IMG/VR virus record: IMGVR_UViG_3300042542_006078
Length of the DNA: 64,000 bases
Direction: 5' to 3' (one strand)
Source of the DNA: a virus
Taxonomy: Duplodnaviria; Caudoviricetes
Below, piece by piece: positions 1 through 64,000 of this stretch. How positions within the stretch are numbered: position 1 is the first letter of the stretch; each line of letters begins with the position of its first letter. The translations under genes were made by a program, and so were the position numbers. The notes under the pieces were generated by a model, which saw only the letters and a list, made by a program, of their open reading frames with translations, was not told where the DNA came from and searched no databases.

Positions 1-1108
1 GACCAGCAGCCTTGAAAAGCCTATGATAAGCTGTTAATGGGTCGAGAAGTCGGTTTGTTAAAGTAGGTTTGATTCCCATTCCAAAAAGCTCATCTTCGCT
101 GAATATCAAATGAAGAAAAGCTTTGTTGACTTGAAGATGTGTGTGGCATCCATGTCTGCTTGTCCAAGGATGGCATCTTATAAAAATCTTTCCTGTTGGG
201 TTTTTTACGGAAATTATTTTCTGGAATGATTTTTCAAATTCTTGTGCATGATCGATAATATCGTGAATGATAATCGCATCATATGGCCCTTCTTTCTCGA
301 TATCGCTCCATTTGTCTGAATAGATGAGTGATTTATCTTGGCAATATTTGCTCCAGTTATCACTTTTTTCAATGTCATATGACACAAATTTTTTGGTGTT
401 GAATAAAGTTTTAGCAACATAGCCGACATGTCCTTCTTTGCATCCAAATTGAAGAACATTTTTTTCTAATAGATCAACTTTGACCAAAGTACTTAGAATT
501 GCCGCTGCCTGATGCAGTTTTTCTTCTTCGTTGTCATGAACGATGTCTCCTTCTTCCATTGCTTCTGGCCAATGATCGCTTTTCATAAGGAACCGTAAAT
601 CTGTGAATTCTTTGAGTGAGTCATTGCTTGTAATTGTGACTTCATTCACTAAGTTTTCCTGATCAAGGAATTTCTGCATGAATGCTTTGAGAGAGTCCAA
701 TGTTTGGATGAAGTGTTGAACATCTTTTATTTCACTTTCTGTGTAGTTTTTGTGTTGTTGGTTTACTTTTCTAGGTGCCATTTTCTTTTGAATTTGAGTT
801 TGGTCTGGAAACATGAAGTTGGGGAATGGTGGTTGCATGGGAGGCATCCCTTGCATTTGTGGAGGATAAGGAGGCATTCCATGCATTTGTGGAGGATAAG
901 GAGGCATCCCTTGCATTTGTGGATGGAATGGAATTGGGAGGTTTTGAGGCGAGGCGGGTTGCCTTGATGCTAAATTTACCTTATCAGGAGAAGTTGCATT
1001 TTTTTGTGCTTCTTCTTTTTTTATCTTTTCCAATTCCTGCTTCATAAGTTCGTGTCTTTTCCTGAACTCACGGAATTCTTTGCCTACTTCTTCATTATTT
1101 TCGCTCAT
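1..1108 (-). CDS. Class I SAM-dependent methyltransferase with N-terminal Pro/Gln/Met repeats (3' end outside window; absent from ORF track)
   Basis: Open frame from ATG at 1108 (MSENNEEVGKEF...) to the window edge. Contains SDHWPEAM, VLQFGCKEGH, GPYDAIIIHDIIDH and IRCHPWTSRHG, which align with EWPEAV, ILDYGCGEGH, GPYDFVVLYDVLDH and VRCHSWMSRHG in paralog 38717..39529. Confidence 0.85.
   Translation of the reverse strand, partial: MSENNEEVGKEFREFRKRHELMKQELEKIKKEEAQKNATSPDKVNLASRQPASPQNLPIPFHPQMQGMPPYPPQMHGMPPYPPQMQGMPPMQPPFPNFMFPDQTQIQKKMAPRKVNQQHKNYTESEIKDVQHFIQTLDSLKAFMQKFLDQENLVNEVTITSNDSLKEFTDLRFLMKSDHWPEAMEEGDIVHDNEEEKLHQAAAILSTLVKVDLLEKNVLQFGCKEGHVGYVAKTLFNTKKFVSYDIEKSDNWSKYCQDKSLIYSDKWSDIEKEGPYDAIIIHDIIDHAQEFEKSFQKIISVKNPTGKIFIRCHPWTSRHGCHTHLQVNKAFLHLIFSEDELFGMGIKPTLTNRLLDPLTAYHRLFKAAG
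841..923. repeat. 30-bp tandem repeat, about 2.8 copies, encoding PQMxGMPPYP on the minus strand
   Basis: gaggcatcccttgcatttgtggaggataag and variants at 841, 871 and 901. Confidence 0.9.
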
Positions 1109-1143
1109 GGTGAACTCTTTTATGGTTAGAAATTCGTCACTAA

Positions 1144-1431
1144 ATGACAAAGTATATATCCATGAAAAAATTACAAGTTTTGTCTGATTATAGCGAAGAG
1201 TTTAAGCGTGAGATAAAATATCTTTCTGTTGATGGTGAGATTTTTGATTGGGGTATGGATTTGGATTCTTTGGCTGAGGCCAAAAAAGTGATTTCTCAGC
1301 ATAGGGATTTGGCAGAATCTGTTTCTATGTCAATTATCAATCACTTTCTTGAAAGTTTTTCAGATTTTATTGGTCAGCAAATATCACTCAGAAAATTACT
1401 CGATTCAATCGAGAAGGGGTTTATTGAATGA
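1144..1431 (+). CDS. Hypothetical protein
   Basis: 95-aa ORF overlapping the start of the next gene (TGA/ATG coupling). Confidence 0.6.
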   Translation: MTKYISMKKLQVLSDYSEEFKREIKYLSVDGEIFDWGMDLDSLAEAKKVISQHRDLAESVSMSIINHFLESFSDFIGQQISLRKLLDSIEKGFIE

Positions 1432-1961
1432 TTCTTTTTGAAGAAAATGATGATAGGTTTTATATAAAAGAATCTACATTGCAAAATGCTGGTAAGGGTG
1501 TTTTTGCATCTCGTGATATTTCTAAAGACGAATATTTGCCCATTTCTGGAGTTATGGTCAAAAGAGACTCGGATGCAGATCAATGCACATATTTTTTCAA
1601 TTCCTATAAATTTGCAGCTAATGTCAAGAGATGTGGCGATATAGTTGATATAGGAGAAAATGTCATAGTTCCTCTTGGCTTTGCAGCCATAGTCAACCAC
1701 ATCAATGATCAGAGGCAATCTGTTGAAATCAGATATGTTGGCGATCAGTTTCCACAAAAGTCTTCTCATTCTGGAAAAGCTGTTTATTGGTTTATCAGAG
1801 ATGTGAAAAAAGACGAGGAAATTTTTGGCAACTATGGCAAAGGATGGAACGATGTCCTCAATTGGGCCAACGATGTCAGATCAACTAATCAAATAGAAAA
1901 GCAAGATTGGGAAAAGTTTATTTTGATTGATCTTTATGGACTCAAAGAATTGGTTCAATAA
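1428..1961 (+). CDS. SET-domain protein (putative protein-lysine methyltransferase)
   Basis: SET motifs GKGVFASRDI, IVNH and RDVKKDEEIFGNYG. Confidence 0.85.
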   Translation: MILFEENDDRFYIKESTLQNAGKGVFASRDISKDEYLPISGVMVKRDSDADQCTYFFNSYKFAANVKRCGDIVDIGENVIVPLGFAAIVNHINDQRQSVEIRYVGDQFPQKSSHSGKAVYWFIRDVKKDEEIFGNYGKGWNDVLNWANDVRSTNQIEKQDWEKFILIDLYGLKELVQ

Positions 1962-1976
1962 TTATTTGGAGAGAAA

Positions 1977-2510
1977 TTGGAAAAATTTGATTTTAGTAGG
2001 CGCAAGATTGTCGGCTTGGTTTTTGATTTATCAATCAGGCATGATAAGAATGGGCAGAGAATAATTGATTTGGTCAAAGAATCATTGAAAAAAAGAGTCG
2101 TCGATAATGACGAAGACTTGTTTTTCTTTGTGTCCAATTTATCGAATAAGATGCCAAAAGGTGTCGGAGAGACCATTCAACAGATTGACTCATATGATGA
2201 TCCAATAGATTTTAATTATGGACAATCAGTAAAGTACATCATTAATTGCTTTGATGATTCAGTTGAAGATGTGGACAAGATTTTTCTTGCTATTACAGAT
2301 AGATTTGATAAAAAATATAAAGGTCATTATAAATCTGTTTTTGATATAAGTAATTCAAAAAACATGGAAATTAAGGTGATTTATTTGGGAGTTGGCAATC
2401 ATTATGATAAAGATGTTTTAGAAAAAGAAATTTCCAATCGAGGTGGCTATTTTGCTCATGTTGATGATTTGAAAAATTTAATTGATATTCTTAAAAAAGC
2501 AGGGGTGTAA
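1977..2510 (+). CDS. vWA-like domain protein
   Basis: LVFDLS, FLAITD and IKVIYLGVG...GGYFAHV resemble a degenerate vWA/MIDAS fold. Confidence 0.45.
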   Translation: MEKFDFSRRKIVGLVFDLSIRHDKNGQRIIDLVKESLKKRVVDNDEDLFFFVSNLSNKMPKGVGETIQQIDSYDDPIDFNYGQSVKYIINCFDDSVEDVDKIFLAITDRFDKKYKGHYKSVFDISNSKNMEIKVIYLGVGNHYDKDVLEKEISNRGGYFAHVDDLKNLIDILKKAGV

Positions 2511-2512
2511 AG

Positions 2513-3286
2513 ATGACAGATAAAGTGTTTGTTGCAAAAACGATAGAGTCGAAACCTTTTTATATGTCTCCTGTTGAAATTATCATTCCTTTTCATAATG
2601 AGCAGGCCAAAGTAATATCTTTGATTAATGATATTTTTATAACTGTGCAAAAAAATCGCTATCTGATAACATTAGTTGATGATGGTTCTGGAAATAAAGA
2701 TTTCACTAAGGAATTAGAAAAAAAGAAAATACCCGGATTACGATTCTTGAATCATGATGATTGCAAAGGATTTGGTGCTTCTGTAAATACTGCTCTCAAA
2801 AATCCATTCAGCAATCAAATTCCATTTGTTGCCATATTGCACTCTGATGTGCGTATTCGTGATCAAAACTGGCTTTTCAATCTGGGTCAAACCTTGTCTT
2901 CTCTTAAGCAAACAGGCGTTAAAATGATCTCTTCTTTAACCGACAATCCAGTTGTCGAAAATGAGTTTTTGAAAGCAAGTCATGGAGAGAAGAAAAAAGA
3001 TCATGTTTTAACAGATGGCTTTTTACCAATGTACTGTGTTTTATCACATAGAGATTTATTTAACAGGGTTGGTTTTTTGAAAGAATATCCATATGCGGGT
3101 GGAGAGGTAGAAGATTTCGCACAAAGAATGAAAAAAATGGGATTTAAGCAGGGAGTTTGCGGAAGCAGTTGGGTACAGCATGAAGGAAGAGGAACCCTAT
3201 CACAGTTTGCAAAAAATAAAAAAGTTCAAGAAATATTGCGAAATGTCGAGAATGAAAGAAACAAAGAGTATAAAAATGGTAGTTGA
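2513..3286 (+). CDS. Glycosyltransferase family 2
   Basis: IIIPFHNE, LVDDGS, GFGASVN and LHSD (DxD-like). Confidence 0.85.
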   Translation: MTDKVFVAKTIESKPFYMSPVEIIIPFHNEQAKVISLINDIFITVQKNRYLITLVDDGSGNKDFTKELEKKKIPGLRFLNHDDCKGFGASVNTALKNPFSNQIPFVAILHSDVRIRDQNWLFNLGQTLSSLKQTGVKMISSLTDNPVVENEFLKASHGEKKKDHVLTDGFLPMYCVLSHRDLFNRVGFLKEYPYAGGEVEDFAQRMKKMGFKQGVCGSSWVQHEGRGTLSQFAKNKKVQEILRNVENERNKEYKNGS

Positions 3287-3325
3287 ATAGTGTATATACT
3301 ATGATCAGATTCATAGGAGGTCATA

Positions 3326-3481
3326 ATGCGTTGCAAAAAAAATGACGGCACTTTCACAACCACTACTTGGAAATTTTACACAGCAGCTTGCTCAAAAGTT
3401 CAACAGTCTCTTGGAATTTGCTCTGGTGTATCAGGTGCGTGGGTTCCCGCTGTGACTGTTTGCAATCTTCGTCTTTTCTGA
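3326..3481 (+). CDS. Small 51-aa Cys/Thr/Ser-rich protein (not in ORF track)
   Basis: AGGAGG RBS 5 nt before ATG; MRCKKNDGTFTTTTWKFYTAACSKVQQSLGICSGVSGAWVPAVTVCNLRLF; followed by an intrinsic terminator. Confidence 0.6.
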   Translation: MRCKKNDGTFTTTTWKFYTAACSKVQQSLGICSGVSGAWVPAVTVCNLRLF

Positions 3482-3507
3482 TTTCTATTTTCCAATTATT
3501 TCCATGA

Positions 3508-3541
3508 ATCATGGCTGGGTAACCAGCCATGATTTTTTTGT
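3508..3541 (+). terminator. Intrinsic terminator
   Basis: aatcatggctgg-gtaa-ccagccatgatt followed by a T-tract. Confidence 0.8.
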
Positions 3542-3595
3542 TGACTTGATATTTGAATATTTGTAATATAAATCCTCTATGTCCAAGAGGGTTTT

Positions 3596-4246
3596 TTGAT
3601 GCTTTCTTTTGTTCTGGCTTGTTTTTCTTATTTCAACAATAATTTTTTTGAAAATCATCTTGTTATTCCTGAATTACAAATTGATCTGACCAAAAAATTC
3701 GCAATGCGTTTTGATGGGATTACAAATCAGCTTGTCGTTGGAAGCGGCATCTTGCATGTAAAAAATAAATATGATTTTTCAAATCATGTATTGCACGAAA
3801 TGATTCATATTGACAACCATATAAATCACATTGAAGATGTGAACAACAACCAATATCACACCATGAAGTTTGCAAGCCATGCATTAAGAATTGGACTTGG
3901 TGTCCAGAAAGATAAAAATCAAGGATGGTCACTTACCAAAATAATCGCACAAGGTAAGATGAGGAAAGATTTCAAAATAAATCATGAAGCCAATCGCAGA
4001 ATGAATGATTTAGTTGAGAATTTAGACTTTGATGAAAAAAATTATTTGAATTGTTTGGAATTGCTGATTGAACAGGCAAAGCTTTTGAAGCCAAGCAAAT
4101 TATTTTTTCTTAAATATGAATGTTCATGTCCGCCACCACACAACTCAATCAGGTCTGGCAGAAGACCTGATGGCAATAATCCAATTGATATAATTTGCGA
4201 TCATTGTAAATATAAGTTTATTTGTGTTTCTCCTTTAGATGACTGA
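3596..4246 (+). CDS. SprT-like zinc metalloprotease domain protein
   Basis: HEMIH zincin motif, YFNNNFFENHL N-terminal motif and C-terminal Cys cluster (YECSC...CDHC). Confidence 0.75.
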   Translation: MMLSFVLACFSYFNNNFFENHLVIPELQIDLTKKFAMRFDGITNQLVVGSGILHVKNKYDFSNHVLHEMIHIDNHINHIEDVNNNQYHTMKFASHALRIGLGVQKDKNQGWSLTKIIAQGKMRKDFKINHEANRRMNDLVENLDFDEKNYLNCLELLIEQAKLLKPSKLFFLKYECSCPPPHNSIRSGRRPDGNNPIDIICDHCKYKFICVSPLDD

Positions 4247-4625
4247 CATGCGGCATTTCAAACTCAGCATCTGGATCAATTCTTTTGATGACTTTTTGAA
4301 AGACTAGGTAAAGTATTGTCGTGATAATCGTGAACTCAAGGAATGAGTTCAAAAGATTGCCTACTTCTATGTCCATTCCTTCTATTGGCGTAAAGACAAG
4401 GTGCCTCCAGTTGCCACTTGTTTTGGATAGAAGGAAATTAATTATTGGCATGAGGAATGATTCGGTTATAGAAGAAGCAAATTTCTGTGTTTGAGTCGCC
4501 AAAACAAGGGCCAATGCCATGACAAAGAAGTTTTTCTTGTAAGCGAAATTCTTGTATTCGTTGAATTCTTGCTTCAGTTTGTCTTGACTGATGAAATTTT
4601 TTTCAGTCGAAGAATTTTCCTGCAT
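4218..4625 (-). CDS. mscL: MscL-like large-conductance mechanosensitive channel
   Basis: EFNEYKNFAYKKN...LALVLA...SSITESFLMPIIN...GNLLNSFLEFTII follows the MscL TM1/TM2 pattern. Confidence 0.7.
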   Translation of the reverse strand: MQENSSTEKNFISQDKLKQEFNEYKNFAYKKNFFVMALALVLATQTQKFASSITESFLMPIINFLLSKTSGNWRHLVFTPIEGMDIEVGNLLNSFLEFTIITTILYLVFQKVIKRIDPDAEFEMPHVSHLKEKHK

Positions 4626-4803
4626 TACTTAAACTCCATTTTACTTCCAAACAAAAACCGTGTATGGTCGCTATTGCCATCATCGTGTGATGGCGCTGTT
4701 CATAGATCATTATACCTGATCCGTGACTCATGGGCAATTCTTGTAAATCTGTCGTGATTCAACAGGACAGAATGGAACCGCTATTTTTAGCCGGGGAGGC
4801 ACG

Positions 4804-6069
4804 ATGTCTACCAATATGATCAATTCAAGAAGCTCGTCAAAGGATGATGGGCTAAAGATGATGCAAATGCCGAATGGCACTAAGCATCTGACTGGGAATC
4901 TCTACATGATTCCATTTGCCAGCATTCGTTCTCCGCAAAACAATCCTCGTCTCTTGACTGAACAGGGCAGGAATGACCTTCTTGATAGGGAGCTTTCGAG
5001 TCAGCTTCGTGATTCGATTCGTCGTAACACCTTGCTTAATCCGCTTGTTTGTCGATGGGTTATCGAGGATGGCAAAGCCATCCCAACAATAGTAGGTGGT
5101 GATCGTCGTCATCGGGCCTTGGATGTTCTTATTAGGCAGAAGGTTGAGGTCGTTGACCCTCGCAGCCCTCGACATAGCGATAACGGGCATTTTGTCAATT
5201 CTTCGGTAACAACAGCCGATCTTGCTTACGAATTTGTGCCATGCCAAGTTTTTATTTGTAACGATGACATTGATGCACTCACTTTAGCATGGGCAGAAAA
5301 TAAGAACAGGATTAACTTAACTGATGGCCATGAGATAGCCCAAGTTATCCAGCTTCGTGAGAATGGGGCTACAGATTCTCAGATAGTTGATATTCTCCAG
5401 CGCAACCAAAAATGGCTTGCCGATACTGACAGGTTGATTGCTTCTCTTGATTCTCACACCTTGACCGACTTGCTTGAAGGCCGTCTGGAAAGGACCGCTG
5501 CTGTTGAATTGGCCGCAATTGAAGATCTTGCTGTTCGTGACAGCGTAAGGCTTGAGGCAAACGAACAGGCAGTAGCATCTTGGTCGAAGAAGATTAATCG
5601 TTTGAGGAACAAGGTTGATGCTGCCAATGCCAATATTGAGAGAGCAGAAGGCAGAATGGTGCTTGCCATGGACGATGAGGAAGTCGAAGAGGCAAGGGAG
5701 GAGCTTGCAGTAGCACAGGCAAATTCCCGTGATGCTCGAAGAGAAATGTCTGAGAACGAAAATCCAGTTACAACAACTGGTAATATTAGGACTGCATCAA
5801 GATCACAAACAGGATCAGTTCCAACTACTGGAAACAAGCGTGGACCAAAGGGCGGTTCAAGGAAGATGAGGGAATCTAAGATTCAGGAGGGTCTTGAGTT
5901 CTTCGTGAATCTGGTGAAATCTAAAGGTCTTCCTCCTGATGCCTCTTTCACAGCAGATGTAAACGCCATTAAACTTGTGGCCAACATTTTCCGTGATAAT
6001 ATTATCGGCAACAATCCTGATTGGATGGGAACCCTGAGACGGTTCTACTCAGATCGTGATTCAAAATGA
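4804..6069 (+). CDS. ParB/Srx N-terminal domain protein with coiled-coil C-terminus
   Basis: NPR...LRDSIRRNTLLNPLVC...IVGGDRRHRAL...AENKNRINLT; GGAGG RBS. Confidence 0.8.
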   Translation: MSTNMINSRSSSKDDGLKMMQMPNGTKHLTGNLYMIPFASIRSPQNNPRLLTEQGRNDLLDRELSSQLRDSIRRNTLLNPLVCRWVIEDGKAIPTIVGGDRRHRALDVLIRQKVEVVDPRSPRHSDNGHFVNSSVTTADLAYEFVPCQVFICNDDIDALTLAWAENKNRINLTDGHEIAQVIQLRENGATDSQIVDILQRNQKWLADTDRLIASLDSHTLTDLLEGRLERTAAVELAAIEDLAVRDSVRLEANEQAVASWSKKINRLRNKVDAANANIERAEGRMVLAMDDEEVEEAREELAVAQANSRDARREMSENENPVTTTGNIRTASRSQTGSVPTTGNKRGPKGGSRKMRESKIQEGLEFFVNLVKSKGLPPDASFTADVNAIKLVANIFRDNIIGNNPDWMGTLRRFYSDRDSK

Positions 6070-6086
6070 TAAATTGAATTGTTTGA

Positions 6087-6128
6087 ATAAATGCAAACAG
6101 GCCAAAAACCTGTTTGCATTTATTTTTG
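6087..6128. terminator. Intrinsic terminator (GCARACAGG family)
   Basis: aataaatgcaaacagg-ccaaaaa-cctgtttgcatttatt followed by T's. Confidence 0.8.
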
Positions 6129-6150
6129 ATAAATGATTTGAATATATATT

Positions 6151-6462
6151 TTGATGATTAAATCTTGCCCATTTTGTGGTCACAGTTTGCAAAAAGAATT
6201 GCAAGATGGTTTGACATCTTGCTGCAATTGTGAACAGGTATTCGATACGAGCGAATTAAACAAACTATTGTCTGCTTCTTGGTTGGTTCGCAAGAACCAT
6301 TATAATCGAGAGCAACTTAAATGGCACACCAAATTGGATGACGAACTAATCACTTTGGTTATGACATTTGTTTCAGAAAATAGTTATTCACATCAGGAAT
6401 TTGTTCAATTCCTGAAAAGATTAGGTCGATTTGCCATTCATCAAAAATCAGCCAATCGATGA
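6151..6462 (+). CDS. Zn-ribbon-containing hypothetical protein
   Basis: CPFCGH...CCNC. Confidence 0.6.
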   Translation: MMIKSCPFCGHSLQKELQDGLTSCCNCEQVFDTSELNKLLSASWLVRKNHYNREQLKWHTKLDDELITLVMTFVSENSYSHQEFVQFLKRLGRFAIHQKSANR

Positions 6463-6465
6463 TTT

Positions 6466-6720
6466 TTAGTTATCTGCCAATTGATCATCTGAGTCTGTAA
6501 TGGCAGATATCTGTCCTTTTGGGGCACGGCTATCGATTTCAACCGAATTGGATGCTGATGCCAATTCAGATCGAAGAACCATGACCTTTTTGGGGGCTTC
6601 GATACCAATCCTTACCTTATTACGATTATCGATTCTTACAATTGTTAGGGTTATGGGTTCCTCAAGACCGGGAACCCGAACGATTATTTGCTCATCCTTT
6701 TTGCGACTTAGTACCAACAT
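6466..6720 (-). CDS. csrA: Carbon storage regulator CsrA (RNA-binding translational regulator)
   Basis: MLVLSRKKDEQI...KVRIGIEAPKKVMVLRSEL. Confidence 0.92.
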   Translation of the reverse strand: MLVLSRKKDEQIIVRVPGLEEPITLTIVRIDNRNKVRIGIEAPKKVMVLRSELASASNSVEIDSRAPKGQISAITDSDDQLADN

Positions 6721-6899
6721 TTTTATTTCCTTTGTGGTATTCCCCGTATATGACGGTTTTCTAAGTTAAGTTAGTTTTGTTTCATAGAAATTTTTCACTT
6801 CTGGCAAAAAAAAACGATTTTGGTATTTACAACCAAAAGTAATCAAATTACAAATGAGTTAATGGCACGAAATAAACCTTTCTATTGTTTGGAAGGTAG

Positions 6900-7379
6900 G
6901 TGTCATTAACTTTAGTTACTGGTGTCACTATGAAGCACAATAATAACAGCAACGGCGAATTTCGCCTTTTTTCTGAACAACTCAATCAGATTCGGGATTC
7001 TATTCGGGATCATGAAAAGGAAATTGAGACTCATATCGAGCATATTAGAAAGCTTCGACTCCAACAGAGGCGTTATGAAAAATGCAATCGTCTTCTTTCT
7101 GAAAATGATGATGACAACAAACCAGCCGCTACTCGATCCCGCTCTGCGTCAACAAATGATCCAAAACGCATGGCCTTGCCAGCACTTTTGGAAATGATCG
7201 GCCAACAACAGAACAAGGGAATCAGGTATAAGGATATGGCTGTTCTTGTGAAGAACTCTGGATATCGGAGCCATTCCAAGAACTTTAGCAACATGGTATA
7301 TCAAGCACTTGAAAAACTTGTCAATAAAGGTAGGTTTCAGAAAGACAGGGAAACTCTTGAGTACACATACGCAGGTTGA
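6900..7379 (+). CDS. Coiled-coil protein with probable C-terminal winged-helix domain (start may be ATG 6930)
   Basis: Heptad region followed by GIRYKDMAVLVKNSGY...VYQALEKLVNKGRF. Confidence 0.5.
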   Translation: MSLTLVTGVTMKHNNNSNGEFRLFSEQLNQIRDSIRDHEKEIETHIEHIRKLRLQQRRYEKCNRLLSENDDDNKPAATRSRSASTNDPKRMALPALLEMIGQQQNKGIRYKDMAVLVKNSGYRSHSKNFSNMVYQALEKLVNKGRFQKDRETLEYTYAG

Positions 7380-7402
7380 TTCAAGATGTTGTTGAATATT
7401 TC

Positions 7403-7433
7403 AAGCAGACAGGTCAATCCTGTCTGCTTTTTT
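7403..7433 (+). terminator. Intrinsic terminator (GCARACAGG family)
   Basis: aagcagacagg-tcaat-cctgtctgctt followed by a T-tract. Confidence 0.85.
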
Positions 7434-7538
7434 GTTTGCCCTCGAATAATAAGAAAAAACATATATACTCCGACAGGCCAATGAGGTAGATTACATCTGG
7501 AAATCCATCGAAAGATGTGGCTCTGTAAGGAGTTTCGC

Positions 7539-8801
7539 ATGGCTAGGAAAAAGGGGCCTTTTTGTGATTATTGCGGTCTTGCTAGTTCTCAAGTTGGTAC
7601 ACTTGTAGAAGGCCCAACAATTGACAAAGAGCAGAATGGCAGACCAGCAGGAAATAAGGTTTACATTTGTGCTGAGTGTATAGATGTTTGCCAGTCGATG
7701 GTTCGCAAAAAGTCTTCAACCAAGTTCAAGCTGGATGATTTGCCAACCCCAAAGCAAATTGTTGAAGAGCTTGATAAATCAATCATTGGTCAAGATAAGG
7801 CCAAGAAATCGCTTGCAGTCGCAATTATCAATCACTACAAGCGTTTGTCCCAAAATGTCGAAGTGACTGATGATGATCCATTTTCGGATGTGACAATTGA
7901 AAAGTCCAACATTCTTTTAATTGGCCCAACAGGAAGCGGCAAAACATCTCTTGCCAGAACAATATCGAAAATGTTGCGTGTTCCATTTGCAATTGGAGAT
8001 GCCACTACTCTCACCGAAGCTGGATATGTGGGAGAAGATGTGGAAAACCTCGTCCTCAAGATATTGAGGGAGGCCGACTTTGATGTCGATTTGGCTCAGA
8101 CTGGAATCATCTTTTTAGACGAAATCGACAAGATTGGGAAGACATCCCACAATGTGAGCATTACTAGGGATGTGAGCGGAGAAGGAGTGCAGCAAGCACT
8201 TTTGAAAATGCTTGAAGGAACAATATGCAATGTGCCACCGGGAGGAGGCAGAAAGCATCCTGAACAACAGTTTGTTCAGGTTGATACCACAAATGTGCTT
8301 TTCGTTTGCGGAGGTGCATTTAATGGTCTTGATGATATTGTTAAACGCAGAATCGGTAAAAAAAGCATGGGATTCAATAGCACTGCCAAAAATGAAAATG
8401 AAGATTGGTTTCTCGAACAAGTCACTCAAGAGGACTTGATTGAATACGGTATGATTCCTGAGCTTGTTGGCAGGCTTCCAATCGTGACTCCTTTGCGGGG
8501 TCTTGATGAAGAAGCTTTATTGAAAATTTTGACTGAACCTAAAGACGCATTGATTAAGCAATATCAAAAAATGTGTTGGCAGGACGATGTTAAGCTCGTA
8601 TTTACGAATGATTCCTTGAGATCCATAGCAAAGAAAGCTATTGATATAGGAACTGGAGCTAGGGGTCTGAGAACAGTCATGGAGGGATTTATGATTGAAA
8701 TTATGTACAATTTGTCCGAACATCAGGGAGAAAAAGTCACTGTGACTAAGGAAGTAGTGGATGGACAACCAGCTAAATTTAGCAAAAATTTGGCAGCATA
8801 G
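7539..8801 (+). CDS. clpX: ATP-dependent Clp protease ATP-binding subunit ClpX
   Basis: C4 Zn finger (CDYCG...CAEC), Walker [21 protein letters not shown], Walker [16 protein letters not shown]; AAGGAG RBS before ATG 7539. Confidence 0.97.
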
Positions 8802-8827
8802 TTGACAAAAATAAGGCATTCTGTCTT

Positions 8828-9484
8828 ATGGACAAACAATTAAAAAAACTTACTCTTTGCGGGGATGTTCATGGCAATATCCCCGCATATCTTGATCTTG
8901 TCAAAAATTCAGATTATTCAATACAACTTGGCGATCTCGGCTTTATTTACAAGCCGATTATATTTAATGTTTCATCTGAATTTCACAAAATTGTAGCTGG
9001 AAATCATGATAATTATACTATAGAGAAAGGTGTGTTCGTTGATCAAACATCACATTTTCTTGGTGATTTTGGTGTTCATGTTGTTCCTGAAATCGGCTCT
9101 TTCTTTTTCATTCGTGGAGGACAAAGCATCGACAGGGATCAAAGGCTTGTTGGGATAGATTGGTGGCATGAAGAGGAATTGAGCTACGAAAAATGTGTTC
9201 AGGCTTGCAATTATTACCAAGAAATCAAGCCAGAAATCGTAATATCTCATGAATGCCCAAAAGAAGTAATTCCTTATGTGTCTAAAATGGAGAGATATAA
9301 CGGAAGGCCTATAAGGGAAAGCAGGACTTCTTTGATTTTGCAAAATATGATTGAAATCCATAGACCTAGGCATTGGTTTTTTGGTCATTATCATGTAAGT
9401 TGGTCTATGATGATAGGTAGAACGCAATTTCGTTGCCTGAACGAGCTTGAAACATTTAACATATTTGAAGGCGGTCTTTCATGA
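8828..9484 (+). CDS. Calcineurin-like metallophosphoesterase
   Basis: GDVHG, QLGDLG, GNHD and FGHYH motifs. Confidence 0.9.
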   Translation: MDKQLKKLTLCGDVHGNIPAYLDLVKNSDYSIQLGDLGFIYKPIIFNVSSEFHKIVAGNHDNYTIEKGVFVDQTSHFLGDFGVHVVPEIGSFFFIRGGQSIDRDQRLVGIDWWHEEELSYEKCVQACNYYQEIKPEIVISHECPKEVIPYVSKMERYNGRPIRESRTSLILQNMIEIHRPRHWFFGHYHVSWSMMIGRTQFRCLNELETFNIFEGGLS

Positions 9485-10077
9485 ACTACTTGGTGTCAAC
9501 ATTTCTTGATGAAGAGAGTTGGGAAAAGTTTGGACTTAATTGGTTGAGAAGCGCCAAATCTGCTTCATTACAGGCTTTGATTATTGGCAAGAATTTGCCT
9601 GAAGTCGCACAACAGAAAATTAAAGAGTTGAATTACAAATTTGTTCCAGTCGAAAATAAATTCAAGACTGATTGTAATTTTCATTACACTCTTTCACGCA
9701 ATCTTGAAAAAGGACAAAGATGTTTGTGGACAAGACCTGATTTGTTGCCAAAGGCAGGATTTGAAACCGATGCAGATGTTACATGCTCTTATTCTAATAT
9801 AAATATAAATGATTTGGTTTCTCCAGTCATCAATCTTTATGACAGAGCAGCCATGATCCAGTCTTTGCAACAGAATATTGAAAAAATACATGGAAAATAT
9901 TTGTCGAGTAATTACATGCTCGGAACATCTGATTTTTGGAATGGTCTTTTTGGATGCAGGGCTTACTTATTTGAGAAAGGATATTTGCAAGGAAGTGGAC
10001 ACAGCGATGATTTGGTATTAAACTTTTTCATAGTCTTTGCAAACTCTTTTTCTGTAGAAGTGAAAAACTATGCCTGA
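9481..10077 (+). CDS. Hypothetical protein
   Basis: 198-aa ORF, translationally coupled to the upstream gene. Confidence 0.6.
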   Translation: MNYLVSTFLDEESWEKFGLNWLRSAKSASLQALIIGKNLPEVAQQKIKELNYKFVPVENKFKTDCNFHYTLSRNLEKGQRCLWTRPDLLPKAGFETDADVTCSYSNININDLVSPVINLYDRAAMIQSLQQNIEKIHGKYLSSNYMLGTSDFWNGLFGCRAYLFEKGYLQGSGHSDDLVLNFFIVFANSFSVEVKNYA

Positions 10078-10185
10078 TTTCATACCAATGACACTATTTC
10101 ATATTGGGTCTTTTGTTTTTTTTATGATTGCAATGACCTTTGTATGTCTTTTTTTTATGGTAATATCGGAGCCCAGTGATAAAGA

Positions 10186-10617
10186 ATGAGCATTCTCTTA
10201 TTTGTTTATGGAACTTTGAAAAATAATTTCTCTCGTTCCCTTGCAAATTTCAATCAGCACTATTTGGGAACAGCAAAGACAACACCAGAATACGCCATGT
10301 TTGCTCTCGGTGGTTATCCAGCCTTGCTAAATAAAAAGCTAGCAGTGCAAAATGATGTCGTTGCTGATAGGTCAATTTTTGGTGAAATATGGGAAATCGA
10401 TGATGAGTGTGTCGTAAAATGTGATAAAATTGAAGGTGTTGATTTTGACCTCTTTGAAAGAAGCCGCATTGATATTGAGGAATTCACTTTGTTAAATTTG
10501 CCTCTTCATAAAAGTGTATGGCAAGATGTCGAACTTAAAAAATCTTGGGCTTATTTGTACAAAAAGCCGATTAGAGGTGCTGCAAACTGTGGCTCATATT
10601 GGCCTCGTCATGGATGA
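10186..10617 (+). CDS. Gamma-glutamylcyclotransferase (AIG2-like) family protein
   Basis: LFVYGTLK, GGYPAL, IFGEIWEI and CDKIEG. Confidence 0.88.
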   Translation: MSILLFVYGTLKNNFSRSLANFNQHYLGTAKTTPEYAMFALGGYPALLNKKLAVQNDVVADRSIFGEIWEIDDECVVKCDKIEGVDFDLFERSRIDIEEFTLLNLPLHKSVWQDVELKKSWAYLYKKPIRGAANCGSYWPRHG

Positions 10618-10642
10618 TTAAAATTTACGGAAATTAATTAAA

Positions 10643-11011
10643 ATGGTTATTTTTTTATCTTTTCTTGGCGGAATTTTATTTGCATCAACTATTTTCTTTT
10701 TGTACAGAATTTTTCTTGTTGGTCAAATTGAATCACTGCAAAATAAATCGGTTCTCGATGATCTTGAAATAGCTACCAAGGAGCAATTGCTCAAGGAATT
10801 CAGGAGCAGACCAAATAATTCATATATTCTTTTGATGCCTCTCAATAAAAAAGATGAAGCTGGCATGAATATTGAACTGAATTCATTCTCGCCATACGAC
10901 AGCGTTAGTCTTTTGCATTTGGCAACTTGTCTTATATTCCGTGACATGAAAAATAGAGGAATGAGTGTGCCTGATTTGCCTCCAATTGATGAATATGACG
11001 ATCAATTATGA
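10643..11011 (+). CDS. Hypothetical membrane-anchored protein
   Basis: N-terminal hydrophobic helix. Confidence 0.6.
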   Translation: MVIFLSFLGGILFASTIFFLYRIFLVGQIESLQNKSVLDDLEIATKEQLLKEFRSRPNNSYILLMPLNKKDEAGMNIELNSFSPYDSVSLLHLATCLIFRDMKNRGMSVPDLPPIDEYDDQL

Positions 11012-12150
11012 AAAAAAAAGCAAAAATATGTCTTAACACAATGGTCGCAAATGAATCTCATGTTATTTTGAGAATGTTGGAATCTTGTTGGAAATATATT
11101 GATTATTGGATTATTCAGGACAACGGCTCCAAAGATGGAACTCAGCAACTTATCACTAATTTTTTTGCTGAAAAAGAAATCGAAGGATTTCTTTATGAAA
11201 CTAATTGGCAATATCCCGGTATCAACAGAGATGATGCTTTGCAAAAATGTCTTGTCGCCAATCATGGTTGCGACTGGATTTTGAGAATAGATGCTGACGA
11301 ATCAATTCAAGTAAGCGATGATTTCGATTGGAGTCTTCTAGAAGATAATTCCATTCAAAGTTTTAACATTATGGCTTCTCAAGGAAATTGCATTTACCAT
11401 AGGTGTTGGTTGTGGAATGCTAAACTGCCTTGGAAGTTCAAGCACGACAAAAGACATGAAATTATTTACCTAGATGGAGTTGGGGAAGGATTCCAAAGAT
11501 ATCCTATGCCTGATGGATTTAGGCATGTTGTATTTGGTGATGGAAAATCTTGGTTCAATCCTACTAAGTTCTATGGCGATGCTCTTGAAATAGAAAAAGA
11601 TTTGTTAACATCTGGCAAAATGAAATCTGACTTTTATCATTTGTTTTACATTGCCAAAAGCTATCGTGATGCAGTTCTCAGCACGGATTCAAATTGGCCT
11701 TTTGGTGTGATCCATAGGGATGAATGCACAAGAAGAGCAATTTTCTTCTTTGAAAGATACCTTGATACTGCTCATGATTATGGAAAAAACAAAGATCCTA
11801 AATATATTGATGAAATGGGTTACATATCATTAATTTCAATTTCAGAATGTTATAGATTGATGGGCCAACACGAAAAATCACTCAATTGTCTCAGTGAAGC
11901 CGAAAAATTCTGCCCTGAGAGAAATGAACATTTATTGGAAATGGCTCATGTTTTTCTTGATATTGGTGAAAATCTAGATGCTTTAAGAGTTTTGATAAGA
12001 GCTTCTTCTCCTGAGAGAAAAAATCCTTTCCCTAATTATACTTTATTTTTGAATAATGACGCTTATTGCGACACAGGAGACTACATCCATCATCTTTGCC
12101 AAGAAATTCATCAGATTATTGTTGAAAAATCTTTGATAATTCAACAATAG
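11008..12150 (+). CDS. Glycosyltransferase family 2 with C-terminal TPR-like helices
   Basis: CLNTMVANESHVI, QDNGSKDGT, WILRIDADE; C-terminal helical repeats (PERNE). Confidence 0.85.
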   Translation: MKKKAKICLNTMVANESHVILRMLESCWKYIDYWIIQDNGSKDGTQQLITNFFAEKEIEGFLYETNWQYPGINRDDALQKCLVANHGCDWILRIDADESIQVSDDFDWSLLEDNSIQSFNIMASQGNCIYHRCWLWNAKLPWKFKHDKRHEIIYLDGVGEGFQRYPMPDGFRHVVFGDGKSWFNPTKFYGDALEIEKDLLTSGKMKSDFYHLFYIAKSYRDAVLSTDSNWPFGVIHRDECTRRAIFFFERYLDTAHDYGKNKDPKYIDEMGYISLISISECYRLMGQHEKSLNCLSEAEKFCPERNEHLLEMAHVFLDIGENLDALRVLIRASSPERKNPFPNYTLFLNNDAYCDTGDYIHHLCQEIHQIIVEKSLIIQQ

Positions 12151-12592
12151 TTTCATCGGCATTCTTGTGTCTAATCGCTTTGCCGCCCATTTCTTTCCAT
12201 TCTTTGATATTAATGTCAAGATCATCAATTAAAATGTTGTTTTCGCAGGAGTATTTCTTTTTCTTATCACTATGAGAAACGCACAATATTCTTGATGATG
12301 GGATGCCAAGATTGTTTTTGCACCATATTTTTTTACCTCTGGCAGCAGCACGATATCCAGAACAAGATGTTAGGATAAATGGATTGTATTTTTTGATATG
12401 GTCCCATAAAGTCGTGCAATCTTCTGTTCTAGGTAGATTTGCCCAGAAATCACAGTTTTCCTTTTCGCTAAGACTTTCCATGTGTTCGTAAAATTTGATA
12501 CTGAAAATTGGCAAAATGTCATATCCGTATAAATCATTCATATGTTTTTGTAAATCAACTAAAACTCCATCTAAGTCGCAAAAAATAACCAT
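12116..12592 (-). CDS. HAD-family 5'(3')-deoxyribonucleotidase-like protein
   Basis: IFCDLDGVLVD, FWANLP, ILTS, ILIDD...WKEMGG. Confidence 0.85.
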   Translation of the reverse strand: MVIFCDLDGVLVDLQKHMNDLYGYDILPIFSIKFYEHMESLSEKENCDFWANLPRTEDCTTLWDHIKKYNPFILTSCSGYRAAARGKKIWCKNNLGIPSSRILCVSHSDKKKKYSCENNILIDDLDINIKEWKEMGGKAIRHKNADETIVELSKIFQQ

Positions 12593-12705
12593 GTGTTTTT
12601 CCCTCGTTGCTCAATATTAACTTAAAACTGTTTGAAATGCTAGTTTACTATTTTTTCAAAACGCTGTATATTGAACCCACTAGATGACAGAAACGCCATG
12701 ATGGC

Positions 12706-12993
12706 ATGAGGAATCAGATGAAAAATCTTATGGGAAAAAACCAAACCTTGCAGCTATACAAGGTGATAGCATCTTATGATAAAGATATAGACGATTGGTT
12801 TGTCGAAAGATTAGAAGCTACAGATACTTTTTTTGAAATCAAAGTTCCTAGCCAAGAGGAAATTTGCAAAAAAGTTGGAGTGAATAGGAAAAGGCACATA
12901 GCATTAGTTAGTAAGAATGATGTTTTCATTTGTGAAAAGTCAACCAATCGTCCAGTGGCATACATGAAAAAGGCAACCAAAGTTGATGATTAG
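12706..12993 (+). CDS. Hypothetical protein
   Basis: ORF with a GAGG RBS near ATG 12718. Confidence 0.55.
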   Translation: MRNQMKNLMGKNQTLQLYKVIASYDKDIDDWFVERLEATDTFFEIKVPSQEEICKKVGVNRKRHIALVSKNDVFICEKSTNRPVAYMKKATKVDD

Positions 12994-13000
12994 CCGGGAT

Positions 13001-13297
13001 TCACGGATTAGTTTTATTTTCTTGCACTAATTCAAGAACCTTTGGCTTTTGGCCGATATATGTTTCATAACATTGAATGGCTTTTGTGCCATACAGAGTA
13101 AATGTATCTCCATATTTTAACGGTTTGTTCCAGTATGGAATAATAACTTGGACGCTTTTAAGTCCAAGTATTATATTTTCCATGCTGTTTGGCAATGTCT
13201 GACTTGCAAGTTCAACAGGATCAATTGGATTGACCCTGAATGTGTACTTGGGTTCTAACTTCATGTTTTTTGGTTTGCCCACGATTTCTCCTTTCAA
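13001..13297 (-). CDS. Hypothetical protein
   Basis: 98-aa ORF filling the gap between neighbours. Confidence 0.55.
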   Translation of the reverse strand: MKGEIVGKPKNMKLEPKYTFRVNPIDPVELASQTLPNSMENIILGLKSVQVIIPYWNKPLKYGDTFTLYGTKAIQCYETYIGQKPKVLELVQENKTNP

Positions 13298-13409
13298 TAT
13301 TTAAGTTAAAAAAATCAAATATTGATTTGACATGATCAATTTATGGAAATATTCTTAATATAAATCTGTCATCAAATGACGGATATTCGTTTAAGAATCG
13401 GAGGTCGAT

Positions 13410-14324
13410 ATGAGCGAGAAAAAGACTGATTCAGTAATTAAATTTTTTTCTGATGAAAATTCTTTCTCAAATCTAAAAATGAGGGTAGCTATACTTGGAA
13501 AGATGCCTGATTTTGTTTCTTTTCAAAAAGGCATTCAAAAAATTGAAAAGATCAAGATGGAAAAGATAAATCCTGAAATGATGCCTTGTTACAAATCTCC
13601 TCTTTTGACTAAGGAACAAGAGGTTCATTTATTCAGAAAGTTTAATTATCTCAAATATAAAGCCAATAGTCTTTATGGAATTGAAAAAGAATCCAAATTC
13701 TTTGATGTAAAGAAGAAATTAGCGGATCACATCTATAAAAAAGCCATCCAAACCAGAAACTTGATTGCTGAAAGTAATTTCAGGCTGGCTACTCAAATCA
13801 TGAAACACAAGAAGGGCAATCAAGACTCCAACACAGAATCCGTATTGAGCGATGCTTACTGGGATGTACTCAAAGCGGTAGAATATTTCAACTGGACATT
13901 GGGACTCAGATTCAGCACTTATGCTACATGGGTAGTTAAGAAGAACTATTTTAGAGAAGCCAAGAACAAACAGACCAACTCGGAAAAGTTGACATTTCTT
14001 GATGATTCAAGAGCCGAAAATATTGAAGATCGAAATGGAATTAGTTCAGAAGAAAAAAATCAAGAAGCTAGGCAATATATGGTCAATAAGCTTATAAACT
14101 TATTGATTAAAGAAAATATAGGAACAGATAGGGCTAGGCAAGCTTATGTGCTTGAAAACTACTTTGGTGTCAACGGAAGAAAAAAGCTCACCCTTGAGCA
14201 GATTAGCGCACAGATTGGCGTAACAAAAGAAAGAGTGCGTCAATTGAAGGAAAAAGGATTGCAGTGGATAAGGCAAAAGGTAAACGATCTTAATCTTAAC
14301 ATGGAAGATGCTAGTTACTTTTGA
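13410..14324 (+). CDS. Sigma-70 family RNA polymerase sigma factor (RpoD/RpoS-like)
   Basis: LLTKEQEVHLF (region 1.2), RNLIAESNFRL, KAVEYFNWTLGLRFSTYATW (region 2), LTLEQISAQIGVTKERVRQL (region 4 HTH). Confidence 0.92.
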   Translation: MSEKKTDSVIKFFSDENSFSNLKMRVAILGKMPDFVSFQKGIQKIEKIKMEKINPEMMPCYKSPLLTKEQEVHLFRKFNYLKYKANSLYGIEKESKFFDVKKKLADHIYKKAIQTRNLIAESNFRLATQIMKHKKGNQDSNTESVLSDAYWDVLKAVEYFNWTLGLRFSTYATWVVKKNYFREAKNKQTNSEKLTFLDDSRAENIEDRNGISSEEKNQEARQYMVNKLINLLIKENIGTDRARQAYVLENYFGVNGRKKLTLEQISAQIGVTKERVRQLKEKGLQWIRQKVNDLNLNMEDASYF

Positions 14325-15022
14325 AAAACAACATCCAAAAACTTGATGTTATAATTCTTTCTTATACGAAAGATTTGTGTTACTATGGAATAACACAAAG
14401 ATGCATATCATCTTTGTTTAGAAATAATATAAATTTATCATTGAATGTTATAGTTGTAGAAACAAATAGTAATTTAGAAAATGAATATTTGTTTTATAAC
14501 GGATGTAAGGTTGTTTTACCTTGCGAAGAATTTAATTACAATAAATTTATGAATATAGGACTTCAATATTGTAATTCAGAATTTGTTATGATGTGTAATA
14601 ATGATTTGATATTTGGACACAATTCGGCAGAAAACCTTTTACAAACTATGATAAGCAATGACATGAAAAGCGCATGTCCTCTTGAGCCAAACTGGCATAA
14701 AACAAAACTGAGCGAAGTGGAATATCAGTCGCCAATTTTGGAAGGATATGAGGTTGAAAAACATATTGTTGGTTGGTGTATTTGCGCTGATAGAAAGATG
14801 TTGTGTGATAATCAAATTTTGGATGAAAAGTTTTCTTTTTGGTATCAAGATAATGATTATGCCAATACATTGAAGAAATTAAACATAAAGCACTTTCTTG
14901 TAAAATCCAGTCATGTCTATCATGAATTTAGCATTTCGCACAAACTACTAGGAAACAGAGCGCACGAATTAACACATGGCTTAAAAAGCGTTTACGAAGA
15001 AAAGTGGCAAGGCAACTATTGA
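14321..15022 (+). CDS. Glycosyltransferase family 2
   Basis: DVIILSY, FNYNKFMNIG, MCNND, DEKFSFWYQDND. Confidence 0.85.
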   Translation: MKNNIQKLDVIILSYTKDLCYYGITQRCISSLFRNNINLSLNVIVVETNSNLENEYLFYNGCKVVLPCEEFNYNKFMNIGLQYCNSEFVMMCNNDLIFGHNSAENLLQTMISNDMKSACPLEPNWHKTKLSEVEYQSPILEGYEVEKHIVGWCICADRKMLCDNQILDEKFSFWYQDNDYANTLKKLNIKHFLVKSSHVYHEFSISHKLLGNRAHELTHGLKSVYEEKWQGNY

Positions 15023-15061
15023 CAATTTATTTTGAAATGAGACAATGAGTTTCTAGTAGTT

Positions 15062-15640
15062 TTGTTGAATATGCAAGGAAGTAATATGTTACAAGATGGA
15101 CTTTCTGCTTGTAAATCATGGAAGGGCAAAGCCCTTCTTGTTAACGATTTTTATCAGTCTAGGAGAATTGATAGTTCACTTGAGCCAATGTGGATTCATG
15201 GAGCATATGAAATTGTTAAAAATTATATTGATGATACTTTGCAAAAGGATCAAATTAAATTTTTCTATGATATCATTAGAAGTCATGAGTTGCCTGATGG
15301 ATTTGAAGTCCCATCCATGCCCAATGTTCCAAGTAGCCCAATTAGGATTATGCACGAAGGCTGGAAGATAGGTAGTCCAACTTGGATATTTATGGGTCGT
15401 AACCAACCGGGAGCAGCAGTCCATGTTAATGGAGATTGGATCGCAGTAAAAAGAACAATTCCTGCCGAAATGTACAAATTTTTCGATCCTCAACTCCCAG
15501 ATTCTATTTGGATGGCTTACAGCACTAAAAATCAAATGGCGAGTATGAATTCTTCTCAAGATGATGGTGGAATAGGTCCGGCCATGGATTTTGAAGACCT
15601 AGTTGAAGCAATTGAAAAGAAGATTGCACAGAAAGTTTGA
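15062..15640 (+). CDS. Hypothetical protein
   Basis: 192-aa ORF followed by a terminator hairpin (gataagcccc...ggggcttat). Confidence 0.6.
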   Translation: MLNMQGSNMLQDGLSACKSWKGKALLVNDFYQSRRIDSSLEPMWIHGAYEIVKNYIDDTLQKDQIKFFYDIIRSHELPDGFEVPSMPNVPSSPIRIMHEGWKIGSPTWIFMGRNQPGAAVHVNGDWIAVKRTIPAEMYKFFDPQLPDSIWMAYSTKNQMASMNSSQDDGGIGPAMDFEDLVEAIEKKIAQKV

Positions 15641-15735
15641 TTTTAGAAATCATTAAAATTAGGATTATTCTTATCAAAATGATAAGCCCCTTGTTGAAAA
15701 AAGGGGCTTATTTGAATTTTTACTTATATGTAAGA

Positions 15736-16812
15736 TCAATCAAGGTTTGTAATAATACCATCTGTTGCGCCAACAATTGCCTTCAATGTTAATGCGTTTG
15801 TGGTGTCTTTGATAGCTCTAACAGATCCGTCACACATGACTGCATTAGCAACGCCACTGTGGAAACTAAAAGGTTCATCGTTAGGACCACAGTTGTTTAC
15901 GCTCCAAGGACAGCTAGAAGGACCGCCAATTGGTGTTTGATTATTGTTAATTCTAGCCGTTTTATCAGAAGTGCTATTACTCGGACCAGACAAGCCGTTT
16001 CCGCTCGCATCGGGGTCAGCCCACGCATAAACACGACGAGCAGTTGTTAGGCTTAAATCACCAATTACGGGATGACCGGGAGCAGATACAGGTGAACTTC
16101 TTGCAGAACCAGCACCGAACATAGTCATTGTTGGATGCGCTCTACCAGCATCTTCAATTACAAGCAAAGTATTGCTTGTTCCATCTAAAATACTTGTAAT
16201 AGTAGATCCTTGAGCAGTTAAAGGTCCATAATATTTTCCTTTATAGCTAGCAGAACCAGTTCCAGATACTCTTGAATTTGTGCCTTCATCAATATCGCTA
16301 ACACAAGCAACCATATAGTCAATAACACCAAGATTTTCACCATTTGATCGAGCAGTAGATCCAAGTGGTGTAGAAGGACAAACAAATGTCTTTACTTGTG
16401 TTTGAGAGGCAGTCCAACCGCTAGGATAAGCTGGATCATCATAATCTCTTCCTTTTGCCAATGCGTGTAAAAGCGTTGTGTTGTATCCAGTCCAGTTTGT
16501 GTTCGTGTGATCAAACATTTTATATGTTGATTCTTGTTCGATGTAAGGAAGAATTTGCGTACACCAAGAATGAATCATATAAGTAGTAGTATTAGATCCA
16601 GTGCTATCAATTTGACCGGGATGAGGCAACTTGCTATATCCTGATTCAAATGCGTGAAATCCTAGACCAATTTGTTTCAAGTTGTTAGTGCAACTCATGC
16701 GATTAGCTGCTTCACGAACCTTTTGTACTGCTGGGACAAGAAGTCCGATAAGCACAGCAATGATGGCAATAACAACTAACAATTCAATCAATGTAAAACC
16801 CTTGCGCTTCAT
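15736..16812 (-). CDS. DUF1559 / prepilin-type N-terminal cleavage-methylation domain protein (Planctomycete family)
   Basis: KGFTLIELLVVIAIIAVLIGLLVPAVQKVREAANRMSCTNNLKQIGLG; DGTSNTLLVIE; C-terminal FSFHSGVANAVMCDGSV (H-X9-DG); GGAGG RBS. Confidence 0.95.
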   Translation of the reverse strand: MKRKGFTLIELLVVIAIIAVLIGLLVPAVQKVREAANRMSCTNNLKQIGLGFHAFESGYSKLPHPGQIDSTGSNTTTYMIHSWCTQILPYIEQESTYKMFDHTNTNWTGYNTTLLHALAKGRDYDDPAYPSGWTASQTQVKTFVCPSTPLGSTARSNGENLGVIDYMVACVSDIDEGTNSRVSGTGSASYKGKYYGPLTAQGSTITSILDGTSNTLLVIEDAGRAHPTMTMFGAGSARSSPVSAPGHPVIGDLSLTTARRVYAWADPDASGNGLSGPSNSTSDKTARINNNQTPIGGPSSCPWSVNNCGPNDEPFSFHSGVANAVMCDGSVRAIKDTTNALTLKAIVGATDGIITNLD

Positions 16813-17005
16813 TTTCTATTTCTCCTCCCGCCATATAATGACGGATTTTTCCCAATAAAGTAACGATGATATAGTAGCCAATAAAAATATAGGATTAAAA
16901 GTGTTTTCGGAGAATAAAAATTGAAGATTTGATGAAGAAAATTTTTCCAAAATAACACTTTGTTTCAATTAAAATGTTTGCTAAAATTAAAATGAAAGAA
17001 AAATA

Positions 17006-17500
17006 TTGTCGATGAGGTGTTTTCAAATGAAAGTGAAATTTTTCAAAAATATACTTCGCAATGGCGGTAAAGTTAGCTTTTTATTGCCAGAAAAAAAGTA
17101 TTTTCCCGGTCATTTCCATGTGACTGAAGTCGCAAAAGTGACAAAAAATTGCATTGATTGCGGCGGAGAATCAAGGCAATTTAATTTTGTAACATTGCAG
17201 CTATGGCTTGGAGATGATTTTGATCATAGGATTAATTCCCAAACCATGAAAAATATCATGGAAAATATTGAATCTTGTTGTGATGAATGGGACATAAAAG
17301 TTGAACTAGACAGCGGAACAACTGGTTTATACGATATAGAGGAGGTTATCCTTTACTCAAACCAAATTAACAACTCTAATAAAACTGGTTACGACAACGA
17401 GAACATTACTTTTCAACTAGAAAGAACTTATACCAACTGTCTTGCTCCACAAAAGTGTGGCTTGAAAGACCAAAGAGAATGCAGCGATTCTTGCTTCTGA
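17006..17500 (+). CDS. DUF6428-like protein
   Basis: HFHVTEVAKVTKNCIDCGG...LQLW...TNCLAPQKCG pattern. Confidence 0.7.
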   Translation: MSMRCFQMKVKFFKNILRNGGKVSFLLPEKKYFPGHFHVTEVAKVTKNCIDCGGESRQFNFVTLQLWLGDDFDHRINSQTMKNIMENIESCCDEWDIKVELDSGTTGLYDIEEVILYSNQINNSNKTGYDNENITFQLERTYTNCLAPQKCGLKDQRECSDSCF

Positions 17501-17525
17501 AAAGAATACTGCTAGGGAGTGAAAA

Positions 17526-17783
17526 ATGCTTGATGCCATCATGCCAGTTGTGCAACCAGAAATTTGCTTTTCAATCGAAGATGAATGCAAAGATTTTTCA
17601 GACGCTGATACAGTTAAAAGACTTTATAAAAAAGTCAAAGATGAAAATCCAATTGTTGCCATGTGGATAAAGAATTGGGCAAAGCAAACCAAGGATCGAA
17701 TTGGTTCTATGGCATGCGCTTTGATTACCTATCGTCTCATTCAAAGCCAAATTGAAGCAGACATCATGAATAGCAACTACTAA
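17526..17783 (+). CDS. Hypothetical protein
   Basis: 85-aa ORF with a GGAG RBS. Confidence 0.65.
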   Translation: MLDAIMPVVQPEICFSIEDECKDFSDADTVKRLYKKVKDENPIVAMWIKNWAKQTKDRIGSMACALITYRLIQSQIEADIMNSNY

Positions 17784-17850
17784 AATTCTTGGTTATCGAT
17801 ACATTTTTGATCTGTTTATACATATCTAAATGTGTCAATAACCAAGGAGC

Positions 17851-18255
17851 ATGATGGAACAAGACTGCCGAACCTTGGGCGAAAAAGTGAGTGACGGAGT
17901 AGCCAAATTTGGCGGGTCTTGGTATTTTATCATAACTGGTTTTTTTGTTATTCTTTTTTGGGTTTTTTTCAACACAATACCTTTCTTTTACCATTATGAT
18001 GGTTATCCTTTTATTTTACTCAATTTGTTACTTTCGCTTATAGCAGCTTTTCAAGCTCCATTCATTTTGATGGCGCAAAGAAGAGTTGAAGTCAAACAAG
18101 ATGCCATTTACAGGGCCTTGTTTAGGGAAATAAAAGAACTAGTCGAAATTGATCTAAGTCTTGAAAATGAGGTATTGGAAACAAACAAGAAAATGGAGCA
18201 AGAAATACAAGTTTTGAAAGAAATGCTCAAGCAACAACAAAAAGAGAGCCAATGA
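17851..18255 (+). CDS. DUF1003 membrane protein
   Basis: LGEKVSDGVAKFGGSWYFI...YPFILLNLLLSLIAAFQAPFILMAQ. Confidence 0.9.
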   Translation: MMEQDCRTLGEKVSDGVAKFGGSWYFIITGFFVILFWVFFNTIPFFYHYDGYPFILLNLLLSLIAAFQAPFILMAQRRVEVKQDAIYRALFREIKELVEIDLSLENEVLETNKKMEQEIQVLKEMLKQQQKESQ

Positions 18256-19151
18256 AATACCGTTGCACATCTACTATAATTTTTGATTTTGAAACTGATT
18301 TGCCTTATGAGCAAGCAATCAACTTGGCCAAGAATTATCTCGATGAGATACCAATCAAAGAAGGCCTAGAAAACACCAGAACAGTTTTGCAACTCGATAA
18401 ATTGAAATCAAAAGTAGAAAAAATTAAATTGGGCGAATTCAAACTTGATGAAGTATTTCCTTTTCTTACAGAAGAAAATTCTAAAAAACAATTCATAGTA
18501 GACGATAAAACTTATGATGTTAAGATGAATACTGACAGGTATCATCTTTTCAAAAACAATTTATCTTGTGTTTCCTGCGGACTAACCGGAACCAGACTTT
18601 TCCTTGAATGTCATCCAGCAGATATGAAACCTCATTTTAATCTATATGGGGAAGAGGACAGAAAATTGGTTCTCTTTACCAAAGATCATATTACCGCAAG
18701 GGCATTCGGAGGAGAAAACACATTAGAAAATTATCAAACCATGTGCAGCACATGCAATAGCTTGAAAGCTCACAGCAACTTATCGTTAGAATCAGTATCA
18801 AAACTGAGGAAAATTTACAACGATAATAGGAAAAAAATCACCAAGAAAAAATTGCATGTTCTGATTGAAGATGAAAGAAAAAAACTTGAATTACCTTGGC
18901 CTCATTTGATATATGAGCAAAAAAACATCATACCAAAAAATGGAATACAAGTTAATTGTGACTTGGCTATTATTGAAGAGGATGCAAATTTGATCTGCAT
19001 TCCAGAAAAACAATTGCCAGAATCAATATTGTCAAGAGGTTATATAAAGGATCAGTCTTATCTGGAAGAAATTGTTGAAATAAACGGAATGATTATTTGT
19101 AAATTGACAGATGGAAGAATTGTTCGCTTGAATAAGAAATATATGAAATAA
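18252..19151 (+). CDS. HNH endonuclease domain protein
   Basis: CVSCG...TKDHITARAFGGENTLENYQTMCSTCNSLK. Confidence 0.85.
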   Translation: MKYRCTSTIIFDFETDLPYEQAINLAKNYLDEIPIKEGLENTRTVLQLDKLKSKVEKIKLGEFKLDEVFPFLTEENSKKQFIVDDKTYDVKMNTDRYHLFKNNLSCVSCGLTGTRLFLECHPADMKPHFNLYGEEDRKLVLFTKDHITARAFGGENTLENYQTMCSTCNSLKAHSNLSLESVSKLRKIYNDNRKKITKKKLHVLIEDERKKLELPWPHLIYEQKNIIPKNGIQVNCDLAIIEEDANLICIPEKQLPESILSRGYIKDQSYLEEIVEINGMIICKLTDGRIVRLNKKYMK

Positions 19152-19193
19152 TAAATAACTGGTCTAAATATCTGTGTAAAATAGAGGTGAGTT

Positions 19194-19820
19194 ATGAAAA
19201 TAGAAGATTGGGAGAAAGAACTAAAAAAACAAATTATGGATGAGCCACAGACCGTGACTCCAAATGTAAATAATAATCCAGTCAATAATGAACAACCCAA
19301 TCTCAGTCAGCAGCCTAAAGTTAATGAAGACCCAAAATCTTTGCCACCACCAGTTCAGTTGGTCGTAAATAACCAACAACAAGATGGAAGTGGCACATGG
19401 ATGTTCGTTCTGATGCTTATTGCCTTGGCTGCGGCAACTTTGTATGTTTATGATGACAAGACAGGAGGTAAACTTAAGTCGTCTATCACCTCTTCTTTTC
19501 ACTCTAAAACAGAATCAAAGACGATAATTGAAAGATCAGATGCTGAAGTTGCAAAGTTGAAGGCCGAACTTGATAAATTTAGATCTGAAAACAAAGCATC
19601 TATTGATTCTATTCAGGCAAAACTCAATACCAATTCCACCAAGATTGGTTTGATGGGCATTCTTTTGAATGAAAATTTCACCATGATCATGCGTGGAGAA
19701 AATTTAAGTGACTTTATATTCTTTAATCGGGACTGGACTTTGGACAGAATGCCGAAGCATATTGAGATTACTGAAGATGACAGGGAATATCTGAAGAAAA
19801 TGGTTAGGTCGGGTCAGTAA
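19194..19820 (+). CDS. Single-pass membrane protein with coiled coil
   Basis: Central hydrophobic helix WMFVLMLIALAAATLYV; GAGGTG RBS. Confidence 0.7.
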   Translation: MKIEDWEKELKKQIMDEPQTVTPNVNNNPVNNEQPNLSQQPKVNEDPKSLPPPVQLVVNNQQQDGSGTWMFVLMLIALAAATLYVYDDKTGGKLKSSITSSFHSKTESKTIIERSDAEVAKLKAELDKFRSENKASIDSIQAKLNTNSTKIGLMGILLNENFTMIMRGENLSDFIFFNRDWTLDRMPKHIEITEDDREYLKKMVRSGQ

Positions 19821-20551
19821 CACTTAAATGTAGATCCTCCTTGGTAACTTGATGCTTTCATGACATCATTAATCGACATGGAAATGTAGTCAGAAGCAAT
19901 TTCAGCCAAGTCTTTATCTTTTCTTAAATCATATATGATCTCAACTTGCATCGATGAGACATTTGCATCGTAATCCCATTTCCGAAAATATTGGTTGAGG
20001 TTCTGCCTTGACCATCCGCTCATTTGACCGCCAGCTTTACCCTCGTATGCAGTTATTCCACATTGATTAAGGGAATTAAGAAAATAATTTTTTTGCCATA
20101 AGTCGCATGAAAGGCTGTTTGGACTACCTGCTCCATATCCAACAACTACATCAAGGCGAGGATCTTTAGATATTTTTCTGTGACGATTACTCATGCCGTG
20201 AATATAAAAAATATAGGCAATTTGGTGGCGTGTCAGAATCCTGTTCTTAAACCTAATGATCGGATCAAGGAATTCTTCTCTAACAACATCTTCCTTGCAA
20301 TGATAAACATTGTTGCAATCAGCTTTATCTTTCATGAAATCAACGGATTCTGCTCTTTCCCATCCACGATTGATTACAGCATAACAATCAATATTTTTAG
20401 CAATGTGTTCCACTATCAAATCCGTATTTTCATCGTCCTGCCCGTAGCCGTGTGGGGCCACTAAGATGACGGGATTGAGCCCTTCAATAATGCTCACTCT
20501 TTCCATACTGTTATTATAGATGAGATTTTTTAGATTACTGCAAATATTCAA
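19814..20551 (-). CDS. N-formylglutamate amidohydrolase-like (Zn-exopeptidase fold) protein
   Basis: LVAPHG, DCN, YIHG and SMQVEI pattern. Confidence 0.5.
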   Translation of the reverse strand: MNICSNLKNLIYNNSMERVSIIEGLNPVILVAPHGYGQDDENTDLIVEHIAKNIDCYAVINRGWERAESVDFMKDKADCNNVYHCKEDVVREEFLDPIIRFKNRILTRHQIAYIFYIHGMSNRHRKISKDPRLDVVVGYGAGSPNSLSCDLWQKNYFLNSLNQCGITAYEGKAGGQMSGWSRQNLNQYFRKWDYDANVSSMQVEIIYDLRKDKDLAEIASDYISMSINDVMKASSYQGGSTFKCY

Positions 20552-20825
20552 GAACTAATTTTTTTCTTCAAACGATAAATAGTTTCTGTGTTCTATTTGT
20601 TCCCTTTTAAGGAGATTGATGATTACTGATAAATTATTGTTGGACTTATCATCCAAAAACCCAGATGTCGTTAAAAATTATCTAGAGGCAATTCTTGCAG
20701 TTAAATACATACTGAATAAAAAAGGTATGCTCATGGAAATCAAAAAGATCAAATCAAAGAAGAAAACTAGTTTTTTAGCTTGAATATAAAAAATTTTATT
20801 GTTCAGAAAAATTAAAAATTTTTAC

Positions 20826-20854
20826 TTGCCAAAATAAAAACATTATTTTAGAAT
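20826..20854 (+). promoter_or_regulatory. Sigma70-type promoter for the RNA ligase gene
   Basis: TTGCCA-17 bp-TAGAAT, 21 nt upstream of ATG 20876. Confidence 0.65.
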
Positions 20855-20875
20855 TCATTATCAAGTCATTAAATC

Positions 20876-21886
20876 ATGACGGATTGTTCAAATATGCATG
20901 TTGCTACAATTGAGAAAGTGGTGTCTGTTAGGGAACATCCAAATGCAGACTTGCTACAAATAGCTACTATTTTAGGATGGGATGTGGTTTGTAAAAAACA
21001 AGATTGCCAAAAAGACGAACTTGTTGTTTTTATAAACATTGATAGTGTTGTTGATCCTCATCCATTTTTTCATTTCCTTAAAGCAAAAAGTTATCAAATA
21101 AAACCAATCAAAATCAGAGGACACATCAGTCAGGGACTTATTGTCCCCATAAAAGATTTACAACAATTTGGTTTCACCAAAATACAAGAATTGTCAATTG
21201 GCAGTGATGTTAGCAAAATAGTAGGAGCCAAACACTACGAGAAAATCGAACCATCAAGAACAACAGGAAAATCAAAAGGTCTATTCCCTAGTTTTCTTTT
21301 CAAAACAAATGAAAACAATCTCAGAAATTTTCCATTAGCCATCGAAGAGATAAAAGACAAGGAAGTTTACATAACACAAAAAATAGATGGAACAAGTGCT
21401 ACTTTTTATGTGAAATCTGGTAGGTTCGGAGTTTGTAGCAGGACTCTTGATCTTCAAGAAGATGAAAATCATTACTGGAATATGGTAAAAAAATATGATC
21501 TTGCATTCAAAATGTTGAATTTAGATGACGATATAGCTATTCAAGGAGAAATATATGGGCCAAGCATACAAAACAACTCTTCTGGTATAAAACAAATATC
21601 ATTCGCAGCATTTAATATATTTGATATAAAAAGATTAAATTATGGATCTTTGCAAGAATTGACTGATTTTTGCAGCACAAATGATATACCGCAAGCTAAA
21701 ATAATTTATCGTGGAAAAATGAATTTTGAATTAAAAGATTTAATTAGAATGGCAAGTGAGCAATTTTATGATAATAACAACCCTTGTGAGGGAATCGTAA
21801 TAAGGACTGTTGAGCCAATAAATTCAAAATGTATGGCTCTTAATAGATGGAGTGCCAAAGTTTTGAATGAAAACTACGATATATAG
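20876..21886 (+). CDS. RNA ligase (DRB0094/Rnl5-like family)
   Basis: N-terminal OB-like HPNADLLQIA; motif I TQKIDGTS; IQGEIYG; AFNIF; CEGIVIR; terminal K. Confidence 0.9.
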   Translation: MTDCSNMHVATIEKVVSVREHPNADLLQIATILGWDVVCKKQDCQKDELVVFINIDSVVDPHPFFHFLKAKSYQIKPIKIRGHISQGLIVPIKDLQQFGFTKIQELSIGSDVSKIVGAKHYEKIEPSRTTGKSKGLFPSFLFKTNENNLRNFPLAIEEIKDKEVYITQKIDGTSATFYVKSGRFGVCSRTLDLQEDENHYWNMVKKYDLAFKMLNLDDDIAIQGEIYGPSIQNNSSGIKQISFAAFNIFDIKRLNYGSLQELTDFCSTNDIPQAKIIYRGKMNFELKDLIRMASEQFYDNNNPCEGIVIRTVEPINSKCMALNRWSAKVLNENYDI

Positions 21887-21917
21887 TTGGAAAAGCTCAA
21901 ATTAGGGAAAGGTAAAC

Positions 21918-22337
21918 ATGAACGAAAGCAATCTTATGCCACCAATCGGTTTCAATGAGGCGACAAACTCTACTGGTGGCAAATCCATATCGGTACTTTT
22001 CAGCAAGTTGTTTGAAGCAAGGGATTTTGCTCATTACGCCCATTTACAAACAAAGTCTTATAGCCAACACAAAGCACTAGGTTCTTTCTATGAAGAGATA
22101 GTTGATTTAGCAGACACACTATTTGAAACTTATGCTGGTCAATATGGAATCATCAAATTTAACATGGCCTCCGCTCCAGTTAATCAAGATGTAATTTCTT
22201 ACTTTGAAAACTTGGCAAAGACAGTTGCAGATTCTCATAATATTATTGACAAGAAAGACACTCATCTTCATAACATTCTTGATGAAGCTACCGCTTTAGT
22301 CTATCACACTATCTATAAGCTGAAAAACCTTAAGTAG
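21918..22337 (+). CDS. Ferritin/Dps-like phage protein
   Basis: HYAHLQTKSYSQHKALGSFYEEIVDLADTLFE four-helix metal-ligand pattern. Confidence 0.7.
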   Translation: MNESNLMPPIGFNEATNSTGGKSISVLFSKLFEARDFAHYAHLQTKSYSQHKALGSFYEEIVDLADTLFETYAGQYGIIKFNMASAPVNQDVISYFENLAKTVADSHNIIDKKDTHLHNILDEATALVYHTIYKLKNLK

Positions 22338-23336
22338 TCAATCTGCTTCGTAATAGTAAATAGTCCTGAGCGGAGTTGGATGTAATTCTAACTCCGTTCC
22401 TTCTTTTATGAACAATAATATTGCGTTCAAACTCCTGTCAACTGAAGGAGATACTTCCGAATATTCAACAAATTGTCTTGTCTTCTGGCCCCACATCATC
22501 TGAACACTCGCTGCTCCAGAAGAATAAAACCAGTCTGTATCTGTTCCAGAACCATGAGCGTTTTCAATTCTTTCAGTCTTGTAACCATTTAATCCAGTCA
22601 TCTTGGCTATGATTCCAGAAATCTTGTCTCCATCTTCTTTCTTGCATATTTCAGGTGGATAAATTGATTCTCCCGGTGTGTGCATGTTCAATACAGCTTT
22701 GAATTTCATATTATTCATCATGCTCATCATGAGCTTGATTGGAGAAGGAGATGCATTGTTAGGCCTCTTTGGATAAGGAAAGCTTGTATGTGGATTGTAT
22801 CCTTCAATTTTATCTGGCTTAAGATATGTATCTGGACTTGCAACAGGAATAAAGTAAATGTCACGATTATCAACTATCCATGTAATGTCATCATTCTTTC
22901 CGTAACTACTTAAAATCTTTTCAATTAAATTCATGGTTGCTAGTATTGAAAACTCCTCGTCTCCATACAATCCAGATTGAATCAAAACTTTTGGTTTTTC
23001 TTTGTTTCCAATTCTAAAGTAATTACATTCAGTGCCTTGAGATGTTTTTCCATATGCTGTCACTTCAGTTACTGAAGGAGCTTCCAAATTCCACTTCTTA
23101 AGTTGTTCTATAATGTCGCCATATCCCTTATAAAATTGCATCACTGGACTTATTGTAAATGAGTGATCTGCTACTTTAGAAGGACTTGAATGAGATTGGG
23201 GCAAAGAATCGTTATTTTTAATGATTACTTGTTTATTTTTTGATGTAATATTTTTCTTGTATATGAGAATTCCTTCTGACACCAAGAGAAGTGGAACAAG
23301 AAGAATTAAAATAGTTCTTGAATTCACCATAATCAT
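22338..23336 (-). CDS. Membrane-anchored M14 carboxypeptidase-like protein, probably catalytically altered
   Basis: M14 layout (YGKTSQG, FIPVASPD, LNMHT); HxxE appears as YGDE and the catalytic Glu position as M; N-terminal TM helix. Confidence 0.75.
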   Translation of the reverse strand: MIMVNSRTILILLVPLLLVSEGILIYKKNITSKNKQVIIKNNDSLPQSHSSPSKVADHSFTISPVMQFYKGYGDIIEQLKKWNLEAPSVTEVTAYGKTSQGTECNYFRIGNKEKPKVLIQSGLYGDEEFSILATMNLIEKILSSYGKNDDITWIVDNRDIYFIPVASPDTYLKPDKIEGYNPHTSFPYPKRPNNASPSPIKLMMSMMNNMKFKAVLNMHTPGESIYPPEICKKEDGDKISGIIAKMTGLNGYKTERIENAHGSGTDTDWFYSSGAASVQMMWGQKTRQFVEYSEVSPSVDRSLNAILLFIKEGTELELHPTPLRTIYYYEAD

Positions 23337-23395
23337 TTCTCCATATTGTTATATATGCGTAACAATTCGTGATTAAAATTTCGTTGATCAACTGG

Positions 23396-23401
23396 TAAAT
23401 A
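23396..23401 (+). promoter_or_regulatory. TAAATA late-promoter-like element 4 nt before ATG (also 25017-22 +; 30965-70, 55202-07, 60643-48 and 62413-18 on -)
   Basis: Same hexamer 4-5 nt upstream of start codons that lack an SD sequence; resembles the T4 late promoter TATAAATA. Confidence 0.6.
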
Positions 23402-23405
23402 AATT

Positions 23406-24176
23406 ATGAAGAATTTCAAAGCATGGTTATTTGAATCGGAAAGTTATATCGATGATAAAACAGTGTCTTACTCAGATTGTTTTGGCATTATAAGAGATGC
23501 CATAAAACTAAGAGATTCAGGAATTAGTGCATCAAGTTTAATTGATGCTAGAATTGGCATGGACACTAAACCATTTTTTTATTTGGAAGATATCAATAAA
23601 GTTTTTCTTGGAAATTTTGGCTCATATCATAGATCAATAATCGATAATCTTAGAATTAGAAATTCTGAAGATGAAAATTTGCGAAATGAACTAGCAAGGC
23701 TTTATTACGGTCTTTCTGGCGCAAATTCCCCCATGGGAGTAGTTGGTAGAATTGCATATGGAATAAACTACAACAATATTAATATTTATATTCCTCGTGA
23801 TTTGAGAGTTGATTTGGAAAGAAAAAATATGCAAGAACTCAAAGATAAAATGAGGGGCATGGATATCATTGCTTTTTACAAATCAAAGAGTGGTTCTAAA
23901 ACTGACGAGAATGTTAAAAAGTGTCTTAAAAAGCTTGAACAAGATGGCCATGTCAGAAATAAAGACAAAACAATTGTAATTAATGAGAATAAAGTCACCA
24001 TTTTTGATTCCCTTGAAGATGATTATAAATCTCCTGAAAATGAAAAAGAAGAAATTAAGCTTACAATGCAACAATCAAAAGAAAAAAGTCGTAGATTTAT
24101 TCCTAAGCCTCAAACAATGAGACAGGCAGCATACCAAGCTGGTATTCCAATGGGTGATTGGAACACAAATCTTTAG
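23406..24176 (+). CDS. Phage protein, paralog family A (FxxW N-terminus, shared C-terminal tail)
   Basis: MKNFKAWLFESE; YH...GRIAYG core; ends MRQAAYQAGIPMGDW. Confidence 0.8.
   Translation: MKNFKAWLFESESYIDDKTVSYSDCFGIIRDAIKLRDSGISASSLIDARIGMDTKPFFYLEDINKVFLGNFGSYHRSIIDNLRIRNSEDENLRNELARLYYGLSGANSPMGVVGRIAYGINYNNINIYIPRDLRVDLERKNMQELKDKMRGMDIIAFYKSKSGSKTDENVKKCLKKLEQDGHVRNKDKTIVINENKVTIFDSLEDDYKSPENEKEEIKLTMQQSKEKSRRFIPKPQTMRQAAYQAGIPMGDWNTNL
24069..24161 (+). repeat. Shorter copy of the C-terminal cassette repeat
   Basis: caacaatcaaaagaaaaaagtcgtagattt...ggtgattgg. Confidence 0.85.
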
Positions 24177-24190
24177 TGAATAATAAAAAT

Positions 24191-25012
24191 ATGAGTAATT
24201 TATCTTTTAAGAAATGGTTTAATTTGCGAGAATCTGATGATTATTCTCCTGATATGAAAAATGCTTTAGAAATATTCATGAAACCAGAAGAAATTTTTGA
24301 AATTTCGCCTGCTTCAATTGCAGATGGTAATCTCACAAACACTCACAAGCCATTCATTTATCTAGAATCTACAGATACAGTTTATTTGGGCATAGATGAA
24401 GGCTATCATAATAATTTAATTTTTCAAAAAATTAAGCAAGATCCAAATATAGGACTGGAACTTCGGAAAGCTTATGATGGAATTCACCAATCAGATTCCG
24501 ATGTTGCTGCTGCTGTTGGCAGAATAGGCTATAAGGTTAATTTTGCCAAATTACAATATAGACTTCCAGCAAATAATATCAAAAAGTTTTTATATGGAGA
24601 TGACGAGACAAATTGGCCTGAAATTATAAAAAAGCTAGCCGTTATTCCCTATCCAATTAAACAAATTTTCGATCAAATTGATTTAATATCAATTTATCAA
24701 ACACCGATACCAATCGCAGCATCATCCTGCAAAAAATTACAAGAAAACGGAGAAATTCGTGACCCATTAAAAACCGTTGTATTTCTTAACAATAAAGTGC
24801 ATATGTTTAATGAATTAATTACTCATGCATCTTCTCCATCCAGCGAAGAAGAACAATTAGATAAAAAAGAAGAACCTAAAATTACAACTCAGCAATCAAA
24901 AGAAAGAAGTCGTAGATTTATTCCTAAGCCTGAAACAATGAGACAGGCAGCATACCAAGCTGGTATTCCAATGGGTGATTGGACAAATTATATTGGCAAA
25001 ATTTTTCGGTAG
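24191..25012 (+). CDS. Phage protein, paralog family A
   Basis: Likely start MSNLSFKKWFNLRE; FIYL...YH...VGRIGY; shared tail. Confidence 0.8.
   Translation: MSNLSFKKWFNLRESDDYSPDMKNALEIFMKPEEIFEISPASIADGNLTNTHKPFIYLESTDTVYLGIDEGYHNNLIFQKIKQDPNIGLELRKAYDGIHQSDSDVAAAVGRIGYKVNFAKLQYRLPANNIKKFLYGDDETNWPEIIKKLAVIPYPIKQIFDQIDLISIYQTPIPIAASSCKKLQENGEIRDPLKTVVFLNNKVHMFNELITHASSPSSEEEQLDKKEEPKITTQQSKERSRRFIPKPETMRQAAYQAGIPMGDWTNYIGKIFR
24818..24987 (+). repeat. 170-bp near-identical C-terminal cassette, copy 1
   Basis: Matches 25675..25844 with few substitutions. Confidence 0.92.
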
Positions 25013-25026
25013 ATTCTAAATAATAT

Positions 25027-25884
25027 ATGTTAAATTTCAAAAAATGGATTGAATTTTTTGAGGCATCTTTGACTAATGAGTTATCAATTGAAGATGCTGT
25101 AAATGCATTTGTTGAACCAAGACCAGAATATGAATTGACAGCATCTACACTTATCGATGCAAACTTGTGTCCAAGCAATAAGTCATTTATTTATCTCAGT
25201 TCAAAAGACAAAATCTATGTTGGACAAAATGGCGAATATCATAGAGAAATAATCGCAAGAGAAAAAACAATAGATCCCATCTTGGCATCGGAGCTTCAAA
25301 GATCTTACGAGACATCATATGGAGGAGAATCTTATACTGCGCCAGAAAACGCTGTTGGTAGGATTGGCTATGGAGTCAATTATGATAGACTTAAAAAAAT
25401 ATTACCACTTGCAAATATCAAAGGTTTTTTGAGCAATGAAAAAGAAATTAGTGATGGAGAAGCAGCAATGCATATTTTTATGCCAACATCATTTCCTATC
25501 AAAAAATTGTTCAGCGAAATTGATGTCATAGCAATTTATTCTGGAGTCAAAACCCCAATTTCTGTTGCTGCAAGAGCAGTGCAATTATTGATGGAGAATT
25601 CATCATATTCGCCAAGAAATATAGACAACACAATAGTCATGTATGACAATAAGGCCCATTTTGGCAAAGAATTCATTACTCACGCATCTTCTCCATCCAG
25701 CGAAGAAGAACAATTAGATAAAAAAGAAGAACCTAAAATTACAACTCAGCAATCAAAAGAAAGAAGTCGTAGATTTATTCCCAAGCCTCAAACAATAAGA
25801 CAGGCAGCTTATCAAGCTGGTATTCCAATGGGTGATTGGACAAACTACCCCTACATTTTTAGAGGAAATAATTATAATGGATAA
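25027..25884 (+). CDS. Phage protein, paralog family A
   Basis: MLNFKKWIEFFE; FIYL...YH...VGRIGY; shared tail. Confidence 0.8.
   Translation: MLNFKKWIEFFEASLTNELSIEDAVNAFVEPRPEYELTASTLIDANLCPSNKSFIYLSSKDKIYVGQNGEYHREIIAREKTIDPILASELQRSYETSYGGESYTAPENAVGRIGYGVNYDRLKKILPLANIKGFLSNEKEISDGEAAMHIFMPTSFPIKKLFSEIDVIAIYSGVKTPISVAARAVQLLMENSSYSPRNIDNTIVMYDNKAHFGKEFITHASSPSSEEEQLDKKEEPKITTQQSKERSRRFIPKPQTIRQAAYQAGIPMGDWTNYPYIFRGNNYNG
25675..25844 (+). repeat. 170-bp near-identical C-terminal cassette, copy 2
   Basis: Matches 24818..24987. Confidence 0.92.
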
Positions 25885-27538
25885 GGTTAATTTTTCAGAA
25901 TGGCTTGAACTTCGTGAAGAAAAAGATGCCTGTTACCATAAGGTAAAAAGACGATACAAAGTATGGCCATCAGCCTACGCCTGTGTTCCTACAAAAACTT
26001 CAAAAGCACTTACAAAAGAAGGCTGGAAGCATTACGAAGAATTAAGTGTAGGAGATGAAATACTTACATACAGTATGGCAAAGGATTCCTTAGAATTTCA
26101 ACCAATTAAAAATTTGTATTCTTATCAAGACGCTGAAACATATGTAGTTCAAAATGGCAATAAAGGTTTGAAGTTTGAGTGTACTCCAAATCATAAGTGG
26201 GTTGTTAAATATAATTCATGCAAAGAGAATATAGGAACAAAAAAATACACAGATTTAGTTAATGATATGAGGCTTGTCACAACTGAAGAGTTATTGGCAG
26301 ACTCTGAAAGCAATGGAAAATTAGTAATAAGTTCAAATTATAGTGACGATAATATTGTAGAATTAGAAAATTTCAATCTTATTGAGGAAAGAAAAGCTGA
26401 TGTGTGGTGTCCTGAAACAGATAATGGCACTTGGTTAATGATGCAAGAAAATGATGGACATGAAATTATAACAATTACTGGAAACTCAGGCGCACTTGTC
26501 CGTTGTCGAAAAGTTGGAGCAAAGAATTGGGGAATATCTGAAAATGTTGATAAAATTGCAATCAGATATTTTCATGAAGATGGTCGTGGATTAATGAATA
26601 ATTCATCTTTGAATTATGACAAATTAGATGATGAAGAATATTCCGATGTAGAAGATGAGTATCTAGGATTAAGTCAACCACCATCAGACTTACACAATAA
26701 AAAAATAGTTTTTGCATTTACGCCTGAAGGCGAACAAAAACACAATAGACTAATCGAACTCTTATCTAAAGCATCAAAAAAAGGTGTTCGTCGTGAAGTC
26801 TTAGATTTATCAGATTATCAAATAGAGTGGCAAAGTGGAGATGGTCAACTGGGATTAAAAAAATTAAGAAATCAAAGAGATGAATTTCATGAAGGAACTT
26901 TTGATTTAGAAAAAGAGAGAGGTCTTCGTGGTTGGTTTGATCGCAACAAAGGAAAAGGATGGATTGATTGCAAAGCCAGTAAAAAAGGACATCTGGTGCC
27001 ATGCGGCAGAAAAAAAGCAGGAAAAGGCACTGAACGAAAATATCCTGCTTGCAGACCAACATTAAGTGCCTGCAACAAATCGAAACATAAAAAGAAAACT
27101 AGTAAGGCAATAAGTTGGAAAACCAAAAGTGAAACTTATTATCACACCACAAACTGCATTTTGGAGGGCATGATGAACAATTATTATGAATGGATGAATT
27201 CCATAACACACTTTTTTGAAAATCAAGAAAATTATGGGTCTTCATGGGGAGAGATCGAAAATTTTCTAAAAAGAAGCACATGCAATGAAAAAAGAGTTCA
27301 CGGTTTTTGTAGCCACCCAAGATGTGATAAGGCTCAAAATTTGATGGACACCGCAAGTGATGGTTCAGCTATGTCGCCAAATGACATGGAGAGAATTCAA
27401 AAATTTATTCATGAAAAATCTTGTTTTTCGATGAGAAAAGAAGGAATGTGTTTTCATCCTGCTTGTCGCACAAATCAAAGACACGCTGAATGGATTCAGG
27501 ATCAAATCAATCAAAATTACGGAAGCGAAGCGATCTAG
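25877..27538 (+). CDS. Multi-module Cys-rich phage protein containing a mini-intein
   Basis: Likely start MDKVNFSEWLELREE; extein DACYHKVKRRYKVWPSAYA / SGALVRCRKVG; later GLRGWF...PCGR...YPACRP module and two CxHPxC repeats. Confidence 0.8.
   Translation: MDKVNFSEWLELREEKDACYHKVKRRYKVWPSAYACVPTKTSKALTKEGWKHYEELSVGDEILTYSMAKDSLEFQPIKNLYSYQDAETYVVQNGNKGLKFECTPNHKWVVKYNSCKENIGTKKYTDLVNDMRLVTTEELLADSESNGKLVISSNYSDDNIVELENFNLIEERKADVWCPETDNGTWLMMQENDGHEIITITGNSGALVRCRKVGAKNWGISENVDKIAIRYFHEDGRGLMNNSSLNYDKLDDEEYSDVEDEYLGLSQPPSDLHNKKIVFAFTPEGEQKHNRLIELLSKASKKGVRREVLDLSDYQIEWQSGDGQLGLKKLRNQRDEFHEGTFDLEKERGLRGWFDRNKGKGWIDCKASKKGHLVPCGRKKAGKGTERKYPACRPTLSACNKSKHKKKTSKAISWKTKSETYYHTTNCILEGMMNNYYEWMNSITHFFENQENYGSSWGEIENFLKRSTCNEKRVHGFCSHPRCDKAQNLMDTASDGSAMSPNDMERIQKFIHEKSCFSMRKEGMCFHPACRTNQRHAEWIQDQINQNYGSEAI
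25982..26485 (+). mobile_element. Mini-intein (168 aa, no homing endonuclease)
   Basis: Block A CVPTKTSKALTKEGWK..EELSVGDEILT; block B TPNHKW; block F VWCPETDNGTW; ends ITGN followed by +1 Ser. Confidence 0.88.
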
Positions 27539-27540
27539 TC

Positions 27541-27756
27541 TTATTTTTTTGGATGATCTATTTCAATCATGCATTCTTTTCCTCCTTCCACAAAAGGCCA
27601 AGGATCGTGAATGCAGCTTGTTATTTCAACCGACTTGTCTGCAATCCAATCATTCATCTTTGGATCAAAATCTGGCATCTTAGGATGCCAGACTAATCTT
27701 CCTTTAAGGCCTTTGGTTATGTAACCGGGATAAAGGAAAATGGTTGTTGGCTTCAT
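27541..27756 (-). CDS. Small hypothetical protein
   Basis: 71-aa ORF converging on the upstream gene. Confidence 0.5.
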   Translation of the reverse strand: MKPTTIFLYPGYITKGLKGRLVWHPKMPDFDPKMNDWIADKSVEITSCIHDPWPFVEGGKECMIEIDHPKK

Positions 27757-28059
27757 CTTGTTTCCCCAAGGCTCTTCTTGTTTCGATTCAATTTAATGTT
27801 TTTATTACCGATAGTCAAGTATTTGATCGAGAATGGTCGATCAAAATAATAAATAGAATTGGCAGCAAAACAATTTTAAGCAAGGAGGCTTATGTTTATT
27901 GTCTTATCTTTGATATCCATGTTTTTTGTTTTCATAGGTTTCTCTTTGATTATCGTGTCACTTTTCATGATATTCAGTCAAGAATATACCGAAGACTGCA
28001 ATAAATTAAATTCTACGCACATCCGCATGATTATAAGGATTTTGAGAAAAAAGTAGAGA

Positions 28060-28317
28060 TTAAAAACTTTGCAAGAATATGGGGGTGTTAGGCCCCATCC
28101 AAGAACCACTAACATTAAATTCAAAAAATTCCTCTGCCTCTTCAAGATTCATTTCACGGCAGAGGATTTCTATACATTTATCTCTGTCGTAGATGGCAAG
28201 TGTTGGTTGGCTTATTCTTCTTCCGATTCCAATTAAAGCTTCATCATATCCATCTGCCAGTAAGGCATCTGGATTTTCATCAATAAGTTGTTCTTTGATT
28301 GCTTCGCATGAACGCAT
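28060..28317 (-). CDS. Small phage-type hypothetical protein
   Basis: ADGYDEALIG...YDRDKCIEIL...AEEFFEFNV; GAGGGA RBS. Confidence 0.7.
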   Translation of the reverse strand: MRSCEAIKEQLIDENPDALLADGYDEALIGIGRRISQPTLAIYDRDKCIEILCREMNLEEAEEFFEFNVSGSWMGPNTPIFLQSF

Positions 28318-28451
28318 CGCATTCCCTCGTGTTGCTCATAATCTCTTTTGGCAATCATAAAGCAAAAAAGGTGAAAATCAATTACAAAAAATAACCGCCA
28401 GAGCAAAATACTCTGGCGGTTCAAGTTTTAATTTCTTTTTAGAAAATAAAA

Positions 28452-29174
28452 TTAGTTGGTTTCATCGGGTACAGTTATGGTATTGATTCTCTTTACCTTG
28501 AAGCCGGGAATAGAGTCATCAATTGTTTCAACAGTCACTTGTCTAGTCCGCACAGGAGGCTTGCTAGATTCAGTTTGTGAATTGCTTTTTGGGCGATTCA
28601 CGATTGCCTTCACCTCAACAACCCCACTCTTGTTGTTGCTCTTGGGGGGCACACGACGACGAACGCTTTCGTAATCATCATCTGCACCTTCATTTGGAGA
28701 AGAAGGTGAGTTTGGAAGTCTGTTCTTGGCGTAAAAAATACGCCACAGGTTAGCCGAATCAGACTTGTGGGCAGGGTTGGAATTAGGATAAGGTCCGAAA
28801 TCAACACGCCTATTAAGTTGCACTACAGCGATATAAGTCAAAGCTTCACGGGCTGCTTGAGAGACGAGAGGATCGGTGTCCTCCAGAAGCATGAAAAGTG
28901 TTTCATCAGGCTTATAAGCCATTCCTGCTGCAAAGGCAGCGGCAACCCTGTGAGTAGTATCTCCAGAAGTAATGGCTGGCATCAGCATGTCCGTATTGCT
29001 ACGGAGATTACGGGCCAATCCAGTTGCGTGAAGCCTCATCTGAGTAATGCTTTCAGGCGTATTAAAATAGCTCGTTCTCGATGGAGAACAATTTCCACTT
29101 TGGCATCCCACCGCTTGACACATTGCATCAAGACCGTTTTGTCCACCCACGAAAAGCAATGTCATTAACAACAT
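28452..29174 (-). CDS. Exported protein with a HEAT-like repeat and low-complexity C-terminus
   Basis: Short hydrophobic N-terminus; LLEDTDPLVSQAAREAL; AAGGAG RBS. Confidence 0.6.
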   Translation of the reverse strand: MLLMTLLFVGGQNGLDAMCQAVGCQSGNCSPSRTSYFNTPESITQMRLHATGLARNLRSNTDMLMPAITSGDTTHRVAAAFAAGMAYKPDETLFMLLEDTDPLVSQAAREALTYIAVVQLNRRVDFGPYPNSNPAHKSDSANLWRIFYAKNRLPNSPSSPNEGADDDYESVRRRVPPKSNNKSGVVEVKAIVNRPKSNSQTESSKPPVRTRQVTVETIDDSIPGFKVKRINTITVPDETN

Positions 29175-29394
29175 TTGTTGAACTCCTTGTTTTATGCCGC
29201 CAATTTTTGACGGAATACTAAAAAACTGTGGCGAATAAATATCGCCACAGTTAAACTAATCTGTTTACTTGTTTTTGTAAAGTGTTGAACTACAAGGGCC
29301 TTTCTTGAAAACTAAACCAAACTTTCTATTTGTTGATATCTTGTGATAGAAAATTAAACATATTTTGTTTTTATTGTCAAGAAAATTATTTAAT

Positions 29395-30960
29395 TCAAGA
29401 CATGCCTAAAAGATTCTTGGCTTTAGCTTTCACTTCTTCGGCTATTTTCTGACCTGCATCGCTTTTAGCAAGTAGATCAACAACTTGGGAAAAGTAAAAA
29501 TAGACTAGAGAAACAAACTTGAATTTACCAGCTATTTCAAGGAAATCTGTGAATCCTGCTCCGTATGCCGTCAGGCCAGCAACTGTAGGACCAAGTATCG
29601 GATTTTTGATTGTGTGCTTTGCCATTCCAAGCATTGTTCCAAGTATCTTATTCAAAGATTCCAATTTCAACTTGTCCCTATCACCAGATCCAATTCCCTT
29701 TATTATTTCGTAAATCGCCAATGCTGCGGCGATTTTCTTACCAGTCAATTCAATCATCTTTGAATAACCAAACAAGAAATCAGCGCCCTTAATTGTTTTG
29801 CTTATTGTTGGATTTTTAGTGGCAAGATCGTAAACATTGGATATTTGAAGGTTTGAAAACATATCTCCAATTACATCATGCAAAGAATCAACATCTGAAA
29901 ACATATGATGAGCAGCATCTGCATAACTATGTTCCATAGCCTTGATTCGAGGCGTTCGCCAATCGCCAGATTGTGTTATCGCAGTTAAGTGGCCAAGGCT
30001 GACCCCTGTTCCAATAGTAGTTGGATCAATTATCCCCATATGTTCTTTTTCCTTGCCTATCATCTTCAATAAGTTTTTCTTAGGTCTGTATGGATTAATT
30101 TTGAACTCTTGATTGTTCACACTAAGAACGATCTCATCGCCACTACCAGACTTAACTATTTTGTTGCCAACAATTTGGCACCAGTCATTCCAAAGAACCT
30201 TTGAAATATCATCGCCATACAAATCTTGCAAAGTATCCAAGAATGCTGCATAGCCTCTCATTCCTACATTGCTGTCTTTTGCGACAACATCAAGAATTGG
30301 GTTTCCTTCTTTGTCCAAAACAACTTTCTTATTTTTTTTCCTCTTTTGCAAAGTAAATCCAGATTTTTTTTCTTTTGCTTTAATGTCTGCTCTTAACATT
30401 GTGTCATATGCTCTGGTATTCACAGAATCGATACAACCGAATTTACCAACTATCAATTGTGTTGCGAAAGCAGCCTTTGTAATTCCCAATCCCTCCACAT
30501 TTTGGTAAATGTACTTCCATATTTCAAATTCAGATGAAGTGCTAAGTGATGTGGTTTCACCTTTCATGAGTCGCATGATATTGCTAAAAATGGAATTTTT
30601 ATTTTTCCACAAATCAGCGATATAGAAAGCTTGATTTGGTCTTTTTTTGTTTGCGCCTATCATGTTTGCATATTTGTGGAAAGGCTGTAATTTATAATTC
30701 CAATTGTCGGTCCTTACTGCATCTTCAAAAATCCATTTCAAGAATTCAGGGAATGTTTGCCTTACAATCTGCCACTCTTTCTGAATTGTATAAAACACGA
30801 AAGCAAACACGATGAACATGTTCGTAGAATTGCTTTTTGCAAATTCATTTATTTTTGGGTTATGCAAGCAAAAACCGCTTACTTCTGAATCTCTTTTTTG
30901 ACCCAAAGTGATTAAAGTATCTTCTTCGGCAATTAGCCAATCTTTGAAATTAATGTTCAT
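29395..30960 (-). CDS. FxxW-leader protein with HhH-GPD glycosylase-like motif
   Basis: MNINFKDWLIAEE; VEGLGITKAAFATQLIVGKFGCIDSVNTR resembles an HhH hairpin plus catalytic Asp. Confidence 0.55.
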   Translation of the reverse strand: MNINFKDWLIAEEDTLITLGQKRDSEVSGFCLHNPKINEFAKSNSTNMFIVFAFVFYTIQKEWQIVRQTFPEFLKWIFEDAVRTDNWNYKLQPFHKYANMIGANKKRPNQAFYIADLWKNKNSIFSNIMRLMKGETTSLSTSSEFEIWKYIYQNVEGLGITKAAFATQLIVGKFGCIDSVNTRAYDTMLRADIKAKEKKSGFTLQKRKKNKKVVLDKEGNPILDVVAKDSNVGMRGYAAFLDTLQDLYGDDISKVLWNDWCQIVGNKIVKSGSGDEIVLSVNNQEFKINPYRPKKNLLKMIGKEKEHMGIIDPTTIGTGVSLGHLTAITQSGDWRTPRIKAMEHSYADAAHHMFSDVDSLHDVIGDMFSNLQISNVYDLATKNPTISKTIKGADFLFGYSKMIELTGKKIAAALAIYEIIKGIGSGDRDKLKLESLNKILGTMLGMAKHTIKNPILGPTVAGLTAYGAGFTDFLEIAGKFKFVSLVYFYFSQVVDLLAKSDAGQKIAEEVKAKAKNLLGMS

Positions 30961-31883
30961 GAAATATTTAGCGATTCTTTTAGAAAATTATGGAAATTTT
31001 CAGGGCAAAACCATTTTTCCCATGTTTGTCTTGCAGCTATTGAAGCTTGTATCAAATTCCTTTTTTCTTTGAATTCATATATTTTCTGAGGTATTGAATC
31101 TATTTCGCTTTCTTTTACTCTTAAAACAAATTCGTCGTAATTAATTTTATGCTCAATCGGCAGTTTTGTTTCATCAGAGATTAAAATAGGAATCCTGCCA
31201 GAAGCGATTGTTTCAAAAAATCTTACAGATGACATGCCAAACCCTTTTGGGCATAGAACGAATTTGCTCATTTGTATCAAGCCGATATAATTTCTTTCTA
31301 TTTCTTCTGTTTCTCTTCCCATAAATTTTTCAAACCAATAGCGTTTATTTATCACGACATTTTTCAAGCCAGAAACAGAATTGGCAGCTTTTTTCCTGAT
31401 TTCATTGCAAAAGTATCCTTGAAAAGAAACATCGTAGTGGGCAAGGTCTATAGAAGAAATTAATTTCGGCACTTCAACAATTGGCTGATAATACAAACAC
31501 TTGTTTTTACTTGATTTGTTTACAGAAAAGGCAAAGACAATTGAATTTTCTAATGTTTTGATTGGTCTTGTTTCATCAGATCCAACAAAAAATATGTGCT
31601 TCTCGGGTTTGTGTTTGAAAAAAGCCAGATTTTCAGACAAGTGATTAAAAAGTTCTTTTTCGTCTTTTAGATGATGTGTGTGGATTATTAAATAAGGCAC
31701 AAGGAAATAATCACATTCAGATGGACTGTAGTTGGGTATTGAACTAATTTTTCCTATGTGGTGATAAGAATTGTTGAGTTTTGGCTTTTTTCCAATGTTT
31801 TTTTCATCAAATGGAGTGCAACACCATTCAGAGTTGTGGGTTCTTTCATTTAGGGATAAGCGATCATAGACATGAAATTTCAT
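30957..31883 (-). CDS. Exostosin family (GT47) glycosyltransferase
   Basis: YDVSFQG, SKFVLCPKGFGMSSVRFFETIASGRIPILISD. Confidence 0.9.
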   Translation of the reverse strand: MKFHVYDRLSLNERTHNSEWCCTPFDEKNIGKKPKLNNSYHHIGKISSIPNYSPSECDYFLVPYLIIHTHHLKDEKELFNHLSENLAFFKHKPEKHIFFVGSDETRPIKTLENSIVFAFSVNKSSKNKCLYYQPIVEVPKLISSIDLAHYDVSFQGYFCNEIRKKAANSVSGLKNVVINKRYWFEKFMGRETEEIERNYIGLIQMSKFVLCPKGFGMSSVRFFETIASGRIPILISDETKLPIEHKINYDEFVLRVKESEIDSIPQKIYEFKEKRNLIQASIAARQTWEKWFCPENFHNFLKESLNIS

Positions 31884-31906
31884 GTCTTATTATAGTATGT
31901 TGACAT

Positions 31907-32063
31907 GCTAGATGACGGCGCAGGCATCGAGGCCGTAATCCTGCCTCGATTGTGTTGGTATGGTCATCTCAGGCAAGGAGCAGCCCTCAACAACGACCAT
32001 CGTGTTAGATACAAGGGCCAATGGACAAAACCCATGATCTCAACCCGCACTCTGTCATCTAGC
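31907..32063 (+). ncRNA. Candidate structured ncRNA, about 157 nt
   Basis: 12-bp closing stem GCUAGAUGACGG/CUGUCAUCUAGC, internal hairpins, TATAGT just upstream, T-run after, no ORF. Confidence 0.5.
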
Positions 32064-32100
32064 TTTTAAGAAGCTACTATGATTTGCTATTGGAATAAAG

Positions 32101-32128
32101 AAAAACCCCTTCATTTCTGAAGGGGTTT
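32101..32128 (-). terminator. Terminator immediately 3' of the tRNA
   Basis: aaaccccttca-gaaa-tgaaggggttttt on the minus strand. Confidence 0.8.
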
Positions 32129-32129
32129 A

Positions 32130-32430
32130 TGGGATCGGTGGGGATTGCACCCACGACCTAAGCGTTATCATACCACTTCGGCTTTCGCCGCCATCTTGCG
32201 ATGTTCGTGGTCTGGACTATGTCACAACCATGCCTTGCGGTTTAGGTCCACCCCCCATAGTCTCTACACACGCCAGACGATTTCTCGTCCGCTTGGCTCG
32301 GCGTTGCCACGGGATTGATCCCAGAGGTTTCACCGAATTCGGGGCGATCCGATAGGCAGTTTCCCAACCTATCGCTCATAAGGTCTGAAGACCATTCAAG
32401 CACTCCGCTCTCCTACTGAGCTACGATCCC
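32130..32430 (-). tRNA. tRNA-Ile(UAU) interrupted by a group I intron after U34; CCA not encoded
   Basis: Exons 32430-32398 and 32168-32130 join into GGGATCG-TA-GCTC..GAGC-G-GAGTG-CTTATAA-CGCTT-AGGTC-GTGGG-TGCAATC-CCCAC-CGATCCC-A, a complete cloverleaf. Confidence 0.9.
32169..32397 (-). ncRNA. Group I self-splicing intron, IC3/Azoarcus-like, 229 nt, no ORF
   Basis: Terminal G; IGS UUAUGAGCG pairs with the 5' exon UGCUU (U.G at the splice site) and the 3' exon AUAA; core AAUUCGGUGAAACC, GGCAACGCCGAGCCAAGC, GUGUAGAGACUAU/CAUAGUCC (P7). Confidence 0.92.
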
Positions 32431-32516
32431 AATAGTCAATCCAGAGCAGATTGAATTGACTACAACCCTATTATTGTTAATTCAAAACAAAAGTCAAGCG
32501 AGATTATATATAAATC

Positions 32517-33242
32517 ATGATGAATTTCAGGGCATATTTTGAAAAAGTCGAATTGACTCTCAAATACCACGATGATTTGAATCCATCTTTTTGGAAGAAT
32601 GGAATTCTTGACTCAGATGTTAGGGATCATTTGCTCGACATAGCTGAATTCTTTCGTGATTATGCTAATATTCCCAAAGATGCGGTCAAGGACATAATCT
32701 TCACTGGAGGCAACGCAAACTACAATTACACCGAGTTTTCCGATGTTGATGTTCATCTGATAATTGACAAGAAAAAGCTCAAGGTTTGCGATCCTGAAAT
32801 CATGGATGATTATCTTAGTGATAAAAAAGCCTTAATAGCTCTTACTCACAATATCAAGATAAAAGGATTTCCTGTTGAGTTGTATGCACAAGATGAGAAA
32901 CAAGCCACATCATCTGACCAAGGAGTATTCAGTTTGAAAGACAATAAATGGATTAAAAAACCAGCCAAGAAACAAATTAATCTAAGAGATCCCTATCTTG
33001 TTAAAAAGATAAAAGATATTGAAAATCAAATTAAAAGATTCATTGACGGTAAATCAAAAGATGTTAAAGAGATGGATGACTATAAAGAAAAATTGAGAAA
33101 AATGCGAGGATCAGCAGTTCAGCATGGAGGAGAATTCAGTTTGGAAAATTTGGCATTCAAAGAATTGAGAAATAGAGGACTTCTTGAGAAGTTTTCTGAC
33201 TATATTAAGGATGTCGAAGACAACAGGCTCACTCTTAAATAA
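32517..33242 (+). CDS. Pol-beta-superfamily nucleotidyltransferase
   Basis: IIFTGGNANYNYTEFSDVDVH (hG[GS]x9-13DxD) and PVELY; N-terminus MMNFRAYFE. Confidence 0.85.
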   Translation: MMNFRAYFEKVELTLKYHDDLNPSFWKNGILDSDVRDHLLDIAEFFRDYANIPKDAVKDIIFTGGNANYNYTEFSDVDVHLIIDKKKLKVCDPEIMDDYLSDKKALIALTHNIKIKGFPVELYAQDEKQATSSDQGVFSLKDNKWIKKPAKKQINLRDPYLVKKIKDIENQIKRFIDGKSKDVKEMDDYKEKLRKMRGSAVQHGGEFSLENLAFKELRNRGLLEKFSDYIKDVEDNRLTLK

Positions 33243-33267
33243 TTTATTTTAATCACATAGAGGTAAA

Positions 33268-33945
33268 ATGTTAACTAATTATCGAGATTGGAGAAGAAAA
33301 TTTAGGGAAGATTTTGCATCTTCTTTCCCCAATTCAAAAAGAAAATGGGTTTCCATAGAAAAGTCCCATATAATCGAAGATCCTGATTTGGCTCAACAAA
33401 TTTTTGATCTTATTGATGATGCCTACAAAGGAATAGGCGGAAATGCCAATATTAGGTCGAAACATGATTTAACTAGCGAGTTTTTGAAGGGCGATCTTTC
33501 AGTAGTGAAGGCTATTGATTTGGATGACGATTCTGATCCAGATGCTGTGATTGGCTATAAGCGCACAGACAAAGGCAATAAGGCTGTTCTTTCGGCAGCT
33601 AAAGGATCGAGCGAAGAAGCTAAAAAATTATTGATTGACAAAAAGAAAGAGGAATTCAATAAAGGTGACGCTTATGGCGAAGTGTCTGGACCTCTTGCTA
33701 AGAAATTAATTGATGCTACAGTTCCTGTGATAGAGGACGAGGAAACTGTTAGGAGCATGTTGCCCGGCAAAAATATCATATGGCACGGTGAACATCCAGA
33801 GCTTGCAACTTTGCCACCTAAAATAGCAGCAACATTTGGCAAGCATAAAGGTTGGTACACTAGGTTGATTGGTGGACACCCTCATACAAAATTGATGATA
33901 GGCTTGAGAAATAAGCCCGGCCAAGTAACTGAAATTGGCGACTGA
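33268..33945 (+). CDS. Phage hypothetical protein with YRDW leader
   Basis: MLTNYRDWRRKFRE; GAGG RBS. Confidence 0.7.
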   Translation: MLTNYRDWRRKFREDFASSFPNSKRKWVSIEKSHIIEDPDLAQQIFDLIDDAYKGIGGNANIRSKHDLTSEFLKGDLSVVKAIDLDDDSDPDAVIGYKRTDKGNKAVLSAAKGSSEEAKKLLIDKKKEEFNKGDAYGEVSGPLAKKLIDATVPVIEDEETVRSMLPGKNIIWHGEHPELATLPPKIAATFGKHKGWYTRLIGGHPHTKLMIGLRNKPGQVTEIGD

Positions 33946-33965
33946 TTACCAATTTTCTAAAATTA

Positions 33966-34817
33966 TCATCGTAAGTCTCCGTAATGTGTGGTCGGAACTG
34001 TAAATTTTGGATCAATGAAATTGTTAGATCTCATGTGTTTTGCGATTTTGTTTTGAACAGCTAAAAGTTGATTGTAAATACTTTGCCTGCTGAATGGCTT
34101 ATTTGTTTTCGTATTTATAAATTGCCTTTGGTATTCTTCGTACCAAAGGCAATCTATTCTTCTGTTTACGAAACAGCGCAACATGCATTCTTCTTTAGGA
34201 CTTAGTTTGCATTTATAAATCAGATTGTTAAGTTCGCTATCAAAGTTATTACCGCATTCAGTTTCGATATGCTTTGAGAAATTATTGAAGTTGAATGTTT
34301 CTGAATCAAAACTTGATTCATAATAAAGATTAAAGTTTTTTCTTCTTTCTTTCTTTAGTTTATTCTTATTGAGTTGCCCTTTGATTCTCATAAAGATTGC
34401 TTTATGGACGAATGTAGTAAATGATGCTTTGATCTTATAAGTGCGATATTGCCATGTGGCAGAACGAATTGCTAGAAATCCATCTGTAACAAATTCATCA
34501 AACTTTTCAAAATCAATTCGCATTTTATGCATGATATTAAAAATCATGGCATGATACTGTTCAGCAAGCAAGTTTTCAATTTGCTGTGCGTAAAACATGT
34601 TTTGAATATCTTTTTTGTACTCGGTTAAGTATCTCGGTTTGATTTTTTCTATTATGGATTCTGGATTCTTGTATATGCTCAGGATGAATTTCATGTAATC
34701 ACGACGAGATATTTTCATTCTTTTGCTCCATTTGAAGCAAAGATCGTTGCTTTTTTTAAGTTTTTCAAAGTCAACTAGTTCTTTGATGTTTTTCCGCATC
34801 CTGCTTACATATTCCAT
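33966..34817 (-). CDS. Divergent sigma-70-like protein
   Basis: DEFVTDGFLAIRSATWQY...ASFTTFVHKAI (region 2-like); LSPKEECMLR...SRQSIYNQL (region 4-like). Confidence 0.7.
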   Translation of the reverse strand: MEYVSRMRKNIKELVDFEKLKKSNDLCFKWSKRMKISRRDYMKFILSIYKNPESIIEKIKPRYLTEYKKDIQNMFYAQQIENLLAEQYHAMIFNIMHKMRIDFEKFDEFVTDGFLAIRSATWQYRTYKIKASFTTFVHKAIFMRIKGQLNKNKLKKERRKNFNLYYESSFDSETFNFNNFSKHIETECGNNFDSELNNLIYKCKLSPKEECMLRCFVNRRIDCLWYEEYQRQFINTKTNKPFSRQSIYNQLLAVQNKIAKHMRSNNFIDPKFTVPTTHYGDLR

Positions 34818-34859
34818 GATATTCCTCGCTCTCTCTCATAGAGTGCAGATTTTGAGTTA

Positions 34860-35309
34860 TCACGCTTCGGATTGGATTAGTTCTTCCAAACCAAAGTGAA
34901 ATGGCCAGTTAGCCCTTGATGATTCTATCTCGTCGATAATTTTTTTCAAGTAATTTCTTTTGGTGGTGTAGTAATCCATACCTCTTTGTATTTGCAATTC
35001 CTTAGGATCTTTGGCTAATCCATAAATCAATGCCCCATGTAATTCAATCATGGTATTTGATGATGAATTAATTCTATGTTCAACATCACCAACTACATGG
35101 TTTTTAATCTGTTCATCCGTCAATTCAGACTGTTGCTTAAATCTTTCGTAGTTCATGCAACGAACAATACTCAAAACTTGAGTTAAATTCAATTCAAGTA
35201 AAATCTTTGTGTCATCGGTTTCTCTTTCAATGAATATTGACTTTTCATCAAAACACTCTTGATAAATATGGTTCTTGCCGTCCCAGAAAATACTCAGTTT
35301 AGTAGACAT
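34860..35309 (-). CDS. Hypothetical protein
   Basis: 149-aa ORF with a GAGGTG RBS. Confidence 0.7.
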   Translation of the reverse strand: MSTKLSIFWDGKNHIYQECFDEKSIFIERETDDTKILLELNLTQVLSIVRCMNYERFKQQSELTDEQIKNHVVGDVEHRINSSSNTMIELHGALIYGLAKDPKELQIQRGMDYYTTKRNYLKKIIDEIESSRANWPFHFGLEELIQSEA

Positions 35310-35358
35310 AAATCACCTCAACAATCAGTCCGCCACAATGAGACGGATTTGTTTTTAA

Positions 35359-35793
35359 TTATACATCACTTTTCATGTTCTCTTTAATGCTTTTCACCTT
35401 GGAAAGCAAAGAAATAATTTTATCAATTTTCTCCTCGTTGAGAATGATGTCTCCAAAACCGTCATTTGAGTTGTGATGATTAAAAACATACTTGATTGCA
35501 TGCCAAATCCTCATCCAGATAGATTGATCTGGATTGAAGTTGATATGGAAAGATACATCGACATCAACGATTTTATCGTTTTTTTTCCACTCAAACAATT
35601 CAATGATTGCTATGTGACCGGGGCTTCCACATTCACATGTCAGGAATTCTTGGGTCGAATCACTCATGCTCATTTTTTTGATCCTTCTAATAGAGTTGAC
35701 GGGTTTCCAAGGCATTGTAAATTCATACTTCGCAATGGAATTTGGGTAAAACCTTTTATTTTTGAGGAAAAACTGGGTATTCTGGAAAGACAA
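35359..35793 (-). CDS. Hypothetical protein (true start probably internal, MSDSTQEFLTCECG)
   Basis: CECGSPGH motif and RIWHAIKYVF. Confidence 0.55.
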   Translation of the reverse strand: MSFQNTQFFLKNKRFYPNSIAKYEFTMPWKPVNSIRRIKKMSMSDSTQEFLTCECGSPGHIAIIELFEWKKNDKIVDVDVSFHINFNPDQSIWMRIWHAIKYVFNHHNSNDGFGDIILNEEKIDKIISLLSKVKSIKENMKSDV

Positions 35794-35836
35794 GATGAGT
35801 CATGGTGGCTCTTATAGATGGCTATAAAATTATAGC

Positions 35837-36172
35837 GTGGAGATTGAAATGAATAATGCTGTTAATGATGATAAGGAACACATGGAATTGTTTATCAGTA
35901 GAGTCAAAAGGATAGTCAAGATGGTGAAGCTTAATGCGCCACGCATTTTAATTTCCGGCGATATTCAGCAGGTTTACTCGATGATTCCATCGATTTTGAA
36001 AGAAATAAGCGAAGAAAATCATGTTGATAAAAATAAAATAGCATTCAATGTCGCTTGTCAGAAAAACAAACTAAGGATTTGCGCCAAAGAAGAATGCGTC
36101 AATGAAATTGCACATCTGGAAAAAAATAAAATTGGCATCCAGTTGTGTTATATTTGTCAAAGCAAAAAATAA
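35837..36172 (+). CDS. Hypothetical protein with C-terminal Cys pairs
   Basis: CAKEEC...CYIC. Confidence 0.55.
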   Translation: MEIEMNNAVNDDKEHMELFISRVKRIVKMVKLNAPRILISGDIQQVYSMIPSILKEISEENHVDKNKIAFNVACQKNKLRICAKEECVNEIAHLEKNKIGIQLCYICQSKK

Positions 36173-36247
36173 GCAAAAAATCTATCTTTGCTTGTGAATA
36201 ATTCTCTCCACATTCCTAAATAATTAGAAATGTGGAGAGATTTTTTT

Positions 36248-37300
36248 ATGAATAAGTTCAAAAGCTGGTTGTTAGATCGTGACACTAATCTTCTGGAAAC
36301 CATGTCCAGAGAAAAAATGATGGAAGATGATCTTGATGCCTTGAATTATGCAAAAAAGCAAAAAAGACAAGAAAAAGAACTTGATGAAAAAATTCGTATA
36401 ATTAAGTATCTTGCTAAAATTAAGAAAAAAATAGAACAATTCGTTGACGCACACGACAAAGGCGCTCAAGCTCTTAAGCTGATAGCAGCATCTTTGTTGA
36501 CTCACGAAAAGGGCAGAGAAGGCATTAAAACCCATGTTCGTCATGTTTATAGCAAGGATTTGAAAAGCCTCAAAGACTTGCAGAAGATTTTCACTCATGA
36601 AAACTTGATCAAGCTTTTCCACGATGTTGATGCTCTCCACTCTTTGAGCATGATATTGGATTCCGATTTTGAAAGTCATGTCGGCAATTTGGAAAAAGAT
36701 TCTCAACACGGTCATATTGATCATTCACATGGCGAGTTGGGCAAAAAATTTGCAAGTTTTGTTGTGAGCCATATCAAGCATGCTGCTGACGATGTTTTAG
36801 CATCATTCCTTCAAGATCATAATAAAGATGAAGGTCAAGACGACGATGTTCCTCAAGATCAGGAATCTGGCGATGAAGCCGTTCCAGATATGTCTGCTGA
36901 TGAAATGAATCCTGATATGGAAGTAGGCGGTTCAGCACAAGATGCAGGTCAAATGGGTCAGGATGCAGGTCAAATGGGCCAAGATGCAGGTCAAATGGGT
37001 CAGGATGCAGGTCAAATGGGTCAAGATGCAGGTCAAATGGGCCAAGATGCAGGCCAAATGGGTCAGGATGCAGGCCAAATGGGCCAAGATGCAGGCCAAA
37101 TGGGCCAAGATGCAGGCCAAATGGATCAGGATGCAGGCCAAATGGATCAGGATGGATCTTCAGAAGACAATGCTTTGATGCCACCTGTTGGTATGGCCGC
37201 TCCTCAAAGACCTGCTGGCGCAGAAGGTGCAGAAGGTGCAGAAGGTGCAGAAGGTGCAGAAGAAGATGAAACGCAAACAGCAGCAGCACCATCTGTGTAA
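36248..37300 (+). CDS. FxxW-leader protein with acidic low-complexity repeat tail
   Basis: MNKFKSWLLDRD after a GGAG RBS; (QDAGQM[G/D])x10 and (AEG)x4. Confidence 0.8.
   Translation: MNKFKSWLLDRDTNLLETMSREKMMEDDLDALNYAKKQKRQEKELDEKIRIIKYLAKIKKKIEQFVDAHDKGAQALKLIAASLLTHEKGREGIKTHVRHVYSKDLKSLKDLQKIFTHENLIKLFHDVDALHSLSMILDSDFESHVGNLEKDSQHGHIDHSHGELGKKFASFVVSHIKHAADDVLASFLQDHNKDEGQDDDVPQDQESGDEAVPDMSADEMNPDMEVGGSAQDAGQMGQDAGQMGQDAGQMGQDAGQMGQDAGQMGQDAGQMGQDAGQMGQDAGQMGQDAGQMDQDAGQMDQDGSSEDNALMPPVGMAAPQRPAGAEGAEGAEGAEGAEEDETQTAAAPSV
36938..37147 (+). repeat. 21-bp tandem repeat x10 (QDAGQMG)
   Basis: ca[a/g]gatgcagg[t/c]caaatgg[g/a][t/c]. Confidence 0.95.
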
Positions 37301-37321
37301 TTTGTGACATAAAGGAGAAAA

Positions 37322-37582
37322 ATGAAGGAACTACTCTATCTTTCTGGCGTTATCAATGAAAGCCAGTTTCATGAATCTAAGGGAAAAGATGGAATCAAGC
37401 ATTACATGTTTTTTTCCAATCTTAAAACAATCAAAGATATGGTTGATGAAATCTTAAAAATGGATCAAAAGATGATCGACAAATCTTTGGATGATGGACA
37501 TGATTGGGCTAGCGATCACATTACAAGCAGCAGGGACGACATTGAAGAAGTTCATAATTGGGTTAAAAGCAGAATAAAGTAG
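37322..37582 (+). CDS. Small phage protein with LSG..E leader
   Basis: MKELLYLSGVINESQFHE; YMFFSNL...GHDWASDHI; AAGGAG RBS. Confidence 0.75.
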   Translation: MKELLYLSGVINESQFHESKGKDGIKHYMFFSNLKTIKDMVDEILKMDQKMIDKSLDDGHDWASDHITSSRDDIEEVHNWVKSRIK

Positions 37583-37614
37583 TTGTGAAAAATGTCTCAT
37601 AACTATAACAATTT

Positions 37615-37750
37615 GTTGGTTGTTCCGATAATGGTAGTCGTTTTAGCACTTTCCTGACTCGGTATCGGTTTATGTGAGAGGCGAAGATTAAGTGCGCCAG
37701 CCACACAACAGCCAACTAAAACATCGCTCTAAAAAGAGCGATGTTTTTTT
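37615..37750 (+). ncRNA. Candidate pseudoknotted ncRNA or riboswitch-like leader with terminator
   Basis: P1 10 bp, P2 6+5 bp, P3 4+4 bp, loop-loop CACUU/AAGUG, then hairpin aaaacatcgctc-taaaaa-gagcgatgtttt with a T-tract. Confidence 0.55.
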
Positions 37751-37774
37751 ATGTCTTTTTTACTTTATTATGCC

Positions 37775-38707
37775 ATGAAAAAGAAAATTTTAATCACAGG
37801 TGTCACAGGAACAGTAGCCAAGTCATTCATAAAAGAATTTTATGATCATTATGAGTTTCACGGCATTTCAAGAAATGATTCATCACAACAGATATTATCA
37901 TATGATTTTCCAAAAGTGACTTGTTACTTGGGTGGAATTGATGATCAAAAATTCCTTTACGGTGTCTTTGAAAAAGTAAGACCAGACATTGTTGTTCATG
38001 CTGCCGCAATAAAACATGTTGACTTGGCAGAAGAAAATCCGATTCAAACTTGTGTGGTTAATTTGGATGGAAGCATTAATGTAATTGCCTCATCAATAAA
38101 ATATAATGTTCCTATTACAGTAGGAATTAGTACAGATAAGGCTTGCTCTCCAACAAATGTCTATGGAATGTCAAAATATTTGATGGAGAAGTGCTTTTTG
38201 TCGTCAAATGGTTATGAATCCAAGTTTTGTTGTACTCGTTTTGCGAATGTGGCAGGAAGCACAGGATCAGTCATACCGAAATGGGATGATATGAGAAAGA
38301 AGGGAATCCCTCTTACAGTTACAGATATGGACATGAGTAGACTCATGTTTTCTCCAAAAGAAGCTGCCGAATTGATACAAAAATCAATTAATTTGATGGA
38401 AAATGGACAATCAGCATTTATCCTCACAAAGAAAATGAAAACCGTGAAAATCTATGATTTAGCAAAATTTTTGTCAGATCAAGTTGTCGTCACAGGGATT
38501 AGACAAGGCGAAAAATTATACGAAAATTTGATTTCTGAAAAAGAAGTTTCTTACACAGAATTGATTGACAATGATTATGTAATTATCAGAAAAAATCAAA
38601 CCCCTGAAGGTAAAAGGGTTGATGGAGTTCTTAATTCAATGACTGCGGAATTGATGAATGAAGAACAAATCAAGGAATTACTAAATAATTGTGGTGTCAT
38701 CTTATGA
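37775..38707 (+). CDS. UDP-GlcNAc 4,6-dehydratase (PseB/FnlA/CapD-like, polysaccharide biosynthesis protein)
   Basis: ILITGVTGTV, VVHAAAIKHV, GISTDKACSPTNVYGMSK (YxxxK), TRFANVAGSTGSVIP, GIRQGEKLYE. Confidence 0.92.
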   Translation: MKKKILITGVTGTVAKSFIKEFYDHYEFHGISRNDSSQQILSYDFPKVTCYLGGIDDQKFLYGVFEKVRPDIVVHAAAIKHVDLAEENPIQTCVVNLDGSINVIASSIKYNVPITVGISTDKACSPTNVYGMSKYLMEKCFLSSNGYESKFCCTRFANVAGSTGSVIPKWDDMRKKGIPLTVTDMDMSRLMFSPKEAAELIQKSINLMENGQSAFILTKKMKTVKIYDLAKFLSDQVVVTGIRQGEKLYENLISEKEVSYTELIDNDYVIIRKNQTPEGKRVDGVLNSMTAELMNEEQIKELLNNCGVIL

Positions 38708-38716
38708 GGCAAAAAA

Positions 38717-39529
38717 ATGCAATTAGATAAATCGAAATTCCCAGAAGAAACCCATCAATTAATTGATTTGCTGGAAAGCTCCGAATGGCCAGAAGCAGTC
38801 CCAGATTTCCTTATTTGCAGCGAAACCGAGGAAGACAAGATTGAGAGGGCGATGGGTGTTGTCGAGTATATGAAATTTGATTTTGCAGGTAAAAAAATTC
38901 TTGATTACGGTTGTGGCGAGGGTCACCTTGCTATGGAAGTTGCAAATACAGCATCCACTGCTTCATGTGAAAAAAGTGTCGGATTTGACATAGTTCAGTC
39001 TGGTATTCATCAATGGGAAAAAGAAGATAGGTTCTTGTTGACAACTAGCTTTGATAAAGTCAAAGAAAATGGTCCTTATGATTTTGTTGTTTTATATGAT
39101 GTTTTAGATCATTGTGTTCAGCCTGTTGATGTGATGAGTAATATTATAAAAGTTTGCCACAAAGACACAAAGATTTTTGTCCGTTGTCATTCTTGGATGA
39201 GTAGGCATGGAGGTCATATTTATCGGCAACTCAACAAAGCATGGGCTCACCTCGTTTTCACTAAAGACGAGCTTTCTCTTATGGGAATTGATTTGCCATT
39301 CGTTTATAAGGTTTACACTCCTGTTCGCACACAATCATTGTGGTTTCAAGTTTTCAATTTACATGTAGAAAAACAAGATATAGTTAAAACCATTGTTGAA
39401 GATTTTTTCAAAAAACCAGAGATATCTGCTAGATTACCTTTGGCGAGATTTAACAACAAATTCCCAGAACACCAAATGGCGCAATCATTCAACGATTACT
39501 TTTTGAACACTCAATTTGCTATCCAATAG
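38717..39529 (+). CDS. Class I SAM-dependent methyltransferase
   Basis: ILDYGCGEG motif I; YDFVVLYDVLDH. Confidence 0.88.
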   Translation: MQLDKSKFPEETHQLIDLLESSEWPEAVPDFLICSETEEDKIERAMGVVEYMKFDFAGKKILDYGCGEGHLAMEVANTASTASCEKSVGFDIVQSGIHQWEKEDRFLLTTSFDKVKENGPYDFVVLYDVLDHCVQPVDVMSNIIKVCHKDTKIFVRCHSWMSRHGGHIYRQLNKAWAHLVFTKDELSLMGIDLPFVYKVYTPVRTQSLWFQVFNLHVEKQDIVKTIVEDFFKKPEISARLPLARFNNKFPEHQMAQSFNDYFLNTQFAIQ

Positions 39530-39532
39530 TAC

Positions 39533-40306
39533 TTACATGGTGATCAGCTTTTTGTCAAAAAACTCTTCAATAATCCAATCGCAGTCCATAATGTGAAATT
39601 CATGGCTTCTTTCCTTTTTTGTTTTAATTATTTCATCTGACCAAGATTCTAAGTCCAGATGAGCAAATGTACGAATCACGCCGTGAGAAGATTCGAGGTA
39701 TTGAATCAGTTTACTTTTTTCCAAAGAAGAAATTAATTTCCAGTCTAGAATCGGTATGTGAAAATGTTTACAGATCATTATGAGCAATTCTTGATAAAGG
39801 CAAAAACAAAAGACAACCTTCTCATCCATTTTGGTTGGAAGCTTAGAAAATAGTTCTAACTTTTTAACAATCTTCTTGGGCAAAGAGTCTTTGTTCAAAA
39901 TAAGTGATTCGTATATTGAGAGATACCAAGATGTGACAGAAGTTCTTCTTTTAGCTGGCAGAGAATCACGAACATCTCTTGTTAAAGCAAAACAATTAAA
40001 TTCCTTCACAAAAAATGGTATCTTCATGCATGAATAGTTTTCTTTCGTAAAATTATATTCTTCTTTTTCCCATGTAAGCTTGAATATTTTTTCGCATATA
40101 TCTTGATTCATATCTGCTATTTTTTGATAACATGTAATATATTCGCATCCAAATCCTTTTGCTAATATTTCGCAGTATTTGTGGTTATTGGCTGGGTTGA
40201 AAAATTCTCGTGAATAGTTGATTCCTTTCTGCGAATCACATAAGGTAGTGGCGAGCCAATCTGATCCGCAGTTTGGGCTCGATATTAAAAGCATGGGTTT
40301 TTTCAT
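39533..40306 (-). CDS. Sulfotransferase-like (P-loop fold) protein
   Basis: LLISSPNCGSDWL resembles the 5'-PSB loop; REFFNP; ALTRD. Confidence 0.45.
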   Translation of the reverse strand: MKKPMLLISSPNCGSDWLATTLCDSQKGINYSREFFNPANNHKYCEILAKGFGCEYITCYQKIADMNQDICEKIFKLTWEKEEYNFTKENYSCMKIPFFVKEFNCFALTRDVRDSLPAKRRTSVTSWYLSIYESLILNKDSLPKKIVKKLELFSKLPTKMDEKVVFCFCLYQELLIMICKHFHIPILDWKLISSLEKSKLIQYLESSHGVIRTFAHLDLESWSDEIIKTKKERSHEFHIMDCDWIIEEFFDKKLITM

Positions 40307-40344
40307 GGTTTTTGTCCTTTCGTCATATGGAATCCCATCAAATT

Positions 40345-40417
40345 ATGGTGAAGGGAAACTGCTTCGGATTTCCGAGAAGCAAAGCCGATAATATGTTTGG
40401 TCGTCAGTCGCCGCCAT
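40345..40417 (+). promoter_or_regulatory. Riboswitch-like leader motif, copy 1
   Basis: aaactgcttcggatttccgagaagcaaagccgata, enclosed by AUGGUG/CGCCAU. Confidence 0.5.
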
Positions 40418-40458
40418 CAGAAGCGTTGACTGACTTTAAGCTTAATGGAGTAAGGCTC

Positions 40459-41454
40459 ATGAACTTCAAGTCTTATAAGTATCGCAAGCTTAATGGTTTT
40501 GAAGAGAAGTTTGTTTGCAGCGTATTAAGTGATATCAATTCAATCATCAAAAAGTGGCATGGCATTTTCCCTAACATCAAGTTCGTCAAGGTAAAACAGC
40601 ATCTTTTCGATTCTCCTTCTGAATTACCTGTTGCCAATGATGCACACAGGGCTGAATTGGCGGCTGATGTTGAAATAATTGCTAATCTCCGACAGCCTCA
40701 CCAGCAGTTGGGAAATAGGACTGTTGATAATGCTGTTCTTGAAGGATACTGTGGTATAGTATATCACTTTGCCAGTAGTTGGTTCAAATCTGATATCAAT
40801 GGTATCACCAAGAATGACATCATGCAAGAGCTATACCTGAAGATCTGGGAAATCATGTACAGGTGGAATTCTGATCGTGGATCTTTGTCAACATTTATTT
40901 GGAAGAGTGTGCAGAATCGAATCTATACGGTTCTCAACACTCAAGGTCGCCCATTGGGTCATCTTCGCACAACCGGATTGTTGTTAATGGCCAAGTTTGA
41001 CAAATTAAGGAAGGCAATGCCTAATTCTGACACATCTGAGATTATTGATTCTATGGACCTGACTGCCAAAAAGAAGCAGCATCTTTTGGACATTCTTGCA
41101 TCAGTTAAACTCAATTCGCAAATGCAGAATTCTGGTCAGAATTCTGATTCTTATGGCGATGACTATTCAGTTCTTGGCAATATTCCCAAGAAAACCGAGA
41201 ACGATGAATTGACACAAAAAATTTATGTCAAAGACATACTTGACAAAAGTAATTTGACACTCAATGAAAGGAAACTTATTGATGCTTCCATGGAACCTTA
41301 TCATGGTTGGCAAACTGATATGGCCAGTAAAATCGTTTCCGAAAAAACAGGCAAGAAATACACTAAAATGAGAATCACGCAAATTCTGCAAAAAGCCAGA
41401 GAGAAGGTTGCTAATACAATTGAGCAGCAAAGAGCAGTTGAGAATGGAGTTTGA
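40459..41454 (+). CDS. Divergent sigma-70-like protein (likely start 40459, not 40273)
   Basis: DIMQELYLKIW...RGSLSTFIWKSVQN (region 2); LTLNERKLI...KMRITQILQKAREK (region 4); GGAG RBS. Confidence 0.75.
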   Translation: MNFKSYKYRKLNGFEEKFVCSVLSDINSIIKKWHGIFPNIKFVKVKQHLFDSPSELPVANDAHRAELAADVEIIANLRQPHQQLGNRTVDNAVLEGYCGIVYHFASSWFKSDINGITKNDIMQELYLKIWEIMYRWNSDRGSLSTFIWKSVQNRIYTVLNTQGRPLGHLRTTGLLLMAKFDKLRKAMPNSDTSEIIDSMDLTAKKKQHLLDILASVKLNSQMQNSGQNSDSYGDDYSVLGNIPKKTENDELTQKIYVKDILDKSNLTLNERKLIDASMEPYHGWQTDMASKIVSEKTGKKYTKMRITQILQKAREKVANTIEQQRAVENGV

Positions 41455-41558
41455 CAAATAATCGTCTTATCTTGTTAGGGCAGAAGATTTTACGATGGTT
41501 AACCAAAGAAGTATTTTGGTAAAGTTGATTTTGGTCATTCACCGAAAACTGTTACAAG

Positions 41559-42518
41559 ATGACAAGAAAGGCTTTCATGTCTTATAGCATCAGTAGTGTA
41601 GCTTCTTTCATGAAGTCGCAAAAAGAGCGGGAATTAGCCAAGGACAGTGATGATGCAGACTTAGGCCCTCATATCATTGTGGAGAAGGATGGCAACCCTG
41701 CTGCAATCTTTATTGCTCCCAAAACAACAGACAAAATTCAGGCTTGCAAAGCAGCCATGATGTGCAAGATAGGTTTTGACCCCGACAGCATTACTCTTGG
41801 TTTCGATGCTATCATTAGTAGTTTTGGAGATCAAAAAGTTGAAAAAGAATGTATAGTTTTGCAAAAGATCGACAAGGAAAATAAGATTGAAATGGCAACA
41901 ATGCCTTATGAAGTATATGGAGATAAACTTGTTTGGGACGAAGATTTACAACAGGAGTTGGATAATCCAATTGGTATTTTTGGAGATATAGCTGATAAGC
42001 TCATGGCAATTATGAATATCTCGACTGATCATGTTTCTGTTGAAGAAGTTCTTAATGGAGTTTTGTCAAAAGAAGAAATCAGCGAATTTAGTCGTGATAA
42101 GTTCGTGTTTTATACGAGTCGTGCCGCCATGGGATATCTAATGGGAATGGGCTTCAAAATTATTGATCTCATTTCCTATAAGCATCCCGAATGGACTGAC
42201 GCAAAAGAAAATGGAGAGAAAATACTGGACAAAATGGTTGAAGCAGAAATCATTTCTGAAGAACAAAAGAAAAAGCTTTTTGATATTGTGAAGAATCATG
42301 TCGGCACTATTGTTTTCAAGGAAAGATTTGAACATGAGCTTACCGTGGCTAAGTGCAAGTTGCCAAAGAAGATGAAAATCTTTACTTTTGTAAGCATTTT
42401 TGAGCAGATGTGTATCCAGCCAAAGGCAAATGAGTCTTTTATTGATTCTTTGAAAGTTAAAAGCGACAGTGATGATGACTATGATGATGACTATGATGAT
42501 GACTATGATGATGAGTGA
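41559..42518 (+). CDS. Hypothetical protein with (DDDY)n acidic tail
   Basis: 319-aa ORF; 12-bp repeat gatgatgactat near the 3' end. Confidence 0.7.
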   Translation: MTRKAFMSYSISSVASFMKSQKERELAKDSDDADLGPHIIVEKDGNPAAIFIAPKTTDKIQACKAAMMCKIGFDPDSITLGFDAIISSFGDQKVEKECIVLQKIDKENKIEMATMPYEVYGDKLVWDEDLQQELDNPIGIFGDIADKLMAIMNISTDHVSVEEVLNGVLSKEEISEFSRDKFVFYTSRAAMGYLMGMGFKIIDLISYKHPEWTDAKENGEKILDKMVEAEIISEEQKKKLFDIVKNHVGTIVFKERFEHELTVAKCKLPKKMKIFTFVSIFEQMCIQPKANESFIDSLKVKSDSDDDYDDDYDDDYDDE

Positions 42519-42551
42519 CGAGTATTTGATTTCACTAAATGGAGACAAGAC

Positions 42552-42785
42552 ATGGACGAACTGAGCAAGGAAGTCTCAGATGTCATGTGCCGAAGACTTC
42601 AGATTGATAATATCGAGGATGAAAAGGATTGGGAACGAGAATTCCAATCCTTAGATAGTCTTGATTTGATTGATTTGATATTTGTCCTTGAGGATAATTT
42701 TCATGTAAAGTTTCCAGATAAAATTAAAAACGCATCTTTCAAAAATCTAGTTGAATTCATTGGCCTCAATCGTGTTGGTCGTTGA
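42552..42785 (+). CDS. Acyl carrier protein
   Basis: LDSLDLIDLIFVLEDNFHVKFPD with the phosphopantetheine Ser; GGAG RBS. Confidence 0.85.
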   Translation: MDELSKEVSDVMCRRLQIDNIEDEKDWEREFQSLDSLDLIDLIFVLEDNFHVKFPDKIKNASFKNLVEFIGLNRVGR

Positions 42786-42878
42786 TTTTTGACCTTTATT
42801 TTTTTGAGTAGTTGGTGTACTTTTTGTTTGTGCCATAAATGTCAAGGTTGACCTCTGGCACTTTTTTTGGAGTCTGAA

Positions 42879-43163
42879 ATGAAGAATTTTTTCGCATTAG
42901 CCTCTCTTGCTCTGGTTGGATCATCCTTGGCTTTTGCTGGTGATGAGAAGGCTCAGGCATCCAAGGATCAGACTGCTGTTGTAGTAGTCGCCAAGCCATC
43001 CCGTTTTCGTGTTGTGGCAACTCCCGTCCAAGTCGTGAAGACTGAGTTGGTTGCAAAGACAAGTACGATTCCAGCAACTATGGTTGTTGAAGAGAGGAAG
43101 GGTCTTTTCGGAAAATGGAAGACCGTGAATAGCGCCATCGTCATTAAGGAAGGCGCAAAGTAA
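42879..43163 (+). CDS. Small secreted protein
   Basis: Signal peptide MKNFFALASLALVGSSLAFA; GGAG RBS; followed by a terminator. Confidence 0.75.
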   Translation: MKNFFALASLALVGSSLAFAGDEKAQASKDQTAVVVVAKPSRFRVVATPVQVVKTELVAKTSTIPATMVVEERKGLFGKWKTVNSAIVIKEGAK

Positions 43164-43184
43164 AATTAATTTTTGTTCGACCTA

Positions 43185-43221
43185 AAAACGCAGACAGGAT
43201 AAAACCTGTCTGTGTTTTTTT
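43185..43221 (+). terminator. Intrinsic terminator (GCARACAGG family)
   Basis: aaaacgcagacagg-ataaaa-cctgtctgtgtttt followed by T's. Confidence 0.85.
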
Positions 43222-43300
43222 ATAAAATTATTTTTCATGTTAAAAACTGATATCATAAAAAATCATTTGTATCCAAATCAATACAAGGTATGCGTGGAAT

Positions 43301-43482
43301 TCAAGATGACGGTGTGGATCAAAACTGCTTCGGAATCCCGAGAAGCAAAGCCGAATAGTAGTCATGAAGGTTGTCATCTTGATCAATGACGGATAATGAT
43401 GACAATCAAAACTGCTTCGGAATCCGAAGAAGCAAAGCCGATAACTAGTTGTGAGTGAAACTATCCGTCACAAGATGACGGA
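43301..43482 (+). promoter_or_regulatory. Tandem riboswitch-like leader motif, copies 2 and 3, upstream of the SNF2 helicase
   Basis: 35-nt core at 43322 and 43409, each enclosed by a long-range stem (43301-12/43371-82; 43387-95/43462-70). Confidence 0.55.
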
Positions 43483-43502
43483 AATTCGTCCCAAGGAGAC
43501 AA

Positions 43503-45704
43503 GTGATGAGCAAGCTTTTCCCTAACCGTTTCAATGTTCGTTGCAACAAGTGCAAGACCTCTCTCGCTATTGGCGCTGGCCTGACTGAGAGGCAAGAGAA
43601 TTCTGTTTCCAATTTGCCGACCAAGTCCGTATTCATCAACTGGTGCAAAGAATGCTGTCCTCACCGCATTTCGGCACCTTTATCTCAACCACAGGTTCGA
43701 GTTCTAACAAGTGATCTTAAGATCATGATGCCTTACGAGAAGGAAAACCTTCCTCTTGTGAAGAGCCTTCCCGGCGCAAGATGGAATCCTGCTGATAAGA
43801 CTTGGTCTGTCAGCAATAAGCCTGAAGATCGTCGTCGTATTTTGGAAGTTGCAGATAAGATTGGATTGGAGGTTGCTCCTTCTCTCCGTCAAGTCGAATT
43901 GTCGCAGGAAGCTCAATTCGCCAAGTCCTGTGGCCTTTATGACTTTCAGGTAGAAGGAGTTGATTGGCTTGCCAAGAAAGATCGAGCCCTTCTTGGCGAC
44001 GAGATGGGACTTGGGAAGACCGCTCAAGCCCTTTTCAGCATTCCTCGCAATGGTTCTGGTCTTGTTATCTGCCGTGCTAGCTTGATCTATAACTGGAAAA
44101 ATGAGTGTGCCAGATGGCGCAAGGATTTGACCCCTGTTGTGATTCGGGGTCGTGGAAACTTCCGTTTCCCCAAGGCTGGTGAGCTTGTAATCATCAATCC
44201 AGAAATCCTTCCTAATGACTTTGCAACCCGTCCTAACAAGAACGGCAACGAACAATTGGAGCAATACTTTGCTCGCCTTAACGATTGGCGCAATGAAATA
44301 AGGTCCAAGTATCCTGATGCTTGCAACACTAATCTTGTGATTGATGAAGCTCACGACTTCAAAAATCGTAAGGCAGCGAGAACCCGCAAGGTTCGTGAAA
44401 TCGGTATGGTGGCCGAGAGGGTGACTGGCCTCACAGGAAGTCCTCTGACAAATCGACCAGATGATCTTTACGGTGTTCTGGACACACTTGGATTGTCCAA
44501 AGAGGTCTTTGGCAGTTTTGGAAGATTCCAAGAACTGTTCAATGCCTTCCACAATGGTTTTGGCTATCAGTATGGCAAGCCAAATGCCATTGTTCCAGAA
44601 CTTCTAAGAAGGTCGATGATTCGTCGTCTTCGCAAGGATGTTCTCCAACAACTTCCAAGCAAGTTCTACACGAACATGGTTGTTGGCAACGACAACACCA
44701 AGCTTAAGGCCCGTCTTGATGAGATGTGGTCTAAGTGGGAAGGTAGTCTTGTTGATGTTGGCGATCTTCCTCCTTTCGAGGAATTTGCAAGTATTCGTGC
44801 TGAACTTGCAGCTTCCCGAATAGATGCCATGGTTGAGTATGTAGAAAACTGTGAGGAGCAGGAATGCCCCTTGCTTGTTTTCTCCGCTCACCTTGCCCCT
44901 CTCGACGCTTTACTTTGCCGTGATGGTTGGGCAGTCATCTCTGGAGAAACCAAGCCTGAACGCCGTCAACAAATTGTTGACGATTTCCAAGCTGGTCGCC
45001 TCAAGGGTGTCGGCTTGACAATCCGTGCAGGTGGTGTTGGTCTTACTCTGACCCATGCCGCCAAAGCACTCTTTGTCGATTTGGATTGGACTCCCGCTGC
45101 AAACTGGCAGGCAGAGGACCGAATCTGCCGAATCGGCCAAACAAAGTCCAGCGTGGAAATCATTCGCATGGTTTCCGACCATGAGCTTGATCTGCATATC
45201 CAAAATATGCTGATCGACAAGATCGACACAATTGTCAAGGCAATTGACAATACGGTGTCTGGTCAGGTCAACCCCGGTCGCTCTATCCACGATGAGCCTA
45301 AAGGCGAAACCGAGGAAGAGTATCAGGCTCGCATGCAGCGTCTTGCCAACTTTGAGCAAGAGCAAGATGCCAAGCTCAAAGAAGAAGCAAAGCAAAGGGC
45401 TAAGTCAAAGGTTGATGGTATTCATCGTCGTGAATCAGCGAAGGTGAAGTCTCAGCCTCTGCCACTCACTCCAGAGCGTTCCGAACAGGTACGCCGAGCA
45501 TTCAAGTACATGCTCGGTGTATGTGATGGCGCTCAGGAAAGAGATGGTCAGGGATTCAATAAGCCCGATGCTTCAGTTGCTCATTGTCTTTTGACTGCTG
45601 GTCTAGAAAACCAGCAGGAACTTGAGGCGGCTCAAATGATGCTTTGCCGATACCATAGGCAGCTTTCGGCAAGTTATCCTTTGATTTTCCGAAACGCAGC
45701 CTGA
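43503..45704 (+). CDS. SNF2/SWI2-family (HARP/SMARCAL1-like) ATPase/helicase
   Basis: LYDFQVEGV, ALLGDEMGLGKT, VIDEAH, LTGSPLTN, GVGLTLTHA, DLDWTPAANWQAEDRICRIGQ; AAGGAG RBS. Confidence 0.95.
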   Translation: MMSKLFPNRFNVRCNKCKTSLAIGAGLTERQENSVSNLPTKSVFINWCKECCPHRISAPLSQPQVRVLTSDLKIMMPYEKENLPLVKSLPGARWNPADKTWSVSNKPEDRRRILEVADKIGLEVAPSLRQVELSQEAQFAKSCGLYDFQVEGVDWLAKKDRALLGDEMGLGKTAQALFSIPRNGSGLVICRASLIYNWKNECARWRKDLTPVVIRGRGNFRFPKAGELVIINPEILPNDFATRPNKNGNEQLEQYFARLNDWRNEIRSKYPDACNTNLVIDEAHDFKNRKAARTRKVREIGMVAERVTGLTGSPLTNRPDDLYGVLDTLGLSKEVFGSFGRFQELFNAFHNGFGYQYGKPNAIVPELLRRSMIRRLRKDVLQQLPSKFYTNMVVGNDNTKLKARLDEMWSKWEGSLVDVGDLPPFEEFASIRAELAASRIDAMVEYVENCEEQECPLLVFSAHLAPLDALLCRDGWAVISGETKPERRQQIVDDFQAGRLKGVGLTIRAGGVGLTLTHAAKALFVDLDWTPAANWQAEDRICRIGQTKSSVEIIRMVSDHELDLHIQNMLIDKIDTIVKAIDNTVSGQVNPGRSIHDEPKGETEEEYQARMQRLANFEQEQDAKLKEEAKQRAKSKVDGIHRRESAKVKSQPLPLTPERSEQVRRAFKYMLGVCDGAQERDGQGFNKPDASVAHCLLTAGLENQQELEAAQMMLCRYHRQLSASYPLIFRNAA

Positions 45705-45714
45705 TTTTCCAAAA

Positions 45715-45762
45715 AGATGGGGGTCGTCACTTAAATGTGACGGCCCCCATCTTTTTTTTTGG
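45715..45762 (+). terminator. Intrinsic terminator
   Basis: aagatgggggtcgtcac-ttaaat-gtgacggcccccatctt followed by a long T-tract. Confidence 0.85.
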
Positions 45763-45834
45763 TTTTTTTCCCCAATCTTGAGACAATGTTTACATTCATG
45801 CTTTTTCAAGATAATTTGAACTCACAAGGAGAAT

Positions 45835-46050
45835 TTGATTGTGATCAAGGCTAAGAATTTTGTATGCCCCCGTTGTGGAGGGTCTGTTCCAAATGACCAA
45901 AATAAGGGCGATTATCCCGGTGCTTTGTCAAGAGTCACAAACCATGAAATATGCTCCCAATGTGGAATGGAAGAGGCAATCAGAGATTTCAACAAACTCG
46001 CTCCAATCGGACTTGGAGACTGGTACATTAACAAAAACAGGAATAAATAA
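45835..46050 (+). CDS. Small Zn-finger-like phage protein
   Basis: CPRCG...YPGALSR...ICSQCGMEEA; AAGGAG RBS. Confidence 0.7.
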   Translation: MIVIKAKNFVCPRCGGSVPNDQNKGDYPGALSRVTNHEICSQCGMEEAIRDFNKLAPIGLGDWYINKNRNK

Positions 46051-46052
46051 TT

Positions 46053-46850
46053 ATGTTGATTAATGATGATTATCCCCCAAATAAAAACCACAACATCTCT
46101 TCCCTAGATCTTTCCTACCAACTCTCTATTCAAGAAATGGCTCTAAGCTTTCTGTCAAAACACTTTCTAAATCTTATTTTTGAAAATATGGAACATTACC
46201 TCCAAAATAAGGGTTTTGTTCCATATTTTTTGAACATGCATTTTTCTTCATCAAAAGAACATAGTAAAAATTGGGCTAGTCAGGCCATTCCTGAATTTGG
46301 CGAAAGGATGCATGACAGCTTTTCTTCCTCAGTATGCAAGTATTTGAAGAGAGACGCAAAGTTAGAAATTGACAGCTTGATTACATTTTCAAGTTGGATG
46401 ATTGATGCTGAAAAGAGAAAAATTGTCACAGGAAAATATGACAAATTAGAAGCCGAAGCTAATATGCGCCGAAGCCTTGCTGATTGCATCTCTTGGCTGA
46501 TGATTTCAATTTTGCCTTCTTATTGGAAGATTTATTTTGCTGATTCAGCAAGATATGCCACAATGGATGATCTCGACATCCCTATGACCATGATGGAAGA
46601 ATTTACTCTGGAAAATAAAATCAACATTAAAACAAATATGCAAGAATCTTTTCTAAATTTCAGCAGCCCTAAAGAAGCTTTGAGGATTAGAAATGTGATT
46701 AACACTCAATATGAATTTTTGCAAATGAAACCTCCAAATACAGAAGTTCATTGCTTTCGTAAATCAGACGACAAACTAATTACTTGGGCTAATTTCCCAA
46801 ATGAATTTACACATAAGATTTTAGACCCTAAAAATCTAATTCAAAGTTAA
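46053..46850 (+). CDS. Hypothetical protein
   Basis: 265-aa ORF in a co-directional cluster. Confidence 0.65.
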   Translation: MLINDDYPPNKNHNISSLDLSYQLSIQEMALSFLSKHFLNLIFENMEHYLQNKGFVPYFLNMHFSSSKEHSKNWASQAIPEFGERMHDSFSSSVCKYLKRDAKLEIDSLITFSSWMIDAEKRKIVTGKYDKLEAEANMRRSLADCISWLMISILPSYWKIYFADSARYATMDDLDIPMTMMEEFTLENKINIKTNMQESFLNFSSPKEALRIRNVINTQYEFLQMKPPNTEVHCFRKSDDKLITWANFPNEFTHKILDPKNLIQS

Positions 46851-46855
46851 CCATC

Positions 46856-47359
46856 ATGAAAAATGACAATCAAAATCACGAAATTGCCAAGTCTTTGCTT
46901 TCAAAGCATGGACATGCTATTCTGAGGCAAAACATTCATAAGTGGACTGATTTGAGAGAAGTGCAAAGATGTTCGGTCATTATTCCAAAAGTAGTCAAGA
47001 ATAAAATTGCAAAACTAAATCCCGAAATAAGTTGGAAAGTAAGTGATGAATTGAAGAAATTAATTTTTGAAAAATTCCCAGAAAAATGGCGGATTTTCTT
47101 TATAACAGGAAAAAGATATGCTCTTGAAAGTGATCTAATTCTTGAATCTCCTCCTTGGGATGATTATGAAAACATCTACGAGGGAATTCATGCTTATCAA
47201 ATGATTTCTTATGCCAAGGAATTTTTCAAGAGTACCGAATCTCTTGGCATTAACATTGATGTTGAAATTCAGGGAATTGATCCTGATGGAAATGTCAATC
47301 CTTACTTGAAGCTTTACAAGTCTCAAATTAAATCAATTCGCATGGGGTTTTCTATATGA
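46856..47359 (+). CDS. Hypothetical protein
   Basis: 167-aa ORF, coupled to the next gene. Confidence 0.65.
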   Translation: MKNDNQNHEIAKSLLSKHGHAILRQNIHKWTDLREVQRCSVIIPKVVKNKIAKLNPEISWKVSDELKKLIFEKFPEKWRIFFITGKRYALESDLILESPPWDDYENIYEGIHAYQMISYAKEFFKSTESLGINIDVEIQGIDPDGNVNPYLKLYKSQIKSIRMGFSI

Positions 47360-47778
47360 AGAATGAATTTGATATGATTGGTGTTACTGCTATCAAGTGT
47401 TGTCTAAAAAAAAATAGATGGGGATTTGATTATGAAGGCAAGTTTTATGACATGGCACCAGCTAATTTTACCGATTATATGCTGAATCCACTTGTAATCG
47501 GAGTTGACAGGCTTATAAATGTGGGTTGCAGCAAAAAGGGAATTGAAAACCCGGAAAAAGGAATAAACATTCTTTTTTCCCAAAATTATTTTCCTAATGC
47601 TGATGTTAAGTTCACTTATGATGAAATGAAGTTTGATGGTTGGATTTACAAGGTTGAAGAATTAAACCTGAAGGGTCTATTGCCGGGACAATGTGCTTGG
47701 ATTTGCCCCTACATGGGCTTTTATTTTAAGAATCCTCCTGATATTATGTATATCAAGATGGAATCTGTTAATCCTTAA
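47356..47778 (+). CDS. Hypothetical phage protein
   Basis: 140-aa ORF; AWICPYMGFYF..PP. Confidence 0.65.
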   Translation: MKNEFDMIGVTAIKCCLKKNRWGFDYEGKFYDMAPANFTDYMLNPLVIGVDRLINVGCSKKGIENPEKGINILFSQNYFPNADVKFTYDEMKFDGWIYKVEELNLKGLLPGQCAWICPYMGFYFKNPPDIMYIKMESVNP

Positions 47779-47796
47779 CCCTCACGGGTCGATGAC

Positions 47797-48066
47797 ATGA
47801 AAATAATTTATGAAGATTCCACCAAGATGCACCAATGCATCTTCTGTAGGAATTGGGATAATTCATGTGTTAGATTCAAGATATTTATTTCAGAAAATTC
47901 AGATCATTTTGTGGATCATGTAAAAAAGAATATTCACCCATCTTATAGAACACTTGAGACATTCAAGTGTTCTATTTGTGATCATTGTCGCAAAAAGGGA
48001 GAAGATTCAGTTATCAGAGAAATTCATGCCTACATGGATGAATACATTGGCAACGAGCATAAATAA
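47797..48066 (+). CDS. Hypothetical protein with two CxxC pairs
   Basis: CIFC...CSICDHC. Confidence 0.6.
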   Translation: MKIIYEDSTKMHQCIFCRNWDNSCVRFKIFISENSDHFVDHVKKNIHPSYRTLETFKCSICDHCRKKGEDSVIREIHAYMDEYIGNEHK

Positions 48067-48088
48067 CTTTAACCACGATGGGGGAAAC

Positions 48089-48511
48089 ATGAAGTGCTTT
48101 GTACATCTAGGTTTCGATCCTCTTCCAAAACAAGTTGATTCACCAGCTAAAGCAATTAATCTTGCAGAAGCTGTTCTTAAAGCAGAAAGCGAAGAAGAGC
48201 CTGACAGTAAAATGTTCATTCAATGGAGAAGGGACGAATTTTATCCGAATAATTTTCATGAATACAATATTGAAATATTACAAAAAGAATTGTCTTCAAA
48301 GGGATCAGTCGTTTTGCAGCTTGTTGACATCAACAATGAATTGCCATCATTAGGAAGATCAATCACAATTTTCACAGAAGAAGTTGAAAAAAAGTATGCA
48401 GAAGAAGCTGAAAACGCACTAGAAGAAGCCGAAGATGGCATGGAAATAAAAGCTTTAGATTTGCACGGTGAATCATTCTTGAGGCGTAGAACCCACTACA
48501 AAAAAAAATAA
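48089..48511 (+). CDS. Hypothetical protein (likely start MKCFVHLG)
   Basis: GGGGA RBS before ATG 48089, inside ORF 47954..48511. Confidence 0.6.
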   Translation: MKCFVHLGFDPLPKQVDSPAKAINLAEAVLKAESEEEPDSKMFIQWRRDEFYPNNFHEYNIEILQKELSSKGSVVLQLVDINNELPSLGRSITIFTEEVEKKYAEEAENALEEAEDGMEIKALDLHGESFLRRRTHYKKK

Positions 48512-48604
48512 ATTTTTCAAATTAGACCTTGCAATCGAACAATAAAATTATAGATTATCTTCATAGACGGCACTGGGCCGTTTTTGGCCACCCGTACTTG
48601 ACAG

Positions 48605-49282
48605 ATGGAATCTAGACGGGTAAAGATCGCAAGAGAGGGAATTCGCATGAATCGTTTCTCTTCAGTATTTGGAAATTGGGTAGGCATAGCATCAGCTTTT
48701 GCCGTGACATGTAGCATCGGCTACAACATTTTCCAAACAAATCAAATTACCAGATTGAAAGAAATCAACGAAATCTTCAAAGCGAAGGATTCGTTGATGA
48801 ATGACAGTCTTAACGAAATTCTGATGGCCAGAATCAGCGAAATTCGTGACAACATGTCCGAAATTAATCGCAATCAGGGTAAAGTAGAAGGCATGGTCGC
48901 AGCCTCAATGAATATTGCTCCCGAACAAAATCAGACAAGCGCAATTTGGCACGAAGGTTACTATCGTGGCTTGAAGCAGGTTGGCGAAGTGGAAGAATCT
49001 GCTTACATTGCTGGTTACCATCGTGCTACTGACGACATGGGTTGCCCAGCAAGCGTTCGTGATAAAATGAACGCAGAAGCCCCTCGTAAATATCAACTCG
49101 ACAAGCAAATTGATGCTGAGAGCGAACAATTTAATATGGCCTTGGAAGAAGCCGAAAAGCGCCGTAAGAACATTGAGAATATGAAAAAGAACAGTCAGGC
49201 TAATCCTAACCCTCAGGAAAAAGAATCAAAGCCTGAGTCGAAGCCTGAAACTAAACCAAGCAGCGAAACCCAAACCAAGTAG
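48605..49282 (+). CDS. Membrane-anchored coiled-coil protein
   Basis: N-terminal hydrophobic helix and heptad region. Confidence 0.65.
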   Translation: MESRRVKIAREGIRMNRFSSVFGNWVGIASAFAVTCSIGYNIFQTNQITRLKEINEIFKAKDSLMNDSLNEILMARISEIRDNMSEINRNQGKVEGMVAASMNIAPEQNQTSAIWHEGYYRGLKQVGEVEESAYIAGYHRATDDMGCPASVRDKMNAEAPRKYQLDKQIDAESEQFNMALEEAEKRRKNIENMKKNSQANPNPQEKESKPESKPETKPSSETQTK

Positions 49283-49292
49283 AGGAATCGAC

Positions 49293-49553
49293 ATGGCCAA
49301 GGTCACTATTACTTTTGAAGACAAGAACGAAGGTGTCAGTGTTGAGGTTCAATCTGACCCTCCATTTCCCGAGAAGATGGAAGAAAACGCCATGGAATTG
49401 ACAGATGCCCAGCAAATGGCTTTGTCTTTGACTATGATGTTCGATCAACAAATGCAAGAAGAAAACCAGAACCAGCAAGATTCGGAAGAAACAGTCAAAA
49501 ATCAGTGCTGCGGTGGTGGAAAGTGTCAAAGACCAAAGCAGACTGAAACTTGA
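49293..49553 (+). CDS. Small acidic hypothetical protein
   Basis: GAGG RBS; terminator at about 49573-49606. Confidence 0.7.
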   Translation: MAKVTITFEDKNEGVSVEVQSDPPFPEKMEENAMELTDAQQMALSLTMMFDQQMQEENQNQQDSEETVKNQCCGGGKCQRPKQTET

Positions 49554-49669
49554 AATCCACACCAAAATGGTTAAGGGGGAAGATCCGATGATCTTCCCCC
49601 TCTTATTTTTTTTAATTATTTAACTTTAATGATGAAGGCATTATCTATTATTTTTAAGAGAAAATTATC

Positions 49670-50050
49670 ATGATAACTAATTTCATGTATCCAGATAAAA
49701 AGAAAGTCAAATACACAATTGAAATTCCTCCAGAACCTCAACTTTTTGATAATTTTGAATTATTTAGACTTTTCACATGTTTAGGATGCTTCACAAGCCT
49801 CATAATTTTTGAAAATTATTTACTTGCTTTTTTTATCTTAGCAGTATGTGGTTTTTTGGCTACATGCATTTGGATAAGCACAATCAGAATAATGAGAATT
49901 AAGAAAAGAATATCATACCTCAAAATCATGAAAAAAATTTACGACACTCCTGTTCTCACCCAAGATGAAAATATTGCCACTTACAAATTTCTAGCACCAT
50001 CAGAAAAGCTGGTAAAGGAAATTCTCTATCTCAATAAAATATTGGACTAA
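49670..50050 (+). CDS. Two-TM hypothetical membrane protein
   Basis: Two adjacent hydrophobic helices. Confidence 0.6.
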   Translation: MITNFMYPDKKKVKYTIEIPPEPQLFDNFELFRLFTCLGCFTSLIIFENYLLAFFILAVCGFLATCIWISTIRIMRIKKRISYLKIMKKIYDTPVLTQDENIATYKFLAPSEKLVKEILYLNKILD

Positions 50051-50403
50051 TTTTGGCTGTCTTTGCTTTTAATCAACAACTCACCAAGAACTTCAAGCTT
50101 TCCGACAAGCTCTTGAAACTTAGTCTGATTCATTTCTTCAATATTTTCCATGTGGCCATGCAATTCAGTGCATGTCTTGACATATTCTTTTTTCATGTTG
50201 TCGAAATCAAAAACACCATTCGCTACTTTTGAATAAACTGGTAATTTAACCTTGAAATGATGATAAGTCAGCATTGCTGCTCCACCCTTTTCCTTTGCAC
50301 CATTAACAATCTTTTCAGCACCAGATCCACGCTTCTCGGCAAAATCTTGCATTTGCTCAGATGCGCTTTCATTCAAACCACTCAATTTTAACCATGCGTA
50401 CAT
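50047..50403 (-). CDS. Phage protein with LSGLNE leader
   Basis: MYAWLKLSGLNE; TAAATA directly before ATG. Confidence 0.7.
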   Translation of the reverse strand: MYAWLKLSGLNESASEQMQDFAEKRGSGAEKIVNGAKEKGGAAMLTYHHFKVKLPVYSKVANGVFDFDNMKKEYVKTCTELHGHMENIEEMNQTKFQELVGKLEVLGELLIKSKDSQN

Positions 50404-50645
50404 TATTTACCTCTTCTTTTTTTGATTGCTGAAAAGCAAAATAAAATAGGAATTAAACCAAGAAAATTAACAGGAAATGTCGGAACAACCGAAATCCACC
50501 ATATTCCAACTAAAATAACAGGAACAGATAAAAACCAAACAATCCAATTAGGCACAATTGAAACAAAACTTAGGCAATATAAAAATGGGCCAGAAAAAAT
50601 TACAATTAGAAAAATCAAGGCAACCAATAATGCCAAACTTGCCAT
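50403..50645 (-). CDS. Small three-TM membrane protein
   Basis: Three hydrophobic segments and a basic C-tail. Confidence 0.65.
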   Translation of the reverse strand: MASLALLVALIFLIVIFSGPFLYCLSFVSIVPNWIVWFLSVPVILVGIWWISVVPTFPVNFLGLIPILFCFSAIKKRRGK

Positions 50646-50715
50646 AAATACTCCAAAAAATTAATTTCTTGCCACTCTATTTATGTGGCAAAAAATATTT
50701 TAGTTTGGGTAAAAC

Positions 50716-51294
50716 ATGACACCAAAATTCACATCAGATTGGTTTTCTCATCATATTTCAGATTGGGAAATGTGGCTTCGTGATTTCAAGAATTTACCTC
50801 ATTTAGATTTTTTAGAAATTGGCAGTTACGAAGGAAGGTCGGCAGTTTGGCTACTGGACAATATAATTCAAAATGAAACATGTAAAATAACATGCATTGA
50901 TCAATTCGTTGATGACGATTATGAAAAAATTAACAATAAACCACTTAGAAAACAGTTTATGGAAAATTTAGGGCCATATATTGAAAAAGGTAAGATTACA
51001 ATTTTTCAAAATCAAAGTTTTGATGCTCTCTCGGAACTCATAAGATCAGGAAAGCAATATGATTTCATCTACATTGATGGATGTCATATGGCCAAATCTG
51101 TAATGGAAGATGCCATCTTATCTTTCAAACTTCTTAAAAAAAATGGAATTATGATCTTTGATGATAATAATTGGAATGTAAAACAAAATATACATGAATG
51201 TCCAAGATTAGCAATAAACTCTTTCATGAGTGTTTATTCTTGGTACACTAAAATAATTTACTGTGGCGATCAATTAGTAGTAAGAAAAATATGA
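50716..51294 (+). CDS. Class I SAM-dependent methyltransferase (Methyltransf_24-like)
   Basis: FLEIGSYEGRS, YDFIYIDGCH, GIMIFDD. Confidence 0.9.
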   Translation: MTPKFTSDWFSHHISDWEMWLRDFKNLPHLDFLEIGSYEGRSAVWLLDNIIQNETCKITCIDQFVDDDYEKINNKPLRKQFMENLGPYIEKGKITIFQNQSFDALSELIRSGKQYDFIYIDGCHMAKSVMEDAILSFKLLKKNGIMIFDDNNWNVKQNIHECPRLAINSFMSVYSWYTKIIYCGDQLVVRKI

Positions 51295-52001
51295 TTAGTT
51301 TAATTGTACCTGTAATGAATAGAACAGATAGGATTGTTCCCTGTCTTTCAACTTGGATTGAACAAGAAGAAATAGACGAAGTATTAATCGTTGACTGGTC
51401 GTCAACACATCCAATCAACCAAGATCAATCTGTAAAAGAAATTACAGATCACCCTAAGACCAAGATTGTTCGTGTCGATGATGAAGAATATTTTATCTCA
51501 ATGAGCTTTTCTCTCAATGTTGGGTTAGAAAATGCCACTCATGACCATGTCTTAAAATGCGATATTGACTATAAATTGACAAACCCAGAAATTCTTAAAA
51601 TATTCAAAAGAGAACAAAATAAAAACCAATTTTATTGCGGAACCGTTCCAAAAAAGTGGGACTTTCATGGTTTTTCTTTTTTCAATAAACAACACGCTTT
51701 GAATATTGAAGGATATAATGAAAAAATCCGTGGATGGGGATGGGACGATGAAGACTTCTATAGAAGAATGGAAAAACAAGGACTAGAAAGAATAGTCATC
51801 ATGAATATTGAAGAATTTCTTTACCATATTCCACATGATGATTCGCTTAGAACAGCCAATTATCCCCAAGATCAACAAAATAAAAATCAAACAAATAGGC
51901 AAAATTCACTTATATCCCAAGAATTTAGTTGTGGCTGTCTATCAACATACCAAATACTTATTGACACACCAAAATACAAGGAAATTATCAGAAAAAAATG
52001 A
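51291..52001 (+). CDS. Glycosyltransferase (GT2 N-terminus with galactosyltransferase-C-like region)
   Basis: LIVDWSS, LKCDID, GYNEKIRGWGWDDEDF. Confidence 0.85.
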   Translation: MISLIVPVMNRTDRIVPCLSTWIEQEEIDEVLIVDWSSTHPINQDQSVKEITDHPKTKIVRVDDEEYFISMSFSLNVGLENATHDHVLKCDIDYKLTNPEILKIFKREQNKNQFYCGTVPKKWDFHGFSFFNKQHALNIEGYNEKIRGWGWDDEDFYRRMEKQGLERIVIMNIEEFLYHIPHDDSLRTANYPQDQQNKNQTNRQNSLISQEFSCGCLSTYQILIDTPKYKEIIRKK

Positions 52002-52852
52002 AACCCCTTCTCGTTACAGTAACTGGACACAGAACCAATACTCTCAAACATCAACTCATGCACTACAAGAATGAAATCAAAGATGCATTCATTGTCGCAT
52101 ATGAACATGAAAATTCTGACAAATCAACAAAAGAAGAAGTAGAAGAAATAGCAAAAGAACAAGGATTCAAAATCCACACAGTCAGAACTCATAGACCATT
52201 CGACTGGGAACAAGTTACAAATATATACAATGAAATAAAAGATAAGTATCCAGATGATTGGTGGATAATATCTGATGATGATGAGCTTCAAATTTATTGG
52301 GAGCCTATAGAAGATCTTATCCAAGACTGTGAAAAACATGGATGGGAATATGTATCAGGAGGATTCGTTGATAGAATCGGCCTAGAAGGCACTTTTCCTG
52401 AAATCAATCCTGAATCAAACCTTTGGGAAACATTCCCAGTAGCAGCCTTTTTTCGCTATCCATTAAGCAAAGCATGTCCCAACAAGACCTGCTTGGCAAA
52501 AGGCAGAATAAAAGTGTCTAACGGCCAACATTACATCAAGGAAGGCCAAAATGTAGTATGGGGAGCTAAAGGATGGCTTCACCCGAAAAGATACCCTGTC
52601 AATCGAAATTTCGTCCAAGTTCACCACTTCAAGTGGGACGACACAGTATTTCAAAGACTTCTCGATGTTGCCAATGTCAAACAAAAATATGCATACTCAG
52701 AAGAATATCAACTGATGTATGATTCTATCAAGAACAACAACTTTAGGATCGATATAAATAATTCTAATTTCTTTGCTATGAACATTCCTGAGAAAAATTA
52801 TCAAGCATACACGCATTGGGGAAGGCTGAAAAACCTCATTTTACATATTTGA
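51998..52852 (+). CDS. Glycosyltransferase family 2-like protein
   Basis: WWIISDDDE, GGFVDR, HHFKW. Confidence 0.75.
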   Translation: MKPLLVTVTGHRTNTLKHQLMHYKNEIKDAFIVAYEHENSDKSTKEEVEEIAKEQGFKIHTVRTHRPFDWEQVTNIYNEIKDKYPDDWWIISDDDELQIYWEPIEDLIQDCEKHGWEYVSGGFVDRIGLEGTFPEINPESNLWETFPVAAFFRYPLSKACPNKTCLAKGRIKVSNGQHYIKEGQNVVWGAKGWLHPKRYPVNRNFVQVHHFKWDDTVFQRLLDVANVKQKYAYSEEYQLMYDSIKNNNFRIDINNSNFFAMNIPEKNYQAYTHWGRLKNLILHI

Positions 52853-52906
52853 CAAACAGAAGTATGTCGTGAAAGAGTCAATTCAACAAACCAAGAGTAA
52901 TTAAAA

Positions 52907-53275
52907 ATGGTTTACCCATCAATCGGAATCGACATCGACGGCTGCATCACCGATTTCCCAATCTTCTTCCAAGTTTTGTCAAGTTCTTGGCCGGGCAAGG
53001 TATTTATCATTACGATGAGATTCAGAAAAGATGATACAGAATTATTCCTCAAAAATAAAAATATACGATTCGACCAAATACACATGGTCAATTCATTTGC
53101 TGAAAAAGGCAATATTATCAGAAACTATGGAATATCAGCTTTCTTTGATGATCAGCCAGAAATCCTAAAGTCAATTACTCCAAACTGTGCATGCTTCCTC
53201 GTCAGAAACGAAGGGAACTTTGACTTTGAAAGAAATAAATTCACCATGTCTAGCAACACAGCAGATGTGATCTAA
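52907..53275 (+). CDS. HAD-superfamily phosphatase-like protein
   Basis: IGIDIDGCIT, IIT.R and FFDD. Confidence 0.75.
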   Translation: MVYPSIGIDIDGCITDFPIFFQVLSSSWPGKVFIITMRFRKDDTELFLKNKNIRFDQIHMVNSFAEKGNIIRNYGISAFFDDQPEILKSITPNCACFLVRNEGNFDFERNKFTMSSNTADVI

Positions 53276-53312
53276 ATTATTTTCCAGCAAATCAAATTTT
53301 ACAAACCCGTCC

Positions 53313-54398
53313 TTGTTTGAAGGACGGAAGGAGAGAAAGCACACCATGAAGAGTATTTTTGTCAAATGGCTTGAAATTTATAGTCGAGACGAAAAAAAGT
53401 TTAACTTATTGGCCAAAAAAATTATTGGTCAAGATGCACCGCCAATTCAAGCATATGGTTGGGTTTACACAGACCCAGAAAAAGACTCAAAAACACATAT
53501 AATTGGTTACATGAACAAAAGGTCAAGCAACAAAGCTATGACCGGAAATATAAGTTTTATGGCAGCATGCCGAGCCCTTTTGGAAATATCTGGCAATCGT
53601 GATGCACAAGCCGAAATCAGGAATATCGTATACCTTCATGAATTACGCAAATTTGGCTTTCATGAATTGAATCTAAGCATCGATCAGGCTGTTGGTCTTA
53701 TCAATACAGATGTCAATCTAGATGTAGATGAATTCACATCCATGTTTCCTCTCATGGTTGTCAATTTCCCAGATGAACTTAGGCAAGTTTATTTGGAAAA
53801 AAATCAATTTTTTCCAAGCATCGCATTTGTTCGACATGAACCACAACAGGGAATGCTCCTCATAGAATTTATCCACCATTTTCAAGATTGGGACAATGTA
53901 TCAAACGGTTGCCTTACCTTTTTCAGCAAGAAAAACAATAACATTTTTGATACAATTCAGGAAAAACTGAATTGGGATGAGACAAAATCCGTCATGAGGC
54001 CAGAAAGTATAGATGCTGCAAAACTTGCCATCAACAGCATTCTTCTCGCCCAAAGAACCAATAACATGGTCAGAATCGATAAAAATCAAAACGATCCAAT
54101 ACAACAACAATTCAAACGCACCATGAGGGGAACTGGAAACCTTGGTAAAATTACAGAAGCAACATTTTGGTCATTCCAGCCAAACCTAAAGACTTTCAAC
54201 TCCCAGCAAGAATCTAGGTCTGGAGAAGAAAAGGGCAAAATTGTTCGTCCACACTGGAGGAGAGGACATTGGAGAAGAGTTGCACATGGAGAGAAAAGAA
54301 TCGAAAGAAAATGGATGCACTTTCCAGCAGTTTTTGTAAACGCAGAAAGATTCGATGGGAAAATGAATCAGACTTTCACATCACATAATCTAAATTGA
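53313..54398 (+). CDS. Phage hypothetical protein with C-terminal RPHWRRGHWR motif
   Basis: VRPHWRRGHWRRVAHG...WMHFPAVFVN. Confidence 0.75.
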   Translation: MFEGRKERKHTMKSIFVKWLEIYSRDEKKFNLLAKKIIGQDAPPIQAYGWVYTDPEKDSKTHIIGYMNKRSSNKAMTGNISFMAACRALLEISGNRDAQAEIRNIVYLHELRKFGFHELNLSIDQAVGLINTDVNLDVDEFTSMFPLMVVNFPDELRQVYLEKNQFFPSIAFVRHEPQQGMLLIEFIHHFQDWDNVSNGCLTFFSKKNNNIFDTIQEKLNWDETKSVMRPESIDAAKLAINSILLAQRTNNMVRIDKNQNDPIQQQFKRTMRGTGNLGKITEATFWSFQPNLKTFNSQQESRSGEEKGKIVRPHWRRGHWRRVAHGEKRIERKWMHFPAVFVNAERFDGKMNQTFTSHNLN

Positions 54399-54401
54399 CA
54401 A

Positions 54402-55196
54402 TCAAACGCTCTTCCATCTTGGAAGTCCAATCTTTGCACGATTTTTTTGAATCTGAGCCAGAGCGGACAAAGGATCAAATCCCTTTGGCTCATTAGGTCC
54501 AAGGTCTGGTATTACAACCCGTCCTTTGTACATTCCTATATTTGTCGGACCTGCATCATCATGCTTGAAACCAGTAGCCCCGTACAACATTGACAAAGTA
54601 TCCATCATGACAAGCATGTGTGGAAGCAAATCATCATTTCCACCATTATCACGCAAAGTTTTCAAACACAAATCTTCCCTCTCTTTTTCCGATGAAGGAA
54701 ATCCGTCCATTTCAGGATTTTCATCTATAAGAACAGTCATGAAATCTGCTGCTTTACGCATTTCTTGTGGAACACCAATTGTATCAACCCAATGCTGTAA
54801 AATAGCGTAAATGTTGTCTCCAAGATATTTGACAGCAACAATTGGCGCTGGGACATCATCCCTTCCAGCAACCATTGTCGCCACATTCGCCTCAACCCTA
54901 TTGGCAGACATCTTGACAACATGGTCAATTAGAAAATAACAACGACCTGCACCACCATCAGCATATGAAGGAGGAATTTCATCCGGCAATTCAACATTTA
55001 GACTTTTAAGCCAAGGAATTAAAGGGGAATTAGGATCAGTCCAATACTTCAAAGTCTCATCATGAGCTTTTCCCTCAGTTTTCATCTTGGACTTGCTAAA
55101 CTTTGGAATGACAAATAAATTGCTCATCAACTTGGACAATTTTCCAACCTTGTCCTTCATCTCGCTTTTTGCAACGAATTCTCTGAATGTAGTCAT
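54402..55196 (-). CDS. Protein-kinase-like (PKL fold) protein with capsid-targeting-like leader
   Basis: Likely start MTTFREFVAKSE; GGAGRCY, VVKMS, HDDAGPTNIG, IPDLG. Confidence 0.75.
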   Translation of the reverse strand: MTTFREFVAKSEMKDKVGKLSKLMSNLFVIPKFSKSKMKTEGKAHDETLKYWTDPNSPLIPWLKSLNVELPDEIPPSYADGGAGRCYFLIDHVVKMSANRVEANVATMVAGRDDVPAPIVAVKYLGDNIYAILQHWVDTIGVPQEMRKAADFMTVLIDENPEMDGFPSSEKEREDLCLKTLRDNGGNDDLLPHMLVMMDTLSMLYGATGFKHDDAGPTNIGMYKGRVVIPDLGPNEPKGFDPLSALAQIQKNRAKIGLPRWKSV

Positions 55197-55274
55197 AATT
55201 TTATTTACTAAATAATAACCAATTTCTTCACATAAAACCTTATATAATACAATCATATTCATCAAGGATTATTC

Positions 55275-55424
55275 ATGTCGCAAGAAAGTCTTCATTATAT
55301 TCAGTATCTTTCAGGAATTATTTCTGAAGAAAAATTCTACGAAATTGAAGAACAATTTAATGAAGGATTGGCCAGAAATCTTTTGGGGGCAGGCGCTCTT
55401 GCAATGGGAAGTCTTTTCGGAGGC
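55275..55424 (+). repeat. 150-bp N-terminal cassette, near-identical to 55979..56128
   Basis: Direct comparison of the two 5' ends. Confidence 0.92.
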
Positions 55425-55907
55425 GAAGCTTCAGCCCAAAGCGGAAGAGATCAAATTGATGCCATAAAGAACAAAATCTCTGATCATGAAGCGACTGAAA
55501 ATGCAATAGAACTATTAAAGGATGGAAAATTAGATTTTCTTTTAATTAAAACTAATTTGACAGATAAAGAAAATAATTTTATCAATAAGATTGAGTATAT
55601 CGTAAAAAAAAATCCACATGTTGCATTAGACATATTAAAAGAAAAACAGAAACAATTTTATTTGCAGTCTACACAAAAGGAAATAGATCAAGGTGGACTT
55701 GATCTAAATGATCCTGTTGTCAAATTGATATTTAAGCTATTTCCACAGTTCAAAAAAGCTATGGAAAAAGGTGGAAAAAATTGGGTTGAACTTGAAGGTC
55801 CAAGCACTTTATATGATCTTCAAAAGGAAAAAGACATAAAATGGAAGCAAGAAGATTTAGGTAAACTTTTAAGAAAATCAATAGAAGGCAATTTGCCTAA
55901 TCGTTAA
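55275..55907 (+). CDS. Phage protein, shared 50-aa leader paralog 1
   Basis: MSQESLHYIQYLSGIISEE...NEGLARNLLGAGALAMGSLFGGEASAQ. Confidence 0.8.
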   Translation: MSQESLHYIQYLSGIISEEKFYEIEEQFNEGLARNLLGAGALAMGSLFGGEASAQSGRDQIDAIKNKISDHEATENAIELLKDGKLDFLLIKTNLTDKENNFINKIEYIVKKNPHVALDILKEKQKQFYLQSTQKEIDQGGLDLNDPVVKLIFKLFPQFKKAMEKGGKNWVELEGPSTLYDLQKEKDIKWKQEDLGKLLRKSIEGNLPNR

Positions 55908-55978
55908 AATTTTAATTTAGCACAATTAAAATTAAAAAAAAACCCTAAATATAACAAACCTATTTACGAGGGTAAAAA

Positions 55979-56587
55979 ATGTCACAAGAAAGCATGCATT
56001 ATATTCAGTATCTTTCAGGAATTATTTCTGAAGAAAGATTCTATGAAATTGAAGAACAATTTAATGAAGGATTGGCCAGAAATCTTATGGGAGCAGGCGC
56101 TCTTGCAATGGGAAGTCTTTTCGGAGGACCATCTGCTTCAGCCCAAACACCACCTCCAGCAGCAATAACGAAGAGTGTCGATGAATTCGGTGTTGATGAT
56201 GATGAAACCGTTCATCATGATGCAAAACAATACACAAAAGAACTAGTTGCCAAATTAAGGATTCACAGAAATGGTTTTGAAGACAAATATGGCAGAGAAG
56301 GAGCGGATTTAGGAAGAATGACAATCAATAAAATTATCAAAGCTGAATCTTCACCAAATGGAAAAAAAGTTATTGTGACTATTTCTGGAATGGCAAGAGG
56401 TACTAAAGGATCATTACCCGGAAAATCAGAAGAAGCGATTAAGTCTTTAATGGGTCAAGCAGGATCTGTGAGAGTTTTTGGAGTAGAAAATAGCGGCAAA
56501 TGGATGGGAGAAGTTCCTGAAGACATCGTCTCTCCCGGTTCTAAATTATACCCATTTACTGCCCAAGTTGTAATCACGGGCAAATGA
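55979..56587 (+). CDS. Phage protein, shared 50-aa leader paralog 2
   Basis: Same leader, unrelated C-terminus; GAGG RBS. Confidence 0.8.
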   Translation: MSQESMHYIQYLSGIISEERFYEIEEQFNEGLARNLMGAGALAMGSLFGGPSASAQTPPPAAITKSVDEFGVDDDETVHHDAKQYTKELVAKLRIHRNGFEDKYGREGADLGRMTINKIIKAESSPNGKKVIVTISGMARGTKGSLPGKSEEAIKSLMGQAGSVRVFGVENSGKWMGEVPEDIVSPGSKLYPFTAQVVITGK

Positions 56588-56709
56588 AAAAATTAATTTA
56601 TATTTGAAATTCAAAAGCCAGTTGTTATGACAACTGGCTTTAATCATTTAATGGCTGGTGAAAAATATAGACGAAAATTATAATATAATCAATAATAGAT
56701 ATTTTAATT

Positions 56710-57831
56710 ATGCAAAATATACCTCTATTCAAAGTTTTTATAGAAGAAAATTGCCATAAAGAAATATCTAAAACAATACAATCTGGATTCATTGGTCAAG
56801 GACAAAAGGTAGAAGATTTTGAAGTCGAATTGCAGAATCTCCTTAAATCTCCTTTCATAAATACAACGAATTCAGCAACATCCGCAATTCATTTAGCTCT
56901 CCATCTAATAAAAGAATTTTCAACTAAAACAAGAAATCAAGTCATCACAACACCATTGACATGCACAGCCACAAACATACCAATTCTTCACTACGAAATG
57001 AATCCAGTTTGGGCAGACATTAACCCAATGAACTGCAATATAGACATTGATGATGTTCATAAGAAAATAGACAAAAACACATTAGCAGTCATGGTTGTTC
57101 ATTGGGCAGGTTATCCAGTCGATATGGATAAAATTAACGACATACTTGATCATCACCAAAGCAAAAACAAATTCAGACCATTCCTAATAGAAGACTGCTC
57201 CCACGCCATCGCAACAAGATCACATTATCCAACTGATAATAACTTCGCTGTATACAGTTTTGGACCAATCAAACACCTCACAACAGGAGATGGAGGATGC
57301 CTAGTTTCTCCAAACGAATACTTCCACAAAAAAGCCAAATTACTTAGATGGTACGGACTTGACAGAACATCTAAAAAAGACTTCAGATGCGAACAAAATA
57401 TCGAGGAACCCGGATACAAATTCCACATGAATGACATCAATGCAACAATAGGACTTCAAAACATTAAAAAAATTCACGATATCGTCAACAAACATAGAAA
57501 AAATGCTGATTATCTCAGGAACAAAATAACCCAAGTGACACACCTTGAACACGAAAAACAATCATCAGACTGGATTCTCACAGTCCATGTGAAAAATAGA
57601 GATCAATTCGTTAATCACATGTCTGAAAATGGAATCCAAACAAGCAGAGTCCATGATAGAAATGATAAACATACAATTTTCAACAAATATAAAACAGAAT
57701 TACCTAAAACAACACAAACTTGTGATACAATGATTTGCATACCTTGCGGATGGTGGCTCAATCAAGAAAACCTCGAACACATTGTCAACAAGGCAAATGA
57801 AGGAGATTGGAAATGTTCTCTTACGAATTGA
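56710..57831 (+). CDS. DegT/DnrJ/EryC1/StrS family sugar aminotransferase (PLP-dependent)
   Basis: NSATSAIHLAL, TTPLTCTAT, IEDCSHA, YSFGPIKHLTTGDGG, GYKFHMND. Confidence 0.95.
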   Translation: MQNIPLFKVFIEENCHKEISKTIQSGFIGQGQKVEDFEVELQNLLKSPFINTTNSATSAIHLALHLIKEFSTKTRNQVITTPLTCTATNIPILHYEMNPVWADINPMNCNIDIDDVHKKIDKNTLAVMVVHWAGYPVDMDKINDILDHHQSKNKFRPFLIEDCSHAIATRSHYPTDNNFAVYSFGPIKHLTTGDGGCLVSPNEYFHKKAKLLRWYGLDRTSKKDFRCEQNIEEPGYKFHMNDINATIGLQNIKKIHDIVNKHRKNADYLRNKITQVTHLEHEKQSSDWILTVHVKNRDQFVNHMSENGIQTSRVHDRNDKHTIFNKYKTELPKTTQTCDTMICIPCGWWLNQENLEHIVNKANEGDWKCSLTN

Positions 57832-58316
57832 ATCTAAGGAAATTAGATCAAAAAGATTTGAATTTTTTACTCAAACTCAAAATGTCATCTCAAGAATATC
57901 ATCACAGAACAGCAATAATAAACGAGACAGATCAAAATTTATGGTTCAATTCAATTCATCTTGATTCACATCATCCAAAAAGTGTTTACCTTGTGGGTTA
58001 TTCAGAAGATGAAATGGATGTTGGTGTATTCGGACTCGCAAACATCAATTACATAAACGGCACAGCAGAAATACTATGTGACATAATTCCAGAACTAAGA
58101 AATCAAGGATATGGAGGAAAACTACTCAGATCTGGAATCAAATTTTCAAAATCAATACTTAATCTTAGAAAACTTGGATGCGAAGTACTCGAAAATAACA
58201 ACCCTTGTATGAAAATGCTTACCAAAAATGGTTTCTCCCAAGAGGGAATCAAAGTTAAACAAGTTTTCAAAAATGGAGATTATCTAGACAGCGTTATATT
58301 TGGACTAATGCTGTAA
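57807..58316 (+). CDS. GNAT N-acetyltransferase (PseH/RimJ-like)
   Basis: LRKLDQKD, RNQGYGG (acetyl-CoA loop), EVLENN, GFSQEG. Confidence 0.88.
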   Translation: MEMFSYELNLRKLDQKDLNFLLKLKMSSQEYHHRTAIINETDQNLWFNSIHLDSHHPKSVYLVGYSEDEMDVGVFGLANINYINGTAEILCDIIPELRNQGYGGKLLRSGIKFSKSILNLRKLGCEVLENNNPCMKMLTKNGFSQEGIKVKQVFKNGDYLDSVIFGLML

Positions 58317-58328
58317 ATTTTTTCAAAT

Positions 58329-60638
58329 TTAATTTCTAGCCCATCTATCCGACTTTCCACTATAATAATCTATTTTGCCCTTTCTTCTTGAACCAAAATT
58401 AAACTTCCCAGCAATATCCTCAACATCTCTTCCCTTTTCAACCCTTATCTTTAGATTGACTATATCTTTTTTAAGATCGCTAATCATGTTCGACAATATT
58501 GGCAATTTTTCCAAGAAATTTTCTTTCTCTTTTTCGCTAAGATTTTTTTCTTTACTTAGAACATTATAAACATTTTTTAATTTGATCAATTCATTTACAA
58601 TATTTTTCACCTTATCAGATAAAACATTGACTCCCAACTCTCCTGATCTGTTGAAATTATCACGCATCTTTTCAATCAACTTTTCAAGCAAATCAAAATT
58701 TTTAATCTCTGACCTAGCAAAAGAAGTATGTGTTATGACATCAGACAAAATCATATTATAATCAGCACCAGCATCGAGAAGCTTTTCAATATATTTAATT
58801 TTTAAGGAATGACTTAAACCATTAGTGCTTAAAATACTTTCTCCCATTTCGCTCAAATGAATGCCACTCATAAGAGAATGACGAGAATCAGTATCATTCT
58901 TATCAGATTCAATTTGTTTTATCTCATGATCTAAAATATGATCGGCAATTTCCTCTTTACCCATATGCAAAGATTTTACCAATAAATTTATATTATTGGT
59001 ACGAGCATTTTGCCAATTTTCATTATTTGAATAATCTTTGTCGTAATAATCTTCTCCAGAAAAATCAAATTCCCTGTCTTTCATTCCTTTAGGACGACCA
59101 TACTTGCCTCCAGAATCGAAATGCTTCTTGAAGCTATCATCATCGCCTTTATCCAAACTTATGACCATTTTGGCGTGAGGATGTAATTTTTCTATATCTG
59201 AATTTTCCAAAGATGATAATTCATTTCCGGCAATATCAATACCAGCATGACTGTTTTGAATTATAACTGACTTATAAAGATTAAAATCTTTTTCTCTCAA
59301 AATTTCTCTTTCATCTACACACAAAGGAACAATATAACCTTTGCGACCAAGAGTAGCATTGATTTTTTTAGACATTCTTTTCCATAATTCATCAACCAAT
59401 TCTTTATCCCCATTGTCAAGCAAAGTCCTCATTAAAAAGCCTTCTCCAATTTTTCCATAAACTCCCATTTGAGTAATATTATCGGCAAATTTAGAAATAA
59501 CTTTTTTTCTCTCATCCCTCATGTTCTTGCTAATGAATTCAAATTCTTCTTCATTTATCGGGTAGGCATGAACATTGGCATCCACAGAAATTAAACGAAA
59601 ATGCATATACTTTTTGCCCAAATCCTTGTCAGACAAAATATAATTTAACTGAGAACCAGTCATATTCAAGCCAGTAGAAACATATTGTTCCAACAAATCC
59701 CTTAACTTGTGCTTAACCAAGAAATCAAACTGCTCATCACTTAACTTGTGGCCACGACCTATGTAAGAACTCTTTTGAGCAGGATTTAATCTTATAAACC
59801 AATCATAAGAAAGATTCTCATTTCCCAAAAGTTCATTTTCTTGCTTCTCTAAATCATTGTGAGGATTGTTCTTGAATATCGAAGTGTCAATTCCTTTGCT
59901 TCTCAGATAAATAAAGTATTTTGTGTGATCCACATCTCTTAAATCGGAATTTTCAGGATTTTGACAACTTCCTGTCCTGTTAATCCTATCAGTCAATAAA
60001 ATCTTGCCATAACTACCAACATCAACTACCACAATATCCAAATTATCATTCCTATTGGAATCAAAAACGAAATAAAATGTCGCAGCATGAGAATCACGAT
60101 ATGACTTAAACATTTTGTTTCCCGGCTGAGAAATACAAAATGTCGTTCCACGACCCAATATTATCGCATCAGCAACATTTTCAGCCTTGAAAACTTTAAT
60201 ACTATTATCACTATTCGCAAAAACAGGACGCAAACGGGAAATATCCTCGTCACTAGGACGATAACGGGAAGCAGATCTGCTCCTCTCCTCTTCCTCCATT
60301 CCATGCATCGCTGCTGTCCATTCCAAATAATTGGAATATTGCCTAAACTGAGTATTCAAATTTCCACTATCATCAAATGTAAACAACTTCATCTTGTTCC
60401 TGCCAACAAGACGATGATAAACATCAATGTCATTGCCCAATGTTCTTAAATCAGGCTGACTTTTACTAAAATAAGCAGCAACCAACAAATACTTGTTCTT
60501 CTCTTCAGGTTTGATCCCATCTGGCAATATCTCACCTAACTTAATCAAAAAATTAGTATCACCACCAACCAAATTCAACGCAATCTCAGAAGGCTTCTTA
60601 GCCTCATTAAAATAAAACCATTCACTAAAGTTTAACAT
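58329..60638 (-). CDS. Large FxxW-leader phage protein, paralog of 60741..62408
   Basis: MLNFSEWFYFNE; shared LLVAAY, GTTFCISQPGNKMFKSYRD, FYFVFD and KSSYIGRGH blocks; helical C-terminus. Confidence 0.85.
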   Translation of the reverse strand: MLNFSEWFYFNEAKKPSEIALNLVGGDTNFLIKLGEILPDGIKPEEKNKYLLVAAYFSKSQPDLRTLGNDIDVYHRLVGRNKMKLFTFDDSGNLNTQFRQYSNYLEWTAAMHGMEEEERSRSASRYRPSDEDISRLRPVFANSDNSIKVFKAENVADAIILGRGTTFCISQPGNKMFKSYRDSHAATFYFVFDSNRNDNLDIVVVDVGSYGKILLTDRINRTGSCQNPENSDLRDVDHTKYFIYLRSKGIDTSIFKNNPHNDLEKQENELLGNENLSYDWFIRLNPAQKSSYIGRGHKLSDEQFDFLVKHKLRDLLEQYVSTGLNMTGSQLNYILSDKDLGKKYMHFRLISVDANVHAYPINEEEFEFISKNMRDERKKVISKFADNITQMGVYGKIGEGFLMRTLLDNGDKELVDELWKRMSKKINATLGRKGYIVPLCVDEREILREKDFNLYKSVIIQNSHAGIDIAGNELSSLENSDIEKLHPHAKMVISLDKGDDDSFKKHFDSGGKYGRPKGMKDREFDFSGEDYYDKDYSNNENWQNARTNNINLLVKSLHMGKEEIADHILDHEIKQIESDKNDTDSRHSLMSGIHLSEMGESILSTNGLSHSLKIKYIEKLLDAGADYNMILSDVITHTSFARSEIKNFDLLEKLIEKMRDNFNRSGELGVNVLSDKVKNIVNELIKLKNVYNVLSKEKNLSEKEKENFLEKLPILSNMISDLKKDIVNLKIRVEKGRDVEDIAGKFNFGSRRKGKIDYYSGKSDRWARN

Positions 60639-60664
60639 GAATTATTTAGAGAATATCAACGAAA
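60627..60664 (-). repeat. 38-bp exact repeat spanning promoter and start codon (second copy 62397..62434)
   Basis: aaagtttaacatgaattatttagagaatatcaacgaaa at both sites. Confidence 0.9.
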
Positions 60665-60740
60665 TTTATTCTCTTTCCTTGACTATTTCAAATAGTCAAC
60701 AACATCATCACCAATTTGTGCTTATTCATAAAATACATCT

Positions 60741-62408
60741 CTAACTATAAGAATATTCACTACTTCTTCTCGCTTGCAAATAATCAACTATATCCTTATG
60801 ACCATTTTGTTCTGCACCAGCAATTGCATAATTATAATTACTTATTTCTGCGCCTTTGAATAAAAGATATTTAACAAGATTCAAATTACCAGCCGATGCT
60901 GCATTAGCAACTGCGTTTTTACCTATTTCTATTGGAAATTTATTTATTTCTTCGGCTTTATCAATAAGATCTTTAACAAAATCTAAATCACCAGTTGCCG
61001 ATGCAGAAGAAATTAATTTTTCGCTAATTGGGACACCTTTTTTTACAAGATATCTAACAAGATCAAAATTTTTATCTCTTGTTGCTACAAGGACTGCGTC
61101 ATGGCTAACTGGGGCACCTTTTTCTACAAGATATCTAACAATATCAAAATTTTTATCTTTTCCCGACCTCACTGTTTGCCATATTGCTACAAGGACTGCG
61201 TTTTCGCTAATTTTAGCACCACTTTCTACAAAATGCTTAACAGTATCAAAATCATTAAATTCAATTGCCATGTTTATTTTGTTATAATCTTCACTATCAT
61301 TTATTTTCTCATAATAGCTTTCTTTCTGTTTAGAACTCAATAAATAATATTCTTTAGCAGTTAAATTTCTACTATTCTGATCAGAAATTAATCTATTATG
61401 AATATAATTGTCCTTCAAATCACGAATTTTTGCTATTTTATCAATTTGATAATCATCTAATGGCAACCCAGTTTTAACATATTGAGTCAGCAGAGAATTA
61501 AACTTGTTATCCAATAAAAAATCAAATTGCTGATTAGTCAATGGATGCCCTCTTCCAATATATTTTGACTTATAATCAGGAGACAAAGAAATAAACCAAT
61601 TCAAATCACCTTTAGCTTCTCCTAATTTTTCATCTTCTTCTTTTTCTTCTGGCGACTTGGGAATATTTACAATTTTTGATAAATCAATACCCTTCTCCTT
61701 AAGATATTTCATATAAGACTTAGGATCAGTAGTCAATTCTCCAGTATATGGATCTAATGTTTTGCCAGTCGTATTGACCTTGTCTGTGAGAACAGTTTTA
61801 TATTGTGTTTGATCAACAACCACAATACCCAATCTGTCATCCCTCGTATCATCATACACAAAATAAAAGGTGCTAGTCTGATTGTCACGATAACTTTGCC
61901 ACATTCTGTTTCCGGGTTGACTTATGCAAAAACTCTGACCTTTTCCAAGTATAATACATTGTTCTGTATTGTTAGCTTTATAAACCCTTATCTTGCCACC
62001 TGAGCCAGTCAAAATTGGCTTCTCATTCTGGAAATCAATATCGCTAGGCTTAAAATTAGATTTTTCCTTATTTGATTCTTCTCCTTTATTTCCATGAATA
62101 ATCTGAGTCCAATAAAGATAATTATCCCAAGGACTAGGTGGTTTTTTAGAAACTAAATCCACAGATATCATTTTCATCTTGTCTCTGTTCAAATAACCAA
62201 TATAATCCTTTATATCGATTTTAATTTGATTCAAATCTTTAGTTTTACTGTAATAATATGCTGCTAGCAATAATAACTTATCTGCATTTTTATTGTTTTG
62301 TGGAATAACTGTGGATAAAGCATTCAAAACAGCACCAGCCAACTCTGATGCCAAAGCCTTCTCTTCTTTGGTTTCATTTATCAATAACCATTCACGAAAG
62401 TTTAACAT
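60741..62408 (-). CDS. FxxW-leader phage protein with C-terminal ankyrin repeats
   Basis: MLNFREWLLINE; repeats such as NFDIVRYLVEKGA, NLNLVKYLLFKGA and GHKDIVDYL. Confidence 0.88.
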   Translation of the reverse strand: MLNFREWLLINETKEEKALASELAGAVLNALSTVIPQNNKNADKLLLLAAYYYSKTKDLNQIKIDIKDYIGYLNRDKMKMISVDLVSKKPPSPWDNYLYWTQIIHGNKGEESNKEKSNFKPSDIDFQNEKPILTGSGGKIRVYKANNTEQCIILGKGQSFCISQPGNRMWQSYRDNQTSTFYFVYDDTRDDRLGIVVVDQTQYKTVLTDKVNTTGKTLDPYTGELTTDPKSYMKYLKEKGIDLSKIVNIPKSPEEKEEDEKLGEAKGDLNWFISLSPDYKSKYIGRGHPLTNQQFDFLLDNKFNSLLTQYVKTGLPLDDYQIDKIAKIRDLKDNYIHNRLISDQNSRNLTAKEYYLLSSKQKESYYEKINDSEDYNKINMAIEFNDFDTVKHFVESGAKISENAVLVAIWQTVRSGKDKNFDIVRYLVEKGAPVSHDAVLVATRDKNFDLVRYLVKKGVPISEKLISSASATGDLDFVKDLIDKAEEINKFPIEIGKNAVANAASAGNLNLVKYLLFKGAEISNYNYAIAGAEQNGHKDIVDYLQARRSSEYSYS

Positions 62409-62497
62409 GAATTATTTAGAGAATATCAACGAAAATTTATTGTCTTTTTTTAACTGATTTCAAATAATCAAAAATATCATTACATAATTTTTATCAA

Positions 62498-63292
62498 TCA
62501 AGACTCAATCCAATCCTGTCCATTATGAACTAAAATTTTAGTCACAGGTAAAGAACTTTCTCCTGTGTACTTCAAAGCCATAGGATTCTTTCCATAATTA
62601 TTCTGGAAAAACCAAGATTCTAACTTTTTATGCAATTCTGGATTACGATCCTGATGAGCATAATAAAAAGGAGCTATATTAGATGCTGCTCCTGCACTGT
62701 AATAAGGGTTATCATTCAACAAAGGATCACGAACACTTCCGATTCTACCGGGAAATTTACCATACAAATTTCTGTATTCAGGATTCTTCTTGATAGTCGA
62801 AAATGGAACTGGCTCGGCATCAATACCAGTCAACTTTTCTCCAACTTCATCCTTTGACAAATATTTTTTTGTCTTGTCTGTTAAATTAACATCTCCCAAC
62901 TTGTTCAGCTTTCCAACTCTTTTAGAAGCATAAGTAAGAATGTCTTTCGCATGATTCTCAATGTCCAAATCCCATTCACCAAAATCAATATTTGGAACAT
63001 CTATTACAACAACTATAGGATTACCCTCTAAAGAACCCTTCAAACCATACAATTCTCTTTTCATACGAGCCAAAGCATGAGTTTTTGCGCTTTCATCCGA
63101 TGTCCAAAGAAACAAACCACCTCCCTGACCATGACCATATCCCGAAGACCTAGCACCATCCCTCTTAAATGAATTCAATACCTCATCGTCCTTTCCAGAA
63201 CTAGTTCCATGATAAAACCTGAAAGGACCACTAATAACAAAATCATCAGAATAAACCTCATCATGTCGAAGCCAATCTTTGAAATATATCAT
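62498..63292 (-). CDS. ADP-ribosyltransferase-like protein with FxxW leader
   Basis: MIYFKDWLRHDE; FYHGTS...GGGLFLWTSDESAKTHA resembles the H-Y-type ART strands. Confidence 0.5.
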   Translation of the reverse strand: MIYFKDWLRHDEVYSDDFVISGPFRFYHGTSSGKDDEVLNSFKRDGARSSGYGHGQGGGLFLWTSDESAKTHALARMKRELYGLKGSLEGNPIVVVIDVPNIDFGEWDLDIENHAKDILTYASKRVGKLNKLGDVNLTDKTKKYLSKDEVGEKLTGIDAEPVPFSTIKKNPEYRNLYGKFPGRIGSVRDPLLNDNPYYSAGAASNIAPFYYAHQDRNPELHKKLESWFFQNNYGKNPMALKYTGESSLPVTKILVHNGQDWIES

Positions 63293-63308
63293 AAATTATT
63301 AATCCCAT

Positions 63309-63989
63309 TTATCTATAAATCCACTCACTCTGACGCATATATCCCGGCATTCCTAATCCACGCATCCCAGCTTCCCAATCTCCACGACTACTAACCTTCA
63401 CTCCACCCAATCCTAACTTCTCCATAGCAGCCTTCTTCTCAACTGGATTCATCAAATGTAACCTCTGACGCAATTCCAATTTCTCACGATCAGAATCACT
63501 CATAGCCACACCAACATTTCCACCCATTACCTTACTTATATGTACCGTTCCCAACAAAGGCGTACTTACAAAAACATCCTTACCTACAAAATATTCTTCC
63601 ATAGACCTCAAACAATCTACCAAATTGCGTGAATATACAGATTTCTCATCATTCCAAAAACTCACTAACAAAAACTTAACCTTCATATTATCATCTTTTT
63701 TCCTACTATCAAGAAATATAGACCAATTTCCCATCCTTCCCATTAAATCATGCTTAATTCCCTTTACCCTGTAATCATAACTACTATCATATCCCAAACT
63801 GTCCCGCCTATCCTGCAACTCATCCCTCATATCAATCAAATCTACATGATTCCTAAAATTAATATTGTCAACATCACTAGTATACAACTTACCACCAGAT
63901 ACCACTTCCTTACCCAAATATATAAATAGACGCTTAATCTGATTAGAACCTAAACCAAATATGTCATCAGGTATGTCATCAGGACTCAT
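63309..63989 (-). CDS. Phage protein, distant member of paralog family A
   Basis: LFIYL...NH..LI...GRMG core; tail contains GDW, GMP and MRQ elements. Confidence 0.6.
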   Translation of the reverse strand: MSPDDIPDDIFGLGSNQIKRLFIYLGKEVVSGGKLYTSDVDNINFRNHVDLIDMRDELQDRRDSLGYDSSYDYRVKGIKHDLMGRMGNWSIFLDSRKKDDNMKVKFLLVSFWNDEKSVYSRNLVDCLRSMEEYFVGKDVFVSTPLLGTVHISKVMGGNVGVAMSDSDREKLELRQRLHLMNPVEKKAAMEKLGLGGVKVSSRGDWEAGMRGLGMPGYMRQSEWIYR

Positions 63990-64000
63990 ATAAGGCCCCT

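Follow-up and report, generated by a model that had tools for sequence, protein, structure and literature searches.

A shared N-terminal tag on fast-evolving proteins of a huge T4-related lake phage resembles the T4 head-loading signal

Why do a dozen fast-evolving proteins encoded in one stretch of phage DNA begin with much the same residues? The stretch considered here (the window, 64,000 nucleotides in full) is, by its sequence, part of a huge lake-water phage related to T4, from a widespread clade of huge phages. A preliminary description had proposed that twelve ORFs share a T4-like capsid-targeting leader and are expressed from leaderless late transcripts; the start codons, peptides and upstream strings that it gave were all confirmed. 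The shared tag is, as far as sequence can tell, a match to the one that loads proteins into the T4 head, and the phage probably ships an unusually large enzyme kit into its host along with its DNA. The best explanation of the whole, to which we assign a probability of roughly 0.58, would combine a T4-type capsid-targeting tag, prohead cleavage, injection with the DNA and late leaderless expression. It draws on the motif, its enrichment and conservation, the T4-type head genes of relatives, the spacing of a promoter-like box and the link between tag and box. The earlier interpretation is partly supported, with packaging, cleavage, injection and leaderless starts as its predicted steps.

The tag has the form M-x(1-4)-F/Y-x-x-W/F/Y-hydrophobic...E in the listed ORFs, with two exceptions, and all 12 motifs begin at residues 4-6. 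When the first aromatic is set to position 0, F/Y at 0 and W/F/Y at +3 are found in 12/12; W occupies +3 in 10/12 and a hydrophobic residue +4 in 11/12. Glu stands at +8 in 10/12, the exceptions being Asp at +8 in the ORF starting at 36248 and a looser tag in that starting at 33268 (R at +4, E at +9). Searched with the expression ^M.{1,5}[FY]..[WFY][LIVMF].{0,4}E, with internal Mets as the control, the window gives 12 N-terminal matches against 0.41 expected (P=2e-14); these include one false positive (DegT, 56710), and the ORFs at 33268 and 36248 escape this strict form. F is residue 4 in 7 of 11 matches. When residues 2-20 were shuffled 2000 times, the mean was 0.47 and the maximum 4, against 11 observed, and F[KRS]xW occurs 36 times in the six frames of the window, 9 of them at ORF starts. 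The comparison with shuffled N-termini that the preliminary description had named is thereby in its favour, and the tag is also enriched in five related records, that is, in every relative tested: 11 matches against 0.42 expected in G002, 23 against 3.95 in G003, 16 against 4.9 in G006 and 38 against 4.4 in the 572-kb genome G005 (P=5e-23), with P from 6e-5 to 5e-23 across independent genomes. The spacer varies by lineage; in G005, F is at residue 3 and E at +5. T4 itself is not enriched genome-wide (4 matches against 2.6 expected), and two of its four matches are the leaders of IPII and IPIII.

In the T4 record, the capsid-targeting sequence (CTS) of internal proteins IPI-III is MKTYQEFIAE, and Alt and gp24 have the propeptides MELITELFDE and MAKINELLRE. 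Mutagenesis of IPIII assigned targeting to CTS residues 4 and 7 and processing to residues 8 and 10 (PMC9026906). The conserved F4, W7 and L8 of the tag fall on these determinant positions with Glu after them, in line with the T4 parallel drawn in the preliminary description (PMC9026906). Set beside the hydrophobic-x-Glu processing site of T4, the candidate site here is a Glu after the hydrophobic +4 residue in 11/12, at position 12, with a hydrophobic P3 in only about 8/12. The gp21-like protease that the earlier account suggested looking for was found in the complete relatives G004, G005 and G006, where Peptidase_S77 (PF03420, 92-101 bits) adjoins a Gp23 capsid protein (PF07068, 278-295 bits); a portal and a terminase are also encoded. 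The head genes themselves were read in these relatives. For the window's own genome the indication is indirect, as short words of the G006 capsid protein recur some 227 kb upstream of the window. A likely L[FM]NE site in the capsid protein of the clade was aligned to that of T4 by eye only.

We suspect that the shared N-terminus is a T4-type CTS, a short amphipathic propeptide that would attach the protein to the prohead core during assembly through the aromatics at about 4 and 7 and the hydrophobic residue at about 8. A gp21-type prohead protease would cut at the Glu a few residues on, leaving the trimmed protein inside the head until it passes into the host together with the DNA. The tag may have been added to many fast-evolving accessory proteins, which in the window include a nucleotidyltransferase, a kinase-like enzyme, an ankyrin protein and perhaps an AcrVA2-like one. 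For most tagged genes, late transcription would begin from a TA[A/T/G]ATA box 4-6 nt before ATG, giving an mRNA that starts at or next to the AUG and is translated without a Shine-Dalgarno sequence (SD). What we infer are the docking, cleavage and injection of the proteins and, for their genes, late timing and leaderless starts; all of the evidence would fit with these.

Which proteins would make up the cargo? Three paralogues on the plus strand (34-48% identity, BLASTP) lie at 23406-24176 (256 aa, MKNFKAWLFESE; TAAATA at 23396-23401, N4; TTTCGTTGAT at 23379-23388), 24191-25012 (273 aa, MSNLSFKKWFNLRE; no exact box, TAATAA 4 nt before ATG) and 25027-25884 (285 aa, MLNFKKWIEFFE; TAAATA at 25017-25022, N4). 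Also on the plus strand is the ORF at 25877-27538 (553 aa, MDKVNFSEWLELREE), which has a weak Hint-like match and whose residues 13-39, a short conserved stretch past the tag, match phrog_727. The minus-strand ORF at 29395-30960 (521 aa, MNINFKDWLIAEE; TAAATA at 30965-30970 on the same strand, N4) has as its sole functional lead a sub-threshold HhH-GPD-like match, and the "glycosylase-like" label given earlier goes no further than this. Three plus-strand ORFs are found at 32517-33242 (241 aa, MMNFRAYFE; TATATA at 32507-32512, N4), which belongs to a nucleotidyltransferase family (phrog_36119, 1.4e-75), at 33268-33945 (225 aa, MLTNYRDWRRKFRE), with an SD and TAAATA about 26 nt upstream, and at 36248-37300 (350 aa, MNKFKSWLLDRD). 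The last encodes an acidic protein with tandem QDAGQMG repeats and has an alternative start at 36230, 7 nt past TAAATA. A likely thirteenth member, at 53346-54398 (plus strand, 350 aa, MKSIFVKWLEI), has a precomputed Pfam match to AcrVA2-like proteins (PF26125).

The remaining four ORFs are on the minus strand. That at 54402-55196 (264 aa, MTTFREFVAKSE; TAAATA at 55202-55207, minus strand, N5) has a protein-kinase-like (APH-like) fold, and its AF2 model (pLDDT 89.9) places the tag in a helix (residues 4-10), with a disordered linker (29-41) and then a globular body. The ORF at 58329-60638 (769 aa, MLNFSEWFYFNE; TAAATA at 60643-60648, N4; TTTCGTTGAT at 60655-60664) is paralogous over its first 350 aa to that at 60741-62408 (555 aa, MLNFREWLLINE; TAAATA at 62413-62418, N4; TTTCGTTGAT at 62425-62434), which has C-terminal ankyrin repeats; their identity is 43%. 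The last, at 62498-63292 (264 aa, MIYFKDWLRHDE; TTAATA at 63297-63302, N4), has a homologue at 48% identity that retains the F, W and E of the tag. The nucleotidyltransferase, kinase and ankyrin protein of the preliminary description are all borne out, and the model of its "ART-like" candidate has a pLDDT of only 48. Tagged proteins of relatives include ART-PolyVal, Acb1-like/2H and RNA-repair domains. The median pI of the tagged proteins is 6.6.

The tag may lead into the prohead core and most tagged proteins may still be scaffold-like or transient cargo, degraded by the protease or expelled before or during DNA packaging rather than injected as effectors. We regard this as rather unlikely, and it has points in its favour. 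Most T4 core proteins (gp22, gp67, gp68) are cut to fragments and leave the head (PMC9026906). A small, positionally conserved gene of the head module starts MKTF[SQ]x[FY][VIL]xLKE across the clade, the most T4-like version of the tag, and in G006 its product has the acidic character of a core protein; the protein at 36248 is both acidic and repetitive. However, folded enzymes 250-770 aa in length are common among the tagged proteins (kinase-like and nucleotidyltransferase here, ART and Acb1-like domains in relatives), and they turn over fast, like arms-race genes: 0/13 tagged window proteins have a homologue in G002 or G006, compared with 34/78 other proteins (P=0.0013). This turnover recalls the hypervariable internal proteins of T-even phages (PMC3012670).

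It is quite unlikely, in our estimate, that the tag is instead an N-terminal address for some other phage process, such as a signal or degron for the ClpX-like unfoldase encoded at 7515-8801, or a localisation helix. ClpX recognises short motifs at protein N-termini, and the ClpX-like ATPase with its zinc finger is conserved across the clade. Some tagged proteins resemble intracellular enzymes, among them three CCA-adding/poly(A)-polymerase homologues; these are not obvious cargo, which counts against the cargo explanation. Against such an address stand the fit of the tag to the T4 determinant positions (PMC9026906), the occurrence of its strongest T4-like form on a head-module gene and its link to the late box.

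TAAATA-N4-ATG occurs five times in the window against 1.49 expected, 0/100 shuffles reach 5, and 5/5 are tagged ORFs; this arrangement, like the N5 spacing at 55196 and TTAATA-N4 at 63292, is as the preliminary description had it. Its shared upstream string fared less well: TTTCGTTGAT has 4 exact copies, 3 of which precede tagged genes, but 2 of those 3 are in the duplicated pair, and with one mismatch it is not enriched in the window (16 matches against 10.7 expected). About 50-60 genes in each relative's genome have TA[A/T/G]ATA at the peak spacing of 4-6 nt from ATG; in G006 there are 17, 21 and 10 genes at 4, 5 and 6 nt and about 2 at other spacings. Across 178 genes, conservation covers the hexamer and an A or C before it but not the full octamer, and 15-20 nt upstream of the box there is a weak A/T patch (information content up to 0.34 bit). 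Before the G006 head protease gene the box stands further upstream and an SD comes between, as a promoter would lead one to expect. In T4 the late box occupies -13 to -6 (PMC2988020), so that N5 spacing would put +1 on the A of ATG. The sharp peak would suit a late-promoter box, though the box is not limited to tagged genes: tag and box are associated (odds ratios 12-99), but in the large relatives the tag is found on only a fifth to a third of the genes with the box at ATG, and the layout is a general gene class, not a cargo-specific promoter. A gp55-like sigma factor, also proposed as something to look for, left a fainter trace, with weak matches to the phrog_234 profile in 4/5 relatives (E 1.4e-6 to 2.5e-3) and no direct match with T4 gp55 as the query. 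The two sigma-like ORFs of the window match phrog_351, not phrog_234.

The statistical tie between tag and box-at-ATG layout, together with the A/T-rich initial codons of tagged genes, could suggest that leaderless mRNAs merely constrain their own 5' coding sequence, for ribosome loading or promoter escape, with no protein signal. We find this very improbable. Different genes use different codons for F, R, S, L and E while the residues stay, which puts the conservation at the protein level; W (TGG) and E also keep fixed positions. Most tagged genes are without an SD, but an SD or the lack of a box is seen in many (5/12 in the window, 20/38 in G005), and in the large relatives about two-thirds to four-fifths of the genes with the box at ATG have no tag.

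Chance, or plain paralogy within one duplicated family with a common N-terminal domain, can hardly be credited: the trio and the pair account for 5/12 ORFs, so that "otherwise unrelated" was too strong a term, but the 12 ORFs form nine BLASTP-independent families, the enrichment recurs in independent genomes, and an alignment of 77 tagged proteins is near-invariant only at F4, E12 and an isolated P286 column that is probably an alignment artefact. The protein at 55196 has 48 homologues at 36-80% identity, nearly all of which retain the tag, as do 20 ortholog pairs of G003 and G006. The tag survives deep divergence.

Extended to the clade, the capsid-targeting explanation becomes tentative, and we hold it at somewhat less than even odds: through an expanded targeting code, each phage may fill its head with several dozen different enzymes made from leaderless late mRNAs, including kinase-like, nucleotidyltransferase, ART, Acb1-like, AcrVA2-like and RNA-repair proteins. 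If this is true, the tag could be a sequence-only predictor of the injected anti-defence proteome in uncultured phages. To our knowledge, no T4-type head is known to package as many as 30-80 different proteins, which counts against the explanation.

How far does the likeness to T4 go? As with the T4 CTS, the tag stands at the very start of proteins that evolve fast and are not otherwise related (PMC3012670, PMC9026906), and the genome type, read in complete relatives, has the gp21 protease and gp23 capsid. The scale differs: 64 kb of this phage contain 12-13 tagged ORFs and a 572-kb relative has 38, whereas 2 leaders were matched in T4 (IPII, IPIII); T4 has about 8 prohead core proteins in all. 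Unlike T4, W is favoured at position 7, and Glu is at position 12 rather than 10, after a longer spacer. The cargo candidates are neutral and mostly of 225-770 aa, whereas T4 internal proteins are small and basic. The place of the Glu and the lack of basic character count against the capsid-targeting explanation.

The T4 late promoter, TATAAATA, depends on gp55/gp33/gp45. Both systems have the A/T core TAAATA, here at the presumed -10 position, and an A/T-rich spacer, and the box precedes a head gene (the G006 protease) as well as cargo genes (PMC2988020). In contrast to T4, only the hexamer and the preceding A or C are kept here, the variants TATATA and TAGATA are common, and the upstream A/T patch has no counterpart in T4 late promoters, which lack a -35 element. 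The box abuts ATG in about 50-60 genes per relative genome but in one T4 ORF, and T4 late mRNAs have SD leaders. At N4 the spacer falls 1 nt short of the T4 rule, a further point against the proposed explanation.

Among phiKZ-like giants, we know of no shared 10-12 residue N-terminal address, and cleavage sites there follow a small-residue-x-Glu logo. The likeness is that phiKZ, 201phi2-1 and SPN3US have many different head-internal proteins that a distant relative of gp21 cuts after Glu and that are ejected into the host (PMC9026906; PMC7411985, PMC10052503). Their processing requires few determinants other than the Glu (PMC9026906). Unlike these phages, the clade has true T4-type head genes (Pfam Gp23 and S77 above cut-off) and a tag that would form a defined N-terminal helix.

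Leaderless mRNAs such as lambda cI from PRM and those of mycobacterial genes have a -10-like element at a fixed short distance before ATG and no SD. The arrangement described here differs in forming a class that runs through the whole phage and is linked to a T4-like late box, alongside SD-led genes in the same genome, and in its shorter spacer of 4-6 nt.

The reading of a set of ORFs in this phage as tagged capsid cargo, expressed from what may be leaderless late promoters, passes every check that could be run and is the best available. Packaging, cleavage and injection of the proteins, like the predicted transcript starts, are what we infer. The common N-terminal tag, likened to the T4 capsid-targeting sequence (CTS), stands on twelve ORFs (23406, 24191, 25027, 25877, 30960, 32517, 33268, 36248, 55196, 60638, 62408 and 63292, named by start coordinate), whose starts, peptides and upstream strings can all be read from the window as claimed in the preliminary description. 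Aligned at their first aromatic residue, counted as 0, the tags read F/Y at 0, K/R/S at +1, any residue at +2, W/F/Y at +3 and a hydrophobic residue at +4, with Glu at +8 in 10 of the 12 ORFs. The tag residues F, R, S, L and E are encoded differently from gene to gene, so selection is on the peptide rather than the RNA. With the pattern ^M.{1,5}[FY]..[WFY][LIVMF].{0,4}E and internal methionines as the control, 12 ORF N-termini in the window match, versus 0.41 expected (P=2e-14). Likewise, 11 matches were observed where shuffled N-termini (residues 2-20, 2000 trials) averaged 0.47 and never exceeded 4.

The earlier characterization of these ORFs as otherwise unrelated holds for nine independent families, but 23406, 24191 and 25027 are paralogues, as are 60638 and 62408. 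The ORF at 53346-54398 (+), starting MKSIFVKWLEI, is probably a thirteenth member. It has a precomputed Pfam match to an anti-CRISPR family, AcrVA2-like (PF26125), a family that did not come up for it with the local copy of Pfam. Two hits to the tag pattern, DegT at 56710 (one of the 12 in the window) and PrkA in the 168-kb relative, were rejected as false positives, the motif belonging in each case to the protein's own domain. Four small ORFs, 37322 (+), 50403 (-), 55275 (+) and 55979 (+), two of them paralogous, begin with a second pattern, [YW]L(x)LSG[ILV]..(N/S)E. An imperfect regular expression for it, which also missed two of the four window ORFs, gave no clear match among the relatives that were searched.

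Relatives were collected from IMG/VR via the ClpX-like ATPase of the window (7515-8801, + strand, with a C4 zinc finger), which is 52-77% identical across the huge-phage clade. They include an 80-kb strain variant with 99.4% identity (G001) and records of 168 kb (G002), 373 kb (G003), 527 kb (G004), 572 kb with terminal repeats (G005) and 390 kb (G006). The gp21-like protease to be looked for under the T4 comparison is encoded by G004, G005 and G006 as a Peptidase_S77 (92-101 bits) adjoining Gp23 (278-295 bits), and in G006 the protease gene, at L063:19265-19924, and the capsid gene are grouped with a terminase, a portal and a scaffold-like gene. G003 was rejected as a case free of head genes, as a second contig of the same sample (L145) has them. 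The capsid protein is at least 77% identical in the 80 loci listed of 332 found in IMG/VR. The G006 capsid protein and protease have short words in common with a stretch about 227 kb upstream of the window in the same genome; together with the head genes of the relatives, this indicates that the phage has a T4-type head.

The tag is enriched throughout these relatives, with 8 N-termini in G001 (0 expected), 11 in G002 (0.42), 23 in G003 (3.95), 38 in G005 (4.4; P=5e-23) and 16 in G006 (4.9). T4 itself has 4 versus 2.6 expected, two of the four being the IPII and IPIII leaders. The tag is kept in 20 ortholog pairs of G003 and G006, in one of which the tag is nearly identical and the body only 38% identical. 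Nearly all of the 48 homologues of 55196 (36-80% identity) begin M-x-x-F-[KR]-x-[FYW], and two distant members have TAAATA 4 or 5 nt before the ATG. Tag dialects differ between lineages: the window has F at residue 4, N before it and E at +8, and G005 has F at residue 3, D/E/T before it and E at +5, which fits co-adaptation to a common receptor within each phage. Nearest to the T4 leader MKTYQEFIAE, as read from the T4 record, is the start of a small head-module gene (376919-377218 in G006), MKTF[SQ]x[FY][VIL]xLKE in many loci. Located on the strand opposite to the capsid gene and about 3.6 kb upstream of it, a position conserved across loci L143-L222, this gene has no PHROG match and is a candidate for a core or internal protein. 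In LR745206, a 634-kb uncultured phage, the homologue of the 32517 nucleotidyltransferase begins with MKLNKFYEFVQSDLE and has TATATA 4 nt before its ATG; given that the S77 match there is weak (20 bits), the layout of tag and box may reach beyond the clade.

The second element is the hexamer TAAATA, or TA[A/T/G]ATA, close to the start codon. TAAATA with 4 nt between it and the ATG occurs 5 times in the window versus 1.49 expected, a count that none of 100 shuffles reached, and all five cases lie at tagged ORFs. Distances from TA[A/T/G]ATA to the ATG in G006 peak at 4, 5 and 6 nt (17, 21 and 10 genes), versus about 2 genes at other distances. In each relative genome the box stands 4-6 nt from the ATG in about 50-60 genes; T4 has one such ORF. 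Across five records there are 178, with A or C preceding the box and a weak A/T patch (AAA, then TT) conserved 15-20 nt upstream of it, whereas an upstream element is absent from T4 late promoters. The TTTCGTTGAT string, previously described as a common upstream element, is not enriched alone, and of its three relevant copies two go back to a single duplication; we rejected it as a separate general element, only its AAATTT part coinciding with the clade-wide patch. Odds ratios for the association of tag and box are 99 in the window (P=1.3e-6), 55 in G003, 16 in G005 and 18 in G006, but in the large relatives about two-thirds to four-fifths of the genes with the box at the ATG carry no tag. At the G006 protease gene the box lies at a greater distance upstream and a Shine-Dalgarno sequence comes after it, the arrangement expected of a promoter. 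With the T4 late box at -13 to -6 (PMC2988020), a 5-nt gap would put +1 on the A of the ATG, and a 4-nt gap would fall one base short. An in-frame stop within or beside the box makes an upstream start impossible in the 4-nt cases. The simplest reading is that these genes would be expressed as leaderless late mRNAs. Evidence for a gp55-like sigma factor is weak, and the T4 gp55 protein query had no match in the relatives.

As for the proposed cargo, T4 mutagenesis assigns capsid targeting to CTS residues 4 and 7 and processing to residues 8 and 10; with Asp at position 10, processing is blocked and targeting is not (PMC9026906). These positions coincide with conserved positions of the tag, but its Glu spacing differs from that in T4; the P3 residue is hydrophobic in about 8 of the 12 ORFs. 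T-even internal proteins are described as a diverse, defence-countering set with only the CTS in common (PMC3012670), and the tagged proteins of the window are alike in this respect, as 0 of 13 have a homologue in G002 or G006 versus 34 of 78 others (P=0.0013). The tagged proteins are not basic, which counts against the cargo reading. The AF2 model of 55196 (pLDDT 89.9) has a tag helix at residues 4-10, a disordered linker at 29-41 and a globular body. Its 50 listed Foldseek matches, with low TM-scores of about 0.3, are mostly aminoglycoside phosphotransferases, alongside MEK1 kinases and a Cph001 enzyme, and the residues invariant in the family (H212-x-D214...N219 and D231-L-G233) fit a kinase-like catalytic loop. 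For 77 tagged proteins taken from four genomes, Pfam returned PolyA_pol (three members), Toprim (two members), ART-PolyVal, Acb1-like/2H, HAD_SAK and AAA_33, and ankyrin repeats. The presence of the tag on homologues of CCA-adding enzymes counts as a weak point for the cargo reading.

Pfam and PHROGs were mostly empty for the twelve tagged ORFs, PDB sequence searches with 30960, 25877 and 60638 gave nothing usable, and Atlas searches gave sub-threshold leads or nothing; one such lead leaves the label glycosylase-like for 30960 not established. No phage match was found by megablast of 10 kb of the window or by tblastn of 25027 and 60638, and the label ART-like for 63292, whose AF2 model has a pLDDT of 48, is not established either. 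Right after its tag, at residues 13-39, 25877-27538 (+) has a short motif matching phrog_727 (6.7e-11) and phrog_38880, which looks like a small conserved module. In 36248-37300 (+) the acidic C-terminal half is built from about 11 QDAGQMG heptads in tandem, then AEG repeats. Tagged genes differ between strains, given that the 769-aa ORF 58329-60638 is replaced by 627- and 141-aa ORFs in L006, from another lake sample, and that 25877 encodes 586 aa in G001 versus 553 in the window. Other window genes encode two sigma-like proteins, an RNA ligase, a SNF2 helicase, sugar-modifying enzymes and a DUF1559/prepilin N-methyl protein (region 15626-16920, ORF 15736-16812, - strand). The DUF1559 ORF is missing from G001 and is a recent indel; such proteins are typical of Planctomycetota, which may point to the host.

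Should the tag act as it does in T4, the capsid-travelling proteins of an uncultured huge phage could be read from sequence alone, hundreds of ORFs in the clade (332 capsid-gene loci) would become ranked candidates for host-takeover or anti-defence effectors, and T4-type heads would be seen to hold a much wider range of cargo than the handful of proteins known from T4. With the genes that have the box at the ATG, a T4-type phage would for the first time show leaderless late mRNAs as a large class. No paper linking capsid-targeting tags to huge phages was found in the literature searched; the moraphage paper (PMC12619734) concerns a different lineage. Tag density is at least tenfold higher than in T4 (12 ORFs in 64 kb versus 2 confirmed in 169 kb). 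The T4 capsid-targeting system is known; new would be its expansion, together with putative late promoters abutting the start codon, in a widespread clade of huge phages.

Follow-up and report, generated by a model that had tools for sequence, protein, structure and literature searches.

Group I introns in the anticodon loops of tRNA genes are a classic of bacterial and plastid biology. In cellular and plastid tRNA-Leu(UAA) genes, an IC3 intron is inserted between U34 and A35 of a CUU|A... loop, depends on pairing with its exons through a P1 of CUU/GAG with a U.G pair at the splice site, and ends in omega-G. The Azoarcus intron, which is bacterial, 205 nt long and has a GAAA-capped P2, follows position 36 of a lysidine-requiring CAU anticodon in an AUA-decoding tRNA-Ile. 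The cellular tRNA-Ile(UAU) of Mycoplasma mobile, which has no intron and was studied by Taniguchi and colleagues in 2013, reportedly reads AUA independently of TilS, with UAU replacing the lysidine-modified CAU.

A survey of bacterial and archaeal assemblies, which did not extend to phages, increased the count of bacterial tRNA settings interrupted by introns from 4 to 21 (Williams 2020, bioRxiv 10.1101/2020.01.27.920355), and in the part of that work available to us the seed alignment names 22 settings, in Leu, Arg, fMet, Met, Thr, Ile2, Lys, Ser, Tyr, Asp, Asn and Phe tRNAs at various positions. The statement that bacterial tRNA introns are of four types, made in a preliminary description of the locus reported here, is outdated on that count. 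In phage genomes, self-splicing group I introns are known from T4 td, nrdB and sunY, from Twort and from the Bastillevirinae, where they lie in protein genes, belong mostly to IA subgroups and are often accompanied by homing endonucleases (PMC3984707, PMC11878797). According to a 2014 review, every phage intron on record at that time lay in a protein gene, even though phages have many tRNA genes (PMC3984707); tRNA genes are not treated in a 2025 survey of Bastillevirinae introns (PMC11878797), and a phage group I intron outside protein genes was not described in the open-access literature that we searched.

The locus analyzed here supports the conclusion that a group I intron splits a phage tRNA-Ile(UAU) gene after the wobble base U34. 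The mechanism is textbook; what is new is the Ile(UAU) tRNA, the phage setting and an environmental RNA trace of circularisation. The gene lies in a 64,000-nt stretch of the viral record IMGVR_UViG_3300042542_006078 (hereafter the window), and has the following parts:

32398-32430, (-) strand: 5' exon, 33 nt, with the acceptor strand, D arm, anticodon-stem 5' strand and C32 U33 U34, ending ...GAGUGCUU
32169-32397, (-) strand: intron, 229 nt, ORF-less, IC3 group I, starting GAAUGG and ending GGUAUG
32130-32168, (-) strand: 3' exon, 39 nt, with A35 U36 A37 A38, the anticodon-stem 3' strand, variable loop, T arm and acceptor strand
32142-32148, (-) strand: T loop UGCAAUC, with G at position 55
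32381-32373, (-) strand: internal guide sequence (IGS) UUAU-GAGCG, of which GAGCG is 32377-32373

The 3' exon begins AUAACGCUU and ends at the discriminator A, so that CCA is not encoded. When the exons are joined, the resulting 72-nt RNA is a tRNA-Ile(tat) cloverleaf with a 7-nt anticodon loop containing UAU (ARAGORN). The preliminary description, which was made from the letters alone, had placed the split tRNA-Ile(UAU) and its 229-nt ORF-less intron exactly to the base, and its atypical T loop and missing CCA are likewise as claimed. It had also predicted that standard tRNA finders would overlook the gene, and indeed ARAGORN finds 0 tRNAs in the 64-kb window, whether in default or in intron mode (introns <=400 nt), and Rfam gives no match at gathering thresholds and none at E<=0.1 across the 64 kb. 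Since standard finders miss intron-split tRNAs, the tRNA inventories of large phages are undercounted, and the missed tRNAs read A/U-rich codons that are important for arguments about codon usage and host prediction.

The junction is fixed by pairing of the IGS with both exons. In P1, GAGCG pairs with UGCUU of the 5' exon, placing a U34.G wobble at the 5' splice site, and in P10, UUAU forms 4 bp with the AUAA of the 3' exon; the last intron base, at 32169, is G (omega-G). Thus the pairing with both exons and the CUU/AUAA junction proposed earlier were confirmed. Alternative 5' sites (after U33 or after the +1 G) and other 3' G residues were rejected, as they break P1/P10 or the 7-nt anticodon loop. 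The preliminary description had named another anticodon, such as GAU, as an outcome that would speak against it. We enumerated ~412,000 artificial splices across 36 loci, with T before the 5' site and G before the 3' site. When all 5' sites after T were combined with all 3' sites after G in the window, the sole tRNA-yielding splice was Ile(tat) (ARAGORN).

The helices of the intron were mapped by helix-by-helix comparison with a homologue (L011, below) together with RNAalifold covariation:

32372-32352, (-) strand: P2, with a GAAA loop
32346-32341 / 32254-32249, (-) strand: P3
32337-32331 / 32303-32297, (-) strand: P4
32327-32307, (-) strand: P5
32296-32272, (-) strand: P6
32264-32258 / 32219-32214, (-) strand: P7
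32248-32226, (-) strand: P8
32211-32172, (-) strand: P9, two hairpins

Judged by its sequence, the intron belongs with the IC3 group I ribozymes of the bacterial tRNA type and resembles that of Azoarcus. The whole precursor folds with z = -3.3 relative to shuffles. A check against the Rfam group I model, suggested in the preliminary description, came out in part: a local scan of 701 nt with RF00028 gave an alignment to the full model at 22.7 bits (E=0.0017), and the gathering score of 50 was not reached. The Rfam seed is without bacterial introns, and cut-offs of 18-20 bits were used for tRNA introns, according to the available part of Williams 2020 (bioRxiv 10.1101/2020.01.27.920355). No homing-endonuclease-sized ORF was found in the insert, and there are no further copies of the intron core motifs within the window.

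The intron resembles its cellular counterparts in a number of respects. With the Leu(UAA) intron it shares the U34/A35 insertion point, the IC3 class, the dependence on exon pairing, the CUU/GAG core of P1 with its U.G pair and the terminal omega-G; it differs in residing in Ile(UAU), in a phage rather than a cellular or plastid genome, and in its P9, a two-hairpin 'ACCACGAA ... GCGGCGAAAGCCGAAGUGG' arrangement as in some of the proteobacterial tRNA introns in the available part of the Williams 2020 seed. With the Azoarcus intron it has in common the core strands AAUUCGG(C/U)GAAACC, AAUUCGGUGAAACC, GGCAACGCCGAGCCAAG, GUAGAGACUA and AUAGUCCAG, the last four of which also occur in other bacterial tRNA introns of that seed as far as available, as well as the GAAA-capped P2, the interruption of a tRNA for AUA and, putatively, the formation of 5'-truncated circles by omega-G attack. 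However, it follows position 34 of UAU rather than position 36 of CAU, is 229 nt long, and is found in a phage. Ile(UAU) interrupted after position 34 is absent from the 22 settings named in the available seed alignment of Williams 2020, yet it fits naturally into the 3Ug series described there (Lys.3Ug, Thr.3Ug, Arg.3Ug and Ser.3Ug), in which the intron follows U34 and the loops start with CUU as they do here, so that the same short P1 (CUU/GAG) serves. Being small and ORF-less, and with natural covarying relatives, the intron could serve as a model alongside the Azoarcus ribozyme.

The same Ile(UAU) arrangement was found in three more lake-metagenome loci. L011 is a 59.9-kb IMG/VR contig with a 231-nt intron. 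L226 and L227, both metagenome contigs, have introns of 261 and 258 nt, and their tRNA body differs (acceptor CCUCCGA). When spliced, all three are also Ile(tat) according to ARAGORN. Three other sequences (L012, L225 and G001) belong to the window's own phage. Neither the junction CUU|AUAA nor the T-loop letters UGCAA vary across the four loci. P1 pairing is retained, as GAGCA in L011 and as the shorter CUU/GAG in L226 and L227, and P10 keeps 4 bp in L011, including a G.U, and is weaker in the other two. The four introns form one clade with a support of 1.00 in a quick tree of 14; the intron lineage has thus remained with tRNA-Ile(UAU) through the divergence of the tRNA body. No gene neighbours are conserved between the window and L011, L226 or L227.

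Substitutions between the window and L011, and among the four loci, are concentrated in loops or compensated in the stems of ribozyme and tRNA. Relative to L011 (79% identity), 9 of the 91 hand-assigned pairs have changed in both partners and still pair, and 8 have changed in one partner, with the compensations spread over P1ext, P2, P3, P4, P6a, P8, P9a and P9b. From the four-way alignment of the pre-tRNAs, RNAalifold predicted the acceptor, D, anticodon and T stems together with P2-P9, and 35 of the 88 pairs are compensatory, including 7/7 acceptor pairs as well as pairs in the T stem and P2-P9; all four cloverleaf stems covary. In an alignment of 12 members of the wider phage family, compensatory pairs number 31 of 46. 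P3, for example, covaries between CGCCCC/GGGGUG and CAUCCC/GGGAUG, and the P7 strands GACUA/UAGUC are invariant, as are those of P4 in the catalytic core.

Wider searches returned little beyond these loci. Megablast of positions 28000-37000 against phage records gave no match, and the only blastn match to the locus was 105 nt of the P7-P9 region of an intron in the huge phage LR756511. A scan with a T-arm 15-mer returned 75 loci, mostly chance matches or other tRNAs, with the same gene found only in the window's contig and L011, and a scan with a junction 16-mer returned at least 117, of which, among the matches listed, almost all are chance matches in coding sequence. Two matches to the junction pattern, in Muribaculaceae and Akkermansia MAGs, from a scan of genome contigs, are without tRNA or intron and were set aside as chance; no bacterial copy of the gene was found with the junction pattern in these contigs. 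We also note a 1411-nt contig in DNA run X5, at ~5x the phage depth, that matches the window only in the P9 region (32171-32220) and with gaps; its depth points to a related intron in that lake sample, carried by an organism more abundant than the phage.

Evidence at the RNA level came from public sequencing runs. At least 90% of the sampled words of an 801-nt stretch around the locus are contained in 18 lake or freshwater DNA runs, and two metatranscriptome runs, from two studies, contain part of the stretch only. We aligned contigs from the runs to positions 31800-32800 of the window. In RNA run X19, a 287-nt contig spans 32150-32436 only, corresponding to the gene before splicing and to none of its surroundings; in the DNA runs, both flanks are covered as well. 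In RNA run X20, a 190-nt contig with a depth of 3 covers 32169-32343, from intron nt 55 to omega-G, followed by 15 letters that are not those of the 3' exon. Fourteen of the 15 match 32374-32387, a stretch found nowhere else in the window, so that in the RNA sense ...GAAGUGGUAUG, ending in omega-G, is directly joined to CAGACCUUAUGAGC, which is intron nt 11-24:

32387, (-) strand: intron nt 11 (C), the putative circularisation site, joined to omega-G in the X20 contig and lying just after GGUCUU

The bond attacked would thus follow GGUCUU, which resembles the exon end UGCUU and is able to pair with the same guide. Circles truncated at the 5' end through attack by omega-G are a known post-splicing fate of group I introns, including that of Azoarcus (PMC13168695), where the site is near nt 2-3 as opposed to after nt 10 here. 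The junction, seen in one depth-3 contig, indicates a 5'-truncated circular intron and hence ribozyme activity in nature, and it is hard to explain without ribozyme chemistry. Template switching by reverse transcriptase was also considered as its source and is unlikely, there being no microhomology between donor and acceptor and the joint falling exactly at omega-G. Because the contig breaks exactly there, the 3' splice site is fixed. We saw neither a ligated-exon contig nor cover of the flanking genes in the two RNA runs, in which contigs cannot show absence; that the exons are ligated, and where the intron is cut at its 5' end, is inferred. Metatranscriptome libraries seldom capture mature tRNAs. 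Circle junctions of this kind would allow the ribozyme activity of an uncultured phage to be read from public RNA data.

The gene is flanked by its own candidate transcription signals, and its leader contains a hairpin:

32470-32497, (-) strand: sigma-70-like promoter candidate, TTGACT-16 nt-AATAAT, from a consensus scan
32433-32462, (-) strand: 5' leader hairpin, 8-bp stem TAGTCAAT/ATTGACTA, with the loop motif CTGCTCT at 32449-32443
32103-32128, (-) strand: intrinsic terminator, 11-bp stem and U run, starting 2 nt past the discriminator

L011 has a similar TTGACT / (A/T)AATAT pair, equally far upstream, and comparable terminators follow the tRNA in L226 and L227. The leader hairpin is present in all four Ile(UAU) loci, its arms differing yet remaining complementary and its loop, TGCTCT, being conserved. 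This loop could pair with 8 nt of the tRNA (nt 20-27, at 32411-32404), from the 3' strand of the D stem to the start of the anticodon stem, and this complementarity is again found in 4/4 loci, with one position covarying (G-C in the window vs A-U in L226/L227). A match of 8 nt is reached by ~3-6% of shuffles per sequence, and a comparable leader match was seen in none of 16 other intron-bearing phage tRNAs that we checked. One can envisage the pre-tRNA as a regulated folding device, in which pairing of the UGCUCU loop with the tRNA body would keep the D and anticodon arms open, P1 and the ribozyme would fold first, and 5' processing would come after splicing. Combined with the G55 T loop, such a device would set apart a class of phage tRNAs that mature and are recognised differently from host tRNAs, perhaps escaping tRNA-targeting defences; we regard this as an unlikely scenario.

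The window has ~35% GC and uses the standard genetic code. The codon AUA occurs 20.3 times per 1000 codons and makes up 27% of Ile codons, in line with the AT-rich phage anticipated in the preliminary description. AGA is the commonest Arg codon of the phage, and a tRNA-Arg(UCU) that reads AGA (Rfam tRNA, 54.9 bits) is encoded ~8.4 kb before the window start, at 34676-34749 of G001 (L230:1500-1575), suggesting that the phage supplies readers for its own A/U-rich codons, AUA and AGA. We note that the T loop of this tRNA-Arg, UUUGAAU, is itself atypical, with U at position 56. The matching 80-kb contig has an IMG/VR completeness of 18%. Several of the proteins encoded in the window can be named:

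7515-8801, (+) strand: ClpX-like ATPase
15736-16812, (-) strand: DUF1559 (SBP_bac_10) protein bearing a pilin-type N-terminal methylation motif of prokaryotes
20876-21886, (+) strand: Rnl-type RNA ligase, OB domain
30957-31883, (-) strand: GT47 exostosin-like glycosyltransferase, adjoining the tRNA
32517-33242, (+) strand: phrog_36119 protein, divergent from the tRNA and ~50% identical to T4-like cyanophage proteins
60741-62408, (-) strand: ankyrin-repeat protein

A sigma-70-region-2 protein, an SNF2 helicase, sugar-modifying enzymes and strong PHROG/cyanophage matches are found as well. A giant eukaryotic virus, which the ankyrin and GT47 genes might bring to mind, was rejected on account of the sigma-70 region 2, the PHROG phage and cyanophage matches and the prokaryotic N-methylation pilin motif. 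One T4-like cyanophage relative of the phrog_36119 protein is annotated as a nucleotidyltransferase; the gene is not conserved beside the tRNA in the Ile(UAU) homologues. The sole clue to the host in the window is the DUF1559 protein, whose nearest Atlas clusters are mostly from Planctomycetota and whose gene may, from these sequence matches, be host-derived. Planctomycetota are generally GC-rich. The GC-rich host supposed in the preliminary description is consistent with this gene and thereby only hinted at, well short of proof.

The tRNA itself is unusual. Position 55 is U (pseudouridine) in nearly all tRNAs. The four Ile(UAU) loci all have a T loop of the form UGCAA(U/G)(C/U), with G55, which does not match the canonical T54-Psi55-C56-R57-A58; in L226 and L227 the D loop is also without GG (canonical G18 G19). 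The window's tRNA has in addition two G.U pairs in the anticodon stem, which is unusual, and with these and G55 neither folding nor charging is guaranteed. E. coli IleRS recognises A35, U36, A37, A38, A73, U12-A23, C29-G41 and C4-G69 as identity elements. The first six of these are present in 4/4 loci, position 29-41 is G-C and not C-G, and at 4-69 the window's tRNA has A-U and those of L226/L227 have C-G. Among 261 viral tRNAs, the nearest are uninterrupted Ile(tat) genes, and L100 and L102 are examples of phage loci in which a tRNA-Ile(UAU) gene has closely similar D and T arms and no intron. The preliminary description had called UAU rare, which does not hold among phage-encoded tRNA-Ile: ARAGORN found 11 tat vs 4 gat in ~1.9 Mb of viral loci, a biased sample. 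Unmodified U34 could misread AUG.

T loops of the UGC(A/G)A type recur in phage tRNAs of many identities (L007, L044, L058, L076, L093, L100-L102 and others). In loci not selected for the motif, G55-type T loops occur in 5 of 81 tRNAs with a scorable T arm, and in contigs selected by one such tRNA they account for 78/172. By sequence, some phages seem to carry whole sets of G55 tRNAs, of which we found no description in the literature.

Taken as a whole, the locus is very probably a working tRNA-Ile(UAU) gene of a huge freshwater phage, with an IC3 ribozyme between U34 and A35, that would supply the reading of AUA. The central claim of the preliminary description, a group I intron after the wobble U34 that must splice itself out, is supported by P1/P10 and omega-G, by the IC3 covariation, by the three homologues and by the RNA circle junction. 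In the scheme that we favor, the tRNA unit would be transcribed alone, from the sigma-70-like promoter to the intrinsic terminator, and the intron would fold with P1 as UGCUU/GAGCG, the U.G pair lying at the splice site, and P10 as UUAU/AUAA. Two guanosine-dependent transesterifications would then generate the anticodon loop CUUAUAA, and the excised intron would circularise by attack of omega-G after nt 10. After trimming of the leader and addition of CCA by host or phage enzymes, the mature tRNA, presumably charged with isoleucine, would read AUA without lysidine (TilS) and so supplement a codon used heavily by the 35%-GC phage, as tRNA-Arg(UCU) would likewise do for AGA. The intron is most simply seen as a tolerated selfish element that now has no homing endonuclease and stays splicing-competent because the tRNA is needed.

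It could be argued that the intron is more than a passenger, in that it gates or delays maturation of the tRNA or, as the preliminary description suggested, hides the precursor from anticodon nucleases, with the leader hairpin perhaps joining in the control. Its persistence in the same tRNA in four diverged lineages in the absence of a homing endonuclease would fit such a role, as would the leader hairpin, which is specific to the four Ile(UAU) loci and has a loop complementary to the stretch where the D and anticodon arms meet; the Rnl-type RNA ligase in the window shows only that the phage invests in RNA repair. However, retention is equally expected of a neutral intron that is forced to splice by a needed tRNA, phages with an uninterrupted tRNA-Ile(UAU) of very similar D/T arms exist, and the leader complementarity is just 8 nt, of a kind that shuffled sequences also reach, so that we consider such a role for the intron improbable.

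A different question is whether the spliced RNA, though tRNA-shaped, might not be an AUA-reading isoleucine tRNA at all and serve another synthetase or a use outside translation. The non-canonical elbow (G55 in all four loci and the D loops lacking GG in L226/L227) and the E. coli IleRS elements that are missing (C29-G41) or confined to L226/L227 (C4-G69) point in this direction, yet A35, U36, A37, A38 and A73 do not vary among the four loci, the ARAGORN assignment is to Ile, the viral tRNAs most like it come from uninterrupted Ile(tat) genes, and AUA is abundant in the phage, which together make this very unlikely. It is even harder to credit that the gene is decaying, with inefficient splicing and a tRNA that is a non-functional relic. 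The atypical T loop, the missing CCA, the low Rfam score and the unspliced X19 contig could all be read in that way, but the substitutions among homologues fall in loops or are compensated in stems, the core strands of P7 and P4 are invariant, the circle junction in X20 implies cleavage at omega-G, and the G55 T loop, being common to many other phage tRNAs, is no private defect.

A conserved 18-mer from the P7/P9 junction was found in 34 IMG/VR contigs. Once the exons were mapped, the same intron family was recognised in phage tRNA genes of three kinds: Leu(UAA), split after position 33 or 34, Lys(UUU), and those with a CAU anticodon, split after 33 or 36. From sequence comparison, it possibly also interrupts phage genes for Asn(GUU) and Thr(UGU). 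The tRNA-borne copies, all in IMG/VR, are:

L004, L005, L007, L010, L013, L015, L016, L018-L021, L023-L025, L031 and L036: tRNA-borne loci of the family

The locus and ~20 related viral contigs thus represent one IC3 family in phage Ile(UAU), Leu(UAA), Lys(UUU), CAU-anticodon and probably other tRNAs. Several family copies are 430-574 nt long and may hold ORFs, and L022, L029, L030 and L032 look, by their sequences, like copies in protein genes. Among the matches listed, ~20 IMG/VR loci between L110 and L224 contain a recurrent ...CUGAGAAAAAUCAGAAGUGGUA(C/U)G followed by AUAACAAAAUCGUUACUGAUAUAGCACUAGUAUAAC; the former looks like the P9 end of a group I intron with its omega-G, and the exon that follows it is not a canonical tRNA half. 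In the 595-kb uncultured phage LR756511.1 (L002, 408617-409919), the 3' part of a related intron lies at ~300-770 of the locus and is followed by the 3' half of a class II tRNA starting AAAAUCC, which fits Leu(UAA) split after U34. The record is unannotated, and the intron contains an HNH endonuclease ORF.

Follow-up and report, generated by a model that had tools for sequence, protein, structure and literature searches.

A conserved 102-nt core and the intrinsic terminator directly behind it form a putative small non-coding RNA gene of about 136 nt (37615–37750) in one clade of giant phages, a reading to which we assign a probability of roughly 45%. The element lies in the window analysed here, a 64,000-nt stretch of an uncultured giant freshwater (lake) phage (IMGVR_UViG_3300042542_006078), within a non-coding gap of 192 bases that separates the stop codon of an upstream gene, which encodes an 86-aa protein, from the first codon of a sugar dehydratase gene (Table 1). 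As judged from the comparison of lineages, strong purifying selection acts on the nucleotide sequence of the element, there is strong sequence evidence that the core and the terminator constitute a discrete functional unit, and the conserved core is probably a real small RNA. Most of the many unexplained intergenic islands of giant phages are indistinguishable from chance folds, and the comparison with silent sites shows that this one is selectively maintained.

The RNA would be transcribed from the + strand, which is favoured by the G.U pairs, by the direction of both flanking genes and by the run of seven U. Transcription would start from a weak -10-like box 5 nt upstream of the core or would reach it as the 3' end of the upstream operon, and the terminator of the element itself would set the RNA free. 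The RNA would then act through its invariant loops and junctions on a protein or RNA partner, and it would not be a metabolite sensor for the downstream sugar genes. Its function is probably either that of a small RNA or that of a cis-acting leader of the antitermination type.

Table 1 Features of the element and its surroundings (window coordinates)
Feature	Coordinates	Strand	Remarks
Upstream gene, 86-aa protein	37322..37582	+	stop codon 37580-82; widespread in huge phages
Variable upstream flank	37592..37614	+	TATAAC and ATG of a 21-codon ORF; 22–41% differing between lineages
RNA core, 102 nt	37615..37716	+	conservation and predicted fold
P1 closing stem	37615-24 with 37707-16	+	10 bp, one G.U
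P2 CCGAUA/UAUCGG	37625-30 with 37663-68	+	pairing in sequence
P2 AGUCG/UGACU	37636-40 with 37655-59	+	one G.U
P3 UGUG/CACA	37673-76 with 37702-05	+	pairing in sequence
P3 GGCG/CGCC	37680-83 with 37695-98	+	pairing in sequence
Hairpin loops	37641-54 and 37684-94	+	predicted fold
Complementary loop segments CACUU / AAGUG	37647-51 / 37690-94	+	5-bp Watson-Crick match
Intrinsic terminator	37718..37750 (hairpin 37718-47)	+	13-pair stem, core CAUCGCUCU/AGAGCGAUG, loop 4–6 nt, seven U
Variable spacer	37751..37774	+	17–46% differing, indels; second ATGTCT...ACT block
PseB/CapD/EpsC-type UDP-sugar 4,6-dehydratase	37775-38707	+	downstream gene
SAM-dependent methyltransferase	38717-39529	+	3' of dehydratase

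Nucleotide-level conservation of the core and terminator

Four diverged lineages within the phage clade of the window carry the element; they were reached through proteins that fall into the same 90% clusters as proteins of the window. Their dehydratases are 99% (L075), 96% (L072/L073) and 91% (L074) identical to that of the window, and the fourth lineage (L076/L077) has an 86-aa protein of 92% identity. The core differs from that of the window at 2 of its 102 positions in L072, 6 in L074, 7 in L076 and 8 in L077, as compared with 9%, 43%, 52% and 59%, respectively, of the fourfold-degenerate sites of the flanking genes (Fisher p 0.025, 2e-10, 2e-9 and 3e-14). The sequence-only reading had proposed an unannotated, discrete and functional non-coding element at this place, and the proposal is borne out by a block that is bounded by P1, ends in a terminator and has a core differing by 2–8% versus 9–59% at fourfold sites, with a non-coding pattern of change. 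The rate of change in the core equals that of codon positions 1 and 2 (about 5% differing). Because the variable positions of the core fall in all three phases and fit no frame on either strand, the constraint acts on nucleotides.

The edges of the conserved block coincide with the first and the last base of P1. In L074, L076 and L077, the 32 bases upstream of the core differ by 22–41%, including an 11-nt deletion, with blocks ATGT and ACTA kept between lineages, and the 24 bases 3' of the U run differ by 17–46%, with indels. The 5-nt linker between P1 and the terminator differs at three of its five positions in L076 and L077, the most diverged lineages. Within the core, ten positions vary, and they sit in P1 and in the predicted internal loops: 6 of the 14 predicted internal-loop positions are variable versus 4 of the 88 others (p 3e-4; post hoc test), and none of the 30 hairpin-loop and junction positions is. 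Viewed post hoc, this is the pattern to be expected if, in the modelled fold, the loops and junctions carry the function.

The terminator is conserved as well. Its hairpin begins one base after the core and has an energy of -17.4 kcal/mol, with five G-C among 13 pairs followed by seven U, in agreement with the strong terminator described earlier directly after P1, and it ranks in the top three of the terminator-like sites within the surrounding 16 kb. The combination of a GC-rich hairpin and an immediate U run identifies it as an intrinsic terminator, and it is kept in all lineages, with 0–1 differences at the 18 stem positions and none at 6 positions of the U run; the loop and the 5-nt linker vary. 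The core and this terminator always occur together, and relatives without the core have a different terminator.

The terminator loop (37731–37735) and its surroundings read CTCT-AAAAA-GAGC in the window and in L074 and CTCT-TTTTA-GAGC in L055, L056, L072 and L075, and the loops of L076 and L077 are different again. In L055 (2957–2961) and L056, those four loop bases are the only differences in 501 nt. Such a terminator-loop difference between near-identical strains is a loop flip inside a palindromic stem.

Predicted fold and searches for known RNA families

The pairings of P1, P2 and P3, the loops and the TATAAC hexamer named in the sequence-only reading are all present in the sequence. The minimum-free-energy fold of 37615–37716 is a three-way junction of -28.9 kcal/mol, which is also the consensus fold across lineages. 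This fold is not clearly above chance because its z is -1.76, with 8 of 200 shuffles as stable, because 15.5% of the phage's own 102-nt windows with matching GC content are as stable or more so, and because 20% of shuffles of both loops produce a loop–loop Watson-Crick match of at least 5 bp. A z of -4.2 for the whole stretch is attributable to the terminator, and the z-scores of the orthologues are only -0.2 to -0.7. It is thus conservation, not the folding statistics, that lifts the element above chance. The kissing loop proposed earlier is affected in the same manner: the 5-bp complementarity between the two loops exists, but it stays at the chance level just given. Both candidate loops are invariant in all lineages. 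The core is also a GC island, with a GC content of 0.48 versus a window mean of 0.36, which places it in the top 5.6% of windows.

In the models, P1 is the sole helix that is robustly predicted in all lineages (pair probability 0.85–0.99 in every one), and the interior is ambiguous between a three-way junction and a rod. The rod-like alternative (18–21/86–89 and 23–32/74–84, core numbering) lies within 1–3 kcal/mol in all lineages, and L076 and L077 have a minimum-energy fold other than the three-way junction. Positions 21/86, found as U.G, as C-G (L075) and as U-A (L076), suit the rod-like alternative. Compensatory double changes are found in none of the 29 pairs, of which 24 are invariant, so little divergence being available. 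One-sided changes keep the pairing in the cases of U6C, A96G and C83U and break proposed pairs in the cases of U9G, A96U and C83A. The three pair-breaking substitutions, the lack of compensatory change and the instability of the interior fold in L076 and L077 count against a small RNA gene.

The claim that the element is novel, outside known families, agrees with Rfam 15, which has no match at gathering thresholds in the whole window. At E values up to 10 on 37500–37850, Rfam lists only terminator look-alikes, with 10–23 bits versus thresholds of 40–380. In the same region and at the same limit, the ribozyme, wcaG, manA and epsC/EAR models give no match, and the purine and lysine riboswitch models (RF00167/RF00168) are unlisted. 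The earlier suggestion of a ribozyme therefore finds no matching model, and the suggested likeness to purine and lysine riboswitches finds support neither in sequence nor in models. ARAGORN reports no tRNA or tmRNA. Near and distant similarity searches of GenBank phages with the region found nothing, and no similar sequence came up with blastn, nhmmer or tblastx in the 50 loci that surround homologues of the 86-aa gene. A single-sequence covariance model (R1) of the core finds one copy in the window and six copies of the same clade among 73 loci; it finds none in 15 related huge-phage records (about 3.4 Mb, with five near-complete genomes of 265–460 kb), which include the 80-kb sister contig. 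No copy turned up when viral contigs were scanned with exact and with degenerate patterns, or when genome contigs were scanned with a degenerate one. By these comparisons the element would be a new RNA family, so far of one clade only and without covariation support.

The terminator appears to work apart from this fold. In transcripts truncated before the 3' arm of the hairpin, the core fold is kept and the 5' arm of the terminator is unpaired. P1 and the terminator do not overlap, and the best upstream duplex of the 5' arm has -7.8 kcal/mol, which 55% of shuffles equal. Because the 5' arm is free in truncated transcripts and has no antiterminator pairing, the terminator is independent of the core fold, and the attenuator proposed in the sequence-only reading is not supported. 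This independence, together with the lack of Rfam support, makes a classical riboswitch or attenuator unlikely.

Gene context in phages with and without the element

The upstream operon consists of the genes for a 356-aa and the 86-aa protein. The latter protein contains the motifs HYMFFSNLK and GHDWASDHI..SRDDIEEVHNW and falls in no Pfam or PHROG family; one homologue carries the label YktB/UPF0637-like in one source. Its homologues occur in at least 50 huge-phage contigs with quite different gene neighbourhoods. In the 50 homologous loci compared (IMG/VR huge phages), no other neighbour gene is common with the window, and the gaps 3' of the gene are short or AT-rich, without similar sequence. 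The operon 3' of the terminator has two genes only, those for the dehydratase and the methyltransferase, and is followed by a convergent gene. Translated from ATG 37775, the dehydratase (P0121) starts with MKKKILITG. The start is usually called at ATG 37751, but L074 does not keep this codon in frame, and the true start is therefore 37775. An ORF whose end overlaps the dehydratase start as ATGA was discarded, its length not being conserved (28, 13, 14 and 6 codons).

An identical dehydratase protein is found on a contig of 434,573 bases, and near-complete related genomes measure 265–460 kb. The sister contig (G001, 80 kb) is 100% identical to the window up to position 36994, where it ends. The stretch is present in 19 lake DNA runs from 15 studies, and there is no variant within 37600–37750 in the three lake DNA runs examined. 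The single RNA run yields one 261-nt contig of low depth inside the upstream ORF (37302–37562), which is uninformative on expression of the element either way. Contigs from lake DNA runs break repeatedly within 36983–37260, the 3' part of the 356-aa gene, whose product has a weakly tail-fibre-like C-terminus, and run X17 has small deletions of 1, 2 and 18 nt there. This segment appears to vary from strain to strain.

A protein search with the dehydratase led to syntenic relatives of 68–73% identity, which fall into three groups. In L066–L070, the order of a 332–380-aa gene, a 90-aa gene, the dehydratase and methyltransferase genes, a reverse-strand gene and a sigma-like gene matches that of the window. 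In these relatives, the gap ahead of the dehydratase gene is only 77 nt long and contains a terminator hairpin unlike that of the window, a run of T, AACTATAAT or AACTCTAAT, a clear Shine-Dalgarno sequence and the ATG. In L071, an ORF of 109 aa, whose product is a membrane protein with weak likeness to EamA, fills the gap, and L078–L080 have no dehydratase gene, so that the 109-aa ORF abuts the methyltransferase gene. The slot is thus filled differently in different lineages, and the element does not accompany the sugar genes as a conserved partner. Consistently, L066–L071 carry the dehydratase–methyltransferase pair of 68–73% identity without the element. The RNA is therefore not a conserved regulator of this pair. 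It occupies a slot whose cargo varies between lineages, just ahead of genes with a probable role in modifying a sugar on the phage or on the host surface.

The product of the 109-aa ORF (L071:3662–3991; L078:2758–3087; L080:513–842) is a four-helix membrane protein with an EamA E value of 0.009. The ATG of this ORF overlaps the preceding stop codon in L071, where the gene caller missed the ORF and called a reverse-strand ORF instead. The element was also considered as a decayed remnant of the L071 ORF and rejected, there being no nucleotide similarity (shuffle p 0.4); a translated match of 12 residues to the ORF lies in T-rich sequence and in an inconsistent frame.

Possible modes of action

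Phages are known to encode small stable RNAs that end in an intrinsic terminator of their own, the species 1 and 2 RNAs of T4 being an example. Those mapped in transcriptomes of Pseudomonas phages (PMC10914365, PMC8244752) are, like the element, short, GC-richer, structured and intergenic, end in a hairpin and a U run, are confined to a narrow phage lineage and have not been assigned a function. The element differs from them in that its sequence matches none of theirs and in that it is known here from DNA sequence alone. As a narrow-range orphan RNA candidate, it is worth cataloguing and not surprising. If the small RNA acts in trans, it would give a handle on phage–host RNA regulation in an uncultured system. 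Complements of its loops are no commoner in the 64-kb window than in shuffles.

That the downstream gene has no Shine-Dalgarno sequence and, after the terminator, no recognisable promoter is as compatible with a cis-acting role as with a small RNA gene. Somewhat unlikely, in our estimate, is a cis-acting leader of the dehydratase–methyltransferase pair, in which the nascent RNA acts on the polymerase in the manner of put, EAR and canT or recruits a factor, so that only transcripts with a correctly folded core pass the terminator and express the sugar genes. The order of a -10-like box, a structured RNA, a strong terminator and the genes speaks for a leader, as does the absence of any Shine-Dalgarno sequence or recognisable promoter in the 24 nt between the terminator and the dehydratase ATG. 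Furthermore, the dehydratase gene has lost its Shine-Dalgarno sequence and any recognisable promoter after the terminator in all lineages with the RNA module, whereas relatives without the RNA keep both, with a clear Shine-Dalgarno sequence (GAGAGGTGA or AAGAGGTAA; L066:3975–4003, L069:3975–4003). The box before the core (AACTATAAC) resembles AACTATAAT ahead of the dehydratase Shine-Dalgarno sequence in relatives without the RNA, suggesting that the module sits 3' of an old dehydratase promoter; however, a similarity of 9 nt could be due to chance in AT-rich DNA.

By its sequence, the -10-like hexamer TATAAC (37604–09), 5 nt before P1, would act as the promoter. It resembles the TATAAT ahead of the dehydratase Shine-Dalgarno sequence in relatives without the RNA. 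Other lineages have TACAAC or TATTAT in its place; in two of three lineages the box ends without the usual T, and it is accompanied by no conserved -35 element. A sigma28-like phage promoter motif is absent at the element and occurs in the window at 40356–90 and twice in 43320–43444; CCGATAA inside P2 was set aside as a chance match to this motif.

In Bacillus, EAR precedes the gene for an EpsC-type sugar dehydratase, which is the kind of gene that stands behind the element. The RNAs put (HK022), EAR (Bacillus, epsC motif RF01735), canT (Tn916) and conAn2 (pLS20) likewise are structured RNAs directly before an intrinsic terminator and genes (PMC11658703, PMC2864571), the epsC motif being described in PMC2864571. 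Because RNAs of the put/EAR/canT type work without an alternative antiterminator hairpin (PMC11658703), the missing antiterminator is not an argument against a leader. However, the epsC/EAR model does not match the element, and the operon behind the terminator ends after two genes at a convergent gene. The likeness to these RNAs is one of gene order only. Transcripts of the upstream operon also carry the core, and the terminator would therefore not insulate the sugar genes from them. Moreover, relatives express the same genes without such an RNA. By analogy with these systems, the core may be imagined as a new class of cis-acting RNA that reprograms the host- or phage-encoded polymerase to read past the strong terminator and so gates a sugar-modification cassette, with the near-isoenergetic three-way and rod-like folds as its on and off states, which we regard as unlikely. 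If action in cis on the terminator is true, a phage example would be added to the very small set of RNA-only antitermination systems.

Because no terminator lies between the stop codon of the 86-aa gene (37580–82) and the core, transcripts from upstream must enter the core. This, the weakness of the -10-like box and the shortened flank of L076/L077, where the core begins 22 nt after the stop codon, would suit a 3'-UTR element of the upstream operon that protects its mRNA from 3' exonucleases or gives rise to a 3'-UTR-derived small RNA. We consider such an element doubtful, since the 50 homologues of the 86-aa gene and the nearest relatives, L066–L071, have nothing of the kind after the gene, and a plain stabiliser would not require 30 invariant loop and junction positions.

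P1 can equally be read as a terminal inverted repeat with 9 of 10 positions matching, and the element could act at the DNA level, as a site of protein binding or recombination or as the trace left by a small insertion bounded by 10-bp terminal inverted repeats. What fills the slot differs from lineage to lineage, an RNA fold is not proved by covariation, and two ATGTCT...ACT blocks 159 nt apart, the only such matches in the window, flank the module. However, this is very unlikely because the element is single-copy in the window and absent from the 80-kb sister contig and the related records, its near-uniform constraint over 102 bp far exceeds that of usual binding sites, its variable sites coincide with internal loops of the RNA model, and the linked, conserved terminator points to a transcript. 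A mobile element or miniature inverted repeat, which would be present in multiple dispersed copies with target-site duplication, was rejected on the ground of the single copy.

The two blocks consist of ATGTCT, 4–5 bases and ACT and lie at 37592–37605 and 37751–37765. As the pattern ATGTYT-N4-5-ACTW has only these two matches in the 64-kb window, both at the flanks of the module, it was dismissed as a general promoter class. Both blocks resemble the segment of T run and AACTATAAT after the terminator of L066, and they may have arisen by duplication of a promoter segment or may mark an insertion.

It is highly improbable that the element is a riboswitch in which a purine-like three-way junction, held by kissing of loops 2 and 3, senses a ligand and controls the terminator. 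The consensus three-way fold, the invariance of loops and junctions as in aptamers, and the position before a terminator and sugar-nucleotide genes are what such a riboswitch would show. Precedent exists in cyanophages, since wcaG (RF01761) and manA (RF01745) are candidate cis-regulatory RNAs of large phages before sugar or exopolysaccharide genes (PMC2864571). However, those RNAs are widespread and have covariation support, whereas the element occurs in one clade without covariation and matches neither model. On paper, the purine riboswitch (RF00167) likewise has a three-way junction and two hairpins with loops able to pair; the element differs from it in having junction strands of 0, 4 and 1 nt (or 2, 4 and 3 nt) without purine-class signatures, helices interrupted by internal loops, loops of 14 and 11 nt, and no expression platform. 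The Rfam riboswitch models give no match at E up to 10, no antiterminator is available, P1 stays clear of the terminator, and the kissing match is at chance level. In addition, the interior fold is unstable in L076 and L077, and the element is missing from relatives with the same genes and from the 15 related phage records.

A gene for a hydrophobic peptide of 21 aa (MSHNYNNLLVVPIMVVVLALS, 37592–37657), translationally coupled to the 86-aa gene, is hardly credible: its ATG, frame, length and stop codon are kept in all lineages and in L076/L077 its ATG overlaps the upstream stop codon as TAATG, but it has no Shine-Dalgarno site, it spans only 43 of the 102 conserved bases, its changes are non-synonymous (S2F, H3R/F, N4Y, N6Y, L8K, V10A, V11G, M14V and V15A/L) with two synonymous ones only, all five changes inside the core fall on codon positions 1 or 2, and codons 12–21 have no synonymous change versus 43–59% at silent sites elsewhere. 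In terms of its sequence, the 21-codon ORF may be translated as a by-product, or its translation may be used to unfold P1 and P2.
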